A stretch of 64,000 nt of DNA. Source: Ruditapes philippinarum. Taxonomy: Eukaryota. The stretch covers positions 124,001 to 188,000 of the forward strand of contig NW_026865136.1 in the NCBI RefSeq assembly GCF_026571515.1, read 5' to 3'. Below the pieces are notes generated by a model that saw only the letters and a program-made list of their open reading frames with translations, had not been told where the DNA came from and made no database searches. How positions within the stretch are numbered: position 1 is the stretch's first letter; every line of letters starts with the position of its first letter. Both the position numbers and the translations under genes were made by a program. This document shows positions 1-64,000 of this stretch, piece by piece.

Positions 1-239
1 TGGTTGTTGTTTTAAGATATATTTGGTTGATTTGTAATAAGGGATCTTGTGTTGATAAGATGTTCATAGTTGATGCTTTTGTTTTGTAGATATATGTAAA
101 TATTGGTTGTTTTGGTTTTAGTTGTTTTGTTATGTTGATTAAACATACTTTATTTTTAACTTGTACATTGTCATACAAATATAAACAATACTAAAATCAT
201 GGCCCTTTCAAACCAAGTAAAAGGGCGAATTAGCTGTAT

Positions 240-722
240 CAGGGTCTTTCAATTAGAACTGTCTGGAGTCAAAATAGTTTTCCGACTAAAATGTCTTAGT
301 TGAGTCACGTGATTATGTTAACTACCAATCGTGATCTTGCATAGAACATCACCGCTTAAAATTCAAAATATAATTTTTCTTAAATCGATCCAACATCATC
401 GAAAATAAATCTTGGCTACATTACATTATAAGTTTTTACTTGAAAAAATAACTATTTTATAGAATTGAAACGCAATTAGGAAGTTCAACAGATCATGCCT
501 TTAAAACATTATTTTCTAATATTTATCTCTTTTTTACACAAGTTTAAAGATTGTTAAAGAACATCATATTGTTAGAATTTTCATGTTTGGTCCTGTATTT
601 AACTTTCGTCCTTTTCTTGAACACTTACATAATTTGCGTATAGTAAAACTATCGAGTTATACCGAGACATGTTTAATTGTAGTATAGCGCGTTTCCAGAC
701 CATTCTGTTTGAAAGACCCTGG
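240..722. mobile_element. MITE / non-autonomous DNA transposon
   Basis: Imperfect terminal inverted repeats cagggtctttcaattagaactgtctgga / tccagaccattctgtttgaaagaccctg. Confidence 0.65.
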
Positions 723-737
723 TTGTATCTATTATAT

Positions 738-1600
738 CTAAGTTATCTTTATAAGATATCGTATCTCTAACATACACGGATGAATTAAAGTTAAAAGTAT
801 ACTTTTATTGTTTGATTTCAACATATCATTATATTTAAACATACGAGGTAAAGTATAATAGTTTTTTATATATTGTTCCTTGTATAAGTAACAAGGATAA
901 ATTAAAATGAAATGGTATTCATCTTCTACGTCATGTAAATTATAATTAAAACACACTCTTTTATTTCTAACAGCTCTATTCATATGATAGCTACCAATTT
1001 GCACATGCAATGAATTAAAAAACAGAACTATTCTCTTTACCATTATGATAAATTTGTAATACAAACTAGTCCAAGTCCTTGCTTAAATATATTTACAAAT
1101 ATTTTACTGTTTACGGAATCCCGTAAACCCGAATTATCTTTAAAACCATAATTACATAACAACAATTTAAGTTTACCATGATTACAGTCTTCAAATATAG
1201 CTTTTTAAGAATAATGTTAACTGTCTCAAGCATTTAAAACAAAAATCTTATAATCTTTACATATCTTGAAACATATAAAGGATAACATGCAAGTTCGCCA
1301 TATACAGCTATATTTCATGAATAATCTTTAACATTAAATATCATTTTACAAACTTCAAGATGCAATTCTTTTAATGTTCTTTGATTAAGAAAAGCCCCCG
1401 ATTTCGGCAGCGTAATTTAAAATGGTACAAACAACAGATTCAAAAGCTGACATAAATTGCATCCCCTTTACGTAGACATACGACATAAACAATTCCGAGT
1501 ATGTATTACATAGTCTTACGCACGATTTTAACTTGCTATATATGTCCTTTACTAGGCGCAATAATTTACCTCTTACATATTGAGGTACAATATTTTTGAT
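738..1600 (-). mobile_element. Degenerate non-LTR retrotransposon (LINE) ORF2 3' fragment
   Basis: RVC...HDVEDEYHFILIYPCY C-terminal motif; VRGKLLRLVKDIYSKLKSCVR and ILNYAAEIG RT-adjacent peptides. Confidence 0.8.
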
Positions 1601-1619
1601 AACGGTAGTTTTTTGCAAT

Positions 1620-3300
1620 GATTTATCCGTGGTTCATTAGAATTCTGTCAAAGATGAAAATGTTGATAATTTTGTATGCCTTGTGACAAATGTTATTTTG
1701 AATACAGCGAAAAAAGTTGATACGAAACAAATCTGTTAAAGTATATGATCCTGATAAACCATGGATAAATAATGATAACAAACATAAAATACGTCAGAGA
1801 AAAAAAAATTCTATAGAAAATCGAAACTCACTAATACATCTGCCCACTGGAATAAGTTTTGTAGATTAAGGAACCGACATCAAACTGGCAAAAGATTAAT
1901 ACATTGATTACTAGTATCTTTAAGACAAGTTGAAAAATGCTCTTTTATATTTTAAAAATTGGTCGAAAGTATTCCGAGGCTTTATCTCCACAAAAAATCA
2001 GGAATTCCTGTCAACTCTGTCAAATTAAGACCCGTTTCTCTTTTGTCAACAATTTTTTTAAATATGTCTTCAATGCTTAATTTTTTGACTGCCTATTACC
2101 TCCGGTTTCATTCCAGAGATTCCATTGTAAATCAGCTGTAATCGTTAGTTTTTGTGTGTTTTTTCTGTTCCTTGACAAGGTGTGTCACTAAGAATTTCTT
2201 ACAAAACTTAAACCTGCAGATATTAAAGGACATCTCTTTACCTGGCTTTCTAATTACCGGGTTTATACGGGTATAACTGATCAACAGCAACGTGTTGTAT
2301 TACCTGGAAATTACTCAAATCTTACCAAAATAAAGGCTAAAGTCCCGCGGGGATCAATATAATATTAGGTCAATTTCACATCCTTATAAATAACATTGTT
2401 TAAGACATAAAATCTAATATTAATTCATTTCCAGATGATACAAGTTTGTACATGGTTGTGAATTTTCCAAACGAATAAGCATTTCAAATGCAATCAGATA
2501 TTGAAAAAAATCAAACTGGGCCAAAAAAGGCTGGTGTAATATAATCCTAATAAGTCAGTCAATAATAAATTGAAAACGTTTAGTAAACTTTACCGTTCCT
2601 CAAAATATATATCCCTGTGATAGAATCTCGCTAACGTCATGGTTGTTTTCTTTCCAATGATGCGTCCTGGCATGATCAGATTTCTTACATACAAACCAAG
2701 ACTTGGTCTCGATTGAACGTAATGAAACGCCTTTAGTATATGCTAGATCGTAGGTCATTAGCGCCTTTTTACTTTTCATTTGTCTACTTTTAGAATTCTC
2801 TGATGTTGTATAGGACAATTAAGAACGAAGCTGCCAGAATTGTCAGTAGTTGCACAATACTTGTTTCTTTTTTTGAGCTGTATCTCCAGATTTCACACAC
2901 CTACAAATTATACCAGCAAGAATATCTATGTATGCTATTCTTTTGCCCCCATCTATCAACATCAAAAGAATGGAACATATTGCCCATTGATGTAAGAAAT
3001 ACTGGTTCACTGACCAACTTTAAAACTTTGCTTAATCAGGATAATTGTAAAAGCCATCCGCTTTTGTCTTGTGGTAACAGGAAATTTTAGTCTTTCACAC
3101 TCGTCTCCGACGTATTTTGCAGCTCACTAAACCACTATCTTTTTCTGAAAATATTGTTCTAACCCCCATCCTCCTTGTCATTGAGGTGGGATGGAAATAA
3201 CATATAAGTATTTTTAAGAATGTCGAATATAAAAACCTGTTCACTAGTAATTCAAATATACTATTTCAAACATATTCATCAAAATCAATGTCACTGTTAA
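1620..3300 (+). mobile_element. Highly degenerate LINE fragment (CR1/L2-like), same family as 58496-61323
   Basis: Remnant peptides KPWINN, LRPVSLLS, VPRGS, FPDDTSLY, NEAARIV, EWNILP..VRN, FHTRLR in collinear order. Confidence 0.82.
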
Positions 3301-3714
3301 CGATGTCGTGTAAAATAAAGTCAATTCTCAAATTACAACCTGCTATTAAATGAGTTCTGCATTTACTTTAAGTCAATTTGTAAAATATCAGAAAGGTCAA
3401 CGTTATGCGTATCATACGCTGGCCTATCCTCACAACTTATGTACAACATGGAAGCATATTTTTAAAATTGGCAAATGTTTTATCTAGTTTGATTAAAATT
3501 TAAGTACCATGCTTTAATGCAATATAAACAACCTTGTAAATCATCATTGTAATACAACGCAACCTGCAATATTGTTTGTTTTGTGTTTGATGATTTTTTT
3601 CTGCAATATTTATGCTATATAAAGCCGGATATATCAATGCGCATCAGGTTTTGCAAAAATATAATCTCATGTTCAGTATCGTATTAATAAAATACTGGTT
3701 ACACCTTTCTATTA

Positions 3715-3898
3715 ATCCAGTGGATTAGTTACCTCTCTGGCGTGGGTTCGATCCCCGGGAGACGCTTTGGTAGTTTAGCACGGAGGAAGGTAGTCTAGTA
3801 CTGGTGTAACTCTCCAAGAACGATGGTTAGGAAACTATCCGCCTATATGACTGAAATACGGTTGGAAAAAGGCGTAAAATGAAACAAACAAACAAACA
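3715..3898 (+). mobile_element. tRNA-derived SINE fragment
   Basis: B-box GGTTCGATCCC; 3' gactgaaatac..ttg..aaaggcgtaaa followed by (AAAC)n tail. Confidence 0.65.
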
Positions 3899-5667
3899 CA
3901 TGTTTATGTCCATAACACCGGTTGTCGTCAATGCAATATCACTCAATTTGCCCTCTCCGCGTCCCCATTACTGTGCCTTTGCATCAATGTGCAGAGTATC
4001 CTATGACAGTCATGTCTAGTGTTCTTCCTGCCCATCTTCCTTCTATTTAAGCAATAGCTTTCCCTCTGTAGATAACCTTTTTGGAAAATTGTTAGTTCAC
4101 ATAACAATTGGCACCTTTCAATGATACATCTGACTTCCTTACAAGTTCCTTCTATTTTTATATATCAATTAGTTGACCAGATGCTATAAAGTGTTTGGTT
4201 GAATAAATGCTTGTGGTTTACACTGTATTTTAAAATTTAGTTTATGTTCTTTATTCATTTATTTATTTATTTTGGCGATTTTATATTTTTCTTTGATCAT
4301 AAGTTGTTTAGAGCTTGGGTTCGACATATGTTTATTATTGTTTCTCGAAAAGAACATATACGGGAATAGATATTTTGTATAAATGGTTAACGAATGTTGC
4401 GTATTGTTGTGGGTGTGGTGTGAATAATGATCAGAGGCGTTTGTTGTTTTGATGTATTTGTAAGTTGGAGATTGAAAAAGAAAGAGAAAATTACCCTTAA
4501 ATTGTGTTTTTGTATTTTCTGATCGCAAGATCAGTAAATACATAGCTAACATCCACGGTCTAACACAAAATTTCCTAACAGACCTAACAACGCATAGTAG
4601 TTCTTACTCAAAACTGCTTAAAAACCAGCAATTTAAAAGACAGAATAATTTTTAATGAAGGCATTTAACGAATTACAGTGCATTGAAAGTTCAGATTAGT
4701 CAATAGAAATATGAGGTTACAATCACAAATTTCGCGGATGAATATCATTTTAATCAATGAAAATGCTATTTTTAGCTATGTCGATTACTGAATACTCCAG
4801 GGCGTAGTATACAAATAAATCTGACTGCCGAGTAGTGGAATATATACATGTCGGACTGTTTTGGCGAGAAGATTTTCGCTAAATTATTTTTACCAGTGTT
4901 AAACAGGTTTATCGTGAACAAAATACCTCGAAATTGATAAGGATTACAAGCACGAAATGGAAATTCTCAATTTAGAATTACAATGTATTTGTTTTTATTC
5001 AGGCTACATAATACGTATAACTTCACCGTGGTGCAGGGGTATCGCGCTCGTATCGCGCTCGTTTAGGGTGTGAGAGGCCTAAGGTTCAAATCCTAGTCGA
5101 GGCAACTAATTTTTGAAGTGTCTTTTTTAAGTAGCCACGATATGCAAGGATAAAGTGTGGCTGTCATAAAAAATGATTTTTGATGCAACTCTAGTCATGC
5201 AAAATTCCATATGTATCAATCTCAAACTGTTATAGAAATAAATCTTAACGCCGTCGCTGCGTAAGATGAATTATAGTATATAAAAATAAACCTATATAGG
5301 AAAATACATACAGATAGTCAGTATGATTTAGATTGCAAAGATCAGAAAATACCACAGAGCTTGCAGCCCTTTGATTTTTTACTTGCTCGGTATCCAAACT
5401 AAGAATACTTCAATTATTAAAGCCAGTTTTCTCTGTCTCAATATCTTGGAGAAGTAGGTATAGTTTTATTACCAGAACTTCTATCAGATTAACTAAAATC
5501 AAAGCCAAGGACACTCCTGACACCCCATGTGAATGCTGGTAAATAAAAAGGCTCCACTTATTTGCATAAAAATGTTTGTAAATGAAGTATTCGGTCTCCA
5601 AAACTTGTATTTCTATTGCTCAAAAGCCTTTTATTTATGGTTTACGTTTATAGTTTCCCATCAGTTA

Positions 5668-6551
5668 CTGTATGTGTAGAAATATTCGCGGGCTTCAAAT
5701 TTTCGCGATCTTCGCGGTGACATTCGATCCGCGAATTCATGTTCAGCGCGAATATTTCTACACAGATAATTTCTTAATAGTCATATTTTCGCGCATCTAT
5801 AGAACGATGTATATCAGTGTGTTCACGGCTGCCATAAGTCTTGTATCCGTGGCGCTTTCAAAGAGTGATTTTAATGTTATATAAACTGTACATGTAACAT
5901 TCAGCTCTGTATATAAATAAGTTTGCTGGTGTATTATTGTTTGACTGATATGATTATCGGATTCTTGTATAAGTATATACATGTTTGAACAATAAAATTG
6001 CACCACACTATTTATTTTATAGTCTGAGTCATAAACGTCTTGACATCTGATCAGATTAAGTTTTGTTTTTCTACAAACAATACAAACAACACAAACATTT
6101 ACGGTTTTAACTGATAAAAACAAGGAAAACAAAACACAATTAATCAGTCAACATTTTAACAAAATCTGTGAAAAGATTATGGTCTCATTCAGTGCAGTTT
6201 AAAACTGTGAAAAATCACGCACGTTAACGGACATTCTTTTGTTTGCCATAATCTGTCGTCTAGACAAATTGAATGTCTTTGTTCTGTACAATAGCATATT
6301 GTTTGAAACTGTGAAGTCCCACAATGATTACAGTAAAAAAGTATGTAAAATGAAAGAAGGCTGCTTGCGAAAACAATTGCCTAATCGTGTAAAAGTAGTT
6401 TCCCTTATTTTTTTAACCTAATGGGTGTACGCGAATTTATGATTTTCGGCAGTCACCTCCGCGAATTCAAAATAGCGCGAATATTTGTATATACCCCCAA
6501 AATGGACCTTTCCGCGAAAATTTGCTTCCGCGAATTTAAATACACATACAG
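5668..6551. mobile_element. Non-autonomous DNA transposon with TA target duplication
   Basis: TA|CTGTATGTGTAGAAATATTCGCGG ... CCGCGAATTTAAATACACATACAG|TA; multiple subterminal TTCGCG/CGCGAA motifs. Confidence 0.85.
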
Positions 6552-6806
6552 TACTCATTTGCCTCTTCTCTTTATTTTTGTCATCAGTACATTTGAAGTG
6601 ATTGGAAGTCAAAATACTACTTTGTTTGCAATCGCTACTTGTGTGACTAATTATTTTACAAGTAACACTACTTTTATCAAGTAACAATCAAAAAACATGT
6701 TTTGTTTTCTAAAGAAGTGAAGAAATTTTCGTTTATGAGGCAAAAATGTCTTTAACCGAAAATTTATTTCCTATTCATTGTTATAGTTTATTATTTACAT
6801 TACTAG

Positions 6807-6967
6807 ATTTTTAACGACCCTATTCATGGGCAAGTGGAGTTACATCCCGTGTGTATCCATATTATAGACACACCTCAGTTCCAGCGATTGAGACACATCA
6901 AACAACTAGACACCTGTTACCTGGTGTACCCAGGTGCCAGTCATAACAGGTTCGAGCACTCTATAGG
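6807..6967 (+). CDS. SAMHD1: SAMHD1-like A exon: [54 protein letters not shown]
   Basis: tag|ATT...GG|gtaagc, 161 nt; SAMHD1 allosteric/H167 segment. Confidence 0.95.
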
Positions 6968-9900
6968 GTAAGCGATTCTTCCAAAGGTTTGTTTTAGATC
7001 TACATAACTTTGAACAGCCTAATAACTCAACGTGTATTTAAGTACACAGTAAATGAAATACATATAATACATTTAGTTTTTTAATAAGTGCGACTTAATT
7101 AATGCATTTATCGAACAAAAGAAAAACAGGAAGCATTTATGATTTCTTTCCAGTCCGTGAGATTGAATACTATCATATATTTTCATCACAAAGGTACTAT
7201 TTATTTATCATAATGTGTAAACAAGCAGATATATATGGGAACATTAGACAAGAAAACTTGAATAAGCCTTGTTAAAAAAATTAAATGTGTCATTACAGCG
7301 TATGTTACCTAGCTGGAAAACTCTTAAGAACTATTCGAGATGGACAACCGGGTGAGGAAATATCTGTCACTGACATTCTGTGTGTTGAGATAGCGGGACT
7401 CTGTCATGATTTAGGTATGGCTAAAGAAAAATGCTTTCAATTAAACATTTCAAATGTGTTGTTCATGCACTGTTACGATTGTAATTTTATATCAATCAAG
7501 ATGTTAGTTACCGAAAATTGAATGTGCAAATCTAAGTTAAGAATTGTACAATGATGTACCAAATAATAATTGTAATAACATATGTGTATTTTGTAAAATA
7601 AATATATATTTTAAAAGGCTCGTTGTGGCACAGATAGGTTTTTATTTTATTTCTCTTTTTCTGGTGTCCTGTTATAGTAACCAAGACCACCGTTTGCTTC
7701 TGGTGCCTTTTAGTAATTAGTTAAATTTTTGTGAATTAGGATCTTGTATGGAAGTCAAAATACTACTTTCTTGACATATTCATAATGTTATGACAAATTA
7801 TTTCACATTCAACACTCCTTTCTTCATGTGTTAAGCAACTACCTTGCTCTAAAATTGTTTATGTTAAGTATCAAAACTCATATTTTCCCTTTATAAAAAA
7901 GAAAATATTTAACCGTTTCCAAGAAATTAATTTCTTTAAATGAAATTTACCTCCAAAAACATTGTACTATATTTGCTGAAGTGGTGTTTTCAAACATCTA
8001 CAGGGAAGCTATCCAGCTAGCTTACGGAATGTCGGTGGTTCTACTCTAATGCACGGAACAGCCAGTCTTTCTCCGCCAGTAAAGGTGGAACGTCGCCATA
8101 TGACCTTTACTGTGTCGGCTTGATGTAAAGCCCAATCAAAGAAACAAACAAATAATCATGAATGTATATAAGTCCAAGTCGTTCTGAAACAAAATAAAGT
8201 GAATAAAGGACGCTGAAAAAATGTACTATGATTCTCAATCTACATCATTTTAGGCCAAGGACCATATTCTCATGTGTTTGAAAAACGATTTATGCCTAAA
8301 ATGAAAAAGAAGTTTACGGTAAGTAAATTTTGTGAAGCTTAATATTTTGTCATTCACTTTTAGCAGTTTGTCATTTTGTCGCTTATATAAACAGCATCAA
8401 TATTTGTTACATCTAATGGATGGCAAAAACGAATGTATATATCTATAATAATCAATTAGTAACAAATCATTAGTTCCAAAAATAAAAGCTTAATCAGAAA
8501 AATGGCCTTTGTTATTAAATTTATGAAATCATGTGCACTAAAATATCTAAAACCAGACATAGAAGTACATGTATTCCAAAATAGAGATTTTATATTTGAC
8601 ATTTCAGCATGAAAATATTGCTCGGAAGATGTTTGAGCACATGCTTAGTACCAACAACGGACAGTTGAAAAAAGATATAAATAAGGAACTAAAAGAATGC
8701 GACCAAAACCCTTTACAAGAACAAGACTTTACCTTTATCTGTGAAATGATTGATGATCCTATAGACATTGGAAAACACGTGGTAAGAAATATTACATGAA
8801 ATGTTAACGTCAAGTTTATATTATTAAATATTTATTTGCTGATTATGAGTAATGGGCCACATAACATTTTTGCGCACAGCGACGATGACAATGACGACTA
8901 CGCCACAGGAATCTAACAGCTCGACCCAATTGTCGAGACGGACGAGCTAAGTGTCAGTGATTGTGCCATAAATACACGGTAAAGATTAAGATACTAAAGT
9001 AGATAGTCAGCTCAGTTACAGAGATAACCAATGTATCATGGAAATAAACAGTATATTTGCTACGATTATAGTAATATTTCTCTATCGTTTTTAAGATGGA
9101 TTGCAACGAAAAGAGTTTTTTTGCTTATGTGAACCTCTCCAAATTTAACAACAGGTTTGTTGTTATGTATGTAAGGTAAATTGTTGTGCCCAAACTTGGT
9201 TTTGGACCAACGGTCTCTAGGTTGAGAGTAAGATATCTTGAACAATATCACCTTCATCTTACAACAATGTATTTTGCTCTAAATGTAACTTGTTTATTCA
9301 ATATATGAAAAGCCCCGTCAATTTTAAGAACTTGTTAATTTATAGCAAATATAAAGCATTGTAGACTATAAAAGAGGAAAAGTTTAAAACACAAATAACT
9401 TAAATATTTCATACCGTGTCTTATTTGCATGGTACCGCGATGTTCCTTTGATGTTCTTCAGCTGTTAAATGAACACACCAGTAACATGCTTTATTGACAA
9501 GAACGCTCAGTGCGATATCAGAGATAACGCACACTTCTTTTATGTTGGTTCAATTTGTTTATGAATAACCGTGCCTGTAGACAAAAGAAAACAAGAGTCA
9601 CTGGACTATGTTAAATCTCAGACTAGAAAATAACGAATGTATTCAGATTGGGGAGAGGTAATGGGCTCCTGAGAATATGATCTTTAGTTAAGACACAGTT
9701 TTATCTAGAGCATGGACACACGTGTTTGAAAACAACCTCAATCTTTTTGTATAGGCAAAGACCCTTCAGATCGCACCAGGCCATGACATTTTTTACATAG
9801 CAGTCTCTTCGCTATACTTAAACTGTTATGTAAATGACACAGTTTTTTTGAAAGTAGAATAAAAGTATGTGTGTTGATTACACAAATTGTTAAAGATATT

Positions 9901-12900
9901 GATATATTTCAGGAATGGCCATACAAAGGAAGAAATATAGACAAAAGCTATATGTATGAGGTAAGGTAATTCTTCGTTATCTTTTAGGGAAAAACCGTTG
10001 ACAAATGTAAAAGTGGAATGAAAAAAGCAACATTAACTTAATGCGTTTTTTAAAATTTAATTTTCTTTCTTTTAAGTCTTTTAAGCCCACTTAAGCACTT
10101 TGTGCACAGCTGTGAAAGCATTGTCCATCGAGCATTATGCGTCTTCATCCAATATTTCTTCACACTATATCCCCCTCTCTCTCTACAGCTCATAAATCAT
10201 CCTTAGGCGGTCCTCTTCAAATAGGTTCAGTCTTGTGCAGGAGAAAAACACCCTCTTACAAACAGCATTTCTAAGGGCCTTCATATTTGGCACATTGTAT
10301 TCGTGTTCAAAAAATATAAACTTTGCTCACTTGTGGAAGTTACTTAACTAACATAAAAAAATAAAACCGTTTTGTAACAATATGTCCTTGAGTTTAATAA
10401 GTCGGTATTTAGAAATATCGATTGGACCACTAAATAAGTAATATAAGTTAAAGATTTATTTCCAAAATTATAACGGCCCCATGAAGACACCATAACCCAA
10501 ATAATTGAAGAATTAAGACATTTTAAAGTGCCACTTAAGACCATCCATTTTAATAACACTTCACTAAGATTTACTTTTGTTCGCATTTAATTGCCTCCGA
10601 GTATGAATCTGCAATGAATTGAATAGAAATAACATTTTTATATGTTTATATATCAATTATATATTATGAAACTATGACTTTGTTGTTATTGATGTTCATG
10701 AGTACACAATGCAGAAAGTCGAAATTGCAACAATGCAAAGAACAGCAGTTCATATGCACAACCACGACATATTTTATGTTTATATTATGGGCCTTCTTTT
10801 GCCGTCAATTTGCATGTCCCTTGTAACTGGAAAATTGCGAAACACAAAGAGAAAAAATGACTTTGTTGTATCTTTGTGTGTTAGCATTTTCATTTCATTT
10901 TGCTGCGAAAAAAGCGCAAATTCAACTTTGCCAAACTTACCCTAAACAAGTATGTACTGTTTGAATATAATCACAACAAGATGTTAACATCTAAAACATA
11001 CCAACATTGGATATAATCCATTTTTGTTATATTTTGAGAAATGGCATGTTTTGGTTTTATTTATTTGTATTTATTTTCAAAGGAAATATTACGACGGGTG
11101 TTCAAATATGAATACAACTGGGTCAATTTTCAGAAGTGCTTTACAAAAAGTGCTAAAATGATTTTCTCAATCCTTCGACTCACCACCATATGATATACAA
11201 AGATTTAGTCTTTTAATCCTATTTTAAATGCGTTTTCATTATTTTTATGAGCTATATTGTTCAGACACAGGCAAATAGCTAAACCAAGTTTTTTTTTTGG
11301 CATTTGATATTTCTTCCAGCAAGATGTGTTTTTGAGCCTCGGAAACAGAAAAAAGGCACAAGAGGCAGAAAAGGAGGGTTTTTGAAATATTTCTTTAACC
11401 TTTTCCCTTATATAAGCGTGTTTCGACGGCTTTTTGCCCCCCCCCCTTTTTTGAGGCCCCAAACAGTGAAAAAATGTGCTATTTAGACCCCAAACACTGT
11501 TTTTCGTTTGAGAAATGTTGTTAAAAAAGTGACCATTTTTTCGGCGCCCTCCTCCATCCAAATAATACATCAGGGGGTTGCCAGAAGGGGGATGTGCCCC
11601 CTTCTGTTTGGGGGGTTTTAAGGGGGGCGGAGTCCCCCTCATCGCCTAGAAAATTTTGGACTTGTGAGAGGCTTAAAATGACCCCAGGTTGATCATAAGG
11701 TAACGTGTAACCAACGCTGAAAAGCCTTTGACTCTATCTCAATCCCTTGAGAAGTTGCAGCACTTTGAAATACATTTTGATGGAAAAAATCGAGGCAAAA
11801 AAGTGATTTTTGGCAATTTTGAGATGTCCCCTCGTTGCCATGGTAACAGGAAATTTAAGACTGAGCATGTCGTTACAAAGGCAATGGTCCAGTCAACATT
11901 TGTGCCAAGTTTGATTAGTATTGAAGCATTTTTCATAGTTTCATAGCAGTTTGAACTTGTAAGAGGAGGCTTTTCAGTGAAAATGGCCATTTTTCACAAT
12001 ATGCTCATGGGGGAAAGGGTTAATATATGAAGGACATTCCCTTTATAAATCTTGGCATATACAGATTAACCCTTCGGTACGGCAATTATTTGAATAGCAG
12101 GATCTTGATTGGTAAAGAAAATAACATACATGACCTTTTTTTGACACTCATGGTGCGTTTTGGTATGCGATGTCTTTGACTTCCTTTGGTTTCGTATGTA
12201 TCTTTCGCTTGGGTTCATAAAAGTGAACCCAAGACTCATTACCACTTATGATATTTGCAAAAGATCGATTGTTGTTTATAGGGAATTGTTTCAACAATTA
12301 TTTGGAGATTCTTACCCGAGCATGTTCTTGCTCTTCTGTAATGTGATGGGGTATCCATCTTGCACTTATCTTTCTTATTCTTAAATTACGTCTGTGTTTT
12401 GTATGAGCGGCTCCTACAGAGATACCAACCAAATTTTAGACGGCGTACATGGAGTGCATCTTTTCTGAATCCACACCACCTTTAATTTTCTTACACCACT
12501 GTGTGACAGATGAAAAAGAAAGTTAATGTTTCCATAAACACGACATATTTTATTAAATATGTCTTTCGCTTGTATACCAAGAATACAGCGGTTCTTGATA
12601 TAGGTCCGCATTTGGTCAGTGAAAGGGAGAACTTTTCCCAACCATTTTAGCTTTAGTATACACTTATAGATAGCGATACAAAGCAAGGCTGAACTGATTT
12701 ACACATGTATTGTATCAATTGAGAGCTTCCACAACCATGCGATACATGTATATACATGTAGTTCGTACAAAACGTGGTTAAAAGCGAGATATTGGCCTTG
12801 TTGCATGCATATTTGAACAACCCTCGTATTTTATTATCAGTCTTAAATTGTGAACTATTTATAATTGTGTTTTATCTTTCATATTGTTTTATACTAGAAT

Positions 12901-15900
12901 TTATGTATTATATAGGTATGTTTTTAAACTAAAATAAATAAACATGTAAATATTTTTTTTATTTGGAACGATATGCACAATAAGTAGTAGCAATATTTAT
13001 ATGGTATTTATGATTTTACAGCTTTTGTTGTAATCGACACCATGATTGATCCCGTCTATTTTTCAGATAGTTGCAAATAAACGAAACGGTATAGACGTTG
13101 ACAAATGGGACTATCTTGCACGTGACAGTTACATGCTGGGAATGAAATTCAATGTCGATTACAACAGGTGTTTTACAAATGCAAGAGTTATCAAATGCAA
13201 CGGGATAAATGGCAGCCACGATACAAACGCAGCGCCCAATACCGGTAATGTTAAAATTGAAAGAAAACAAATATGCTATAGAGAAAAGGTGAGTAACCGT
13301 CATAAACGTATCTATGACACAAACATTTAAATTTGTTCCCAATGTTTGTACTTGTCATTAATTATTTTAATATCAAGATTTGAGATAAATGGTAAATACT
13401 ACTAAATAGTTGATAGTACGAGTAATCAAGATTTTTCCAATTACTGGGTACATGAATATGGCTAGATATAAACGGCTGTCAGCTTATATAACCTAAGCTT
13501 TTATTGAAAACAACCTTTCATACACGGCCATATAACCTGTCAGATGTTTAATAACGAATTTATATTTAATCACTTTCAAGAAAAATGAAATTTCATAAAT
13601 ATTCAACAGCCTACATTAAGTGCCAAGCTGAGGACCGTGTGTCAATTGTATGCGTTGAAATGATTTCTTCGTTAACAATTCAAAGCGATTGTATGGATTA
13701 GCATCACATTGTCATTAAAGATAAATTATAAACGATTGTATTTCACATTAAAAAAATTATATTCGTATCACGTATAAGTATAAATGGCTTGTAAAAGTGT
13801 TTCATATCTTTAAAGCTTGTTTATATTCGTTTCTATTTAGTAAACATTTTATTAGATTCCATGTACAATGACACCCGTGTTAGTTTTTGGAGCAGATGAA
13901 CCATTCCATTCTAGATTCTCTCGCAAACACCACTTATCGTTAAAGAAGCTCCACTGACCCAAAAAGCTTAAAACATACAATTTTAAAAGGAATTAAATTT
14001 AATATTGCTTTTTTGTCCGATTTCAAGCTCGGGTTGAGCTTTTCAGTCATTTTGCAAAAGAAAAATATTCTGGAAAAATGGGTTGAGGAAATAACCACAA
14101 GTCATTAGTCCAGACTCAAATCAAATCACAAGCTGATGACGTCATTTGACGTCATTTTTATATAAAAACGAAATATTAATAATTGAATTATCAAAGAATC
14201 ACTGAAAAAATCATATCTACGTTAACACAAGAACAATTAAAACTTTATTGGGCGGTATATAGTAATCAACTTTCTATTTGTTTCGGTACTTAACGCAAGC
14301 AAAGAAAATTTAATTGTTAAAAAAATAGCATGTTGAAAATTTTATAAACCTCGGCTTCTTTAGTGCCTTGGGTTATATTGATATTCTGCTTGCTACATTC
14401 CAAGGACAACTCAGCAGTCTATAAACTAATATTAGTATGTAAACAAAAATGATGTACTGTTATACATAATCAAATACTTAGAGATGTAGTATAAAACAGA
14501 GGGTATTACAAGGGCATGTCATGCACATATTTGATTATCCGTCATTTATTAGATTAAACTGTCTTTTTTTCTTCGTCTAATATGTTTCACAAATCAGAGC
14601 ACTAGATCTATAAAAACGAACAAGTCAAACAACTATTGAAAACTCTTAATAATAAAAATTTTATAGTAACATGATACATTTTGAATTTATTTCAACTTAC
14701 TTTCGACAGGCATTGTATAAAAGTAAAATTTGTAATATCATTATCATAGTATGACGTTTAATTTTCTTTTTTTGAGATTTTTCATTCCTGTAAAATGTTA
14801 ATATGTTAATTTTGTATAAATGTTATGTATTTGACAATTAAGGTAGCGCAGGACTTGTATGACATGTTTTACACAAGGATGACATTGCATAGACGGGCAT
14901 ATCAGCACAAAACTCACAAAATCATCGGAATAATGTATGTATTTGCTAGTAAAATGTTTATGTTCATATACTAATTTTTGGAATAAGAAAATTTAAATAT
15001 TTTTGATGTTCGTGTGTATGTTTGTGTGTGTGTGTGTTCGTGGGTGCGTCGGTGCGTGTGTGTGTGTTTTTTTTGTTGATGACTGTTTGTGTTTAAGGGC
15101 AATATTAAAAAAATCAAGTGATTTTTTTCGCTTATTTACTTAGATAATGAAGTCATGTTGCATTTAATAGATACCAAGATTTGTCTTTCTATCAATTTTT
15201 TTTATATTTTCGGCTTATCATTTATTCCATTCAAAGCCACTGGTTTAAATTACGCCAGTGACTTTGAAATTTCTAGAGTTAGCTTTCATATGTTTGGTGG
15301 TTATATCAAGGAGCTCGCCTTAACTTGAAAAACTAGTGTTGAACGATCTTTTTCGTTGTGGAAAAGGTTCATTGTTCGTCATGAAAAAGATCAACAATGA
15401 AACCAAGATTACGAGTTACGATTCCAGTTAATGAATTTGCATTTTGTGTGTGTGTGTGTGTGTGTGTGCGTGCGTGTGTGTGCGTGTTTGTTGTTGTTTT
15501 TATTTTTGCACGAGCCAATGTCATCTATGAATAGAAACAGTTAAAGCGTGACCGCAACATTTTCAATTTCTTCGTGTTGGTTTCATGACCTTTAGAGTCT
15601 CCTTTTTCGACTATTTTAGCACAAAAATCTATTGTTTGCTTTTAGGATTTGCGATGCATTAGAATTAGCAGATGCTCATTTTACAATAAATGGCAAGAGG
15701 TATGTAATCATTATAAATATGACATGGAGACTACCACGACTAAAAGATAGATTAATTCTATAAAATTATACCTTGGATAAAAAATTTAATCAGTTAATAA
15801 TGATTTGTTATCTATTTGACAAGAAGCATTTACATACAGCTTTACAAGGTAACGATCAACTTTTTTTATATCGTATCATTAAATGATCTTCTGGCCCCAT

Positions 15901-18900
15901 GTTCACTAAGATTTAAGGATCAGGATCAAGATAAAATTTTAAAACTCAAATATTCTTCATTGTTTATTCTCACAGATTATCACAAGTATCTGCTATAAAC
16001 TTGATAAAATTGAACTTGAAATAACATGTTTCAGAAATTTTAGAATAAATATCTTATTTTTTTAAAAGATATGGAAAATTTCAATTCATCCATAAATTGA
16101 TCTGGATCCTGAAATATATAATTAATTTGATCTAATTATACACAATGTTTTCATATTATTTGTCATTTCTTTCCGAATTAAGGTTGTTTATGTGCATATC
16201 AGCAATGTTTTATATCTCATTTATGTACCATATATTATTTTTTTTGCAAAAAAATGATCAATTGTAGTTTTATAAAGCAATGGAAAAATCCGAATCATTT
16301 AATCTTAGTGAACATGGGCCTAGGTTTAGTTGCCAGCTTATCCACGTAATTTATCGCAATTTGTAAAGCTTGTAACAGATCAATAGATGCCTTAACATTC
16401 ATCATACTGCATATTATAATAAAATACTTAAAGTTTCGTGGTACACATTAGATAAATCCCTGTATATAGACGACTATAGAGGAAAAAACAGTTATAAGTT
16501 GTTTAGGAAAATTATTCAAAAGTATCCATAACTGACTAAATTCTTTTCTAGAGAGTTCAGGATTGTAATGTGAATATGCTGATTAAAAAATAAACAATGA
16601 CATTGTAGATAACATATATACTTTAAAATTGTAATTTGATTTTTATCTTAGTAAGAATAAGAAATGATATTGTGAATTTGTGGTCTATAAAATCGTTTGA
16701 TTTTGTAAATAGAACTTGATGATGGAAAAAAACTTTTGAAACACAATATAGATGGTAAAATGCCGAGAATGATTTACAATATACATAACTAAGCTAAATA
16801 ATGTCTGTAAACACATAACAACATTATTTTACAAGTGCAACAGGTGTCCGTCCAGCCATTCATCTTTATAAATAACTCAATGATAGTACAATTTCTTGTC
16901 CTTCTTTTGTATTTGCAAGACAAGTATAAAACAGATTTCTTTCCAAGTTCTGAAAATTCAGATTAATAAATGTTTTGAGATAGTCCGTTGACATGAATCC
17001 GTGTTGAGTAATTCGTTACAACTCGTCTAGGTAGCATGGAAAGCATACACCCCAATATTTCATGTTTTTGATGGGATGTACAAGCACATGTCGTTTGTTT
17101 TACGGCGACATTGTCATTCAGTTGCTTACATTCCTGACATCTGTCACTTCGATATGGCGAATGCTACTATAAGGCGGCAATTCAGAGCAGCAGAGTTATG
17201 GAGGGCCCTAGTGTAGGTGCAGCAGGTTGTCAGGTTGATGTACACCATATCGCAATCACCGAAGCCTTGGAGAGATACCGGCTACATGGTAAACCCGCCA
17301 GGATACATGCTGGAGGTCAGCAATGGGTCACAACACCAGCTCAGGATCGGTTGTTGGTCGTTCAGGCACGCCGTGCTAGCTGTTCGACAGCAACTTATCT
17401 TCGAAATGACCTTGCTAATGCTGCGGGAGTCCGTGTTTGAACGCAAACGGTACGTAGAAGGCTGCTTGAAGGTAATTTTCGATCGGGAAGATATTGCATA
17501 AGTATCCCTTGACGAGTCAACATCGCAAGGCTCTTTCGAAATTGCCACGGAGCATAAACGATGTACATACCATGTAACATTATGTTTTCTGATGAGTCGA
17601 GATTCGGCTTAGACTTCAAAGATAGGCGTGCTAGATTCTGGAAAAGACGAGGTGAACGGTTTCAGGCTACACATATTGTTCTGCATGGCCGCTACGGGGA
17701 ATGGGTCAGTTACGGTGAGGGTAGGTATCAGCTGAAATGGACGAACCGACCAGGTTGTGCTTAATAGTGGCACATTGGCAGGTCAGCGATATATAGACGA
17801 CATCTTAGACAACCAAGTTAGGTTGTATGCTGTAGCAGTCGGCTATCAGTTCATTCTAATGGACGATAATGCTCGCCCCATAGACCCAGGGTGGTCCAGG
17901 ACTACCTAGAGAGGGATCTTTTGGTCGCATTGACTGGCTAGCTCGCTCGCCTGACTTAAATCCAATAGAACACATGTGAAATTAGCTTCAGGTTAGAATT
18001 TCAGCTCGTCAGCTGCAACCCAGAACCATCCAGGAGCGTGGAGCCAAGTTGGTCCATGAATGGGCAGGCATACCCCTTAGAACTATCAGAAACCAAATAG
18101 GGAGTATGCGAAGGCGCTTCCAATCTGTTATTGATAGTCACGGGTCACACACACGGTATTTAGTATAAAACTATTAAACAACAACAATAACAACAACAAC
18201 AATAAAAAAACAATAAAAAACAAACAATTTAACAAATTTGGAACACACGCTGCATGTTCTGAAGTCTTCAAAGAAGGATGTTATACTCTTCTCTAGCACA
18301 ACATCAGTAACACTCAAATATAGGGTAAAATTTGCCCTTCAGCTGTATTGATAAAACTGTAAATCAACATTTAAAACCTTTCGCACGGCGTTTAAAAATA
18401 ATCCCCAAAAATATTCACACTCGAACATATGGTCCTTAGCAAAAGTTGAGTAGTATAGTTTGGCTACTAGCTTTGCTTACACACTTTCATCCTTTTTTTG
18501 TGACTTCTTGTTTTTTTGTTTGTAAAATTTGCTGTTAATAACCGTGATAATTATGGACCTGGTTTGAAATTCGATATATTTGGCATTATGTGATATAACT
18601 AGAATGAACTTAACTGTTAATACATGTTGCTTTAAAGAAAAATATGAAAGCAGACATGTAATACAATTTATAAAAATAAACCTTTTAGAATTTCAGAAAC
18701 TGTTGACGATATGGAAGCCTACACATATTTGAATGATGACGTCATTCAATTGATTATAAATGATAAGGAGCCCAAACTTGAAGAAGCAAGAAAAATTTTA
18801 CGGGATATTATGTACAGACGGTTGTTAAAGTGTGTCACTCAAACACATTGTAAGGTAAGTTTGCTTTCCAATTGCCGTAGGTCAATACAGATCATTTGTG

Positions 18901-21900
18901 GATATATTGGCAAATACTACAATTTGCATATAAAGACGTATATTTTATTCTTTTAAAACAATGCCTGTAACAATGTATGTGTTGAGTAAAGGACGTAATG
19001 GTAAAAATTCAGAAGCAAATTTTCCCGTGGTGTTTATTACGGAAAGCCGTTGCGTTTTTATGTTTATTCCGAATCCTTATACATAACGTTCCGTAATTAT
19101 GTATTTTGAGGTTTTAATGTATGCTTTAAAACTATTTTAATGTTTTGTGTACATATCCCTACACCAACAGTCATTTCATTTGAAATTATTTGACATATCA
19201 GTACATGTAGTAGCATGTATTGTAATGTATGTAATTATGTGATGTAATGTAAAGCCATATAACATGACAATAGGCTAATTGTATGTAATTATGTAATGTA
19301 ATGTAAAGCCATAAACCATGACAATAGGCTTATTTGTTTAATAAGACAATAAGAAATATTTTAACATTTTAAGGACGAAAACTTGACAGAAATGGGTTTG
19401 AAAGAGGGTATATGGGAACATCTGAAAGGAACAGGAGTGGAAGAAAAGTCCCTCCATTATGACGTGAGTAAATTTCATGATACAAGGCAGAAGTTTAATC
19501 TGATCTTTAACTGTTTGCAAAAAAATATAACTTAATTAATTGAACGTGCATTCATTTATAGTATGTAAGTGTTGTGGCTTGATATCATTGAACTGCAGAA
19601 TTTGTTTAATGGATTTGCCAACCCTTGAGTTTGAAACAGTTCATTAAAGATTTAAGGAATTCCGGTGTCAAACTAAGAACAGTAAAGAACCTGGTCAGAT
19701 TGTACGATGGCCTTAAGAGTGGTGGCTAGGACTAGGTCTAGGCTCGTACCGTTTCAGCAGAGGAAGTGTTAATTATCATTTTTCAAAAGCGTATTTTGTA
19801 TTTATGATGTCTGTTGTAAGGCTGGGAAACCCTTGATTTTTTAAGAAAGAAACATCACAAATCTGGTCGTTAATGATATGCATAAATAAATTATTTCACA
19901 ATTAAATCACCGACAAAGATGCATGAATTGTTTGAAGAACAAATATGATTTCACTTTAAACAGACTATTGTACAGACTGGTACCGGTATATATCATTTAA
20001 GTACACACTCATTGTCCTTAATCTTATGGTATAGTTTTCCTAAAAGATAAAGTGTTCTTTTCTCAAAATATGTTCTATTTTCCCTAAATTTGTATGCAAC
20101 ATTTTTCCTAGATATGTTTAAAATGTAGGTAGGCAGCAGGCAGGCATGCATGCATGTATGTATGTATGACACGCTTCGTAGTATATTTGCAGTGTTTCCC
20201 CTAAATACATGTTTGTATGTTATATCTTTTTCCTATGTAATATGTGTGTATAGTTTGTCCTATATTATGTTTATAACATTCCCTTGATATGAAGCGTTTT
20301 TCTTAGATATGTATATAACAGTTAACCTCAATATGTAAGTTGGTCTTAGATATGTGTATTATAACATATTCCATTAAAATGTAGCATTTTTCTTAGATGT
20401 GTTCATAATATATTCCCTAGTTATGTAGCGTTTGTCCTATATATATTATATATAATATAACATTATCCCAACATATGTATGTAACACTTTCCATAGTATT
20501 AGAACAAATTTCCTTGTTATCCATCCTTTGTGGCTAAAGAGTTACCTTTAAGTGTTATGGTATGAGTATTGCAGCTGCCGTTTATCTCTGTGTGATCGTG
20601 AGAGACGGCTTATTGAGTTCGGATAAATAGAGTTTATGAATCTCGTAGTTCCAGCGGGTTATGTGATTTTGACCTCTGGTGTTGCTGTAAGTTTGTAAAA
20701 TCCGGAGGTAGCCAAAATAATCTTTCCTGTTTTGGCGCCATATGACCTAAATAGTGTTGGTTCGCCGTAAACAAAACCAAACAAACGTTTTTATTACATA
20801 TTGTGAAGTTTAATTATGGTATGGAGGATAAAAAACCTTAGAAAAAGTACGTTTTTATACAAAAGACCACTTTGATGAGCCAATAAGATTAGCTAAAAAC
20901 CAAGTAAGCGAATATTCTAAAATCCGTAACAGATTTACATTTAAAATTTATAGTTTCCCTCTGAACAATGTGATTATGAAATAAATAGTTTGCTTGTTTA
21001 CCGAATTAAGGTTAAATTTCTGTTTGGCTAATTTATGTCTACATACGAACACCTCGCCTTTACATGTGATAACTATGAATAAGGTCTGCATCTTGAATAC
21101 AAAAATATTCATATTCACCAATACGAATATGTTAGTATTGTAAATGAAAACAATAATGTCGTCTACTATATTAAACACAAGTATTAACATGATATATATA
21201 TAAATCAAATAAATAAAAAGACTTATGTTTGACCGCAATTATTAAAACACTATGCAGGTCTCCTACGTACTGCCGGACGTTTTTGAAGAGTGCATCATAC
21301 GCCTATACTGCAAGATTGAAGACCCAAGTCAAGAATCAATTGTCAGAAAGGTTACAACAGCATTTGGAGAATGGTGTCGTGAAAAGGGCTATCCTTTACC
21401 ACAGGTAGGCCTGCATAAAAATTCACGTATTGTTTTCATTTATTGGGAGACATGATAATTATAGTCCTCAAATTTGAAAAGCACGGTTTTGTGCCACTTA
21501 TTTCTTTTTTACTTTATTAGTAATCAAATTGTTTTGGGTTTTTCAAGTTAGGCAATACACATAAATTGCAAGATTTACACCAAACAATATTTGGGAGGTT
21601 TGCAATTTTTTACCTTTATGATGAGCCCCTTCATTACATTTTGAATGATTGTGTAGCCTTGATTATAGTAATTACTGTTGTATTTTCTCAAAATGGGCTG
21701 AACAGATTTTTAAAATAGACCGAGAACTCGGTTACTGAAGTCGGTACCCTGTTGCGTTTATTTTTTCCATTATACATGGAAAATCTGGAGCCCAGCCATA
21801 CTTTGTATTGTAAAAAAGGAAATAGGTATGAAAACTGTCCGTCAGTAAGACATTTTTCACAATCACCATTGTGAACAATTGTCGAACATTGGATTTATCA

Positions 21901-23498
21901 ACGTAAACGATGAGATTTCCGTTTTCACAAAAAAAACGAATTTCCTTTCAACAAAACAAACTTTTGCTTTCGGGAAAACAAATACTGATTGTTTCCCATA
22001 CCTTTTGATTACCATCATTCATTTGCATTGATTTCTTTATTAGCCTTTATTTCAAACCTAATATAATGTAACCAATAAACATTCAGCGTCAGCACCATGC
22101 ATTCTTCCAATACAAATCATTGTTAGATCAAAAATTTTCAATTTCACCTCTTATATTTTTCAGAATCCATATCAAATCCATATTGCACTCCGTTTGGTTT
22201 CGGTTAATTATTTCGGTTCAAAACTGCTATCTCAAATCCATATTATACACCAATTTTTCATTTAAAGAGTCCAAAAAGCTAAATGTAAGTAATATCGTAC
22301 TATAAATAATTTCACTAGCTACAAAGCTTATATTGGAGGCGCTATAAGTCTCACAGGTGTACTCTTTCAATAGAATTGTTTTTTTAAAATATACGTAAAA
22401 TGTAAATAATTAACTTTTTTTGCTGTATATATTTTTTGCGTTTTTCCTGTATATATTTCTGCGCTGGCTCTTTGAATAGATACAGCATTGATGGCATAGT
22501 AGGTTATGTCTTATTTGGAATATCTAGTCATGAAATAAATCATGTCGATAATAAGATTTAATAAATTTGCGTGTTTTATAATGTTGCATTTTATTATGTA
22601 AAAATTTTAAAAAATCTGTTATTCTTTATAATTTTGTTTAAAATCTTGGTCATAATGTATCCTACAGTAAGATAGGTTGGATTGAAGAGAATGATTTCAA
22701 CCTAATTATTAAAAAGCGAGAAGTGTGCAGAAACAAAAATAATAAACAAGTTATTACATGCAGGAATTGTCAATCAGCCAAACGGAGATGAAACAATTGA
22801 CTGAAGTAATTGAAGATGCATCATATGACTCAAGAACACACATGCACGTGTCAAGCAGTCAGACGGCAGTAAAACAAATAGCTGAATCAAATGAAGAAGC
22901 ATCAGATGATTCAAAAGAAACACAAAGACAAGTATCAAGTAGTCAAACGGCGGTAAAACAATTAGCTAAATCATCAAATAGAGAATTATTAGATGATATA
23001 AGAGAAACACATATGCACGTGTCAAGCAGTCAGACGGCAGTAAAACAATTTGCTAAATCAAATGGAGAAGCATCAGATGATTCAAGAGAAACACAATCAC
23101 AAGTGTCAAGCAGTCAAACGGTTGCGGTGAAACAATTTGCTGAATCAATTGGAGAAGCATTAGATGATTCAAGAGAAACACACATGCACGTGTCAAGCAG
23201 TCAGACGGAAGTAAAACAATTTGCTGAATCAATTGGAGAAGCATCAGATGATTCAAGACAAACACTCAGACAAGAGTCAAGCAGTCAGCCGACTGTGGAA
23301 CAGTTAGTTGAATCAAATGGAGAATCATCAGAAGATTCAAGAGAAACACTCAGACAAGATGGTACTTGTGAAGATCAAACAACAGAACCATTCCCGGAAC
23401 CTGCTCAGTTTGTAACTTCTGGAGAGCCATCTTCATCTCTTTTTTTGTTTTCTTTCTTTGTGTGTTTTTGTGTGTTTTTGTTTTTTCTTTTTATCTAG
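6807..23498 (+). CDS. SAMHD1: SAMHD1-like dNTP triphosphohydrolase, paralog A (multi-exon; 5' exon(s) not identified; possibly degenerate)
   Basis: Spliced exons 6807-6967, 7299-7414, 8254-8318, 8608-8781, 9913-9960, 13067-13288, 14843-14934, 15646-15699, 18689-18854, 19374-19463, (20800-20903 damaged), 21258-21404, 22764-23498. Phases are compatible. Motifs [48 protein letters not shown]. Confidence 0.93.
7299..7414 (+). CDS. SAMHD1: SAMHD1-like A exon with HD motif (VCYLAG...IAGLCHDLG)
   Basis: cag|C GTA...TTA G|gtatgg, 116 nt. Confidence 0.95.
8000..8152 (+). mobile_element. SINE 3' fragment (same core as 35450-35745)
   Basis: gaagctatccagctagcttacggaa...gtggttcta...cgccatatgacc...(AAAC)n. 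Confidence 0.75.
8254..8318 (+). CDS. SAMHD1: SAMHD1-like A exon (G)[21 protein letters not shown]
   Basis: tag|GC CAA GGA CCA...ACG|gtaagt; aligns to GHGPFSHMFD. Confidence 0.93.
8608..8781 (+). CDS. SAMHD1: SAMHD1-like A exon [13 protein letters not shown]...[16 protein letters not shown]
   Basis: cag|CAT GAA...GTG|gtaaga, 174 nt; H233 equivalent. Confidence 0.92.
9913..9960 (+). CDS. SAMHD1: SAMHD1-like A exon [16 protein letters not shown]
   Basis: cag|GAA...GAG|gtaagg, 48 nt. Confidence 0.93.
11092..12826 (-). mobile_element. Degenerate mariner element, interrupted by a TTAA element
   Basis: TA|CGACGGGTGTTCAAATATG ... CATATTTGAACAACCCTCG|TA; collinear with 40285-41507. Confidence 0.88.
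11399..12019. mobile_element. piggyBac-like non-autonomous element (TTAA TSD) nested in the mariner
   Basis: TTAA|CCTTTTCCC ... GGGGAAAGGG|TTAA; empty site visible in the sister mariner at about 40686. Confidence 0.85.
13067..13288 (+). CDS. SAMHD1: SAMHD1-like A exon [20 protein letters not shown]...QICYREK
   Basis: cag|ATA...AAG|gtgagt, 222 nt; D311 metal ligand. Confidence 0.95.
14843..14934 (+). CDS. SAMHD1: SAMHD1-like A exon [30 protein letters not shown](M)
   Basis: aag|GTA...AT|gtatgt, 92 nt. Confidence 0.94.
15020..15066. repeat. (GT)n microsatellite, imperfect
   Basis: Direct inspection. Confidence 0.85.
15445..15487. repeat. (GT)n/(GCGT) microsatellite
   Basis: Direct inspection. 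Confidence 0.9.
15646..15699 (+). CDS. SAMHD1: SAMHD1-like A exon [17 protein letters not shown](R)
   Basis: tag|G ATT...AG|gtatgt, 54 nt; same size as B exon 53532-53585. Confidence 0.9.
15891..16323. mobile_element. MITE (PIF/Harbinger-like ends)
   Basis: TIRs ggccccatgttcactaagatt / aatcttagtgaacatgggcc. Confidence 0.75.
17150..18457 (+). mobile_element. Degenerate Tc1-family transposon (frameshifted DD34E transposase) in an intron of A
   Basis: [44 protein letters not shown] motifs across frames; right end probably near 18457; left TIR not located. Confidence 0.88.
18689..18854 (+). CDS. SAMHD1: SAMHD1-like A exon [16 protein letters not shown]...[15 protein letters not shown]
   Basis: tag|A ATT...AAG|gtaagt; DDMEAYT motif, R451/K455 equivalents. 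Confidence 0.93.
19374..19463 (+). CDS. SAMHD1: SAMHD1-like A exon [30 protein letters not shown]
   Basis: aag|GAC...GAC|gtgagt, 90 nt; same size as, and similar to, B exon 55377-55466. Confidence 0.85.
20620..20786 (+). mobile_element. Degenerate SINE 3' end abutting the damaged exon
   Basis: cgccatatgacc..agtgttgg..cgtaaacaaaaccaaacaaac matches the SINE tail at 8095-8152. Confidence 0.6.
20800..20903 (+). pseudogene. SAMHD1: Damaged SAMHD1-like A exon ([34 protein letters not shown])
   Basis: Homologous to B exon 56024-56128, but the acceptor reads CAT rather than CAG and it is 104 vs 105 nt (frameshift giving CCT TAG); donor gtaagc intact. Confidence 0.88.
21258..21404 (+). CDS. SAMHD1: SAMHD1-like A exon [19 protein letters not shown]...[14 protein letters not shown]
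   Basis: cag|GTC...CAG|gtaggc, 147 nt. Confidence 0.93.
22764..23360 (+). repeat. Coding minisatellite, 84/87-nt units
   Basis: Recurring gtcaagcagtcagacggcagtaaaacaa...gcatcagatgattcaagagaaacac; all indels are in frame. Confidence 0.92.
22764..23498 (+). CDS. Probable terminal exon of paralog A: ~7 tandem 27-29 aa S/Q/E/D-rich repeats plus hydrophobic tail
   Basis: cag|GAA in phase 0, open 735 nt; the late EPFPEPA matches KPLPEPA in the B terminal exon. Confidence 0.75.
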   Translation, partial: ELSISQTEMKQLTEVIEDASYDSRTHMHVSSSQTAVKQIAESNEEASDDSKETQRQVSSSQTAVKQLAKSSNRELLDDIRETHMHVSSSQTAVKQFAKSNGEASDDSRETQSQVSSSQTVAVKQFAESIGEALDDSRETHMHVSSSQTEVKQFAESIGEASDDSRQTLRQESSSQPTVEQLVESNGESSEDSRETLRQDGTCEDQTTEPFPEPAQFVTSGEPSSSLFLFSFFVCFCVFLFFLFI

Positions 23499-26059
23499 GC
23501 CCTTAAAGGGTCACCCCGTTTATTTTGAACACAGATAAATACTTACAAACATGCATACTTAGACACATATATCTAAATCGAACAAACAAAAACGCATGCT
23601 ACATTCAAACAAACACAAATAAAAAAGAGGCCTGTGATTAATGTTAAATCTTTTCTATGTATAGTTATGTTCCATTTTCATCTTTTTAGATAGATATACT
23701 AGTAGCTCCATATGAATAGCCAGCTCAAAGTTACAAACATTAAATCTGATATGTTAATGAAACAACAAACAAATTTAGTGTCTCTGATGATTACTCAACA
23801 GCTGTATCAAATTATGTGTTTCTAGTGTTTTTCTTTCTTCGGACATTTCATTTCTTGAATGATACCATACATTTGTACAGTATGTTGTTACTTTTTGTTC
23901 TGAAATTTTTATCATCGCTTATATTTTCTTAACAAAAACTCAAAAGATTTGCTTTACTTTTATTAGTAATAATTAGTTTACTTTGCAAAAGAATGAATAT
24001 TCTTTTCAACATTGTTTCATGTAAACACAAAATATATTTTGTCTGTCCAAATTTATTATCAAAATTATCACTACTTAAGTAATTCACAAATTTATCTGCA
24101 ATATGTTAACGTTCGCAAATAAGGCATCGTATCAATAATGTTGATAAAGCTCACTTTAAGATGTTGCATTAGGTAATTTTTTTTCAAATAAACATTCATC
24201 GAAAATTCAGATCTGTTTGCATGCATGCAATAATACAAAAGGTAGATGGATATAAGTCATTTTTCAAATAAAACATTCACATGGTTTTCTCACTATGTAA
24301 ATGTTTAGTAGTTGTTTGTTGTTGGTTTTTTTCGGTTTATTTTGTTGTTTTTCATGCACTATTGTTGTTCCTTATTTCATTACCAGATCATGGCTTTTTA
24401 GAAATAATTAGAACATTATAATACATTTTTCACATGCATATAGATTATTGTGGTGCGGTATTGTACTACTAGTGTTTTTTCATTTCTATTTGTTTTAGAA
24501 ATTATAGAATTTTTTTAGGGTTTTTGTACAAAATATATATACAACAAGTTTTTGTTAATTCACGTAATGTTACAATGTACTTTGCAGAAATGTTTACAAT
24601 TTCACTGCAGTTCGAAATGATGAATTATATCATATTTTATACTAGATATGTGCCTAGATTATACAGTAGACAAATATAGGAAATGTTTCTTATCCGTGTA
24701 GAATGCAATTGCTCATGTATTCGTAAAATCGTAAAACAAACAAGACAATGATATAAAATTGCATAATGTTATTTTTGATTAAAAAAGTCTCGGTTTATTA
24801 AAACGCTATTTTGTCTTGTTTCCCTGCATGTTGTATTTGTTATATTTCAGCAATCTCTGTATAAACATTTAAAGTAAATTTGAAGCGTCAGTTGTCAAAT
24901 TAAATTGATTCTGTGCTTCTTCTGAAATATAAAGGATTTTTGTTTGTTTTTGCATGTAAGATCGAAATAAATTTCACTGAGTGGACACCAGATGCAATAT
25001 TTTTACGAGTGGTGAAGTTACGAGTGTAAATATAATAGCTGGTGTATATTTCAATGTTACATGCAAAACAAACACATTTTCTATGTATTTCATGCCTTTT
25101 AAGTGATTTAAATCATTTTTACTTATTTTGCCGCGTAACGTCATGCGTTCTTCTTCATGAAGTCATCACATTATGACGTCACCGTACAAATGTTGAAATT
25201 TAGTTTAAATTTTCTCGAATTTCGTTAATTGTTAACACAATGTATGCAGCTTTTTCACTTGTTTCTCCTAAGGAAGCAAAATTTACATACGACGGAATAT
25301 ATTCCTATTGATAATTGCATTTAGTTATAAAATATATTTTTTCATCCGCATTCAAATAAAGTCCGGCTACAGGGAACATTATCAAATATTATTTCACTTT
25401 CGATTACAAAGCATATAACAATTTTTCCAGCGAAGTTGCAAATTAATTATCAAAATATAATTCTAATTGCTGGTTCTGTTTTATGCATTGCATTTCAGGC
25501 TGTTTAAAACAATTGATTTTTAATTAGAGTTTTTTTAGAATCTTACCGAAGTGAACCTAGTAATTCTTTCATGTTGTATTTGACAGTTTTTTAGAAATGT
25601 ACACGTATATACACTTATGACAGTAAGTTGAGTAACTGCTGCAACTGATTTTGTTTCCATCAAAACTCACAGGTTTGTTTACTATAATCACATATGTTAA
25701 CAGATAAATGGTTTCAGATGTTTCACAATAAAGATGGTTTTCCTGGTCTTGATGGGTTATCGAGTCTTAAAGAGATGCTACTTTCGGTGACTTTGAATAA
25801 CCTCTCAGGAAAAGACTTGCACTGAGTCTCTGATTTTCAACTAAGTGTGTTTTTGTTATTGTAAAAATTCTAAATGGATGCCAAAAGTTCTCTTTCACTT
25901 ATTCATATCATACCAAAAACACTACTAAACAAGAATATTTGCGCATAAAATGAATAATGCAATTAAATAGTACTTCTGTTCAATAAAAATTTATTTCGGA
26001 GGGCTTAAAATTGAATTAAGGACCATCAAATTATTTAGAAATTAAAGAGGAAAATAATA

Positions 26060-26300
26060 GCTCTCAAATGCTCATCAGAGGATATGGTCCACATGGTCAC
26101 GATTTGATTGCCAGGATACAATTTGTATTTGTTGTTCGTCGGACCAGAAGGATTTGAGTATTTTTGTAAAACGCTATCCATTGATCATTGCTGTACAGTT
26201 TGAGGATGAGATATTGTTTAAAGGCTTTCTATTTCAAGCTCGTGCAGTCGCGTTGTTTAACATACCTGAACAATATAAGAACCGCCTAAAGATCATTTCT
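26060..26300 (+). pseudogene. Possible Reeler-domain (defence protein / ferric-chelate reductase-like) gene remnant
   Basis: FKGFLFQARAV matches the Reeler F[KR]GFLxQAR motif; frameshifted C..DM.PHGH-like segment upstream. Confidence 0.35.
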
Positions 26301-26979
26301 TTAGAGTTTAAATTGATTACATTTTTTTACTTTCTTATCAGTTTTATCTAAAAGAGCCAAGTTCAAGATTTATAGGAAAACGTGTTATTGTTGTGAAATC
26401 TGTTAAAATGTAGGATAGAGAGTTTTTGGTCAATGTGATGACTCTTTGTACAATTATAAGGTGATTATGTATTCACTTTCAGTCTATTCAAAGTTAACAC
26501 TTTACGTATGAAACATCTTCCCTACTTTGGTATGATGTCAGTATTGGAGCAAGTAGAAAAGTGTGTTGCTTTAATAGGAAATAGGAATTTACATAATATG
26601 CCAGGCTTGGATCTATAAATTTTTTGTTGGTGGTGCTTTAGTTAAAAAATAACCAAACTACACTCACTCATGATAGAGGCAGGTACAAGCATCTGCATGA
26701 TACTGAGTAAATTAGTCCGGGAAAGAGGCCATAAGTAGATCCACTGGTACATTGTATATAGCCCTTTGAATCTGATAATGATGTACTACCTGTATGTGCA
26801 GCTTCTATCTTATTCTTAAACTAATTTCTTTCAATATAATAATAATGAAGCATACGTCGGTACTTTCCAAGCTAAGTAGGTAAACTAAACTTGTAATAAG
26901 TCTGGTTAAGGCAAAATAATTTTCCATTCAATATCACTAAAGTATAGCTTAATTATATCTAAAATGTTGTATTTGTACA

Positions 26980-27560
26980 TAAACAAGAAATGTGTCTATA
27001 GAACACAGGTGCCCACGCATTCCAATGTTTTATTAGTATCATGCCGTACAGGATAACAGACAAAGAAAATTCTTCTCTAATCCCCTCCCCCTAAATGTGA
27101 GGGGCATAAAAACAGCACCCAATAGTTCCAATGCTGACACTTTGGTTTTTCCCAATACATTGTATTGAGCAGCAAGAATTTCATATCTCAATTTTATATC
27201 CTAAAGTATGCTAAAAAGAAAATAAAGACAAGCAAAGCCCATGATGCAAAATTGTACATGCTGACCTACGTTCCTGTAAAGTTTCATGACTTAAGGTCAA
27301 AACGTTTGAGTTACGCTCTTGACACAATTTGAAAATTGCATTTATTTTGTAAGTCAAAGGTTATAACTCTACAAATACTGAATAAATCCAGAAGCAAACC
27401 TCTAGATCACTATCTACACATGCTGACCAATATTCCTGTAAAGTTTCATGACTCAAAATATATACATTCTAAGCTAGTTGAAAATGGCTAATTTTTACTT
27501 TCAGTTGAGGGCAACAACTCTGACAAAACTGTGCAAATATTCTAATTAGCAAATTGCGAT
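26980..27560. repeat. Helentron/HINE-like interspersed repeat with internal tandem units
   Basis: Two copies of catgctgacc..ttcctgtaaagtttcatgact; aacaaga... and ...ggggcataaaaa ends. Confidence 0.55.
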
Positions 27561-28289
27561 TCCTGCTAAATACTGATACCATCTCTCACTTTTAAAGATA
27601 CTGAAATGAATTCGGTTCCATCGGCTCTAAATGTTAATATTGTTTTGAGGATGTTAATTCATATATACTATAATAATTGTGTACAGCATGTGAGGACATA
27701 AAGTTTGATATCTTATGATAAAATATTTCTTCATTTTCCTTAGCAATATTTTCAATTAAATAGGAAATATTCGTATCATTTTTATTACGATAAAACTATT
27801 GTCACCGAATTTTCAGCTTCAGTATAAGTTGACGGATGTCAGTTTGGGTTTGAGAGAAGACAAAATAATTTTAAATCATAAAATGGGGTTTAAATCAATG
27901 GGTATCATCAAATTAAGTGAACATACACATATAGGTATAGAGAAAGAGAAGTCTGATTTTATATTAAAATATCCAGAGATATTTGGATTTTTATTTAGCA
28001 CATCAAAAAGCATAAAATGTTTGAAAAAAAAAATGTTGACTTAAAAGTGTATATCGATTTGCCGAAAAATGTCACGTGCATAAACAGATCAAAGAATAGT
28101 TCGAAGGTCAATTATATATTGAAAGTATCGAGGAAAAGGGACAGAATACACGTCGGGTACCGGTTTAGCCAGTATTACGGGACGTGAGCGATGTGGCACC
28201 TTTTCATGTACAGACTTAATTAAACCGAGTATGCAATTTTCATGTAATTTTGTTGTGATTAATGATTCCGAGGGATTACACTTTTTCCA

Positions 28290-28970
28290 GATTTTTAATA
28301 GCCGCCTTTTTAGTTTCAGTTTGCTTTGACCTATTGACGCTTAACTTTGTATCTGGATAGCACATATCAACAGGAAGCTTAGGATTGCTACAAAGATGTA
28401 TTTGATCAAGGTCAATGTCATTGTTGCTAAAATTATAAATTTAAGTTTACGCTCAATAATTTAGTTTGTTTTGACCTTTTGACACAAAACTTAGTATAAA
28501 AATATTAATTCAGTTTCCTCTCACTTTCAGTTAGCATTGACCTATTGAAGGCAAATTTGGTGTGTGGGTAGCTTATATCAAGATGCACCCAGGTGTCTGT
28601 GATCAAGGTCAATATCACAGTTGCTTAAAATCTCCACATAATAACTTGAGTTTGCTTAGACCTATTAACACCAAATTTAGTATGTGGGTAGATTTCTTGA
28701 AGACGCAACTTGGGATTGCTACCAAGGTATCTGTGAACAAGGTCAATGTCACCGTTGTTTAAAACATTTCAGTTTTCACATGATAATTTGAGTTTTCTTT
28801 GACCTATTGACACCAAACTTGCTCTGTGGGAAGCTTATATTGAGATGCTGCTTCGGATTACTGCTTAAATATCTGGGAACAAGGTCAAGTTCACTTTACA
28901 GCTTCTACTCAAACACTTTAGTATACGTTGACCTATTGATACTTAACCTGGTATTTGTGTAGCTTATTGA
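28290..28970. repeat. Degenerate tandem array (~110-120 bp unit), probably inside a HINE-like element
   Basis: About 6 recurrences of gacctattgacaccaaact..gtgtgggtagcttatat..caaggtcaa. Confidence 0.75.
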
Positions 28971-29019
28971 TGGATCTGACATTTGGGTGTAGATAAATTT
29001 GATGAACTTGAACGTGTAC

Positions 29020-29820
29020 AATATTATGCTTGTAAACGGTTTATGTGCGCAAAACAAAACTTATCAGATTGTGCTGTTTTAGGTGACTGCGCTAGGTATC
29101 CACTATATGTTAAGACTTACAAAAGAGCTATAAGATTTGTTGAAAACTAAAAAGATGCCTAAGGAAAGATTGTCAAAAATGTAAACATAATGATGCCAAA
29201 TGATGCCTCTAATTGCTATTTCAATATGGTTACATCGATGAAAAACCATTCAGAAAGACACGGATTTGGCTATGTGTGGCTTAACCGATATGTACAAAAT
29301 GAAAATGTATTTTTAAATGTTTTGTAAATAGAGTGAAAGATATAAGTCTTCAAGAGTGGAATATGAATGTTGACGGTAATTCTAAATTAGAAAGTGACAA
29401 ATTCTTTTGAGCATTTTTAAATGCTTTGGATTTGAAAAAAAAATCGATTCGTTTTTATAATTGGTCTAGATATTGAAGTAGAATGGGGAAGATATACACT
29501 TACGCAGAGAAGTGAACGACTTTGCAAAGTGTGTGATAAAAACAGTGTTGAAAATCAATATAACTATTTACTTATTTGTGACTGTTACGATGATCTACGC
29601 AATAATCACCTACTAAAGAAATATTACATACAACCAAACCTTAATAAGTTTACATAATCATGTCAACAACAAATGAATATCTCATTAAATCTGTCGCTGT
29701 TTTCTGTATTATGCATACAAAAAAAAAAGAAAACAATTTTTGAAAAATATGTAAAATGATAAGTGTTGTAACAATATATCCATAATAGCAATATTGATAA
29801 TATTTTGTTATAGGTAAATT
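29020..29820 (+). mobile_element. Degenerate LINE 3' fragment (family of 738-1600)
   Basis: AVLGDCARYPL, GFGYVW, RLCKVCDKNSVEN..FLLICDCYDDLR remnants. Confidence 0.78.
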
Positions 29821-29827
29821 GTTAATA

Positions 29828-30826
29828 CGAGGGTTGTCCAAAAAATTCGTGCACTGCAATTATTGTCGTGAGAGTTTTTAATAAAAACAAATGACTTATA
29901 TATCAATTGAAGGGGAAATCTGTCTCAAATAAGAAAACAAAAGAAAAAGCCGGCTAACCGGCGTGTCGTGTAAAAGAATGGTCATTAAGTTACCTTAGTA
30001 ACGTAATACCGGCGCCCGACAAAAATTGGGTTAGTTCATTACTGTAATTGTATTAATTGTTTATTGCTTGTAAAGTTGCATTTGCTTTTTATGTTATAAT
30101 TTGTTTTACTGTCAAAAGAGGAAAGATTGATGCAAAGTATTTTGTAGTTTTTATTGTTCTTATGCAACGGACATGTAACACATCCCACCAGTGACCGAAT
30201 ATATTGGACAACCCTCTTCACATAGTCCGGCATTACGGATGGACTTCTGCCTGACCGGTTGTCATCGTCTACCGACTCTCGCCCTTCTACAGAGCGTTTG
30301 TGCCATTAAAAAACAGTCTTCGTAACACGTATCTTGTCCCCGCTTGCCCTTTTAAGTTCTTTGTTGGTATCTGTTTGTGTTTTACCAATATTTGCACAAA
30401 ATTTAATGATCGTCCGTATTTCCAGAAGTTTAGCGACTGACATTTTCACGTAATTACAATATTGACGACCTCACAAAAATGTTTGTTTACGACCGTTACA
30501 ATAGGGCAAATGACGTCAAATTTTCTAGTGACAGTAGGAGTACGTACACATCCTTCTCCCTGAATTTTAACGTTTATATGAAGTGTTTAAAGAATACCGT
30601 GATGCATCAAAGTAATGAACTAACCCAATTTTTTGTCGTGCGCCGGTATTACGTTACAAAGGTAACTGTATGACGATTCGTTTTCACGACATGCCGGTTA
30701 CACGTTTTTTTTCTGTTGTTTTCTCAATTGAGACAGATTTCCCCTTCAAGTGATATATAATTTTTTTTTCTGTCAATAACTCTCACGACAATAACTGCAG
30801 TGCACGAACTTTTTGGACAGCCCTCG
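29828..30826. mobile_element. mariner-type MITE with ~210-bp terminal inverted repeats
   Basis: TA|CGAGGGTTGTCCAAAAAATTCGTGCACTGCA ... TGCAGTGCACGAACTTTTTGGACAGCCCTCG|TA; the inverted match extends to about 30040/30611. Confidence 0.92.
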
Positions 30827-32541
30827 TATGTTTATTGTTATGCACTTACTATGCTCTGTAAATATGTTGTGTATTATATTTTTGCATGGGCTTGAGGCCA
30901 AAAAGCAAATTAATTTTGCGGACGGCGTTTTTGGCTCAGGCATATAAACTGCTTGCAAAAATCTTAAAAGATTCACCAGTTTTTTAATTGCGTTTCAGCT
31001 GCCTCTTGTGGGATTATAAATTGAGAGCATTTCAGCTGCCATTGTCATTGATTTTCCGAGACTCAAAGTACTAGCGATATCTTTCACCAACCTAGGTTCC
31101 AAGTCAAGTGAAATATGATACGCCCGTAGTCTTATTGGTCCACAGAAAAGATCTAAAATCAATAGAAAAAAATGTCTTTTGAGAACTCTACAAGCCAGTC
31201 AACCATTTATCCTTAAATCACTTAAATTCACTTACCTTGTTGTCGTTCATAGCGGCAACATAGACAATTAACAAGATTCGACCATTTCTACACGAACACC
31301 GCCTGACCTAAGCCATTAAAACGCATAATTAAAAACAACATGATAACAAAATGGACGAAAAAAACTCAAAAGGGCACCCCATCCGCCATGTTTTTGTCGG
31401 TTACTTATTGAATAATCATTTGATTTTAACAAGAATAATTAATAGCATTTGGAATTGATATTTTGAAGGTCAGTGTCATTTTTTTCTTGGCATCAACCCT
31501 CATCGTCTTCAGCATACCTGTCTTAGGTTCAAATACTCAAGATACCGCCTTAAATTTAAAATACCTCTACCATTCATAATTTCTTCTAATCAGTCCTGTC
31601 TTCACTCCCTTATATTCTCGTATAATATAAGCTTTATTTAATAAATCAATTGTTGAATTTGTTCAATACTGAGTATAACAATATTGAGTACATAATTGTC
31701 AGATGTTTTAACAGTAAGTATTAATAAATTAGCCAAAATTTGTCAATTAATGCACACTTTTTCAATATATTTAAGTATAAAGTCAAAGCCTTCAATATTA
31801 ACCATTGTACATTACAGAAAGTTTCCGTAAGGAGATCATGTCAACAGTACCTTAATTTCCATGTAACAGAAATAATCTCACTGAAAGTGCTGTAGCCGTT
31901 AAGCCGGAGTAAATTCAATTGCATATACATGTAGGTGGTACTTTAGTTTTCCCCTTCCAAACGAAGAACATATAGTCATCGCATTGTTCGTCTGTCCGTA
32001 CGTCCGCATTTTATTGTCTGGGACATAAATCCGAAAGTACAAGAGCTATCAACAAGACACTTTGTAGGTTTACAGATCTAATTGCCTTATTTTGGAGTTA
32101 TTACCTTTTTTATTATTACACTTTGAACTTTTTCCGGGACATAACTCAGAAACTCAGTTACCGTTTGCAAATTTTAACCTTGATCATAACTTTTTAAGTT
32201 ACAGGTGTATTGTTTCCTTACTTCATACCTTTAAGGTCAAATATCTAAATTTTGCTTGATTTTTTCTGAATTTTGCTATTAGTGACTATTATTTGGTTTT
32301 ATTTTTTAACGGATTGTCTTGAAAATTCAGCACAAGAATCTTTAAGGTAAGACCTTTTAATTTAGCTGATACATATTGACTTTCAGTCATAAATGATTTT
32401 GACCTTGAAGGTCAAATTATTTAATGAAATGTTCTTCTTTTTTTGACGTAACTGGCAAAACTTTGTTAATAAGGAATGGATTGACTTCATATAAAGATAC
32501 AATATGCTTCAGGATTAAACCTTCATGTATATCGAACTTAA

Positions 32542-33048
32542 AGGGAGACACAGGCAAAATTTTCATTTCTTAGTTTTGAATTTTTCATTCATTACTCTGT
32601 AAATGCCCTCAAAATGAATACTTTAGACAGTCAAAGGAACAAAACTTTTCTCCATATAAAGAATAAAATGCAGGTTTCCTAACTTGACCCGCGTGGGTCA
32701 GGTTAGAGCACTAGCATTTCACAATAGTTGTCAAAGTGAACTCTGGAAACGTTAAAGAACATGTCAAATGAATGACTTTGGCTTGTTTCAATCATACAAT
32801 ATCCAAAATATCTGTTATTGTAACTTCAAGGGTTTGTTCAAGTCAACTGACTTGTTTAAAAACTATTTGTTGATTCTATTGGCGTCTAAATTTTGTTCAT
32901 TATATTGAGATATATTTACGCTTCAAAACCAAAATATATAGAATTTAAACAGAAATTCAAGCTGAAACTTCCAGAAAGTCATTTTAGCGTGATTTGAGTA
33001 CATAAGATCATTTTAATATTTTTGTCATTATTTTGCCTGAATATCCCT
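32542..33048. mobile_element. Kolobok-like MITE (TTAA TSD)
   Basis: TTAA|AGGGAGACACAGGCAAAAT ... ATTTTGCCTGAATATCCCT|TTAA. Confidence 0.8.
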
Positions 33049-33819
33049 TTAAAGTGACCCTGACTCATTTATGTCTTGACCTTGAGAGTTGAATGATTTT
33101 ATTTTTACTATTTTTTGCTATAATTGACTTGGTAATCAATCAAAGGATTATCTTCATACTTTGACAAAACAACCTTTTTTGGCAAGTCCTTCTAAAAGGT
33201 TCAACTGACTTTGACCTTGACATCAAAATATCTTTGACCTTCAATGTCAATTTATTAAAATGTTGTTGAATTGTGATTATTTTGTTATTTATGTGAGAAT
33301 TTGATTTAAACTTGGACAAAACAAAAATTGCTTCTTAACAAACATAAAGAATAAATTTTGACGTGACCTTGGCCTTGAGATGATCTTGACGAAGCCAAAT
33401 TAAATTAATGAATTATCTTGTTTTTCTTCTAACTGGTTATAACTAAGTCATTTATTAATGGATTTACTTCATATTTAGACACATTATATCTTAAGTCAGG
33501 TTCTGTATGCATATTAAAGTCCAATGGACATTGATTCATGCGTGACCTTGACATTGAATGTCATATTTTAATTTTACTGATATTTGCAATAATTGATTAA
33601 TCAATGGATAATCTTCATACTTGGACAAACTATCTATTTGAACAAGACCTTATTAAAGATAGAACTGACTTTGACCTTTAACTTTAAATGACCTCGACCG
33701 TTAAGCTCAAATTATTGAATTTTGTTCAAGTTTTCATAAATTTTGTTACTTATGTACGGATTTGATTCATATGTGGACAAAACAACACTTGTGACCTAAC
33801 GGACATGGTCTGAAATTTA

Positions 33820-34618
33820 GATATGACAGTAACCTTTAAATAACATTGACTGTCAAGGTCAGATAAATGAATTGTGCTTATACATACTTAACATTTTTAT
33901 TATTATTTATGGAAATTATACAAACTTAGACATACATGTCACTTGACAGACCTATTAAAATAAAAAATGTAAAACCTTAATTTTTACTAGACAGACCTAT
34001 TAAAATAAAAAATGTAAAACCTTAATTTTTACTAGAAATATTCTTTTTAAGATAGGTTTAAATTGTTTATTTGTTTGCTATTAGAAAAAGTAAAATAAAA
34101 AAGTTAAGCAATGCCTCCGCCGGGGCGTTGGCTCTTGTTACTTTTTTATCTTTCTCCGGGACACACATCTGAAACTATCACTATCAACAAGAAACTTAGT
34201 AGGTAAATATATCTCATTGAGAAGAAGTGCAGATAGATATGACAGTAACCTTTAAATGACATTGACCGTCAAAGTAACATTATGATTACTATTTATGGAA
34301 ATTAAACAAACTTAGACATAAATGTCACTTGACAGACCTATTAAAATAAAAAATGTAAAACCTTAATTTTTACTAGACAGACCTATTAAAATAAAAAATG
34401 TAAAACCTTAATTTTTACTAGAAATATTCTTTTTAAGATAGGTTTAAATTGTTTATTTGTTTGCTATTAGAAAAAGTAAAATAAAAAAGTTAAGCAATGC
34501 CTCCGCCGGGGCGTTGGCTCTTGTTACTTTTTTATCTTTCTCCGGGACACACATCTGAAACTATCACTATCAACAAGAAACTTAGTAGGTAAATATATCT
34601 CATTGAGAAGAAGTGCAG
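33820..34618. repeat. Direct tandem duplication (period 386 bp); each copy contains a 45-bp tandem pair
   Basis: About 33940-34232 is identical to about 34326-34618. Confidence 0.92.
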
Positions 34619-35449
34619 TGAAAAATGAACAGTTACTCTGCCTTGCCTATTTTTGAAGTAATTACCTTTTTTATTTCTACAAATTTTGAACTTTGTCCGG
34701 GACGAGGTATCGACAAAAAAGGTATAGATAGATAGATAGATCTCATTTAGTAAAATTGCAATGCATAAGAACCATAAATCTGCTTTATCTTATTTGGAGT
34801 TATTGTTCTTGTTAAATTTTTACACTTTGAACATCGCCCGGGACATAACTCTGAAACTGCAAGAGATATCAATAAGTAATTACTTCTGTGTGTCCAAAAC
34901 TTATTCAGGGAGCATCACACGTTTCGATCGTCTCTTGTTTTAATTCTATTTGGTTGGTCTTGTCAAACTTTTTGTTTCGTCCAAGTATGATTCATTTCCA
35001 TGAATAAATGACAAAGTTAAGAATATACAAGCAAATTTCAAACATTTTACCATGACACTTAAGATAGATCATTTAAACAAAGAGATCATTCAAACAAAGA
35101 CATATGTTTGTTGAAACTCACTGAGGCGTGACGATTTTAAACTTCACCTAGAAGTTCAATTTGAAACCATTCAAAATGTAGATGGGCACAGACTTCTTGA
35201 TATTGGTAAACAAACTTACCAGTAAGAGAAACAGTAACTTGTGATCATTGAACAAGCGAATCAAAGTTTAAGTAACAAACTAATTCATGTGTTTAATTGC
35301 ATCATAAAAACATCGCATAGTCTATTCTGGTTCCCTGCATTCATACTTAGGAAATTTGTTTAGGGGAAAGAACTCCTAACTACTTGTAGTATACATGTAT
35401 ATCAAGATTGAAATGTCCGGGCAGTTATAACCCGTTTCAGAGTTAAAGC

Positions 35450-35745
35450 AAACAACTTTTCTTTTAATGCGTTTATTTAAGGTCGCCGCCGGAAAGCCCA
35501 TGTGGGCGACCGTACACTCAAGTCGGGCCACCCTAGAGCGACCCGCCGAGATTTTTCGTCGATATTTTTCCAGCTTTATTGGTGGAGGAAGACCCCAGGC
35601 TGGGTAGAACCACTGACCTTCCGTAAGCCAGCTGGATGGCTTCCTCACATGAAAGATTTTGACCCGAGTGAGGATCGAACCTACAGCGGTGAGGGACATG
35701 TGATCTCATGTTAGCGACCTTAACCACTCGGCCACGGAGGCCCCT
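35450..35745 (-). mobile_element. Near-complete tRNA-derived SINE
   Basis: 5' GGGGCCTCCGTGGCCGAGTGGTTAAGG (A box), GGTTCGATCC (B box), core catgtgaggaagccatccagctggcttacggaagg. Confidence 0.9.
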
Positions 35746-37411
35746 CAAAAGCAAACAACGTACTGTTGTTAGTGTTTTAATATGTCTGTGTACATGTAGC
35801 ACGTATTATTGACCATGGGTTTTCATTGATAACTAGTTTTGTGTGCACACCGATGGATATCAGAAAGTAATGATGACTCTGTATCAGCAACAGTTTTTGC
35901 TCTGGAATTTTACTAAGCCATTATTTATAAATAGTTTTTTTTCAAAATAAGTCTGCTTCCGGACCCTCTACTTGTACTACCCTTTTCTATAAATTTAGTG
36001 TTGCCCTAGAAGGAATTTTGGTAGGCTTAACTTGTATAATGAATATTTGATCAATCTGGAACTACAATGTATGTATTTATTTTCTGAGAAGGATAATAAA
36101 TTAAAGCGCTTGTGTATTTATGTAGACGGACTATTGTCAGGTTTGACAATAAGCGAAGCATAGGGTCCAAATTATGGTAGTCATTGGAGTATCGTCTTGG
36201 GTCCGAGAACCCCAACACATAAAAGCCTTGTTGGGGTTCCTTCTAAAAGGAAATATTCTTATACCCCTTTATGTAAATATCAACGTTTAATCATCTACAA
36301 ACAAATAATAAATAGATAAAAGTTCTCATTAAAACAATATTCAAAAGTGATTATATTTATCTTACAATACTATAAATATATATCTTAACAGACATGATGA
36401 AAATGTCACTTTTTAAAGTAATACCGCTATTTTATATAGACAATATTTATTTTTAGCCATTTATCCTGAATTCTTTCACTACCATACCAGGTTGTTCATA
36501 CTGTAACCTGTTTTCAAAATAACGGTTTAATTAAGCATTGTTTTATAATTTGTAAAACACTAAAGTTTACAATGAAAAGACAACGATTCTCTTAGAGTTG
36601 AATATGCCAAGTATAGGTTGATCAACAAGCATTTATGAGAGGATATGGTGTTTGGTTATGTTTTTTTTATAAAAAGAAATTCATTGTTTCATATTAACAA
36701 ACACAGTTAGCTACATTAATGTAATGTTGCAATCTAAAACACATTACTTAATCATTTAAGGTTGTGGGCTTTAACTTTGGTATGGAAAATAGAAATTCCT
36801 TGGCTATAGAGTCCGATTTAAAAACAACAAGAATGAAATAGATAACGCTTCCGAATTAAGAAGAACAAATAACCTATGCAACTTGCAGTTGTCATAATTA
36901 GTAATAAGAAATATAAATAAAAGTAAGGATACAGACAATTGATGCAATAAATTATACATTAAAGACAATAGCAAAACTTGAATGTGATATTTTACAAAAG
37001 TAATATTTAAAGAGGAAAGTGTACATATTTACGGTAAAATCACACGTCAGTATCTTAATTTGTATATTTTTTATGCATAAATTATGGACCAAAGGATGCT
37101 TAATTTCTCTTTCAGTTTGAAGAGTCCTTAAATACATTAATTTATAATGTTCGCTGGCTATTCAGTCTAAGATTGTTTTGATTTTCCGGTCAGAAAGTGG
37201 AAGTCACGTGTTACTTCCATGCGTCTTTTACGTTGATAAGATTTAAAATCACGTTTGAGTATGTATCCTTCTCTAAAGTATTTTGATATCTCAAGATCTG
37301 TTTTCCCTGACGTATTCCTGTCGCAATTTTGTAAAGTTTAAATCTTTAAGGAGAACATTATAATGAGTAGTTTCACAAACAGTGTTGACTATTTGTGAAT
37401 GTATTTAACAG

Positions 37412-37558
37412 GTTTCGTATGTTCTTTGCGACAATTTTAAGGAGAGTATTATACGTATCTATTGTAATATGCAGGACGATTTTGAAAAGGAAATCGTGTT
37501 TAAAGTGACATAAGCGTTTGGAGAGTGGTGTAAGGACAATCAATGTACCAATCCAGAG
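37412..37558 (+). pseudogene. SAMHD1: Orphan copy of the SAMHD1-like B penultimate exon, with in-frame stop
   Basis: Near-identical to 56489-56635, including flanking intron (about 37250-37760 vs 56330-56860); TAA at 37511-37513. Confidence 0.93.
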
Positions 37559-40284
37559 GTTATGTATGTCCTTAAAAGTAATGGATTCAAAAAAGTACAC
37601 AAATGATTAACAGAAACTGTCGTTTACATCCTCTGCGCGAGTAACATAACATTTTATTGCAGCAAAATCATATTTACATCAATATCCACCTCTCAAATTC
37701 CTTCCCCTTTTCTTAATTAAAGAATATTATCATTAAGCTTTGTAAAGAAAGTACAGAATATACGGTGCATTTTTTTTAAAAATAAAAGTAGTTTTTTCAT
37801 TATGCTTACACCGGAATGATTACCAATGAGTCTATTTGCCACTCGTCTCTTACAACATATGATATAATTACTCGGACAAATTAGTAATTACTTGTAATAA
37901 TAATTATTATATAATCAATTGTATGTTTATGCAGGTACTTTGAATTTAACCGATTTAAACCGGGAAGTATAATTAGATAGAATACCACGAAATAAAAACA
38001 TGCAGGTGATTCACAAAGAGATAGTAGTATTTACTTAAATATCTATAACTAGTTCAACCACAAGTTATTATAAGTTTGTATGTGCAGCACGTAGGGCATA
38101 TTTTTAGGGTTTACAATTATATTTTTTGCATAATTAAGCAACGTTACGCTTAAACGTCTGAACAAAATCACTAATAAATAGGATCTTCAGTTTAAAAATT
38201 GGGACGTTTTTCAAACTTGGCCCATCAAGCTTTAACAATGCAATTGGTCCTATTACTTTTAAATGTTTTTAAGTTTCGTGTCCTGTCAAAATATCAAAAA
38301 CGATATTTATTGACAATTATAATATCAGAATAATCTTCTGCTTTTTTACGTTTTGGCAATATGTAAGTTTAATTAATGTGACTTATCACCTACCTGCGCC
38401 GCCTTTGCGATCCGTGAACATGACATTGCACGGCCGTGCATATATTTTGACGCGGCGTCACTTTCATTATATAAATAGCGTTATGTTAGCGTTATACATT
38501 AGGCGAGCTAATAAAAATGGTCTTTTCAATTCAAACGATCTTTATTTTAGGTATGTGATAAATAGAATATTATATTCGTTTAAGTTCATGACTAAATTTA
38601 TTCAACTCGTTCAATAAATTCAGTTCTTAAACTTACACTCATTCAATATCCTCTAATTAGTATTTTTATGAAAGTCAAAATTACGAAAACACTTAATTAT
38701 TGACAGTTTTATTTACTAACTACACATGATCTGAAAAATTAAGTAGTGAACAAATAATAACTAATTTAAAGATTTTAATGAAATAAAATTTATTGCTCAT
38801 AAACATCATGCAGAAGAGTGTTACTAAAGAAATTCCATTTGTATATGTGTACAGTATCAATAAAACATTTTTACAAACAAGAATGTTGATAAGGAAAATA
38901 AACAAAAGAGATTCTTGTTTCAAAAAACGCTCGGAAATCTACCTTGCAGCAATTAAAAATGGCAACGTTATTCATATTGCCGAGCTGGAGAGCCAATCAA
39001 ATCATAATATCATAATAGCCGAGTTTTCTCATAAAGGCCGTACTTTTTTAAATAATGACATTGTTTTATGGTCATAATGTCGACGTGAACTTCATATAAA
39101 TTGGGCGAAAAGGTGCCCAATGATGAAAAATTAATTAAAGATCCTGTAACACAATTTTTTATGGTTTTAAATCATAAATATGATGCTCAAATTAAGATTT
39201 ATCAATATTGTAGGTTCCAAAAAGCATTATTTATAAAGCTATTACAGAATTTAACATTTCATGTAAATAAAGGGAGGTTATAATATTAAGTCAAATTTTA
39301 CAATAAGAAATGAATGCATGTATTCTTATGATTACATATAATTTGCACAATTATTCGAGTACATGTTTTACATATTCTTAGATGTTTGAAAATTGTTTTA
39401 TTTGCATAATAATGTACATATATATAATTTCACTTAATGTGGTAAACCACTTTGATCACAACATACAGGATACAAGTAACAATTCCATAATACAGTGCAA
39501 TAAGTCTATTAAAAAGACAGTACGCTAAGTCTATAAGATTATCACAAACTAAAGTGCAATAAATATGTAATAATGTTATCCAGACACAAATTACTGCTAT
39601 CACGCACCAAAATGCAATGCGTCTAACGTTTTCAGAAACTATCATGATAAAATATGTCAAATATAATCTGGCTGAAAAAGCAGGGTAAAAAAATTAACAC
39701 GTCTCAGGCAGCACAGTGCAATAAACATTTTTAGTACTCGACAATGCAGTGCACACGCCTAGACTTTTATAGCAAACATTCTAACTTGAACAAAACTACA
39801 TTTAATATACTTCTATAAAGTTAAATAATCTTGCAAGAAAAATGTTTAAAATGAATAAATATATCCATTGAATAGAAAGAATGAGCGGACAATCGCCATT
39901 TCTTTGTTATTTGAATTGTACTAATAAACGACCAAGATACAATACCACCACGATAATGCATGTTTTGGGCTTTAAATACTTCTTTGTATATGCATGACAT
40001 GCATTTGCTGGTTTTAAATATTAGTTGTATAACATATTTTTTAAGCACAAAATCATTGTATGTTCAAGATTCTTTTACAAGATTACAGAACATTGAACGG
40101 AAAGATTATGTTCTCTTTTTATGCATAAAATATCTTAGGAATTAAGAAAGCAAAATTTGCAATAGAAGATAAATGTAAGTATTTTTAATGGCACTTAAAT
40201 CATTTTCTTTTAAACTTATTTTAGAGGCTTTTCTATAGACAACATATACACTCGATAAATGACTCAATCTATCTATGGAGGTTA

Positions 40285-41507
40285 CGAGGGGTGTTCAAGT
40301 ATGAATGCAATTGGGTCAATTTCCAGTAGTGCTTAACAAAAAGTACCAACATAATTTTATCAATCCTACAAAATGCTCACTTCCATGTGATAAACAAAGT
40401 TTTAGTCTTAAATCCAATGTTTAAATGCGTTTTTCATAATATGTGCGAGGTATACTCTTCAGACACTGGGAAATAACCGACAAGATAATTTTTCGCGCCA
40501 GTCTTTGAAAAAGATAAAAGTCACAAGGGGCAAGATCTGGCGAACAAGGAGGGTAAGGAAGCTCAACAACCTTTATATGTTTCAAATATTCTCGTACAAT
40601 GGTGCTTTGTGTGACGAAGCATTGTCATGCAACAACCTGACACCACGGATACTAGTTGCTGGTCGACAGTTTTTGAAATATTTCTTTAATCTATGAAGGA
40701 CCTTGCCGTTCTTAAACTTTGTCATTTACAGATTTACACTTTGTTTCGGCAATTTGAATAGCAGGACCATTATTGATAAAGAAAATTACATACATGACAT
40801 TTTTGTCGCTCATGGTGCGTTTTGCTATGTAAGGTACTTCCCTTGGTTGCTCATATTTTGTTATGTATCTTTCGCTTGGGCTCATAAAAGTGAACCCACG
40901 TCTCATGGCCAGTGACGATGTTTGCCAAAGATCAATTGTTATATTCAGGGAAATGTTTCAACGACTGTCTGGAGATTCTTACCGGAGCAAGTTTTTGCTC
41001 TTTTGTAAAGAGATGTGGTATCCGTCTGGCAGGCACTTATCCTTTTCATTTCTAGAACACGTCTGAGAATTTTATGATCGGCTCGTACAGAGATACCAAC
41101 TCATTTCGCTATATACCTAGTTGTAAATCTTTCATCAGTAGCAATCAAATCCATAACCTTTGCAACCATTTATGGCGAACTTGCAGTATTTGGACGACGT
41201 GCATGAGGTGCATCTTTTACAGAATCCAAAACACTTATAAATTTCTTACACTACCATGTGACAAATGAAATAGAAAGTTCCAATATACACGATATACTTC
41301 ATTAAATATGTCTTTCGCCTGTTAACTAAGAATACATCGGTTCTTTATAAAGGACTCATTTGGTCAGTGAAAGGAGACCTTTTCCCACATTTTTAGCTTT
41401 CGTATACACGAGCTATTGTCAAAGCAGCGAAACATGTACAAAGTTCGTGCAAAACGTGGTTAAAAGCGAGATATTGGCCTAGTTTCGTTCATATTTGACT
41501 ACCCTCG
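40285..41507 (-). mobile_element. Degenerate mariner (DD34D) transposon
   Basis: TA-flanked TIRs CGAGGGGTGTTCAAGTATGA / TCATATTTGACTACCCTCG; remnants [31 protein letters not shown]. Confidence 0.92.
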
Positions 41508-44339
41508 TAGTCTCATGCTTACAAACATACATACATGCTCTGTTAGATTTTGCCTATTTATAGAGAAAGCTGCCATCCACATCCCTTGCATCGACTTGAC
41601 TGTACAGAATTCAACCATACGAAAATAGTGTAAATATCCGGAGCTGTGTTCATTTGGCGGTAATCACGGAACATTCAATGTGACACTTCAATACCATTTC
41701 ATAAATAGCGGTTTATGACCCCAAGTAAAAGAATACGTGTACCCTAAACAATGTGTGGAACTAAATATAATATAATTTAGAAAGGGGTTCAGAGGTTATG
41801 AAGCCTGTAGTAACATCTACCTGCAAAAATATGGACATGATAGTTTAGGTAAAAAGTTTCGGGCATCTTGTACAGATATACATTAATACCCCTAGTATTT
41901 GTATACGACATATAGTACTGCATGATCATGATAAGTCATTATAAAACACCACTGACAAATATTCCTGATTTGATAATGAAACATGAAAAATGCACAACAC
42001 AACTTAAACGTTACCAACTTTATTACACTGTTGAAAAATCTAGCATTCCATTGGTAAGATTTTACATTGAGCAAATTTGAGGGAATTATACATGTATTTT
42101 AAAACGTTTATGAAGATACAAGTGAAAATAAATAATGCAAACTGAAGTATTCTGTCAATGAAAACTAAACAAAAATGAAAACTGAAAAATGAAACGACTA
42201 CCGTTGTTCTTAAATCGATACTCTAGGTTTCAAATGTCACAAAATTAATTTATTCGGTTGCAAAGCAGTCGAGTCTTATCTGATTTTAAAAAAGATGCAT
42301 AGGATTGACAGCGGAATAACAATATTTATTTTGGAGCGTCAATAAAACACAAGTATATAAAAACATTCACATACATCAGCTTCACACTTTTAAAGTTTCT
42401 GGCTTTGTTGCATTACACATTTTTATTAACATTTTTATTTCAAATGGAAAGACAATGTTTTCTTATCTCCGTGTACATACTGGACTGTCTGTTGTTTACC
42501 AAGATTTCATATCGTGGAACGAGGCTAAAATTAATACATGCGTGAACACGTTGTCTCCATTTGGATCAAACGCATCGGTTAGAGCTGTTGCATTGCAATG
42601 TAATAAAAAACATCTGACTTTTTCAATCTATTTGTTGACTTTTGGATACAAGGAAGTTCATTTTGAAGAAATTTATCTTTTAAAGTTTAGTATTTTTCTT
42701 TTTAGAAGATATTGATAGTGCTGTGCGGACATAGTTCTGGTTTCAAAAAAATTAAATGGCCGCCTTTTATATAGTTAAGTGATGTGTGCTGTTTTATTTT
42801 GGTTAGATTTTGTAAAGGCTCTGACTCCTTTATGTCTTATTTACTACGTTTACGCTCAAAATTAATAATTTATCGTAGGTCATTTGCTTATTAAAAGTTT
42901 ATACATCGTTTAATCGGGATATAATTAATTAATGTCCAAGTCATTATGATAAACTATTACAAGCAATACTGTCTATATTTAAATAAGACACATGGTACGT
43001 CACGACACTGACTGAAGCGTACCCGTCTTGTCACATTATAAAACGAGTACTACTAAACAGTACAAACGTAATGGGTTTCTTTGTGTCATAACGCTTCCCC
43101 TTTAATTTCAACAACTGCCCAGATCTATACAGACATTCGTCTAGGTAGCATTTTATTTGGCTGTTCTAAAAGTATGCAGCTCACAGCTGACCATTCCTTC
43201 ACAGCCATTATACGTGTGCGTAAAGCCTGTTGGATATGCTAATGTAAAGAACCGGATGAGTATGCTTCAAAGAGTTTTCAATTAATTTGTCACAGTAAAT
43301 TGGTATGCTAATCAGTCACACTTACTACAGGCGATTATGCAAACCTGAATACCTTTATCTTTTCAAGCATTTTTCCGCAACTTAATAAAGCACTTTTGAT
43401 AGCAGAGGTATTTTGTTATATTACATGAATGTATTATTTCGGTGAGCGAGTATAATATTTCAGATTTGTTTGAATAATGTTAATTATGATAGATGAAATG
43501 TTTCTGTTACCTGTCTTATTTATTTCCGTTTGTTTATTTTATTAATTTTTTTGGCATTTACAACCTTTAGATATCTTTACGATTTTCAAACTGTTTGGCC
43601 AAAGGGTACATCTTTTACTTTTTTGACACAATTTGTAAAAGCACATTTAAACATGATAGAATATTATAGGCATAGACCGGAAATAAATATGCACTGAACT
43701 GTACTTAAATGATGTAATTGAAAGATATGGTTCGTGAAAATGCACTTATAGCATTACTACAAACCAAAGCAAATGTAAGCTTAAAATAAAGTTATCTTAC
43801 CAGACATTTCAACAAGGACGCAGAAAGAAACTTATAACAATAATTATTATTACTCATATCAATATCATATAAACATTTAAGCTTACAATTGTATTATATT
43901 CATCTTTTTTTAGCTTCATTTGCTATTGAAACTGGCGACAACCAAAATGGCATTTTCGTAACAAAACCAACAAACACAAAACAGAACATAGAGCAGATTT
44001 GCAAGAATAAGCAAATATATAGCAAACAGAGAAGAAAGCGCAACTATTTGAATTTTACATAATATTGTTAGAAAATAATATTTCTTGGTACATGTTTTAT
44101 AATTCATGGTATTGTTATATTCTTTTGGCCCTTTAGCATTGCTGATGCCAGCACAATAAGTGTTGAAGATTGAATACCATCTGTCGCTGCTAGAGGGCGT
44201 GATGGACGCTGCACATTTTCATTGTTCCTCATAAACAGACTCACCAAACTGAATCTGCAATTTTTATGTAAGTTTGTTTATTTCCTTGCTTTTTTTGAAT
44301 TTATTCATTATTTATAGAGTTATTGTATTGACTTTGTAA

Positions 44340-44740
44340 ATATTTGCAGCTTTCAACGTGTCACACGCATATCACCGAGGGTCAAGAAATGTTACAGAAA
44401 TTTGGTCACATGTGTTGTAGTGCACCTTGTATTTTGCGCGTATTTTTATTCAGAATTTGTAGAGTAATTGCCCTTGACTTTTTGTGTCACGTGACGTCTA
44501 AAAGTGTTTGAGATAGAGTCATCAAATTTACATAAATGTTGATGTGCATGTAAAATTGTGTAACTGTGGTTTTGTGTGTGGATTATTTCAGTTTTGTTAG
44601 TGTCATTGCACTTGTCTTAGTGAAAGTTTACAATTTTCAACTTTTGTCGCGCTTAGCCACAAAAGTGCTGGACGTTGGGTAATGAAACTGTTCGGGAATG
44701 TGAGTCAGCATGTGTAGTTGTGCACCAGAAGCTAGTTTAT
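44340..44740. repeat. Degenerate tandem units of an interspersed repeat
   Basis: Three recurrences of ttgtgtcacg..gagtcat.aaa.tt.cag.aatgt..gtcagcatgtgtagttgtgcac. Confidence 0.5.
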
Positions 44741-47074
44741 TGAATGTTAATGTCTCTACTGGGGTACCCACTAATGCCTTAGATAATACATTGTGGAACA
44801 CCCGTGGAAATTGACCTCGGAAATTGAGTGTTGTGGTAATTTGTCTCTCACCTCATAAACATAAGCAGTCGGGGAATATAGTAATTACTAGTTAATTATC
44901 AAGGAATGCCTGTTACTTTAGGTGGAATGACAGCCGAGATATGACTCAAAATATGTTAAAATCGGTATATAACCAGACAAAAAACACACACAAAAAAAAA
45001 ACAATCAAACAAACAAACGTTTAACTTTATGTGCTCGTTCAAGCAAATCGTTATATATAATAGATAGATTTATTGATACTTTAAATACATTCTAAACCAT
45101 TTTATATATTAAATAATCTGTACATGCAGATGAACCATGTATGAACTCTAATGAAAAATATGTTTTGTTCTGTTTATTTTGTACAAGAAATAATGAAAAC
45201 AATAATGATTATAATTAAAAATTCAAATTGTACGTCTATGCACTAGCCAAGTTTCTTTGAATTTAAACCGTGAAGTATAGTAAGATAGAATACTACGAAA
45301 TAAAAACATACATGCGATTCATATATAGTATTTACTTAAATATCTAAAACCTGTTCAAGGAGATGTTTTTGTGACAGTTTGCATGTGCAGTGCATATTTT
45401 AATGAACATAAATAAGTAACGCTCCAATAAATAAATCGGTCTGCACAAATTTAATTTGTCATCATAATAGTCAATTATTTCATTCAACAACAGAGTGCAA
45501 CATGAAAAAAGTATTATTGTAGTTAACTAAGTGCAACAATTTTAAAATGAAACCAGGGTATATATTACAACTGATGCCCAAGTAGTTTAGAATAACATCA
45601 GATAACCTGAAGCAATAAAACATTATAATTAATAATTATGCTAAGTTCATCCAATGTTATTTTGGTTTGTTTTGATAACGGGTCTGGTGTCTTCTATGTC
45701 TTATTTACTATGTTTCAAATTTCAAACCTAAGGCTTTATAGTTGATCATATATGCTTATTAAAGGTTTATATATCTTTTAACCGGGGCATAATTAATTAC
45801 TGTCCAAGACATTACAATATAACCATTACGATCGTGTCAGCACCGTTTATATATAAATAAGTCGGGACACAATTATTGGTTAACTTTCCCTACAGACTAA
45901 AGTCTACCCGTCGGGTTAAAGTATAAAACGAGTACTACTCGTACGGAAGCAATGATATTTCTGTGTCGTAACGCTTACCTTTTAATTTTTTTCCTTCATG
46001 TAAGCATATATTCGCCAAGGTAGCAAATTGTTCAGCTCTTTCAATGTATGCTTTGCGCAGCTGACCGTTCCTTCGCAGCCATTTTACGAGTGCATAAAAC
46101 CTCGCTTGTAAACTCAAATATATAATACCCTGCGTTAGGCAAACACGTTTGCAAAAGGATTATGAATGTAAAACAGTCTCATGTATGCTATGAATAAAAC
46201 AATTATGGGACCATAATATAAGTTAAGAATCTTTTATTTGTTTTGTTTAACACTTCAATAAAGTTAATGTAGTTAATATAGAGAACAAAATAATACATTT
46301 TAACTTAAACATCATGTCTATTACATGAAGTATTCTTGCAAACGAACAGTTAATAAATGTATTCATTGAATAGATAGAATGAGTGGACAATCGCCATGTC
46401 TTTATTATTTGATGAATTGTACAGAAAAACGGCCAATGTTGATACCCGTGAACAAGTTTTTTTGTTGTTGTTTTTCCGCCCAGATAAACATTTATCGGCA
46501 CTCATATTTTTGTATTAAGCACGATATTCGTTTGCTGGTTTAAAATACATATCCTTTTTACTTAAGTAAAATAAATGCACAAGGTATATATAATGATGGT
46601 TTTGCAGTATAACATAACATTGAACTGAAAGATTTTGTTCTTTTCTTTTTTTTTAGAATGAGATAAATTATTTTATTTTAAACATCTTTTAAAAGTATTT
46701 ATCTCTTCTGTAGGAAAGAAAATAAAAGTAATAGGCCGCTAGGCCGACATGATCACACATCTAGTTATTTAAGGGATTCGATATTGATTCGGTATGCTTG
46801 TCAGTCAAACTTATTGAAAAAAGGTATTGAAACCTGACGATCGTCTACATGTACCGAGTTAAGAGAAACAAAATGAAAATATAGTTTCAGTGGCCTAATC
46901 GTATATTCACCAGCAAACGGAATATTGAAGTTAAGTTGAGAAAGTAATAATGTTAAAAGCATGTATAAGATTTAAGTATTGTTAAAACAGCTACCTATCC
47001 TGTTAATTTTCAGTTTAAGAATTCCACTAACCAGTGTAACCATTATTCTATGATTTTTTTTTTTTTTTCAATTT

Positions 47075-47930
47075 TTTTAGCTCACATGTGCTAGCTCAGG
47101 GAAAGCTTTTAGGATCGTTGAATGCCCGTCGTCCGTCATTCGTCCACATTTGTTTGTGAACACTCAAGCGGTCACATTTTTGCCTCAATCGTCATCAAAC
47201 TCTGTCAAGACGCTTGTCTAGGTAATTGCTCGGATGAGTTAGAACATGGGTGATCTCTGATAAAAAAACTAGGTCACAGGAGCTGAAAATAGAATTTTCT
47301 CTTGTGAACACTCTAGTGTCTACAGTCTTGACCCAAATATCCTGAAAATATGTCTGAAGTTTGTTTTGTTGATTTCTAGGTGCAAATCGAATATGTGTCA
47401 CCTGGGGTCAAAATCTAGGTCATACAGCCCATATATGGAAAGACCCTGTTAACACTCTAATGGCTACTGTTTTGATCGAATCTCCTGAAAATTGGTCTGA
47501 ACTTCTTTTTTTTATTTCTAGGTCAAATTCGGATATGTGTCTCCTGGTCATACAGCCCATGTATGGAAATACCTTGTTAGCACTCTAGAGGCTACTGTTT
47601 TGATCCAAATATCCTGAAATTTTTTTAGAAATGTTTTTGATGATTTCTAGATCATGTTTGAATATGAAATAGAAAAACCTTTTTAACACCCTAGGGGCTA
47701 CTGTTCCAGTAGGAATAGCCTATCTGGAAATTGGTCGGAGAGGTTGTTAAGAAGATTTTTAGGTAAAGTTCGAATATGGGTCACTTTGGTTAAAAAACTA
47801 GGTCATACAGCCCAAGAATGGAAAAAAATTTGTTAACACTGTAGAAGCTGTTGTTTTCATCCAAATATCCTGGGAATGGATGAGAAAGATTATTTTTTTG
47901 ATTTCTAGGACAATTTTGAATATGTTTATC
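47075..47930 (+). mobile_element. Helentron-associated (HINE-like) element with ~130-bp internal tandem repeats
   Basis: ttttagctcac...gaaagcttt...cgtcgtccgtc head; repeated aacactctag.ggctactgttttgatccaaatatcctgaaa / ctaggtcatacagccc. Confidence 0.75.
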
Positions 47931-49844
47931 GAACGTGAGTTTTAAATAAAGTAATCAAAACTGTTCTTTTACAAAATATTTAACCTTAACGCCGAAGAAA
48001 GACACTTTTTATTCTTGTTAAACAGAAAAGCTACAATTGTATGCTATTCATCTTTATTTTTTTAGCTTTATTTGCAATTTGAAACTGAAACCAACCAGAA
48101 TACATGGCTTCTTCGTTACAAAACCAACGTACAACAACAGAAAGTAGACAAAGTTTGCAAGAACAGGCAAATAAATTATATAGAAACAGGAAAGTAAGTA
48201 CAATTATTTAAATTCTTTGTAATATTGTTGGATTTTGTTTTTAATTGATAACTTCTGTATTGTTAATTTTATACTGGGCTTTTAATTGGACTTTCACGTT
48301 ACGTGTAGAGGACTGAATACCGTCTACCGGTTCTATAGGGCGTGATAGATGCTGCATTTTTCCATATTCCGTCATGAGAACAGACTCATCTAACCAAGTC
48401 TGCAATTTTCATATATATAAAATGTCGATATAATTGAAATGTCGATTTTCTTGTTTCTGATGGGTCTTCTCTTTTCTAGATTTTCAGTAGACAGGGTTTC
48501 ATCTATGATTGCAAGGATTAACAATAAGACCGTTTCAATGATTGCAAGTACAGTCACACACAAGTGATAATGTATTTAAGTCCTACTACACATTGACCGC
48601 ACTTGATTTGATTTGATTAAGAAATTTGCAGTTTGTATATCATGAAAGAGGATGCAACGCTTGAAAAGGTTTCAAACCCCGTCTGTTGTTTTTCGTTTTC
48701 ATTTACATGTAATATGCCGTTTACTCTCTTTTATTTTTTTAAAATGTTAACTGAAATGAAAATTTTACGATTTTTAATTCATATAACTTTGGCAGGGGCA
48801 AAAATATAAGTCTTGCCGTAAGAGTACAAACAACACAATAATTATTGTATTGTTGAATTCAACTTTTTGTATAAATTAGGTAATACTGAAATATATCTTA
48901 TCGTCAACCTGTTATCTTTTAAATCTGACAAGTCAAATGTTCTCAGAAAGTGAGACCTTAATGTAAACAAACTACCTTGGATTATATCACACATATTGAT
49001 CATAAACCTATTTCAATGATCACAACGATTTATTTCAAGCAAAAAACATATTTATCAAAAAAATGTCAATATATCAAAATAGATAAAAGCTATGTAAAAT
49101 GAAAATAGAAAATTCAGGGAACAGAAAAACCCGTCTCACAATATTATATCTATCATAAATTATGTCATAAATGTTAGTGGAAGCTTATCATTTGATACCA
49201 CATGTACCGTATTAGTTTTTATCCTGATTTCACATGGTATCAAATACCACGGAGCTCATACCCGTAAAGAAAGTATCATTCATTTGAAGTTAATAAGGTA
49301 TATTACACTATATGATGAGTTTGTAAGTAAGGATTGTTTTTGAGTATTACAACAGTTCTTTAATGTTTGCCGATATTATGATCTTGCATATTTTTAGGAT
49401 TATTGACAGTGTAACGCTTTAAGGTACACAAACCCTGCCGGTGTAGAGCTAGCTCACATTCCCTTTTGTTAACTTAACAACTTTAGTATTTGCATATCAG
49501 CATGCTCATTATGACGTTCTACCAACGTCGTTACAACATCTTAAATTAAGGGACCCGCTGATGTTTTTTATTGACGTGGCTGGATGGGAAATATTTTTTT
49601 TGAAATTAGTTTTCCATTTGATACATGTCTGGACGAATCAGTTGTGTGCAAATGCCTAATCTGTTTGTTCAGAAAAATCACTTAAATTGTGTAAAATAAC
49701 TTTAAATGAAAAGTTTTAACTCAAGTCGGGCTACTAATCGTACAAAAATCGATTTTCAATTGAATTGCTATGCTAATGAGAATAATTACTTTATAGTTAA
49801 TGCTTAATTACTGTTTTCTTAAATTGGTCACTTTAATTCAATAG

Positions 49845-50005
49845 GCTTTCCAGGATTTCATTCATGGAAAAATAGAGTTACATCCGGTGTGTGTTCGTAT
49901 CATTAATACACCGCAATTTCATCGTCTCCGACACATCAAACAAATAGGGACCTGCTATTACGTGTACCCAACTGCCTGTCACAACCGATTTGAGCATTCT
50001 ATAGG
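49845..50005 (+). CDS. SAMHD1: SAMHD1-like B exon [54 protein letters not shown]
   Basis: tag|GCT...GG|gtaaaa, 161 nt. Confidence 0.94.
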
Positions 50006-53000
50006 GTAAAATATTACATTCTATGTATTTAGTTCATCTGAGCACAAATGACTCAGATGTGACTTTTTCGTGATGGCAGTTGTGTCTGTCGTTTGTCGTA
50101 ATCCACAATTTCATTAAACAACATCTCATGTAAAAGTACCCGGTGGATCTTTACATGAATGATACTTAGACAATCTTTTAAAAGTATTTAAAAATTGTAG
50201 AATTGGTTTTAGTTTGATACATAAGAAGGTTGCAGAATTTATGAAATGCGGTCTATAAAAATCCCTCTTGTCCTGAACAACAATTCCTGGAGCTTAAATA
50301 CATGGCATGAAATATCTCTAGGGGGCCTCTACTAAAATTATTCAAATAGCCATTGCATGGGTGTAAATTAGTGCCTCAAAGGCTAACGTTTCGATATTTG
50401 GTATGATATTGAGTAATAAATCACTGACTTTCCTTAATAAACTATGACTTAAATTCCAATGACTGACTTCCATTAGCAACCCGTGATTTATATAGTAACC
50501 ATAGACTTTAAATTTTTGCAATAACAACCTGTGGCTTTTATATTTTATATGCTTACTATTCAGAGGCACTTTCTTTTCACCCAGATTTTGGACTAAAACC
50601 TGCCATTTTGTTCCTTGTCATAGGCACCCTTTATAGTGTGATATGCGATTAAAGGATAATCATGGTCCTGTTGTTTCCCTTTGGTCTTGTATATCGATCA
50701 TATGCCTGGCCCAGTGATATCTTTACGGCACACTAATTTTGTCTCTAAGATCCCACAAGGTAAGCAATTTCTTAAATGTTGGCATTTTTGACAGCCTGTT
50801 GTGTATCTATATTATAATGATATTGTGAAAATATTTTTACGTTAAATAAAACACATTTTATAACAATCTTTGAATGAACATTGCATCATAGAACTTAAAA
50901 GTTACATGCAGTTATAGCGGAAACTCCTCAGAGTGGTCCTTTGTAGAACAATTACATATTTAAAACGGTAATTATAGAGAAGGACTTCGTTATTATTTAA
51001 ACCGTTTTTGAACAGCACCTCTAGGCAGCACACACACTTTTTGTCTCTTACAAATGTTTATGCACTTTAGATGTTGTGCTTTAGCTATCTAAACACATGT
51101 TCGTTGCTTTGTTTAATCAGTTTGTTTTTTATGGCAGTGTATGTTACCTCGCTGGAAAACTGGTCCGAAAACTCAAAGAACGACAGCCAGACGAAAATAT
51201 AACAGACGTAGACATTTTATGCGTAGAAATCGCCGGAATCTGTCATGATTTAGGTAGGCAATGCCAGTTCAAGATACGTCGTTGAACGCCACTCTTGCTT
51301 GTTGATCCTGTTTTCAATATAATTTGACATATTAGAGTCGCTCTACAAGTCAGTTCCAACCGTACAAGTAAAGGCTACACGGACATGCGGAATGTGAATG
51401 ATTAACATGACTAGTGAATTACCCTTAGTTGTCGTGAATATCCCTCCAACATTCAAATAGGTTATGCGCTTGAAATGTCTTTTCTGCATTAACGATTGAC
51501 CAGTTCAATGAAGCCAGCCAAAAGAAAAAAGTGACACATTTTAAGCTAGCTGTAATATTAACGTGTCGGACTAAAAACGTTATTTCTGCACATCTTCCCA
51601 CCAAATACCTATTACATCCATGACGAAACCCACAAAACATAGAACATACAAATAATTACTTTTTACGCATTTGGCCATTAACTTTGACATTGTCTTTGGC
51701 ATGTCAATAAGAAAACCATTTGATGTTTGTTTCATAAAATCAATCCAGAAGTTTACAAGTCACAGAGGGAACACATCTGTTGACATTTAACTGTACTTTT
51801 GATTTTTAATATTTCATTTGGCATTGAACTTAAGTGATTGCAAATTCTGCAACTGCGATTTATGATATGAGCACCCGGCACAAGGATGATTTACACGTCT
51901 CAATAGTTTCAAAACATTAAGACCGAACACAATTCCTTGATAAATATTAAACGATAAGCTGTAAGACTGTTAACAAATTGACTTTGAAATCGTGGTTTGC
52001 CATCTTAAACGTATTTAAGTTTTGCTCCTTGTCTTAATGATGAATTTAAAATCAGTCTCATTAAACAGATACATGTTTTAAAGAGAACTACTGTAATGTT
52101 TTTACAATAACCTAATTAGGTAAGTCAATTAGTCTACTTTTGATCTCATTACTAAATCTTTATTATTGTTTCCATAAACTGACAGAAGCACCTACCCCTT
52201 CAAATGTATGCTTGTATGTACGGATGCATGGACCGTCGATCAGCTTCATAACATAATATAGCTTATGATGCCAATAGAAAGGATTTTTAAAAATTTGATA
52301 ATTTAATGATGAATCATCAAAGGTAAAATCATTTTCAGATTTTAACATTTGAAAGTAGTTTAGTAATTTTGGAAACATTTAGAGTGGTTTAATTATGAAT
52401 GTTTCCTCTAACTCTTATTTACCAGCATTTTTAAACAAATTTTTTAACGATTTCAGATTGTTGCAAATGATAGAAACGGTGTTGATGTTGATAAATGGGA
52501 TTATCTGGCACGTGACAGTCATATACTTGGATTGAATATGACGCTAGATTACGAGAGATGCTTTACTAGTGCTCGAGTTATTAAAAGCAATGGAGAAAAT
52601 GGGGGTAATGGAACAAATGGTGAACATGCTATTGTTCCTCGGAAGCAAATTTGCTATAGAGAAAAAGTAAATTCTTTATCATTAAAACATCATAAAAACA
52701 AAATAATGCATTGTTTAATCATATAAAACTGAAATGGGTGTACAAACATTAATTATGAAAACGACAATGTCACACGTACATGTCAAACTATTGCTTAACC
52801 TAGCCTTCATCAACACCGCTGTTGGTTCGAATTTCGTCAACGACGTTTAATTCGTTCATGTGAGGAACTTTTATAGACAGCTTAAGTAAAATCGGTGGCT
52901 TTGAATCCCGTTCCGGTCTGAAATAATGCACGAAGGTGAAAATGGGCTCCAGCAGTAAAATGAAAACCAAATGACCTAGTTTTTCCTTTCAAAACTTTAT

Positions 53001-56000
53001 AAGCGTATTCTTTCCACATTTTATCACTTATTTGATGACATTACCCTTCCTGTCACATTTTAAAATTTGGGACGCTGACGACCTTTAGCTACACATGACA
53101 TGGTGTCGATGTGTTTTAAACCTAAATTAATAAACTGTCGATTCATAAAGGTAAAATATCTTTCTACTCCGCTGGCCTCATGGTATTCTGTAAATGTTTT
53201 ATATCAAAACTGATGCATGCATATTATATTGTTTATATTTCAGGACGCTTTAGACTTATATGACATGTTTTACGCAAGACTGAACTTACACAGACGGGCT
53301 TATCAGCACAAGACGCATACAGTTATTGGTCTTATGTAAGCTTATAAAATCTGAACCATGACTTTACTTCTTGATAAATTTGCATTTTGATGTTTTCGAA
53401 AAACTTTCACATGCAAATGTTTACAATAGATAAATTACACTTTATTAGTGATAATATTAGTGGGTGATGCAAATGAGCTAAGTACAAAAGAATATAAATC
53501 TAGAAGTAATAGGTAACATTTCTCATTTCAGGATTTCCGATGCCTTGATAGCAGCAAATGATTCTATATTAATTGGAGGGAAAAAGTAAGCTAATATTAT
53601 ACCTATGATAGTTTCGAATCACTTATTTAGTCTAGATAAGAATATAAAGAAACCACATAAAGATAAATCACTAAGATGCACTAAATTTACTTTAAGTACA
53701 TTGTTATGGTAATCTTTACGTCCACCTAATAAAGTATAGTTGTGTATATTAACATGTCATATGAAATAATAGATTGTTCAACAAATGATATCTTTTTTTT
53801 GGAAGCAAATACACGTATACATTATATTCTTACTAGCGTTTTATTCCTTGCGGTCCGAAGACCGCAGGGTATTGGTACGCGTTTTACTTTTGAGGCATGG
53901 AGGAGCACGTGACCAGTTTTCGGTGCATGGAGGAGCATGTGATCTGTAAACCGTACACGATTGGTTAATTGACCTTTTCGATAACCTGGCTAAATACCGT
54001 TTGTCGTTACTTTACGGAATTACCTCGAAGGAATTAGTCAGATTTAAACCTAATTAAGAACAAAAACCTATTACGTGATATTTCTAATTTTCTATAATTA
54101 TTTTACCGTTTAAGGTGGAAAAACTTGAATGATTTATTTGAAAATTATCATTGTTTCTTTAATATATGTATCTCAAATTTTACAAACAATAAATTGTTTA
54201 TAATGAAAATCTACAAAATTAAAATATTCTTAGTGGCATCTGCCATAATAAATAGAGATATTTTCTGCGTAAACTTGTGTGTTTACTTTATTTTTTTTTT
54301 GCTTTTAATTATTCATAATATGGTAGGCCTATTTAATCATTTTCTTAAAAAGAAATAATTGTTTTATGTTCGACCTTCTCCGGTCATCAACGGTCACCAG
54401 TTTTGAAAGACCTTCTATATTGATCGATTATTGTCAACTATATTCCCGATATAAACGTTTATTTATTCCCCTCTGCCAAAACGGTGTTGAAAATAGTTAA
54501 ATGAAATATCTTTATATATGAAAAATGTTCCCCGCAGGAAACCATTTTTACTTGTTACTCAGTTAGTTTGCTATCGTTGATTTAGAATTACAGAGACAGT
54601 GGACGACATGAAGGCATTCACACTTTTGACAGACGATGTCCTCCAGTTGATTATCCATAAAAAGAAGGAAGAAGACTCAAGAGGCAAAGACAACCCACAA
54701 CTTGACAGAGCATATCAACTGATACAAGATATCATGAACAGAAGACTGTATAAATGTGTTTCCCAAACACATTGTAAGGTAAACAAGTATATGTTTACTA
54801 AAGGTATGCATTTTTGTTCAGCTATGTAATGCTAGCGTATTTATTATATGCTGTTACGTGCTATTGCTCACCTTTATGATGAATATTACAAGTATGTTGA
54901 AAAAAAGCTATCCGTTTTTCGTTTAAAGGTAAGCTAACATGGCATTTGTATTTTCGGTTTAACGAAATAAACTGGCACTTGCTTGATAATTAGCCCCGTT
55001 ATAATTCTACAGGTTACCCTTTTTTCTACAAAATATTGCCTTTACTTCAAGCAATAAATGGCCTTATCGATTGTTTTGTGGGCCCTTTGGCTGAACAAAA
55101 ATTAGTGAAAGTGATTATTCTGGAAAGAAATGGCGTGGACCAAAGACATAAAAATTTGTACCTAAGTTACTGGTCCATACACACATAATTGATAAATAAA
55201 ACTTGACAAAACCTTTCCAAGCTCTTCATGCCAAAAACACCTCCTTGGAGTTTCTTTTAAAAATGTAGTACGAATTCTTCTATCCCCTTTTATGAATATA
55301 AGCTTCATCGACACAACAAGTACCATTCCCATGTATGTACAGCGGTTACCTTTACAGTTTCTTTTGTCGATTATAGGATAAAAATCTAACAAAAGCAGAC
55401 GTATTAGATGGACTGAAAAAATGTTTGAAAGACAAAAGTGTTCCAGAAAATTTTATAATCGTTAACGTAAGTAAGGACAAAAATAATATAATATCTATTT
55501 AAAAATTCAGATCTGTAGGGAAAAAATATTACTGAAACAATATCCAAAGGTTATTTTATATATTTTTCAGTAAAAGAAAAATTAATATCAAGAAAAGGTT
55601 CTTGTCATTACAGTTATAATGACAATGTCATTTTTAAAGATATACCGCTATGTTTTAAGGACGACATTTAATTGTGTTATAGTCTATCTTATCAGATTTG
55701 TTTGGTTACCATACCTGACAGTCCGTACAGTCAAAAGGCGGTTAAAATACTAGACACAATAAGTTTCTATTAAACATTATTTTTAAATTTGTAAAACAAT
55801 TAATATAGCAAAAAATGTAATGAAGTACCGCATGTTCGCCTAAGACGGGCACAATGTAAAGACTCTTACAGATATAATTTGATCAAAACGCATTTCTAGG
55901 CGGTATAGTGTGTAATTATGTTTTTATAAACTAATGAAATCCATTTATTCATATTTACAAACACGATCAGCTTCATCAATATATAATGCTGCAAATCTTA

Positions 56001-57740
56001 AACGCATCGCTTCAATGTTTTAGATTGTGAAATTTAACTACGGTATGAAAAATAGAAATCCTTTGGATAAAGTACGATTTTACAAGAAAGACAAATTGGA
56101 TACAGCTTTCAAATTAAAAAAGGAACAGGTACTTTAAAAGTTTCTTGACTTGTATATCATTATGCATAAATTAACCGACTAAATAACTTAAACTGTAAAT
56201 TCTTAAACTAGTTATCAAGTTATGATATTCATAAGTTGTTTTGACTGAGATTGTTTTCATTCAGTTGATTATGATATCTGAAAGTGAGTCACACCAGTAA
56301 CCCTTGTTCGTCTTCTTTAAAAGGCTCGTTTGTGTATGAAACCTTCTTCTCTAATGTCTTCTAATAAGATCTTTTCCCAGATGCATTCCTATCGCCACGT
56401 AGTAAACATTAATGATTGAAAGAGAACATCGGAATGTAAAGTACATGTATTACAAACAGTGTTGAGTATTTGTGAATATATTTAACAGGTTTCGTATGTT
56501 CTTCCCGACACTTTTGAGGAGAGTATTATACGTATCTATTGTAATATGCAGAACGACTCTGAAAAAGAAATCGTGTCTAAAGTGACTGAAGCGTTTGGAG
56601 AGTGGTGTAAGGACAATCAATGTACCGATCCAGAGGTAATTTATGCCCTACAATGAATGGAATCAAAGACATACATTTAATGATGGCACATAGCATTAAC
56701 ATACAAGGTCATGTACATCCTCTCCGCGAGAAGCAAAAATTCATTTTTGTCCAAATCATATTTGAATAAACATACAATGTATCCACCTTTCAAAGTGTTT
56801 TTTTGCAGAATGTCTTAATAAAAGTTTAACACTATTTAATTTTGTAGATAAAATACAGAAAATAAAAGGACAAATATGCCTTAAAAATGCTTTTAACTTT
56901 ATAACTCAAATGTTTTATTGTTTTTTGTTGTTTTTTGTGTGTATGTGTACTCTTATCGTTTCCAAAATAGTTAAAAATACCCATTGGCCATTTAGCTGAA
57001 TCATCTTTTTGTCAATGAATACATGTAAAGTGACTTAGTATTTTGTAATTCAAAATACTACTTTCTTCAGGTAACATGCATTTTACATGATTTACAACAA
57101 TTATTCAAGTGGATTATTCAAACAAATACATTTAATTGTGTCATCAGTCATCAAATTATGGATGTGTTATCTTTTGTTATCTCTTTCGCTTGCCCGATAG
57201 CCTGAATAAGTTAAATCAATATATAAATATTTTATTTTGCCTTTGAAAATCTGCCAGTCTTATTGATATTATTACATTATCGTACATTTTCTTCGCATCA
57301 AAACGTCTTTTAAAGTAATCCGTTACACGACTGTAACTACTAATGAAAATAGATTGCAAGAGAATATTTTGATAGAGTGAAATAAATATTTGATAGTTTG
57401 CATTTTTTTATTCTTAATTCGGCAAACAATACGACATATGAGGTAAAATAAAAATAAATGACGATATTGTAACAAAATTTGAAAGTTTTAATGCTAGAAA
57501 TGAATTTGACAAAGAATAGATAATAAAACGAAATGTTACACTTTGTAGGGCAAATATCATCAAACAAGACCGAAAACAAAAGCGTCAAACGAACCGATAG
57601 GCTCAAACACACAGGGACATTCAGATGAACCTGTACCTAAACCCTTACCCGAACCTGCATCAGGTCAATCAAGTCTAGTGCAGCCAATAGTTTATGACGG
57701 AGAAGGGATAGATGTACGATCACAAACAACAGACCAGTAA
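49845..57740 (+). CDS. SAMHD1: SAMHD1-like paralog B (multi-exon; three internal exons absent; possible pseudogene or pseudoenzyme)
   Basis: Exons 49845-50005, 51138-51253, 52457-52666, 53244-53335, 53532-53585, 54586-54778, 55377-55466, 56024-56128, 56489-56635, 57549-57740. All are open with GT-AG ends and share intron positions with A. Confidence 0.92.
50028..50680 (+). mobile_element. Degenerate HINE-like element in an intron of B
   Basis: tttagttcatctgagcaca..tcagatgtgactttt hairpin head, gtctgtcgt microsatellite, catggtcctgttgtt end. Confidence 0.55.
51138..51253 (+). CDS. SAMHD1: SAMHD1-like B exon with HD motif (VCYLAG...IAGICHDLG)
   Basis: cag|T GTA...TTA G|gtaggc, 116 nt. Confidence 0.94.
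52457..52666 (+). CDS. SAMHD1: SAMHD1-like B exon [22 protein letters not shown]...QICYREK
   Basis: cag|ATT...AAA|gtaaat, 210 nt. Confidence 0.94.
52800..52985 (+). mobile_element. Degenerate SINE
   Basis: ggttcgaat B box, catgtgaggaa..cagctta..cggtgg..gaaataatgcacgaagg core. Confidence 0.6.
53244..53335 (+). CDS. SAMHD1: SAMHD1-like B exon [30 protein letters not shown](M)
   Basis: cag|GAC...AT|gtaagc, 92 nt. Confidence 0.94.
53532..53585 (+). CDS. SAMHD1: SAMHD1-like B exon [17 protein letters not shown](K)
   Basis: cag|G ATT...AA|gtaagc, 54 nt. Confidence 0.9.
53839..54556 (+). mobile_element. HINE/DINE-like element
   Basis: 5' ttattccttgcggtc-cgaa-gaccgcaggg hairpin and 3' ccccgcaggaaaccatttttacttgtt. 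Confidence 0.6.
54586..54778 (+). CDS. SAMHD1: SAMHD1-like B exon [17 protein letters not shown]...[15 protein letters not shown]
   Basis: tag|A ATT...AAG|gtaaac, 193 nt. Confidence 0.93.
55377..55466 (+). CDS. SAMHD1: SAMHD1-like B exon [30 protein letters not shown]
   Basis: tag|GAT...AAC|gtaagt, 90 nt. Confidence 0.87.
56024..56128 (+). CDS. SAMHD1: SAMHD1-like B exon [35 protein letters not shown]
   Basis: tag|ATT...CAG|gtactt, 105 nt; YGM..NP...V.FY.K motif. Confidence 0.93.
56489..56635 (+). CDS. SAMHD1: SAMHD1-like B exon [18 protein letters not shown]...[14 protein letters not shown]
   Basis: cag|GTT...GAG|gtaatt, 147 nt. Confidence 0.93.
57549..57740 (+). CDS. Probable terminal exon of paralog B (GKYHQTRPK...KPLPEPA...TTDQ*)
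   Basis: tgtag|GGC in phase 0, 64 codons ending TAA; disordered composition; PEPA shared with the A tail. Confidence 0.72.
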   Translation, partial: GKYHQTRPKTKASNEPIGSNTQGHSDEPVPKPLPEPASGQSSLVQPIVYDGEGIDVRSQTTDQ

Positions 57741-58495
57741 GATACTGATACATGTCAAAGTTTGATGGATAAACCCTCAACAGCTTTTATACAATTTCCG
57801 GTATTTGATATAGAAACGTTCGTTTGTACGATATTTCATTGTAGTATATATTCATCATCTATACTATCTAAGATACAATGGAATACATTATCATTTCAAA
57901 CATTATTTTCTAATCATGATTTGTAAAACAATTTGTAGCCTCATAACACTTGAGTCTATGACGTTTTCTTATTGTAATGATAAAGACACAAACACAAAAA
58001 GTAAATGGTTCGTAAAAAAGTGATCAGTTGACAAAATTTAGTTTCATTTATTATCTATCTCTCTTAAAAGCAGTAAAAATGTTTTTTGTTTCGTTTTGAT
58101 ATTTTTGTTGATGTTGTTGTTCTTTTTTATTATACACGTATATTCTGGCATTTTATTCACTTATATATAAATTAGAATATAAATTGAGTGTTCATGCACT
58201 TTTTCATGCATTAAAATCCGCAGAAAATCGAAAAATTTAGTAAATTCGAGGGCTTCCGAAGATGTAAATGCGTAAAAAAAGACGAATTAACCTGCGTTTT
58301 AACCGTTGTTTTGTCGGTTTCGTTTTATTTTAGTTTAAGATTTCATCATGCTTTCCATTTTCAATTACCATGTTATTTGGCAGTTATGTTTTGATACTTT
58401 TTTACACTACCGGGACAGCTTGTGAAAGTAACAATATGCCTATCCAAATGTTTATAGTTAGTGAACAGGTGAAAGTCAAATTAAGTTTAACTTTT

Positions 58496-61323
58496 AGTTT
58501 AAACATATTTATTTCCCGAATATTTACATGATATACATAATACAATACAATCAGAATACAAATATATAATATATTCAAAGAAAAGGATGAGAACGAAAGA
58601 CTAAGTCTTATAAAATTCTTCTCCTTTTAGTGTAACTTTATAATGAGTCGATTTTATAATATTTTGTACAATTATCAAAAAAGTGGAATGTAAATATTTG
58701 TGACGAAGTAAACGTTATATTTATAAGTAATCTTTAGGATAACAATTAGAAATTATAATAACGAAAAAAGAAGAGAGGAAAGCAAATAATACAATAGGAA
58801 GAAAAAAGAAAGAAAGAGAAAAGAAAGATTGCTTCACTGATTCACTTTAAGTTCAGAGAAATCGCTTTGATTCTGAGATAAAAGTATGAACATGTTTAAA
58901 GATATTGGCATTATCAGTATCTGAGATGTCCGGGTTGCGAAAAAGTAGGGTGTTGAGGGTAATATCGAAATTATTTAGATTTCCCAATAATTTTTCTCTA
59001 CATGTACGAAAGCGATTGCATTCAAAGAAGTAATGAAAGTTAGTTTTCATTTGACCACACTCACATAATGGCGATGGTGATATATTTTTAAGAAACAAAT
59101 GATAATTTAGGGAGCTACATTTTGTGCGTAACCTGGTGTGAAGAATTTGAAGTTTTCTTTCACCAAAATAAAAGTATTTTGATGTAGTTTTCTTATCACG
59201 TGATAGATATTTTTTAAACATTGAAAGGGTTGGTAAATTCCTTATGTTAAGGGGCAAGTTGTTCCATTCACGAAATGAAGATGGGAAAAAAGAATTAAAG
59301 TATAAAGATGTCCTTGCTGAAATACCAATAGTGTCGTTTGAATTTCTAAGGTTGTAACGAGTGTTTGTTTGATACGGTATTGGTTCTGACAAGTATTCTG
59401 GTGCAATGCCATGTTTGATTTTATAGAATAATGTTAATCTATGTTTATAACGTCTTTTTTCTAATATTTCCCAATTAACTTCATTATTTAAGTTTTCAAT
59501 TGAAACTAGTCTTGTTGCACCATACACTATTCTAGCACATTCATTTTGTATTTTATCTAAGAGGTCAAGTTCATACTGAATTGCCATACCACATCCGCAT
59601 ATTCGAGGATTGGTCGGATAAACGATATATAAATAATTTCAAGAGATTTACGGTCTAACATGAATTTCAGTTTTCTCATTATGTTCACCCGTTTCCATGC
59701 TTTTTCATTAATATATTCTATATGTGAATGCCACAGGCAATTGTGAGACAAAATAATCCTAAGTGTTTATGATCTTTTACTTCAGGTATAGTTTGATTAA
59801 GCATTTGAAGTGGTTGGTGATATGAATTTCTTTTTCTAGAGACAATAAGGGATTCTGATTTAGACGGATTGAAAGTTACAAGCCATTTTTCTGCGCATGA
59901 AGCTATTATTTCAATATCTGATTGTAATTGTTGTGCTGCAGTTTGTGGGTTTTCAATAACAAGATAGAGACTGGTATCATCAGCAAAAAGATTAACATTG
60001 GATTGAAGATCTTGGACTATGTCATTTATGTAGATGAGAAAAAGTAAAGGACCAAGGATCGAACCTTGTGGAACACCAGCTGAGAGAACACCCCAAGAAG
60101 ATTTGGCATTTCTTAGAACAACACACTGGCGTCTGCAGCTTAAATAATCCTGAAACCATTCAAAGATTTTTCCAGATACACCATAATATTTTAATTTACA
60201 GAGAATGCCTTTGTGCCAGACTTTATCGAATGCCTTGCTTATGTCGAAGAATATAACTCGAGCTTCGAGACCGTCATCAAGTGCTTTGCAAAGTATGTCA
60301 TAAATATAAACAAGTTGATTTACAGTTGAATCCCCGGGTATAAACCCAGATTGCACAGGCGTAAGAATTCTATTCGCGTTCAAATGATTAAATAAATGCT
60401 TAAAGATCAGTCGTTCAAAAACTTTTTCCATAGTGTTGAGCAGTGAAATTGGTCTATAATTAGAAGGGAGAGATGCATCACCTTTTTTTAAGATAGCAGT
60501 AACATGGGCTTCCTTCCAAGAGGCTGGTACTTTACAGCAAGATAGAGACTGATTAAACAGATTAGTTAAAGGAATAGAGAGTTCTTTTCCGGCTTCACGC
60601 AAAATTTTATTACTAATACCATCTGGTCCAGATGCTTTGTCGACTTTAAGAGATTTAAGAATATCTTCAGTTTCAGATGCAGTTAGTAAAAGATCGTTAA
60701 TAACAGTGGACGTTGTTTGTGGACCTAGGTCAGGAACATTTGAGTCAGAATTATCAATATAGGTTTGATGTAAGAAATACTCGTTCAATAGGTTTGCCTT
60801 TTGGTCTTCAGAGAATACAATTTCCTGGGTGTTTTGATTTTGTAATGGGGGAATTGACGTTGTCTGTGTAGGTGAGATAAAAGATTTTAATATTTTCCAC
60901 CAGTCTTATGAAGATAACGATTCCTGTTTTAGTTTGTCCGATAATTTAGAGTAATAAATAGCTTTCGCCTCTTTAATCTGAGATACTATTTGATTTCTTA
61001 ATTGTTTAAATTTCACCCAGTGCATATTGGATTGAGTCAATTTAGCTTTTCTGTACAATCGTTTACGTCTACGAATATTTGACCTGATAGTATTTGTTAT
61101 CCATGGGGCATCTAGAGGTCTTACATATATATTCTTATTTGGTATATTATATTTAGAGATTATTAAAATTTGATTTGAAACGTTGTCTGCGTATTTACTG
61201 ATATTGAAATCGAAACATTCTTCCCATTGGAAACTGTTAAAATCGTTTCGAAGTTTGACGTAATCACCACGATTGTATTCCCATATAGTGCGTTGAAAGC
61301 ATTGTTGTTTTGGTTTGCTTAAA
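58496..61323 (-). mobile_element. 5'-truncated LINE (CR1/L2-type) with reverse transcriptase ORF2, lightly frameshifted
   Basis: KASGPDGI, NYRPISLL, DISKAFD, GVPQGSILGPLLFLIYINDI, LFADDT, C-terminal CECG..HYFFEC; 3' end aataaatatgtttaaact; flanking 13-bp direct repeat aagtttaactttt (58483-58495 / 61324-61336). Confidence 0.95.
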
Positions 61324-64000
61324 AAGTTTAACTTTTGCCATAAATCCTTTCAATTTTATTAATGTACTTCGCATGAACGACAAAAAATATACATTATATA
61401 AACTGAATAACCATCTGAATTAACCTTTAATAAACTTTATAAAAAGAGTGGGACAGTCTTTTTATATTTTAGTTAGATATTTTATATTTTGTCCTAAACA
61501 TTTTTCAATATCAACTGTTGGTCAGTCACCGTTACTACAGTAATTCATTTCTAAATATATTGTAAATTTAATTGAACTTGACATTGAAAATATTAGCATA
61601 ATGTCACTTGAAGTAAACTAATTTTACATGACGTCATAACCACGTAAACACGTGCATCATCGGATCGTACTCGCTTGATTTTAATTATTAAATTTATGAA
61701 ATTCAATGTTTTCAACCCCGTTAATGTATATCTGCCCTTTTTAATGCAATCATACATGTTTTGTGGGTTTTTATTACTGGACATAGCTTATTGCACACGG
61801 ATTTGTTGTGTCTATGTTTTTATACATGTTCAATTTAATTAATTTTAATGGTTGGGCTTAGTAACACTAACTCGTAGTCAGTCTTAACGATTAGGTCGCA
61901 CGTGTCCATTTTAACTGATTATTATCTCGAAGGTTAATTATGATAACATTTAAAGGTATGGTCTTTATCTAACAGTTCGCCAAAATTTGCATATTTGCCA
62001 AAAAATTTACCATACAGTTCTGTAACTCAACTGTATGTATTAAATTTATACGTTAATTGAGCCAATTTAATGGACTCCGCCTATTTACATAATGCACATG
62101 CGTGCTCATTACTTTGTTAATCCTCTCGTGTTTTAAAACAATAAACACGTGCTTAAAGTAGCTGTTATATGGCAATGATGATGAAAAAGGTGTTTTGAAT
62201 ATAACTTAAGGATTTAAACGTTCTTTTTTTTGAGTAATGGGGAGAATTTGGCCAGTGGGATTAAAAATCATTACTTTTCACCTTTTAATATACATGTACA
62301 ACTTATCCACAGTTCTTAAATTAGGAACGTAAAAATAAAATCCATACAAAATTTTATTCATATATCAGTAATAGTGCACACGAGTTTTGGGTATGTCCAT
62401 CACAAATCTTTCACAATAAATGACAGTGTTTCTGACATTAATATAGTCAACATGATAGAAATACATGCATTATTATAATCACCTGCAGCAAAAAAGACAG
62501 TCAACATTAACAATTATTATCATGCTGCCATATCATATTTCAATAAATAATATATTAATAATTATATTCAAAATCAATTCAGAAAAAAAGTTGATGTTCC
62601 CATATCAATTTTATTTAGCAGTTGCTTATTTTGCATACACTAACCATAGCGACATAGCAATTATATTACTGTTTCACAAATACATACATGTATGTACACA
62701 CAATTTTTGTTTTAATTTTAACTTTATTCAACTTTCTCCATAAAAGTATACAGTAATTTCCCGGCAAACACATTATAATAAAACTTCCGGCATTTAAAGG
62801 GTCAAATGTTATGCGCTTCTTAAATGTTATGTGTAGTAATGTGGCAGAGTTTTAAGGTGTCATTTAGATCACAAGGGACATACCTTCTTGCATAGTTCGC
62901 CAAAGTTTGTGTGTCAATATATTCGCTCTATTTTGTTTAAATTTTGCCGATATATTCACCATACAGTGCTGAAACTCAACTGTATGTATTAAATTTATAC
63001 GTTAAATGTGAGGATTTATTTGACCAATTGCATAGTGCACTCGAATGGCCGGGGCTAATTGTAAGTCGGTTATAGGTTATAAACAGAGTTTTAAGAAACC
63101 AATTTTCTCGCTTCATTTCGTCCGCTCGAAAATAAAATTCTTAAAACTCTGTATATTACCTAAACTATACTTATAGTATTTGCATTTAAACGCGTTTCAA
63201 ACGACTTCCAAAAGAATGTTGCACATGTTAATCTTCAGTGGCGGTTACATGCCTAGACCTGTGTCCTTTGAATTTACATTTGAGACATCACAAGGAGATA
63301 TAAAAATTATCAGAATGTGCAAGATGAACGACATGAAGTGACAATTGGTCCTTTTTGGCATAAACCTAAACAACACAGTACTTGGTTTTATGTGTATTTA
63401 AAAAACACAGAATCAGTGGAAACTTCAGATTACCTTGTATCATGCGATAACATTAAGGCAAATAAAGCAATATTATCCTATGATATAATTAATTGTTAAT
63501 AATTTTCTATCATAAAGTGTTTCTTTACATAAATATATTTCTGAAAATTATCGATTTTCTTTATTCTAACAAATCTTACATACACAAATGACTAATTATA
63601 CTCGTATTATGATATTTTCTTAACATTTCTTTTGCAGATTTGTTTCCAATATTGCTTTTTTGTTGAAAGAATGAAAGTGGTACAAGAACTTATTCCTCTT
63701 TTTCGTTTTTGTTTTAAAACTATTGAATATGAATGAAATGAACCGATTGAAATACAAACTGTAAGAAACACTACAAAATAAAAAATGCATGCTAGGTTTG
63801 TAATAGCCTGATCATGAATTGAAATAGTAAATGCTAGCTTCCTTCCACGCCCACTAGCACCAACTGAATCGGAACATATCGTTCCACTATGTAATATTTC
63901 ATGCAAGATATCTAACCATTAGTCTATGTTTGTATAAAAAGTTGACGAATGACGCACTCAGGGACGATGGAGGCCGGACAAATTGTAATACCAAAAACTC

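What the first reader, a model, noticed from the sequence alone, without database searches (positions are those of the whole stretch)
6807..57740. Tandem SAMHD1-like cluster whose paralogs are altered at complementary functional sites
Seen: two paralogs with identical intron positions plus a dead third fragment. Both keep the metal ligands H167/H206/D207/D311. A keeps allosteric-site-1 residues (D137, Q142, R145) but has H210Q and a crippled K523-containing exon. B keeps that exon but has D137N/Q142H and lacks the H210/H215/H233 exons. Established: SAMHD1 is a GTP/dNTP-activated homotetrameric dNTPase that restricts viruses and retroelements, and is single-copy in mammals. Inference: this is either a birth-and-death immune gene family caught decaying, or diversification into pseudoenzyme/regulatory or nucleic-acid-binding subunits, possibly heterotetramers. 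The remaining exons of both genes are stop-free despite large A-B divergence, so any loss is recent.
Basis: partly seen in the sequence, partly recalled or inferred. Interest (0 to 1): 0.8.

Follow-up and report, generated by a model that had tools for sequence, protein, structure and literature searches.

The report
Clam SAMHD1 array, retuned and decaying
This is part of a large clam family of SAMHD1-like genes in which one copy has lost three exons and another carries a damaged allele of a gene that is spliced intact in other samples, while the odd active-site residues are old family traits that likely retune rather than kill the enzyme.

Summary
The exons, residues and lesions are real; the 'complementary pair' reading is not supported. 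The genome holds at least 33 SAMHD1-like loci, four on this contig. H210Q is not A's lesion: 17 of 33 loci have Q210, always with E218, including both intact B-type copies and Mercenaria genes, in one clade. An active bacterial dGTPase has N/E at these positions. B lost exons 4-6 (287 nt, about 4.3 kb); direct splicing stops at codon 127, and only a weak cryptic mini-exon would restore the frame. A's exon 12 has a dead acceptor and a 1-nt deletion in an A-run, but all 6 listed contigs crossing the site in four public runs carry the extra base, and contigs from two studies splice A exons 11-12-13 in frame. dN/dS is 0.23 on A's branch and 0.39 on B's. Best reading: a birth-and-death array with haplotype-level decay. 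What remains interesting: a clam-wide Q210/E218 active site, and an intact B lineage with natural D137N (plus Q142H), the change that switches human SAMHD1 from GTP to XTP activation. No activity was measured and no reads were laid on B.

The parts
6807..6967 (+). Gene A exon 2 (N119, D137, Q142, R145, Q149, D151, R164, H167). Exon 1 lies outside the window at about G000:C13623:122392-122460 and has a weak donor.
7299..7414 (+). Gene A exon 3 (H206, D207)
8254..8318 (+). Gene A exon 4 (Q210, H215, E218)
8608..8781 (+). Gene A exon 5 (H233, E234)
9913..9960 (+). Gene A exon 6
13067..13288 (+). Gene A exon 7 (D311, K312, Y315, D319, D330, R333, R352, K354)
14843..14934 (+). Gene A exon 8 (D358, R366, H370, Y374, Q375, H376, K377)
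15646..15699 (+). Gene A exon 9
18689..18854 (+). Gene A exon 10 (R451, K455)
19374..19463 (+). Gene A exon 11
20800..20903 (+). Gene A exon 12 (K523). In this assembly the acceptor is AT and one base is missing at the A-run near 20830-20838. Intact and spliced in contigs of two public runs.
21258..21404 (+). Gene A exon 13
22764..23498 (+). Gene A exon 14: seven 84-nt Ser/Glu-rich repeat units; its end is replaced by a dispersed-repeat insertion (about 23440-23708)
36761..37558 (+). Dead B-type fragment: exon 12 with frameshift, exon 13 with TAA
43947..44033 (+). Dead B-type exon 1 duplicate with an in-frame stop
48104..48193 (+). Gene B exon 1
49845..50005 (+). Gene B exon 2 (Q119, N137, H142, R145, I150, G151, R164, H167)
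51138..51253 (+). Gene B exon 3 (H206, D207); ends in phase 1
51269..51294 (.). Junction of the deletion that removed exons 4-6 (about 4.3 kb relative to G000:C3378:55543-51251)
52186..52205 (+). Cryptic 20-nt mini-exon used by the public gene model P0272 to restore B's frame; weak acceptor, not conserved in the intact copies, untested by reads
52457..52666 (+). Gene B exon 7 (D311, Y315); starts in phase 0
53244..56635 (+). Gene B exons 8-13: 53244-53335, 53532-53585, 54586-54778, 55377-55466, 56024-56128 (K523), 56489-56635. All open, canonical splice sites.
57549..57740 (+). Gene B exon 14

Best explanation
The window is a slice of a tandem array from a clam-wide expansion of SAM-less SAMHD1-like genes that likely turns over by birth and death: gene A is a living gene whose allele here is damaged or mis-assembled at exon 12, gene B is likely a young pseudogene made by a three-exon deletion, and the residue changes are inherited clade traits that are predicted to retune, not abolish, dNTP hydrolysis. 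SHOWN: copy number, exon maps, both lesions, in-frame spliced A contigs in two studies, Q210/E218 across one clade shared with Mercenaria, intact B-type sisters, dN/dS below 1. INFERRED: (1) Intact Q210/E218 proteins still hydrolyse dNTPs through the Fe/Mg centre (H167, H206, D207, D311, H233) and an H215-E218 proton relay, with the Q210 amide replacing the H210 contact. (2) Intact A-type proteins are GTP-activated at allosteric site 1, while intact B-type proteins (N137/H142/Q119/K234) have a changed or relaxed activator preference. (3) B's transcript, if made, is mostly frameshifted and degraded. (4) The expansion serves antiviral or anti-retroelement nucleotide depletion; this step rests on analogy only.
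For: 34 exon-2, 33 exon-7 and 23 exon-13 matches in G000; 33 loci modelled. Position 210/218 across the 33: QE 17, HD 13, RE 1, RT 1, absent 1. The non-H210 loci and nine Mercenaria proteins form one clade, 29 of 29 tips, FastTree support 0.896 (0.935). 14 of its 20 loci in G000 keep all ten other catalytic residues checked. L. blandensis dGTPase has N120 at the H210 position and the His125/Glu128 dyad, and is active (PMC9257424 passages). Branch dN/dS: A 0.23 [0.15-0.36], B 0.39 [0.20-0.84], B's sisters 0.22 and 0.24. All 6 listed contigs crossing 20829-20837 have one more base; X1 and X3 join exons 12-13 at GT..AG, their loose ends match A exon 11 (29/30 and 30/30 bases) and X3's matches A exon 14 (30/30). 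B's deletion has collinear flanks in an intact copy; direct splicing stops after 126 aa. An intact B-type protein folds as SAMHD1 (pLDDT 87.5, Foldseek E about 4e-41). A canonical SAM-domain, H210 copy remains at C12383.
Against: Human H210A disrupts catalysis and substrate binding (PMC7045340 passage); Q was not tested there. Q210 is rare elsewhere: 4 of 129 motif matches among 150 representatives, all four clam proteins (21 had no motif match). No reads were laid on B, so neither its deletion nor its splicing is checked outside the assembly. A frame-restoring mini-exon exists and would give 489 aa. B's dN/dS interval includes its sisters' values, so relaxation is not shown. The acceptor base at 20799 was not reported in any run. 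X1 and X3 are RNA by the tool's guess only. Raw RNA runs X21 and X23 gave very low depth on A's exon bins and no exon joint among the 15 joints shown of 410. Some of the 33 loci are likely haplotigs (C8053 and C15858_98k: dN 0.008), so the true number is lower. No immune induction was tested.
Confidence: 0.68

Rival explanations
1. The Q210 clade is a family of catalytically dead or weak SAMHD1 pseudoenzymes that act by nucleotide sensing or nucleic-acid binding; the local lesions are still decay.
For: H210A disrupts human catalysis. H210 is kept in 124 of 129 motif matches. Some open-frame members have lost further catalytic residues: C12776_153k (R210, Y215, K366), C15858_136k, C7986_108k. 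G151D/E sits next to the substrate-pocket residue L150.
Against: 14 of 20 loci keep H215, E218, H233 and all metal ligands, although synonymous distances within the clade approach saturation (dS 0.9-2.1). An amide plus Glu at these positions works in a bacterial dGTPase.
Confidence: 0.14
2. Both lesions are assembly artefacts and A and B are ordinary intact paralogs.
For: A's missing base lies in a homopolymer, and the closest allele seen (X16 record 3, one other letter over 20805-20987) has seven A where the window has six. Other copies in this assembly also show single frameshifts.
Against: This explains at most A's indel. A's AG-to-AT acceptor is a substitution. B's loss is a clean multi-kb deletion in non-repetitive intron sequence with about 25 bases of unaligned junction. 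The closest A allele reads K-T for the conserved N-P.
Confidence: 0.1
3. One reading: A (delta-exon 12) and B (delta-exons 4-6) are expressed as complementary subunits that form heterotetramers or regulate other paralogs.
For: Skipping A exon 12 keeps the frame (712 aa), and a mini-exon can keep B's frame (489 aa). Interface residues D361 and R372 are kept in both. The public model P0272 exists.
Against: H210Q is common to both lineages. A contigs from two studies include exon 12. The mini-exon acceptor scores at the 5th percentile, is absent in both intact copies and is one of 32 possible. The deletion removes about 96 residues, including five predicted helices of the HD core. Active sites are built within one subunit (recalled), so neither mutant could rescue the other's.
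Confidence: 0.05

Closest known systems
Human/mouse SAMHD1 (PDB 7ujn, 6txc, 6brg)
   Same: HD-domain fold, metal ligands, H215, H233, most AL1/AL2 and tetramer residues; phmmer E about 1e-125 for the intact A-type protein; Foldseek TM 0.83-0.91 by target length for the intact B-type model.
   Different: No SAM domain; H210Q, D218E, N358D, H364Y; G151D in A-type; N119Q, D137N, Q142H, E234K in B-type; many tandem copies rather than one.
Engineered human D137N-SAMHD1 (PDB 6TX0, 6TXA)
   Same: N137 at allosteric site 1. The human mutant is activated by XTP instead of GTP with comparable catalytic parameters (PMC7311409) and prefers xanthine-bearing ssDNA (PMC10711556).
   Different: Here it is natural and comes with Q142H, N119Q and E234K, whose effects are unknown. 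N137 alone also occurs in 11 of 129 matches among distant representatives, none with H142.
Bacterial dGTPases (E. coli Dgt, L. blandensis dGTPase)
   Same: Amide at the H210 position (N120) and Glu in the catalytic dyad (His125/Glu128; E. coli H126/E129).
   Different: Hexameric, dGTP-selective and far more distant in sequence (no hit to P0032 at E 10). The likeness is convergent and limited to two positions.
Bivalve immune gene-family expansions; multi-copy SAMHD1-like sets in cyprinid fish
   Same: Tandem arrays with fragments and lineage-specific copies; 14 named Mercenaria proteins and several neighbouring Cirrhinus locus tags among the 120 listed hits. TLR expansion in bivalves seen as a search listing only (PMC10279657).
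   Different: The complete fish copies listed keep H210; no description of the clam SAMHD1 expansion was found in the searches named in the report.

Membership tests
SAMHD1 family (HD-domain dNTP triphosphohydrolase) | HD-domain metal ligands H167, H206, D207, D311 | tested here: met
   Present in A and B
SAMHD1 family (HD-domain dNTP triphosphohydrolase) | General-acid dyad H215-D/E218 and Mg ligand H233 | tested here: met
   A has H215/E218/H233; both intact B-type copies too. Window gene B lacks them through its deletion
SAMHD1 family (HD-domain dNTP triphosphohydrolase) | H210 alpha-phosphate contact | tested here: not met
   Q in A and in 17 of 33 loci; a related active enzyme has N here, so this marks a variant
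SAMHD1 family (HD-domain dNTP triphosphohydrolase) | SAMHD1 fold and closest solved relatives | tested here: met
   (on intact sister copies P0032 and P0124)
SAMHD1 family (HD-domain dNTP triphosphohydrolase) | Guanine-reading allosteric site 1 (D137, Q142, R145, R451) | tested here: inconclusive
   Met in A; B-type has N137/H142 with R145/R451 kept
SAMHD1 family (HD-domain dNTP triphosphohydrolase) | Allosteric site 2 residues (N119, D330, R333, R352, K354, N358, K377, K523) | tested here: inconclusive
   All kept except N358D in both lineages and N119Q in B-type; the residue list is partly recalled
SAMHD1 family (HD-domain dNTP triphosphohydrolase) | Nucleotide-driven tetramer and dNTP hydrolysis to nucleoside plus triphosphate | not testable with these tools
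   Needs purified protein
Vertebrate-type SAMHD1 ortholog | N-terminal SAM domain and orthology to the SAM-bearing gene | tested here: not met
   No SAM in P0032 or P0124; the SAM-bearing ortholog is C12383_522k
Unprocessed pseudogene (gene B) | Disabling lesion in an intron-bearing copy | tested here: met
   287 coding nt lost, frame shifted on direct splicing; rescue by a cryptic exon not excluded
Unprocessed pseudogene (gene B) | Neutral evolution (dN/dS near 1) and no productive transcript | tested here: inconclusive
   Branch dN/dS 0.39 [0.20-0.84]; transcripts not tested
Unprocessed pseudogene (gene A) | Lesion fixed in the species and no spliced transcript | tested here: not met
   In-frame spliced contigs in X1 and X3; extra base in 6 of 6 listed contigs; dN/dS 0.23
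Complementary pseudoenzyme pair / heterotetramer | Each partner keeps what the other lost | tested here: not met
   Q210 is in both lineages; A's exon 12 is intact in other samples

The most novel reading that the evidence does not exclude
Venerid clams have evolved a diversified SAMHD1 arsenal: a Q210/E218 clade whose active site converges on bacterial dGTPases, and within it an intact B lineage (N137/H142) that is a natural xanthine-nucleotide-activated SAMHD1, sensing XTP or xanthine-bearing nucleic acid instead of GTP. Sister branches add HEPN-like domains or lose catalysis, and alleles are gained and lost between individuals.
Probability: 0.15. Interest if true: 0.8.

Novelty: new variant of a known kind. 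Interest (0 to 1): 0.42.

Why it matters
SAMHD1 is studied almost only as a single GTP-gated enzyme, and a recent paper calls the superfamily unmapped for substrate scope and allostery (PMC12042053, discussion part 1). A natural series of intact paralogs with H210 or Q210 and with D137 or N137 in one farmed clam makes two questions directly testable: whether H210 is needed, and whether nature uses a non-guanine activator. It also warns annotators: public models here join exons of neighbouring paralogs and add a filler exon. The specific A/B pairing in the window is ordinary decay and matters little.

Tried and rejected
Pfam HD search of the own genome found nothing because the exons are short (0 of 15 candidates); exon queries worked. 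The first read lay over 4000-23900 was swamped by intronic repeats. A SINE-like repeat just upstream of A exon 12 as cause of the defect was rejected: the intact copy has it too. Alternative donors or acceptors next to B's junction: 3 frame-restoring pairs, two of which cut off the HD motif; not scored. AlphaFold of the public truncated B model was confident (pLDDT 89.7; Foldseek to SAMHD1), but this says nothing about stability and was not used. IQ-TREE gave no supports (option error, timeout); supports are FastTree's. P0072 was mis-trimmed and corrected. No complex prediction was run: A-B paralogs would pass by likeness to solved SAMHD1 oligomers, and binding is not claimed. B-type orthologs outside this species: none among 3 hits or 13 hits at E 1e-150; a strict threshold, weak evidence. 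Earlier scan notes: nothing. My spliced aligner can hide a frameshift by moving a splice site (C2929_24k looks whole, but the public model P0025 is 279 aa), so lesion counts are lower bounds. Several H210 loci were modelled only in part. Supplements were not opened; the XTP kinetics of PMC7311409 and PMC10711556 lie in supplements and are cited from main-text statements.
Full report
SETTING. The window is G000:C13623:124001-188000 of a 1.41 Gb, 15,874-contig genome. Proteins that match G000 letter for letter are labelled Ruditapes philippinarum, and the next relatives are Mercenaria mercenaria, so this is a venerid clam. Human residue numbers come from PDB alignments, carried over through a fish ortholog in my alignments.

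OBSERVATION. Two intact copies gave the 14-exon template: P0032 on this contig and P0124 on C3378. All 13 intron positions and phases are the same in both. Gene A has exons 2-14 at 6807-23498; its exon 1 lies 8.3 kb upstream of exon 2, outside the window. Gene B runs 48104-57740 without exons 4-6. A dead B-type fragment lies at 36761-37558 and a dead exon 1 near 43947. A and B share 246 of 452 aligned residues.

THE ARRAY. Exon 2 has 34 matches in G000, exon 7 has 33 and exon 13 has 23 (lower bounds). This contig carries three A-type genes, gene B, B-type remnants, and a further A-type fragment just past the window. C3378:15-46 kb is collinear with window 36-63 kb at about 70-85% identity and holds two intact B-type genes and a matching fragment; it is either a diverged haplotype or a segmental duplicate. 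I modelled 33 loci. Some are likely haplotigs, so the number of distinct genes is lower.

H210Q IS A CLADE TRAIT. Over the 33 loci, positions 210/218 read QE 17 times, HD 13, RE 1, RT 1 and absent 1. The 20 non-H210 loci and nine Mercenaria proteins form one clade (29 of 29 tips, FastTree support 0.896), so the change predates the split of the two genera. Both intact B-type copies have Q210, which removes the claimed complementarity. Fourteen of the 20 keep R164, H167, H206, D207, H215, E218, H233, D311, Y315 and R366. Pairwise dN/dS inside the clade is 0.10-0.36 in the 14 pairs with a usable dS. Outside clams Q210 was not seen: 4 of 129 motif matches among 150 representatives, all clam; 21 proteins had no motif match. 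In human SAMHD1, H215 is the general acid, D218 supports it, H233 binds Mg and H210 hydrogen-bonds the alpha-phosphate (PMC7311409, passages). H210A disrupts catalysis (PMC7045340, passages). The active L. blandensis dGTPase has N120 at the H210 position and Glu in the dyad (PMC9257424, passages), and E. coli Dgt needs H126 and E129 (PMC6511015 and its preprint, passages). I infer that Q210/E218 is a working variant. This is not measured.

GENE A IS ALIVE. In the window, exon 12 has an AT acceptor and lacks one base at an A-run. Included as is, it stops the protein at 432 aa; skipped, the frame holds for 712 aa. On 20778-21520, all 6 listed contigs that cross the site in four runs carry one more base (X1 1, X3 1, X16 2, X19 2). 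Several of the DNA contigs leave the intron and are probably paralogs. One X16 contig is a close allele (one other letter over 20805-20987) with seven A instead of six. Contigs of X1 and X3, from two studies and RNA by the tool's guess, join exon 12 to exon 13 at GT..AG. Their loose ends match A's exon 11 (29/30, 30/30), and X3's other end matches A's exon 14 (30/30). A's branch dN/dS is 0.23 [0.15-0.36]. So the frameshift is likely a homopolymer error or a private slip, and the acceptor change may be a real null allele; its state in other runs was not reported. Against: raw RNA runs X21 and X23 showed very low depth on A's exon bins and no exon joint among the 15 of 410 joints shown.

GENE B IS LIKELY A YOUNG PSEUDOGENE. 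Alignment to the intact copy at C3378 breaks at 51269 and resumes at 51294, skipping about 4.3 kb that holds exons 4-6. These exons total 287 nt, so exon 3 (phase 1) joined to exon 7 (phase 0) stops after 126 aa. The public model P0272 restores the frame with a 20-nt exon at 52186-52205. Its acceptor scores at the 5th percentile of 159 family introns, it is not conserved in either intact copy, and it is one of 32 possible frame-restoring mini-exons; with it B would be 489 aa. B's branch dN/dS is 0.39 [0.20-0.84] at dS 0.055, against 0.22 and 0.24 for its sisters: the loss is recent and relaxation is not proven. No reads were laid on B; both lays went to A.

THE B LINEAGE. B and its two intact sisters form a clade (support 1.0, stem 0.39) with N119Q, D137N, Q142H and G at 151; the intact two also have E234K. 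One sister has Y315C. P0124 folds as SAMHD1. Human D137N is activated by XTP rather than GTP with comparable catalytic parameters (PMC7311409), at least 7-fold better by XTP than GTP (PMC10711556, passages). The effect of Q142H and E234K is unknown, and N137 also occurs in 11 of 129 matches among distant relatives, so it may simply loosen regulation. A fungal SAMHD1 is active as a monomer (PMC12042053, passages and discussion part 1 of 2).

MECHANISM. Shown: tandem copies, fragments, two recent lesions, purifying selection, spliced A contigs. Inferred: unequal crossing-over makes and removes copies; intact SAM-less proteins deplete dNTPs; a SAM-bearing H210 ortholog at C12383 keeps the ancestral role; the extra copies serve defence. 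The last step rests on analogy. An oyster study lists a SAMHD1 among transcripts that differ in a virus-resistant family (PMC6971885, passages), and a clam study lists one as up-regulated after peroxide priming (PMC13266081, passage).

IN PRINT. No description of this expansion or of natural Q210 or N137/H142 SAMHD1 was found in these searches: SAMHD1 + gene expansion + invertebrate (1 paper; its one mention is a reference), SAMHD1 + bivalve (9 listings), SAMHD1 + paralogs + duplication + teleost, orthologs/evolution terms, the species name + SAMHD1 (3 listings), lineage-specific expansion + mollusc (15 of 208 listed). Most were seen as listings only. PMC10485159 and PMC12186264 were searched for residue terms without useful hits. 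The library lacks most subscription papers.

VERDICT. The feature is real. The pairing of A and B as complementary subunits is not supported; decay in a large family explains the window. The family's retuned active and allosteric sites are a new variant of a known enzyme and are easy to test. Interest 0.42.

Noticed in passing
G000:C12776 near 153 kb (P0031, P0275, P0277): Open-frame paralog with R210, Y215, R234, K366, T370: a better pseudoenzyme candidate than A or B. Full-length versions occur on 2.8-2.9 kb Logan contigs. C15858_136k and C7986_108k also lack catalytic residues.
   Followed up: partly
G000:C13651 and C7986 copies (P0045, P0046) and Mercenaria relatives: A branch of the Q210 clade has a 330-aa N-terminal extension with a weak DZIP3-like HEPN match (Pfam E 4e-4 to 9e-3 in 5 of 6 proteins, below the curated cut-off; Atlas score 0.87, a lead only).
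   Followed up: partly
window:22764-23498: A's last exon holds seven 84-nt repeat units; a dispersed repeat inserted near the old stop gives a fortuitous 19-residue hydrophobic tail.
   Followed up: partly
window:58853-61349 (-): Non-LTR retrotransposon remnant; the ORF at 59718-60905 matches RVT_1 at E 3.5e-34.
   Followed up: no
G000:C13623 and C3378: Public models join neighbouring paralogs: P0273 has exons 1-12 of the 92 kb copy and exons 13-14 of gene A; P0270 and P0271 join the two B-type copies. Likely read mis-mapping; read-through splicing was not tested.
   Followed up: partly
window:20830-20852: The allele closest to the window (X16 record 3) is in frame but reads K-T for the conserved N-P before the K523 strand, hinting that this allele lineage was already decaying.
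   Followed up: partly
G000:C13623:122392-122463: A's putative exon 1 has a poor donor site (score -2.4 against a family 5th percentile of 5.0) and is followed by an 8.3 kb repeat-rich intron.
   Followed up: no
P0072 (Dreissena): Has D151 and E218 with H210 kept, but does not group with the Q210 clade: the same changes may have arisen twice.
   Followed up: partly
window:33889-34618: 386-nt tandem duplication at 98% identity.
   Followed up: no
listing: Many fish SAMHD1-like proteins have two HD domains or crystallin (PF00030) fusions.
   Followed up: no

Follow-up and report, generated by a model that had tools for sequence, protein, structure and literature searches.

SAMHD1-like paralogs of the clam Ruditapes philippinarum with a substituted guanine-reading site: a possible change of allosteric activator

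SAMHD1-like genes in the window

The 64-kb stretch of Ruditapes philippinarum DNA analysed here (the window) contains two SAMHD1-like genes, paralogs A and B, both on the + strand. Paralog A is represented by exons 2-13 (6807..21404, + strand), and its exon 2 (6807-6967) encodes N119, D137 and Q142 in human SAMHD1 numbering, which is used throughout. Exon 12 of this gene (20800-20903) lacks one base in a run of A, resulting in a frameshift and an early stop; the lesion is either genuine or due to misassembly of the homopolymer. Downstream of paralog A lies a 250-codon open frame without a Pfam hit (22746-23498). Two diverged (~78%) transposon-like copies, one of them inside an intron of paralog A, are found at 11089-12828 and 40282-41509 and presumably resemble a mariner-type transposase. 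Reverse-transcriptase remains of the non-LTR retroelement type are present at 58853-61349 (- strand), with a Pfam RVT_1 match in 59718-60905, and at 1788-3090. An isolated 3' piece of a B-type gene, comprising exons 12-13 and interrupted by an in-frame stop, is located at 36761-37567.

Copy B starts with an ATG in exon 1 (48104..48193, + strand) and has no SAM domain. Its exon 2 (49845..50005, + strand), which runs from GCT to GG between intronic ag and gt, covers human-equivalent residues 117-170, that is, the allosteric site 1 segment and the catalytic R164/H167; the numbering comes from an alignment in which query residues 3-53 pair with 119-169 of 7ujn_A, a chain of 626 aa. The codons of interest, all on the + strand, are those of Q119 (CAG, 49851..49853; a site-2 contact that is N in most homologues), N137 (AAT, 49905..49907; AAC in c2, a sister copy, as well as in a spliced contig), H142 (CAT, 49920..49922), R145 (CGA, 49929..49931; the third guanine reader, retained) and T159 (ACT, 49971..49973; a clade-specific residue in the loop adjoining V156/F157). 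A preliminary description of this DNA had reported the AAT and CAT codons and Q119, all of which are borne out. It had placed them in an otherwise conserved block, where two guanine readers are indeed changed, but P121F/L, H125K and G159T differ as well. The best solved-structure match of the exon is 6TX0, an engineered D137N human SAMHD1. An alternative acceptor within the exon, at the CAG of 49851-53, is ruled out: the 161-base exon is matched in every paralog, and the entry point of a spliced contig is 49847.

The exon map of copy B was obtained by placing the 578-residue protein P0003, and every exon was found except 4-6. Exon 3 (51138..51253, + strand) ends just past the HD motif (H206, D207). 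Exons 7-14 (52457..57740, + strand; 52457-52666, 53244-53335, 53532-53585, 54586-54778, 55377-55466, 56024-56128, 56489-56635 and 57549-57737 followed by TAA) have intact AG/GT ends, contain no stop and encode D311, D330, R333, R352, K354, R372, H376, R451 and K455. Copy B follows c1, an intact sister copy described below, through exon 3 and 20 intron bases to 51273 and resumes at 51294 in c1 intron 6; at this deletion junction (51273..51294, + strand) intron 3 is fused to intron 6, and exons 4-6 are absent, a gap of ~4.3 kb and 287 coding bases relative to c1. The losses include H215, H233 and the positions of H210 and D218, and a direct splice from exon 3 to exon 7 would meet a stop after 126 residues. 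The exons of copy B are identical to the public model XP_060569554.1 (P0006), which masks the three-exon deletion behind a 20-base patch, a frame-repairing micro-exon (52186..52205, + strand) that is intronic in the intact copies and whose acceptor AG is absent in c1 and c2. Thus, the catalytic set R164, H167, H206, D207, H215, H233 and D311 is incomplete in the assembled copy B (H215 and H233 missing), and the idea that this copy itself is a working, rewired enzyme fails for the gene as assembled and can hold only for intact alleles or sister copies. Intron 9 of copy B harbours a very high-copy repeat (53841-54548) with internal inverted arms that is abundant in RNA reads on both strands.

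The missing exons of copy B were not found elsewhere in the assembly, in which exon 5 has two close copies, both on contig C3378. In three of the five DNA-type sequencing runs (X2, X9 and X11, representing three studies and other animals), long near-identical contigs part from the window sequence at 51278/51279, and the loose end at the junction in X11 resembles c2 intron 3; among the contigs listed, none spans the deletion junction. A short repeat at 51282-51314 contributes unrelated loose ends near this point. Run X15, classified as RNA by guess, yields spliced contigs across 9 exon junctions, including those from exon 3 to exon 4 and from exon 6 to exon 7. Exon 7 of X15 differs from copy B at 1 of 212 bases, whereas copy B differs from c1 and c2 by 13 and 17, respectively; because exon 10 of X15 differs from B, c1 and c2 alike, the transcript would come from an allele resembling B or from an additional paralog. 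Among the matches listed, the change at codon 137 in X15 is synonymous (AAC). In the 4-5% of the raw RNA runs X23 and X24 that was read, depth is about one-fold or less over exons and introns alike, with no exon joints listed. Given that contigs of other animals diverge at the junction and that a spliced transcript includes exons 4 and 6, the deletion reflects either an assembly error or an allele that is broken; the clade of copy B does have intact, transcribed members.

The clade of copy B in the clam genome

The R. philippinarum genome contains at least 34 matches to exon 2, a count that may include haplotype duplicates; 33 complete copies were counted, and the 34th match, a frameshifted fragment, was excluded. 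Residues 119/137/142/145 read N/D/Q/R in 28 of these copies, K/D/Q/R in one and Q/N/H/R in four. The substitutions, for which the preliminary description had named restriction to a single copy as one part of the refuting outcome, are shared by 4 of the 33 copies: B, the tandem c1 and c2 on contig C3378, and a copy truncated by the end of contig C3527. The latter differs from c1 by 2, 4 and 3 bases in exons 1-3, respectively, and is probably an allele of c1, so that the Q/N/H/R clade would comprise about three loci. In a quick tree, B groups with c1 and c2 in a single clade (support 100) with a stem of 0.45 changes per site, the group of paralog A is its sister (support 94), and the Mercenaria paralogs fall outside.

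Both c1 and c2 consist of 14 exons with open frames free of stops, and intact N137/H142 homologues, which the preliminary description had proposed to look for in related species, are present in the same genome but were not found outside the species: protein searches, in which few clams were sampled and which are accordingly weak evidence, found no further member of the clade. A region-limited protein search for N137/H142, likewise weak given its strict word filter, returned one candidate (P0003), and the exon search for longer proteins returned six. None of P0003, P0006 and P0007 has a SAM domain, Pfam HD being the only match, and a SAM domain is present in the Mercenaria protein P0038.

The SAMHD1-like expansion takes the form of tandem clusters in this clam and of a parallel expansion in Mercenaria, with many members carrying H210Q and D218E at the active site; our literature search found nothing on SAMHD1 expansion in bivalves. 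A fragment similar to that at 36761-37567 of the window sits between c1 and c2 (C3378:33134-34950), and the last exon of c1 occurs in three tandem versions (C3378:42025-43395), possibly providing alternative C-termini. The public isoform models P0007 and P0008 (C3378:15608-58716) fuse c1 exons with c2 exons, so that two genes are annotated as one.

Within the clade, pairwise dN/dS is 0.25 (c1-c2), 0.31 (B-c1) and 0.35 (B-c2), at dS of 0.15-0.26, compared with 0.21-0.40 in the A-type sister group; dS between the B clade and its sister paralogs is 1.5-2.1 over long alignments. Exon 2 of c1 and c2 differs at 8 synonymous versus 3 non-synonymous codons. By these measures, the B clade is constrained, though no more than the A-type group, and it is a small clade of SAM-less duplicates kept by purifying selection.

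Conservation was assessed over 122 near-invariant positions (conservation of 95% or more across 118 background proteins), numbered via a peccary SAMHD1 whose motifs we take to fall at the human residue numbers. The B clade departs at nine of these: N119Q, P121L, D137N, Q142H, G159T, E234K, F329L, A389V and S410T. Two of the three guanine readers are among the changed positions (hypergeometric P = 0.014), an enrichment that comes from two residues of three in a clade whose long stem makes some changes at conserved sites expected. The wider allosteric residue set (3 of 16 changed, P = 0.095) is not significant, nor is exon 2 as a whole, which holds five of the nine changes (P = 0.059). H210Q, D218E and N358D are older changes, common to many venerid paralogs with D137.

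The catalytic and metal core (R164, H167, H206, D207, H215, H233, D311) is retained in c1 and c2, and c1 also retains K312, D319, R366, Y374 and Q375. Accessory differences in the clade comprise H210Q, D218E and E234K, with Y315C in c2. E234 is retained in 168 of the 180 tabulated proteins, among which a few are gapped at this position, and is Lys in the B clade; this change adjoins the metal ligand H233, recurs in the catalytically dead protein P0001 and has a counterpart in E234R of P0020, which carries H215Y. The clade retains the site-1 triphosphate ligands K116, R451 and K455, the site-2 residues R333, R352, K354, R372 and H376, as well as R145, F165, V156 and D330. The altered residues are the guanine readers of site 1, which are N137, H142 and R145 instead of D137, Q142 and R145, and the base contacts of site 2 (N119Q, N358D).

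The structure of P0007, a public model in which c1 exons 1-8 are fused to c2 exons 9-14, was predicted with confidence (pLDDT 85.8), with Pfam HD as its domain. It matches SAMHD1 structures with a Foldseek E of ~1e-41 and a target TM-score of 0.83-0.90 for most listed chains. Residue 137 of this model lies in a loop between two helices, where Asn may simply be a tolerated substitute.

Allosteric site 1 and its candidate activators

In human SAMHD1, D137, Q142 and R145 read guanine, the triphosphate is held by K116, R451 and K455, the residues that adapt to the base in site 2 are N119 and N358, and GTP is the usual site-1 activator (PMC7045340). D137A, Q142A and R145A each lower tetramerisation and hydrolysis (PMC7045340). 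Activity is abolished by mutation of H215, the general acid, and H233 binds metal as the second ligand (PMC7311409). Single-stranded RNA and DNA can also place a G in site 1 (PMC10711556, PMC7854603), for which oligonucleotides compete (PMC7854603). Human D137N is activated by XTP instead of GTP, with comparable catalytic parameters (PMC7311409); at 0.5 mM, XTP is an at least 7-fold better activator than GTP, and in single-stranded DNA the mutant favours dX over dG (PMC10711556). The analogy with a guanine-to-xanthine switch drawn in the preliminary description is thus firmer than claimed there. In cells, human D137N behaves as dNTPase-deficient, and HBV restriction is lost (PMC4882586).

The human enzyme, a GTP-activated tetrameric dNTPase (PDB 4TNP, 6TXC, 7UJN), shares with the clam clade the fold, the HD metal ligands, H215 and the site-2 and triphosphate ligands, at ~42% identity. 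The clam proteins differ in the lack of a SAM domain, in N137/H142/Q119 for D/Q/N, in P121L, H125K, G159T, E234K, H210Q, D218E and N358D, and in being encoded by a family of more than 30 copies. The engineered human D137N (PDB 6TX0, 6TXA, 6TXF, 6YOM; PMC7311409, PMC10711556) shares N137, R145 and R451 with the clade, but the clam change is natural, fixed in the clade and paired with Q142H and others, whereas the engineered protein keeps Q142 and E234.

In the reading we prefer, though we rate it as no better than an even call, site 1 of the B clade would still bind a 6-oxopurine triphosphate and prefer XTP, with GTP activating weakly. By analogy with human D137N, the pocket would keep all O6/N7 and triphosphate ligands, and the reader of the N1/N2 edge would be altered toward xanthine; ordinary cellular GTP would then activate the dNTPases encoded by the intact copies only weakly. 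This reading assumes that H142, in place of Gln, would still make the O6 contact, that E234K, H210Q and D218E would leave catalysis working, and that the human result would carry over to the clam protein. It is supported by the preference of human D137N for XTP together with the retention of R145, the triphosphate ligands and the catalytic core in the clade. It is weakened by the dNTPase deficiency of human D137N in cells, by the lowered tetramerisation and hydrolysis of Q142A, by the Lys at the widely retained E234 (with Y315C in c2), by the loop position of residue 137, where Asn may be no more than tolerated, and by the fact that the D to N change is a single transition.

A compensated or bypassed site, which we regard as doubtful though a serious contender, would mean that Q142H, N119Q, P121L, H125K and G159T rebuild site 1 such that GTP or dGTP still activates, or that the oligomer forms without ligand. 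The clustering of five of the nine near-invariant changes in exon 2, in the vicinity of both allosteric sites, is in line with such rebuilding, and an enzyme under selection needs an available activator, which is usually GTP (PMC7045340), but human D137N alone prefers xanthine (PMC7311409, PMC10711556), and 12 domains elsewhere combine N137, Q142 and R145 without H142. For a ligand-free oligomer there is a precedent in Enterococcus faecalis EF1143 (PDB 2O6I), a SAM-less HD dNTPase with a guanine-type first site that forms tetramers without nucleotide (PMC8177086); EF1143 is distant in sequence, and its first site is strictly dGTP-specific (PMC8177086). Loss of the ligand would not require the retention of all site-1 triphosphate ligands, yet all are retained, and activator independence, which the preliminary description had offered as an option, finds no support given that K116, R145, R451, K455 and the site-2 phosphate ligands are in place.

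It is rather unlikely that the clade has a non-catalytic or weakly catalytic role, whereby E234K with H210Q/D218E would cripple hydrolysis and N137 would remove GTP gating, leaving a nucleic-acid binder or a partner in mixed oligomers that tunes the sister paralogs. Such a role is suggested by the clade-specific change at a near-invariant site beside H233, by the company that substitutions of E234 keep in P0001 and P0020, by Y315C in c2, by the binding of G of single-stranded nucleic acids at site 1 (PMC10711556, PMC7854603) and by the dNTPase deficiency of D137N in human cells (PMC4882586). Against this, c1 keeps all metal ligands and R164, H215, K312, D319, R366, Y374 and Q375 after a long stem, H210Q/D218E are common to many venerid paralogs that keep D137, and the passages of PMC7311409 and PMC7045340 searched do not mention E234, whose one hit in PMC8177086 belongs to a citation. 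Relaxed selection, with neutral site-1 changes in a decaying, redundant branch of the >30-copy family, would fit the fast family turnover, the deletion in the assembled B, the frameshift in A and the stop-bearing 3' fragments nearby, but is largely refuted and very improbable, in agreement with the earlier judgement that the changes are not random decay, given a B-clade dN/dS far below 1 (0.25-0.35; similar in the A-type group), two open 14-exon copies, a spliced transcript and only synonymous variation at N137 (AAT/AAC).

With respect to the preferred reading, a switch toward XTP, physiological sensing of XTP or ITP in the clam is improbable on present evidence. ITPase normally removes XTP, which is non-canonical. 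Our literature search found no XTP measurement for clams; in cassava, high pools of non-canonical nucleotides have a proposed antiviral role (PMC8893687). The same search, with subscription papers and supplements outside its scope, found no report of natural D137N or of ITP activation of SAMHD1. SAMHD1 is usually presented as gated by GTP, and in the literature found D137N is encountered solely as a laboratory construct; N137 paralogs that occur naturally, repeatedly and under selection are ready proteins with which to ask whether the activator changes in nature, and they bear on whether XTP or ITP ever signals in animal cells. If only a dampened GTP gating is true, the clade would show how the expanded bivalve family divides its work.

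N137 in other animals

Among 157 exon-2-like domains, taken from the best 150 of 6011 representative hits, N137 is present in 19, with no other replacement of D137, and N137 together with H142 occurs beyond the B clade only in the 145-aa fragment P0162. Among 180 longer proteins (at least 250 aligned residues), N137 is present in 18, four of which belong to the B clade, isoform models included. These frequencies are inflated since the representative set was picked with an N137-bearing query; in a full-length set with less bias, 3 changes occur at position 137, on a par with positions 218, 234 and 330. On a FastTree tree of the 180 proteins with several weak nodes, N137 arose in approximately 10 changes. 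All 18 N137 proteins keep R145, and 16 keep all seven core catalytic residues.

The N137 proteins of other animals include those from the cichlid Maylandia zebra (XP_024655906.1), the milkfish Chanos chanos (XP_030645129.1), Octopus vulgaris (CAI9733954.1), Argonauta hians (GAB1602044.1), the crayfish Procambarus clarkii (XP_069184321.1), the ascidian Styela clava (P0019) and the snail Physella acuta (XP_059152272.1), and the literature found holds no characterisation of these proteins. All seven resemble the clam clade in carrying Asn at 137 and retaining R145, with an intact catalytic core in all but Physella, but unlike the clade they keep Q142 and are placed apart on the tree. The broader proposition is that dNTP-depleting SAMHD1 duplicates activated by XTP, or perhaps ITP, as deaminated purine nucleotides in place of GTP have arisen several times in animals and stay quiet until stress or infection raises the non-canonical pools. 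It seems to us a long shot; were it true, none would be more remodelled than the clam clade, which combines D137N and Q142H.

Three N137 proteins (P0149, P0159 and P0177) carry Y374C with Q375H or Q375K at the sugar-selecting gate, and Y374C is also found in fish paralogs with D137. Some SAMHD1-like proteins are long (850-1000 residues), namely P0001 (Physella acuta), P0016, P0017 and P0019, and P0001 contains two domains, both with N137, and a dead HD motif.
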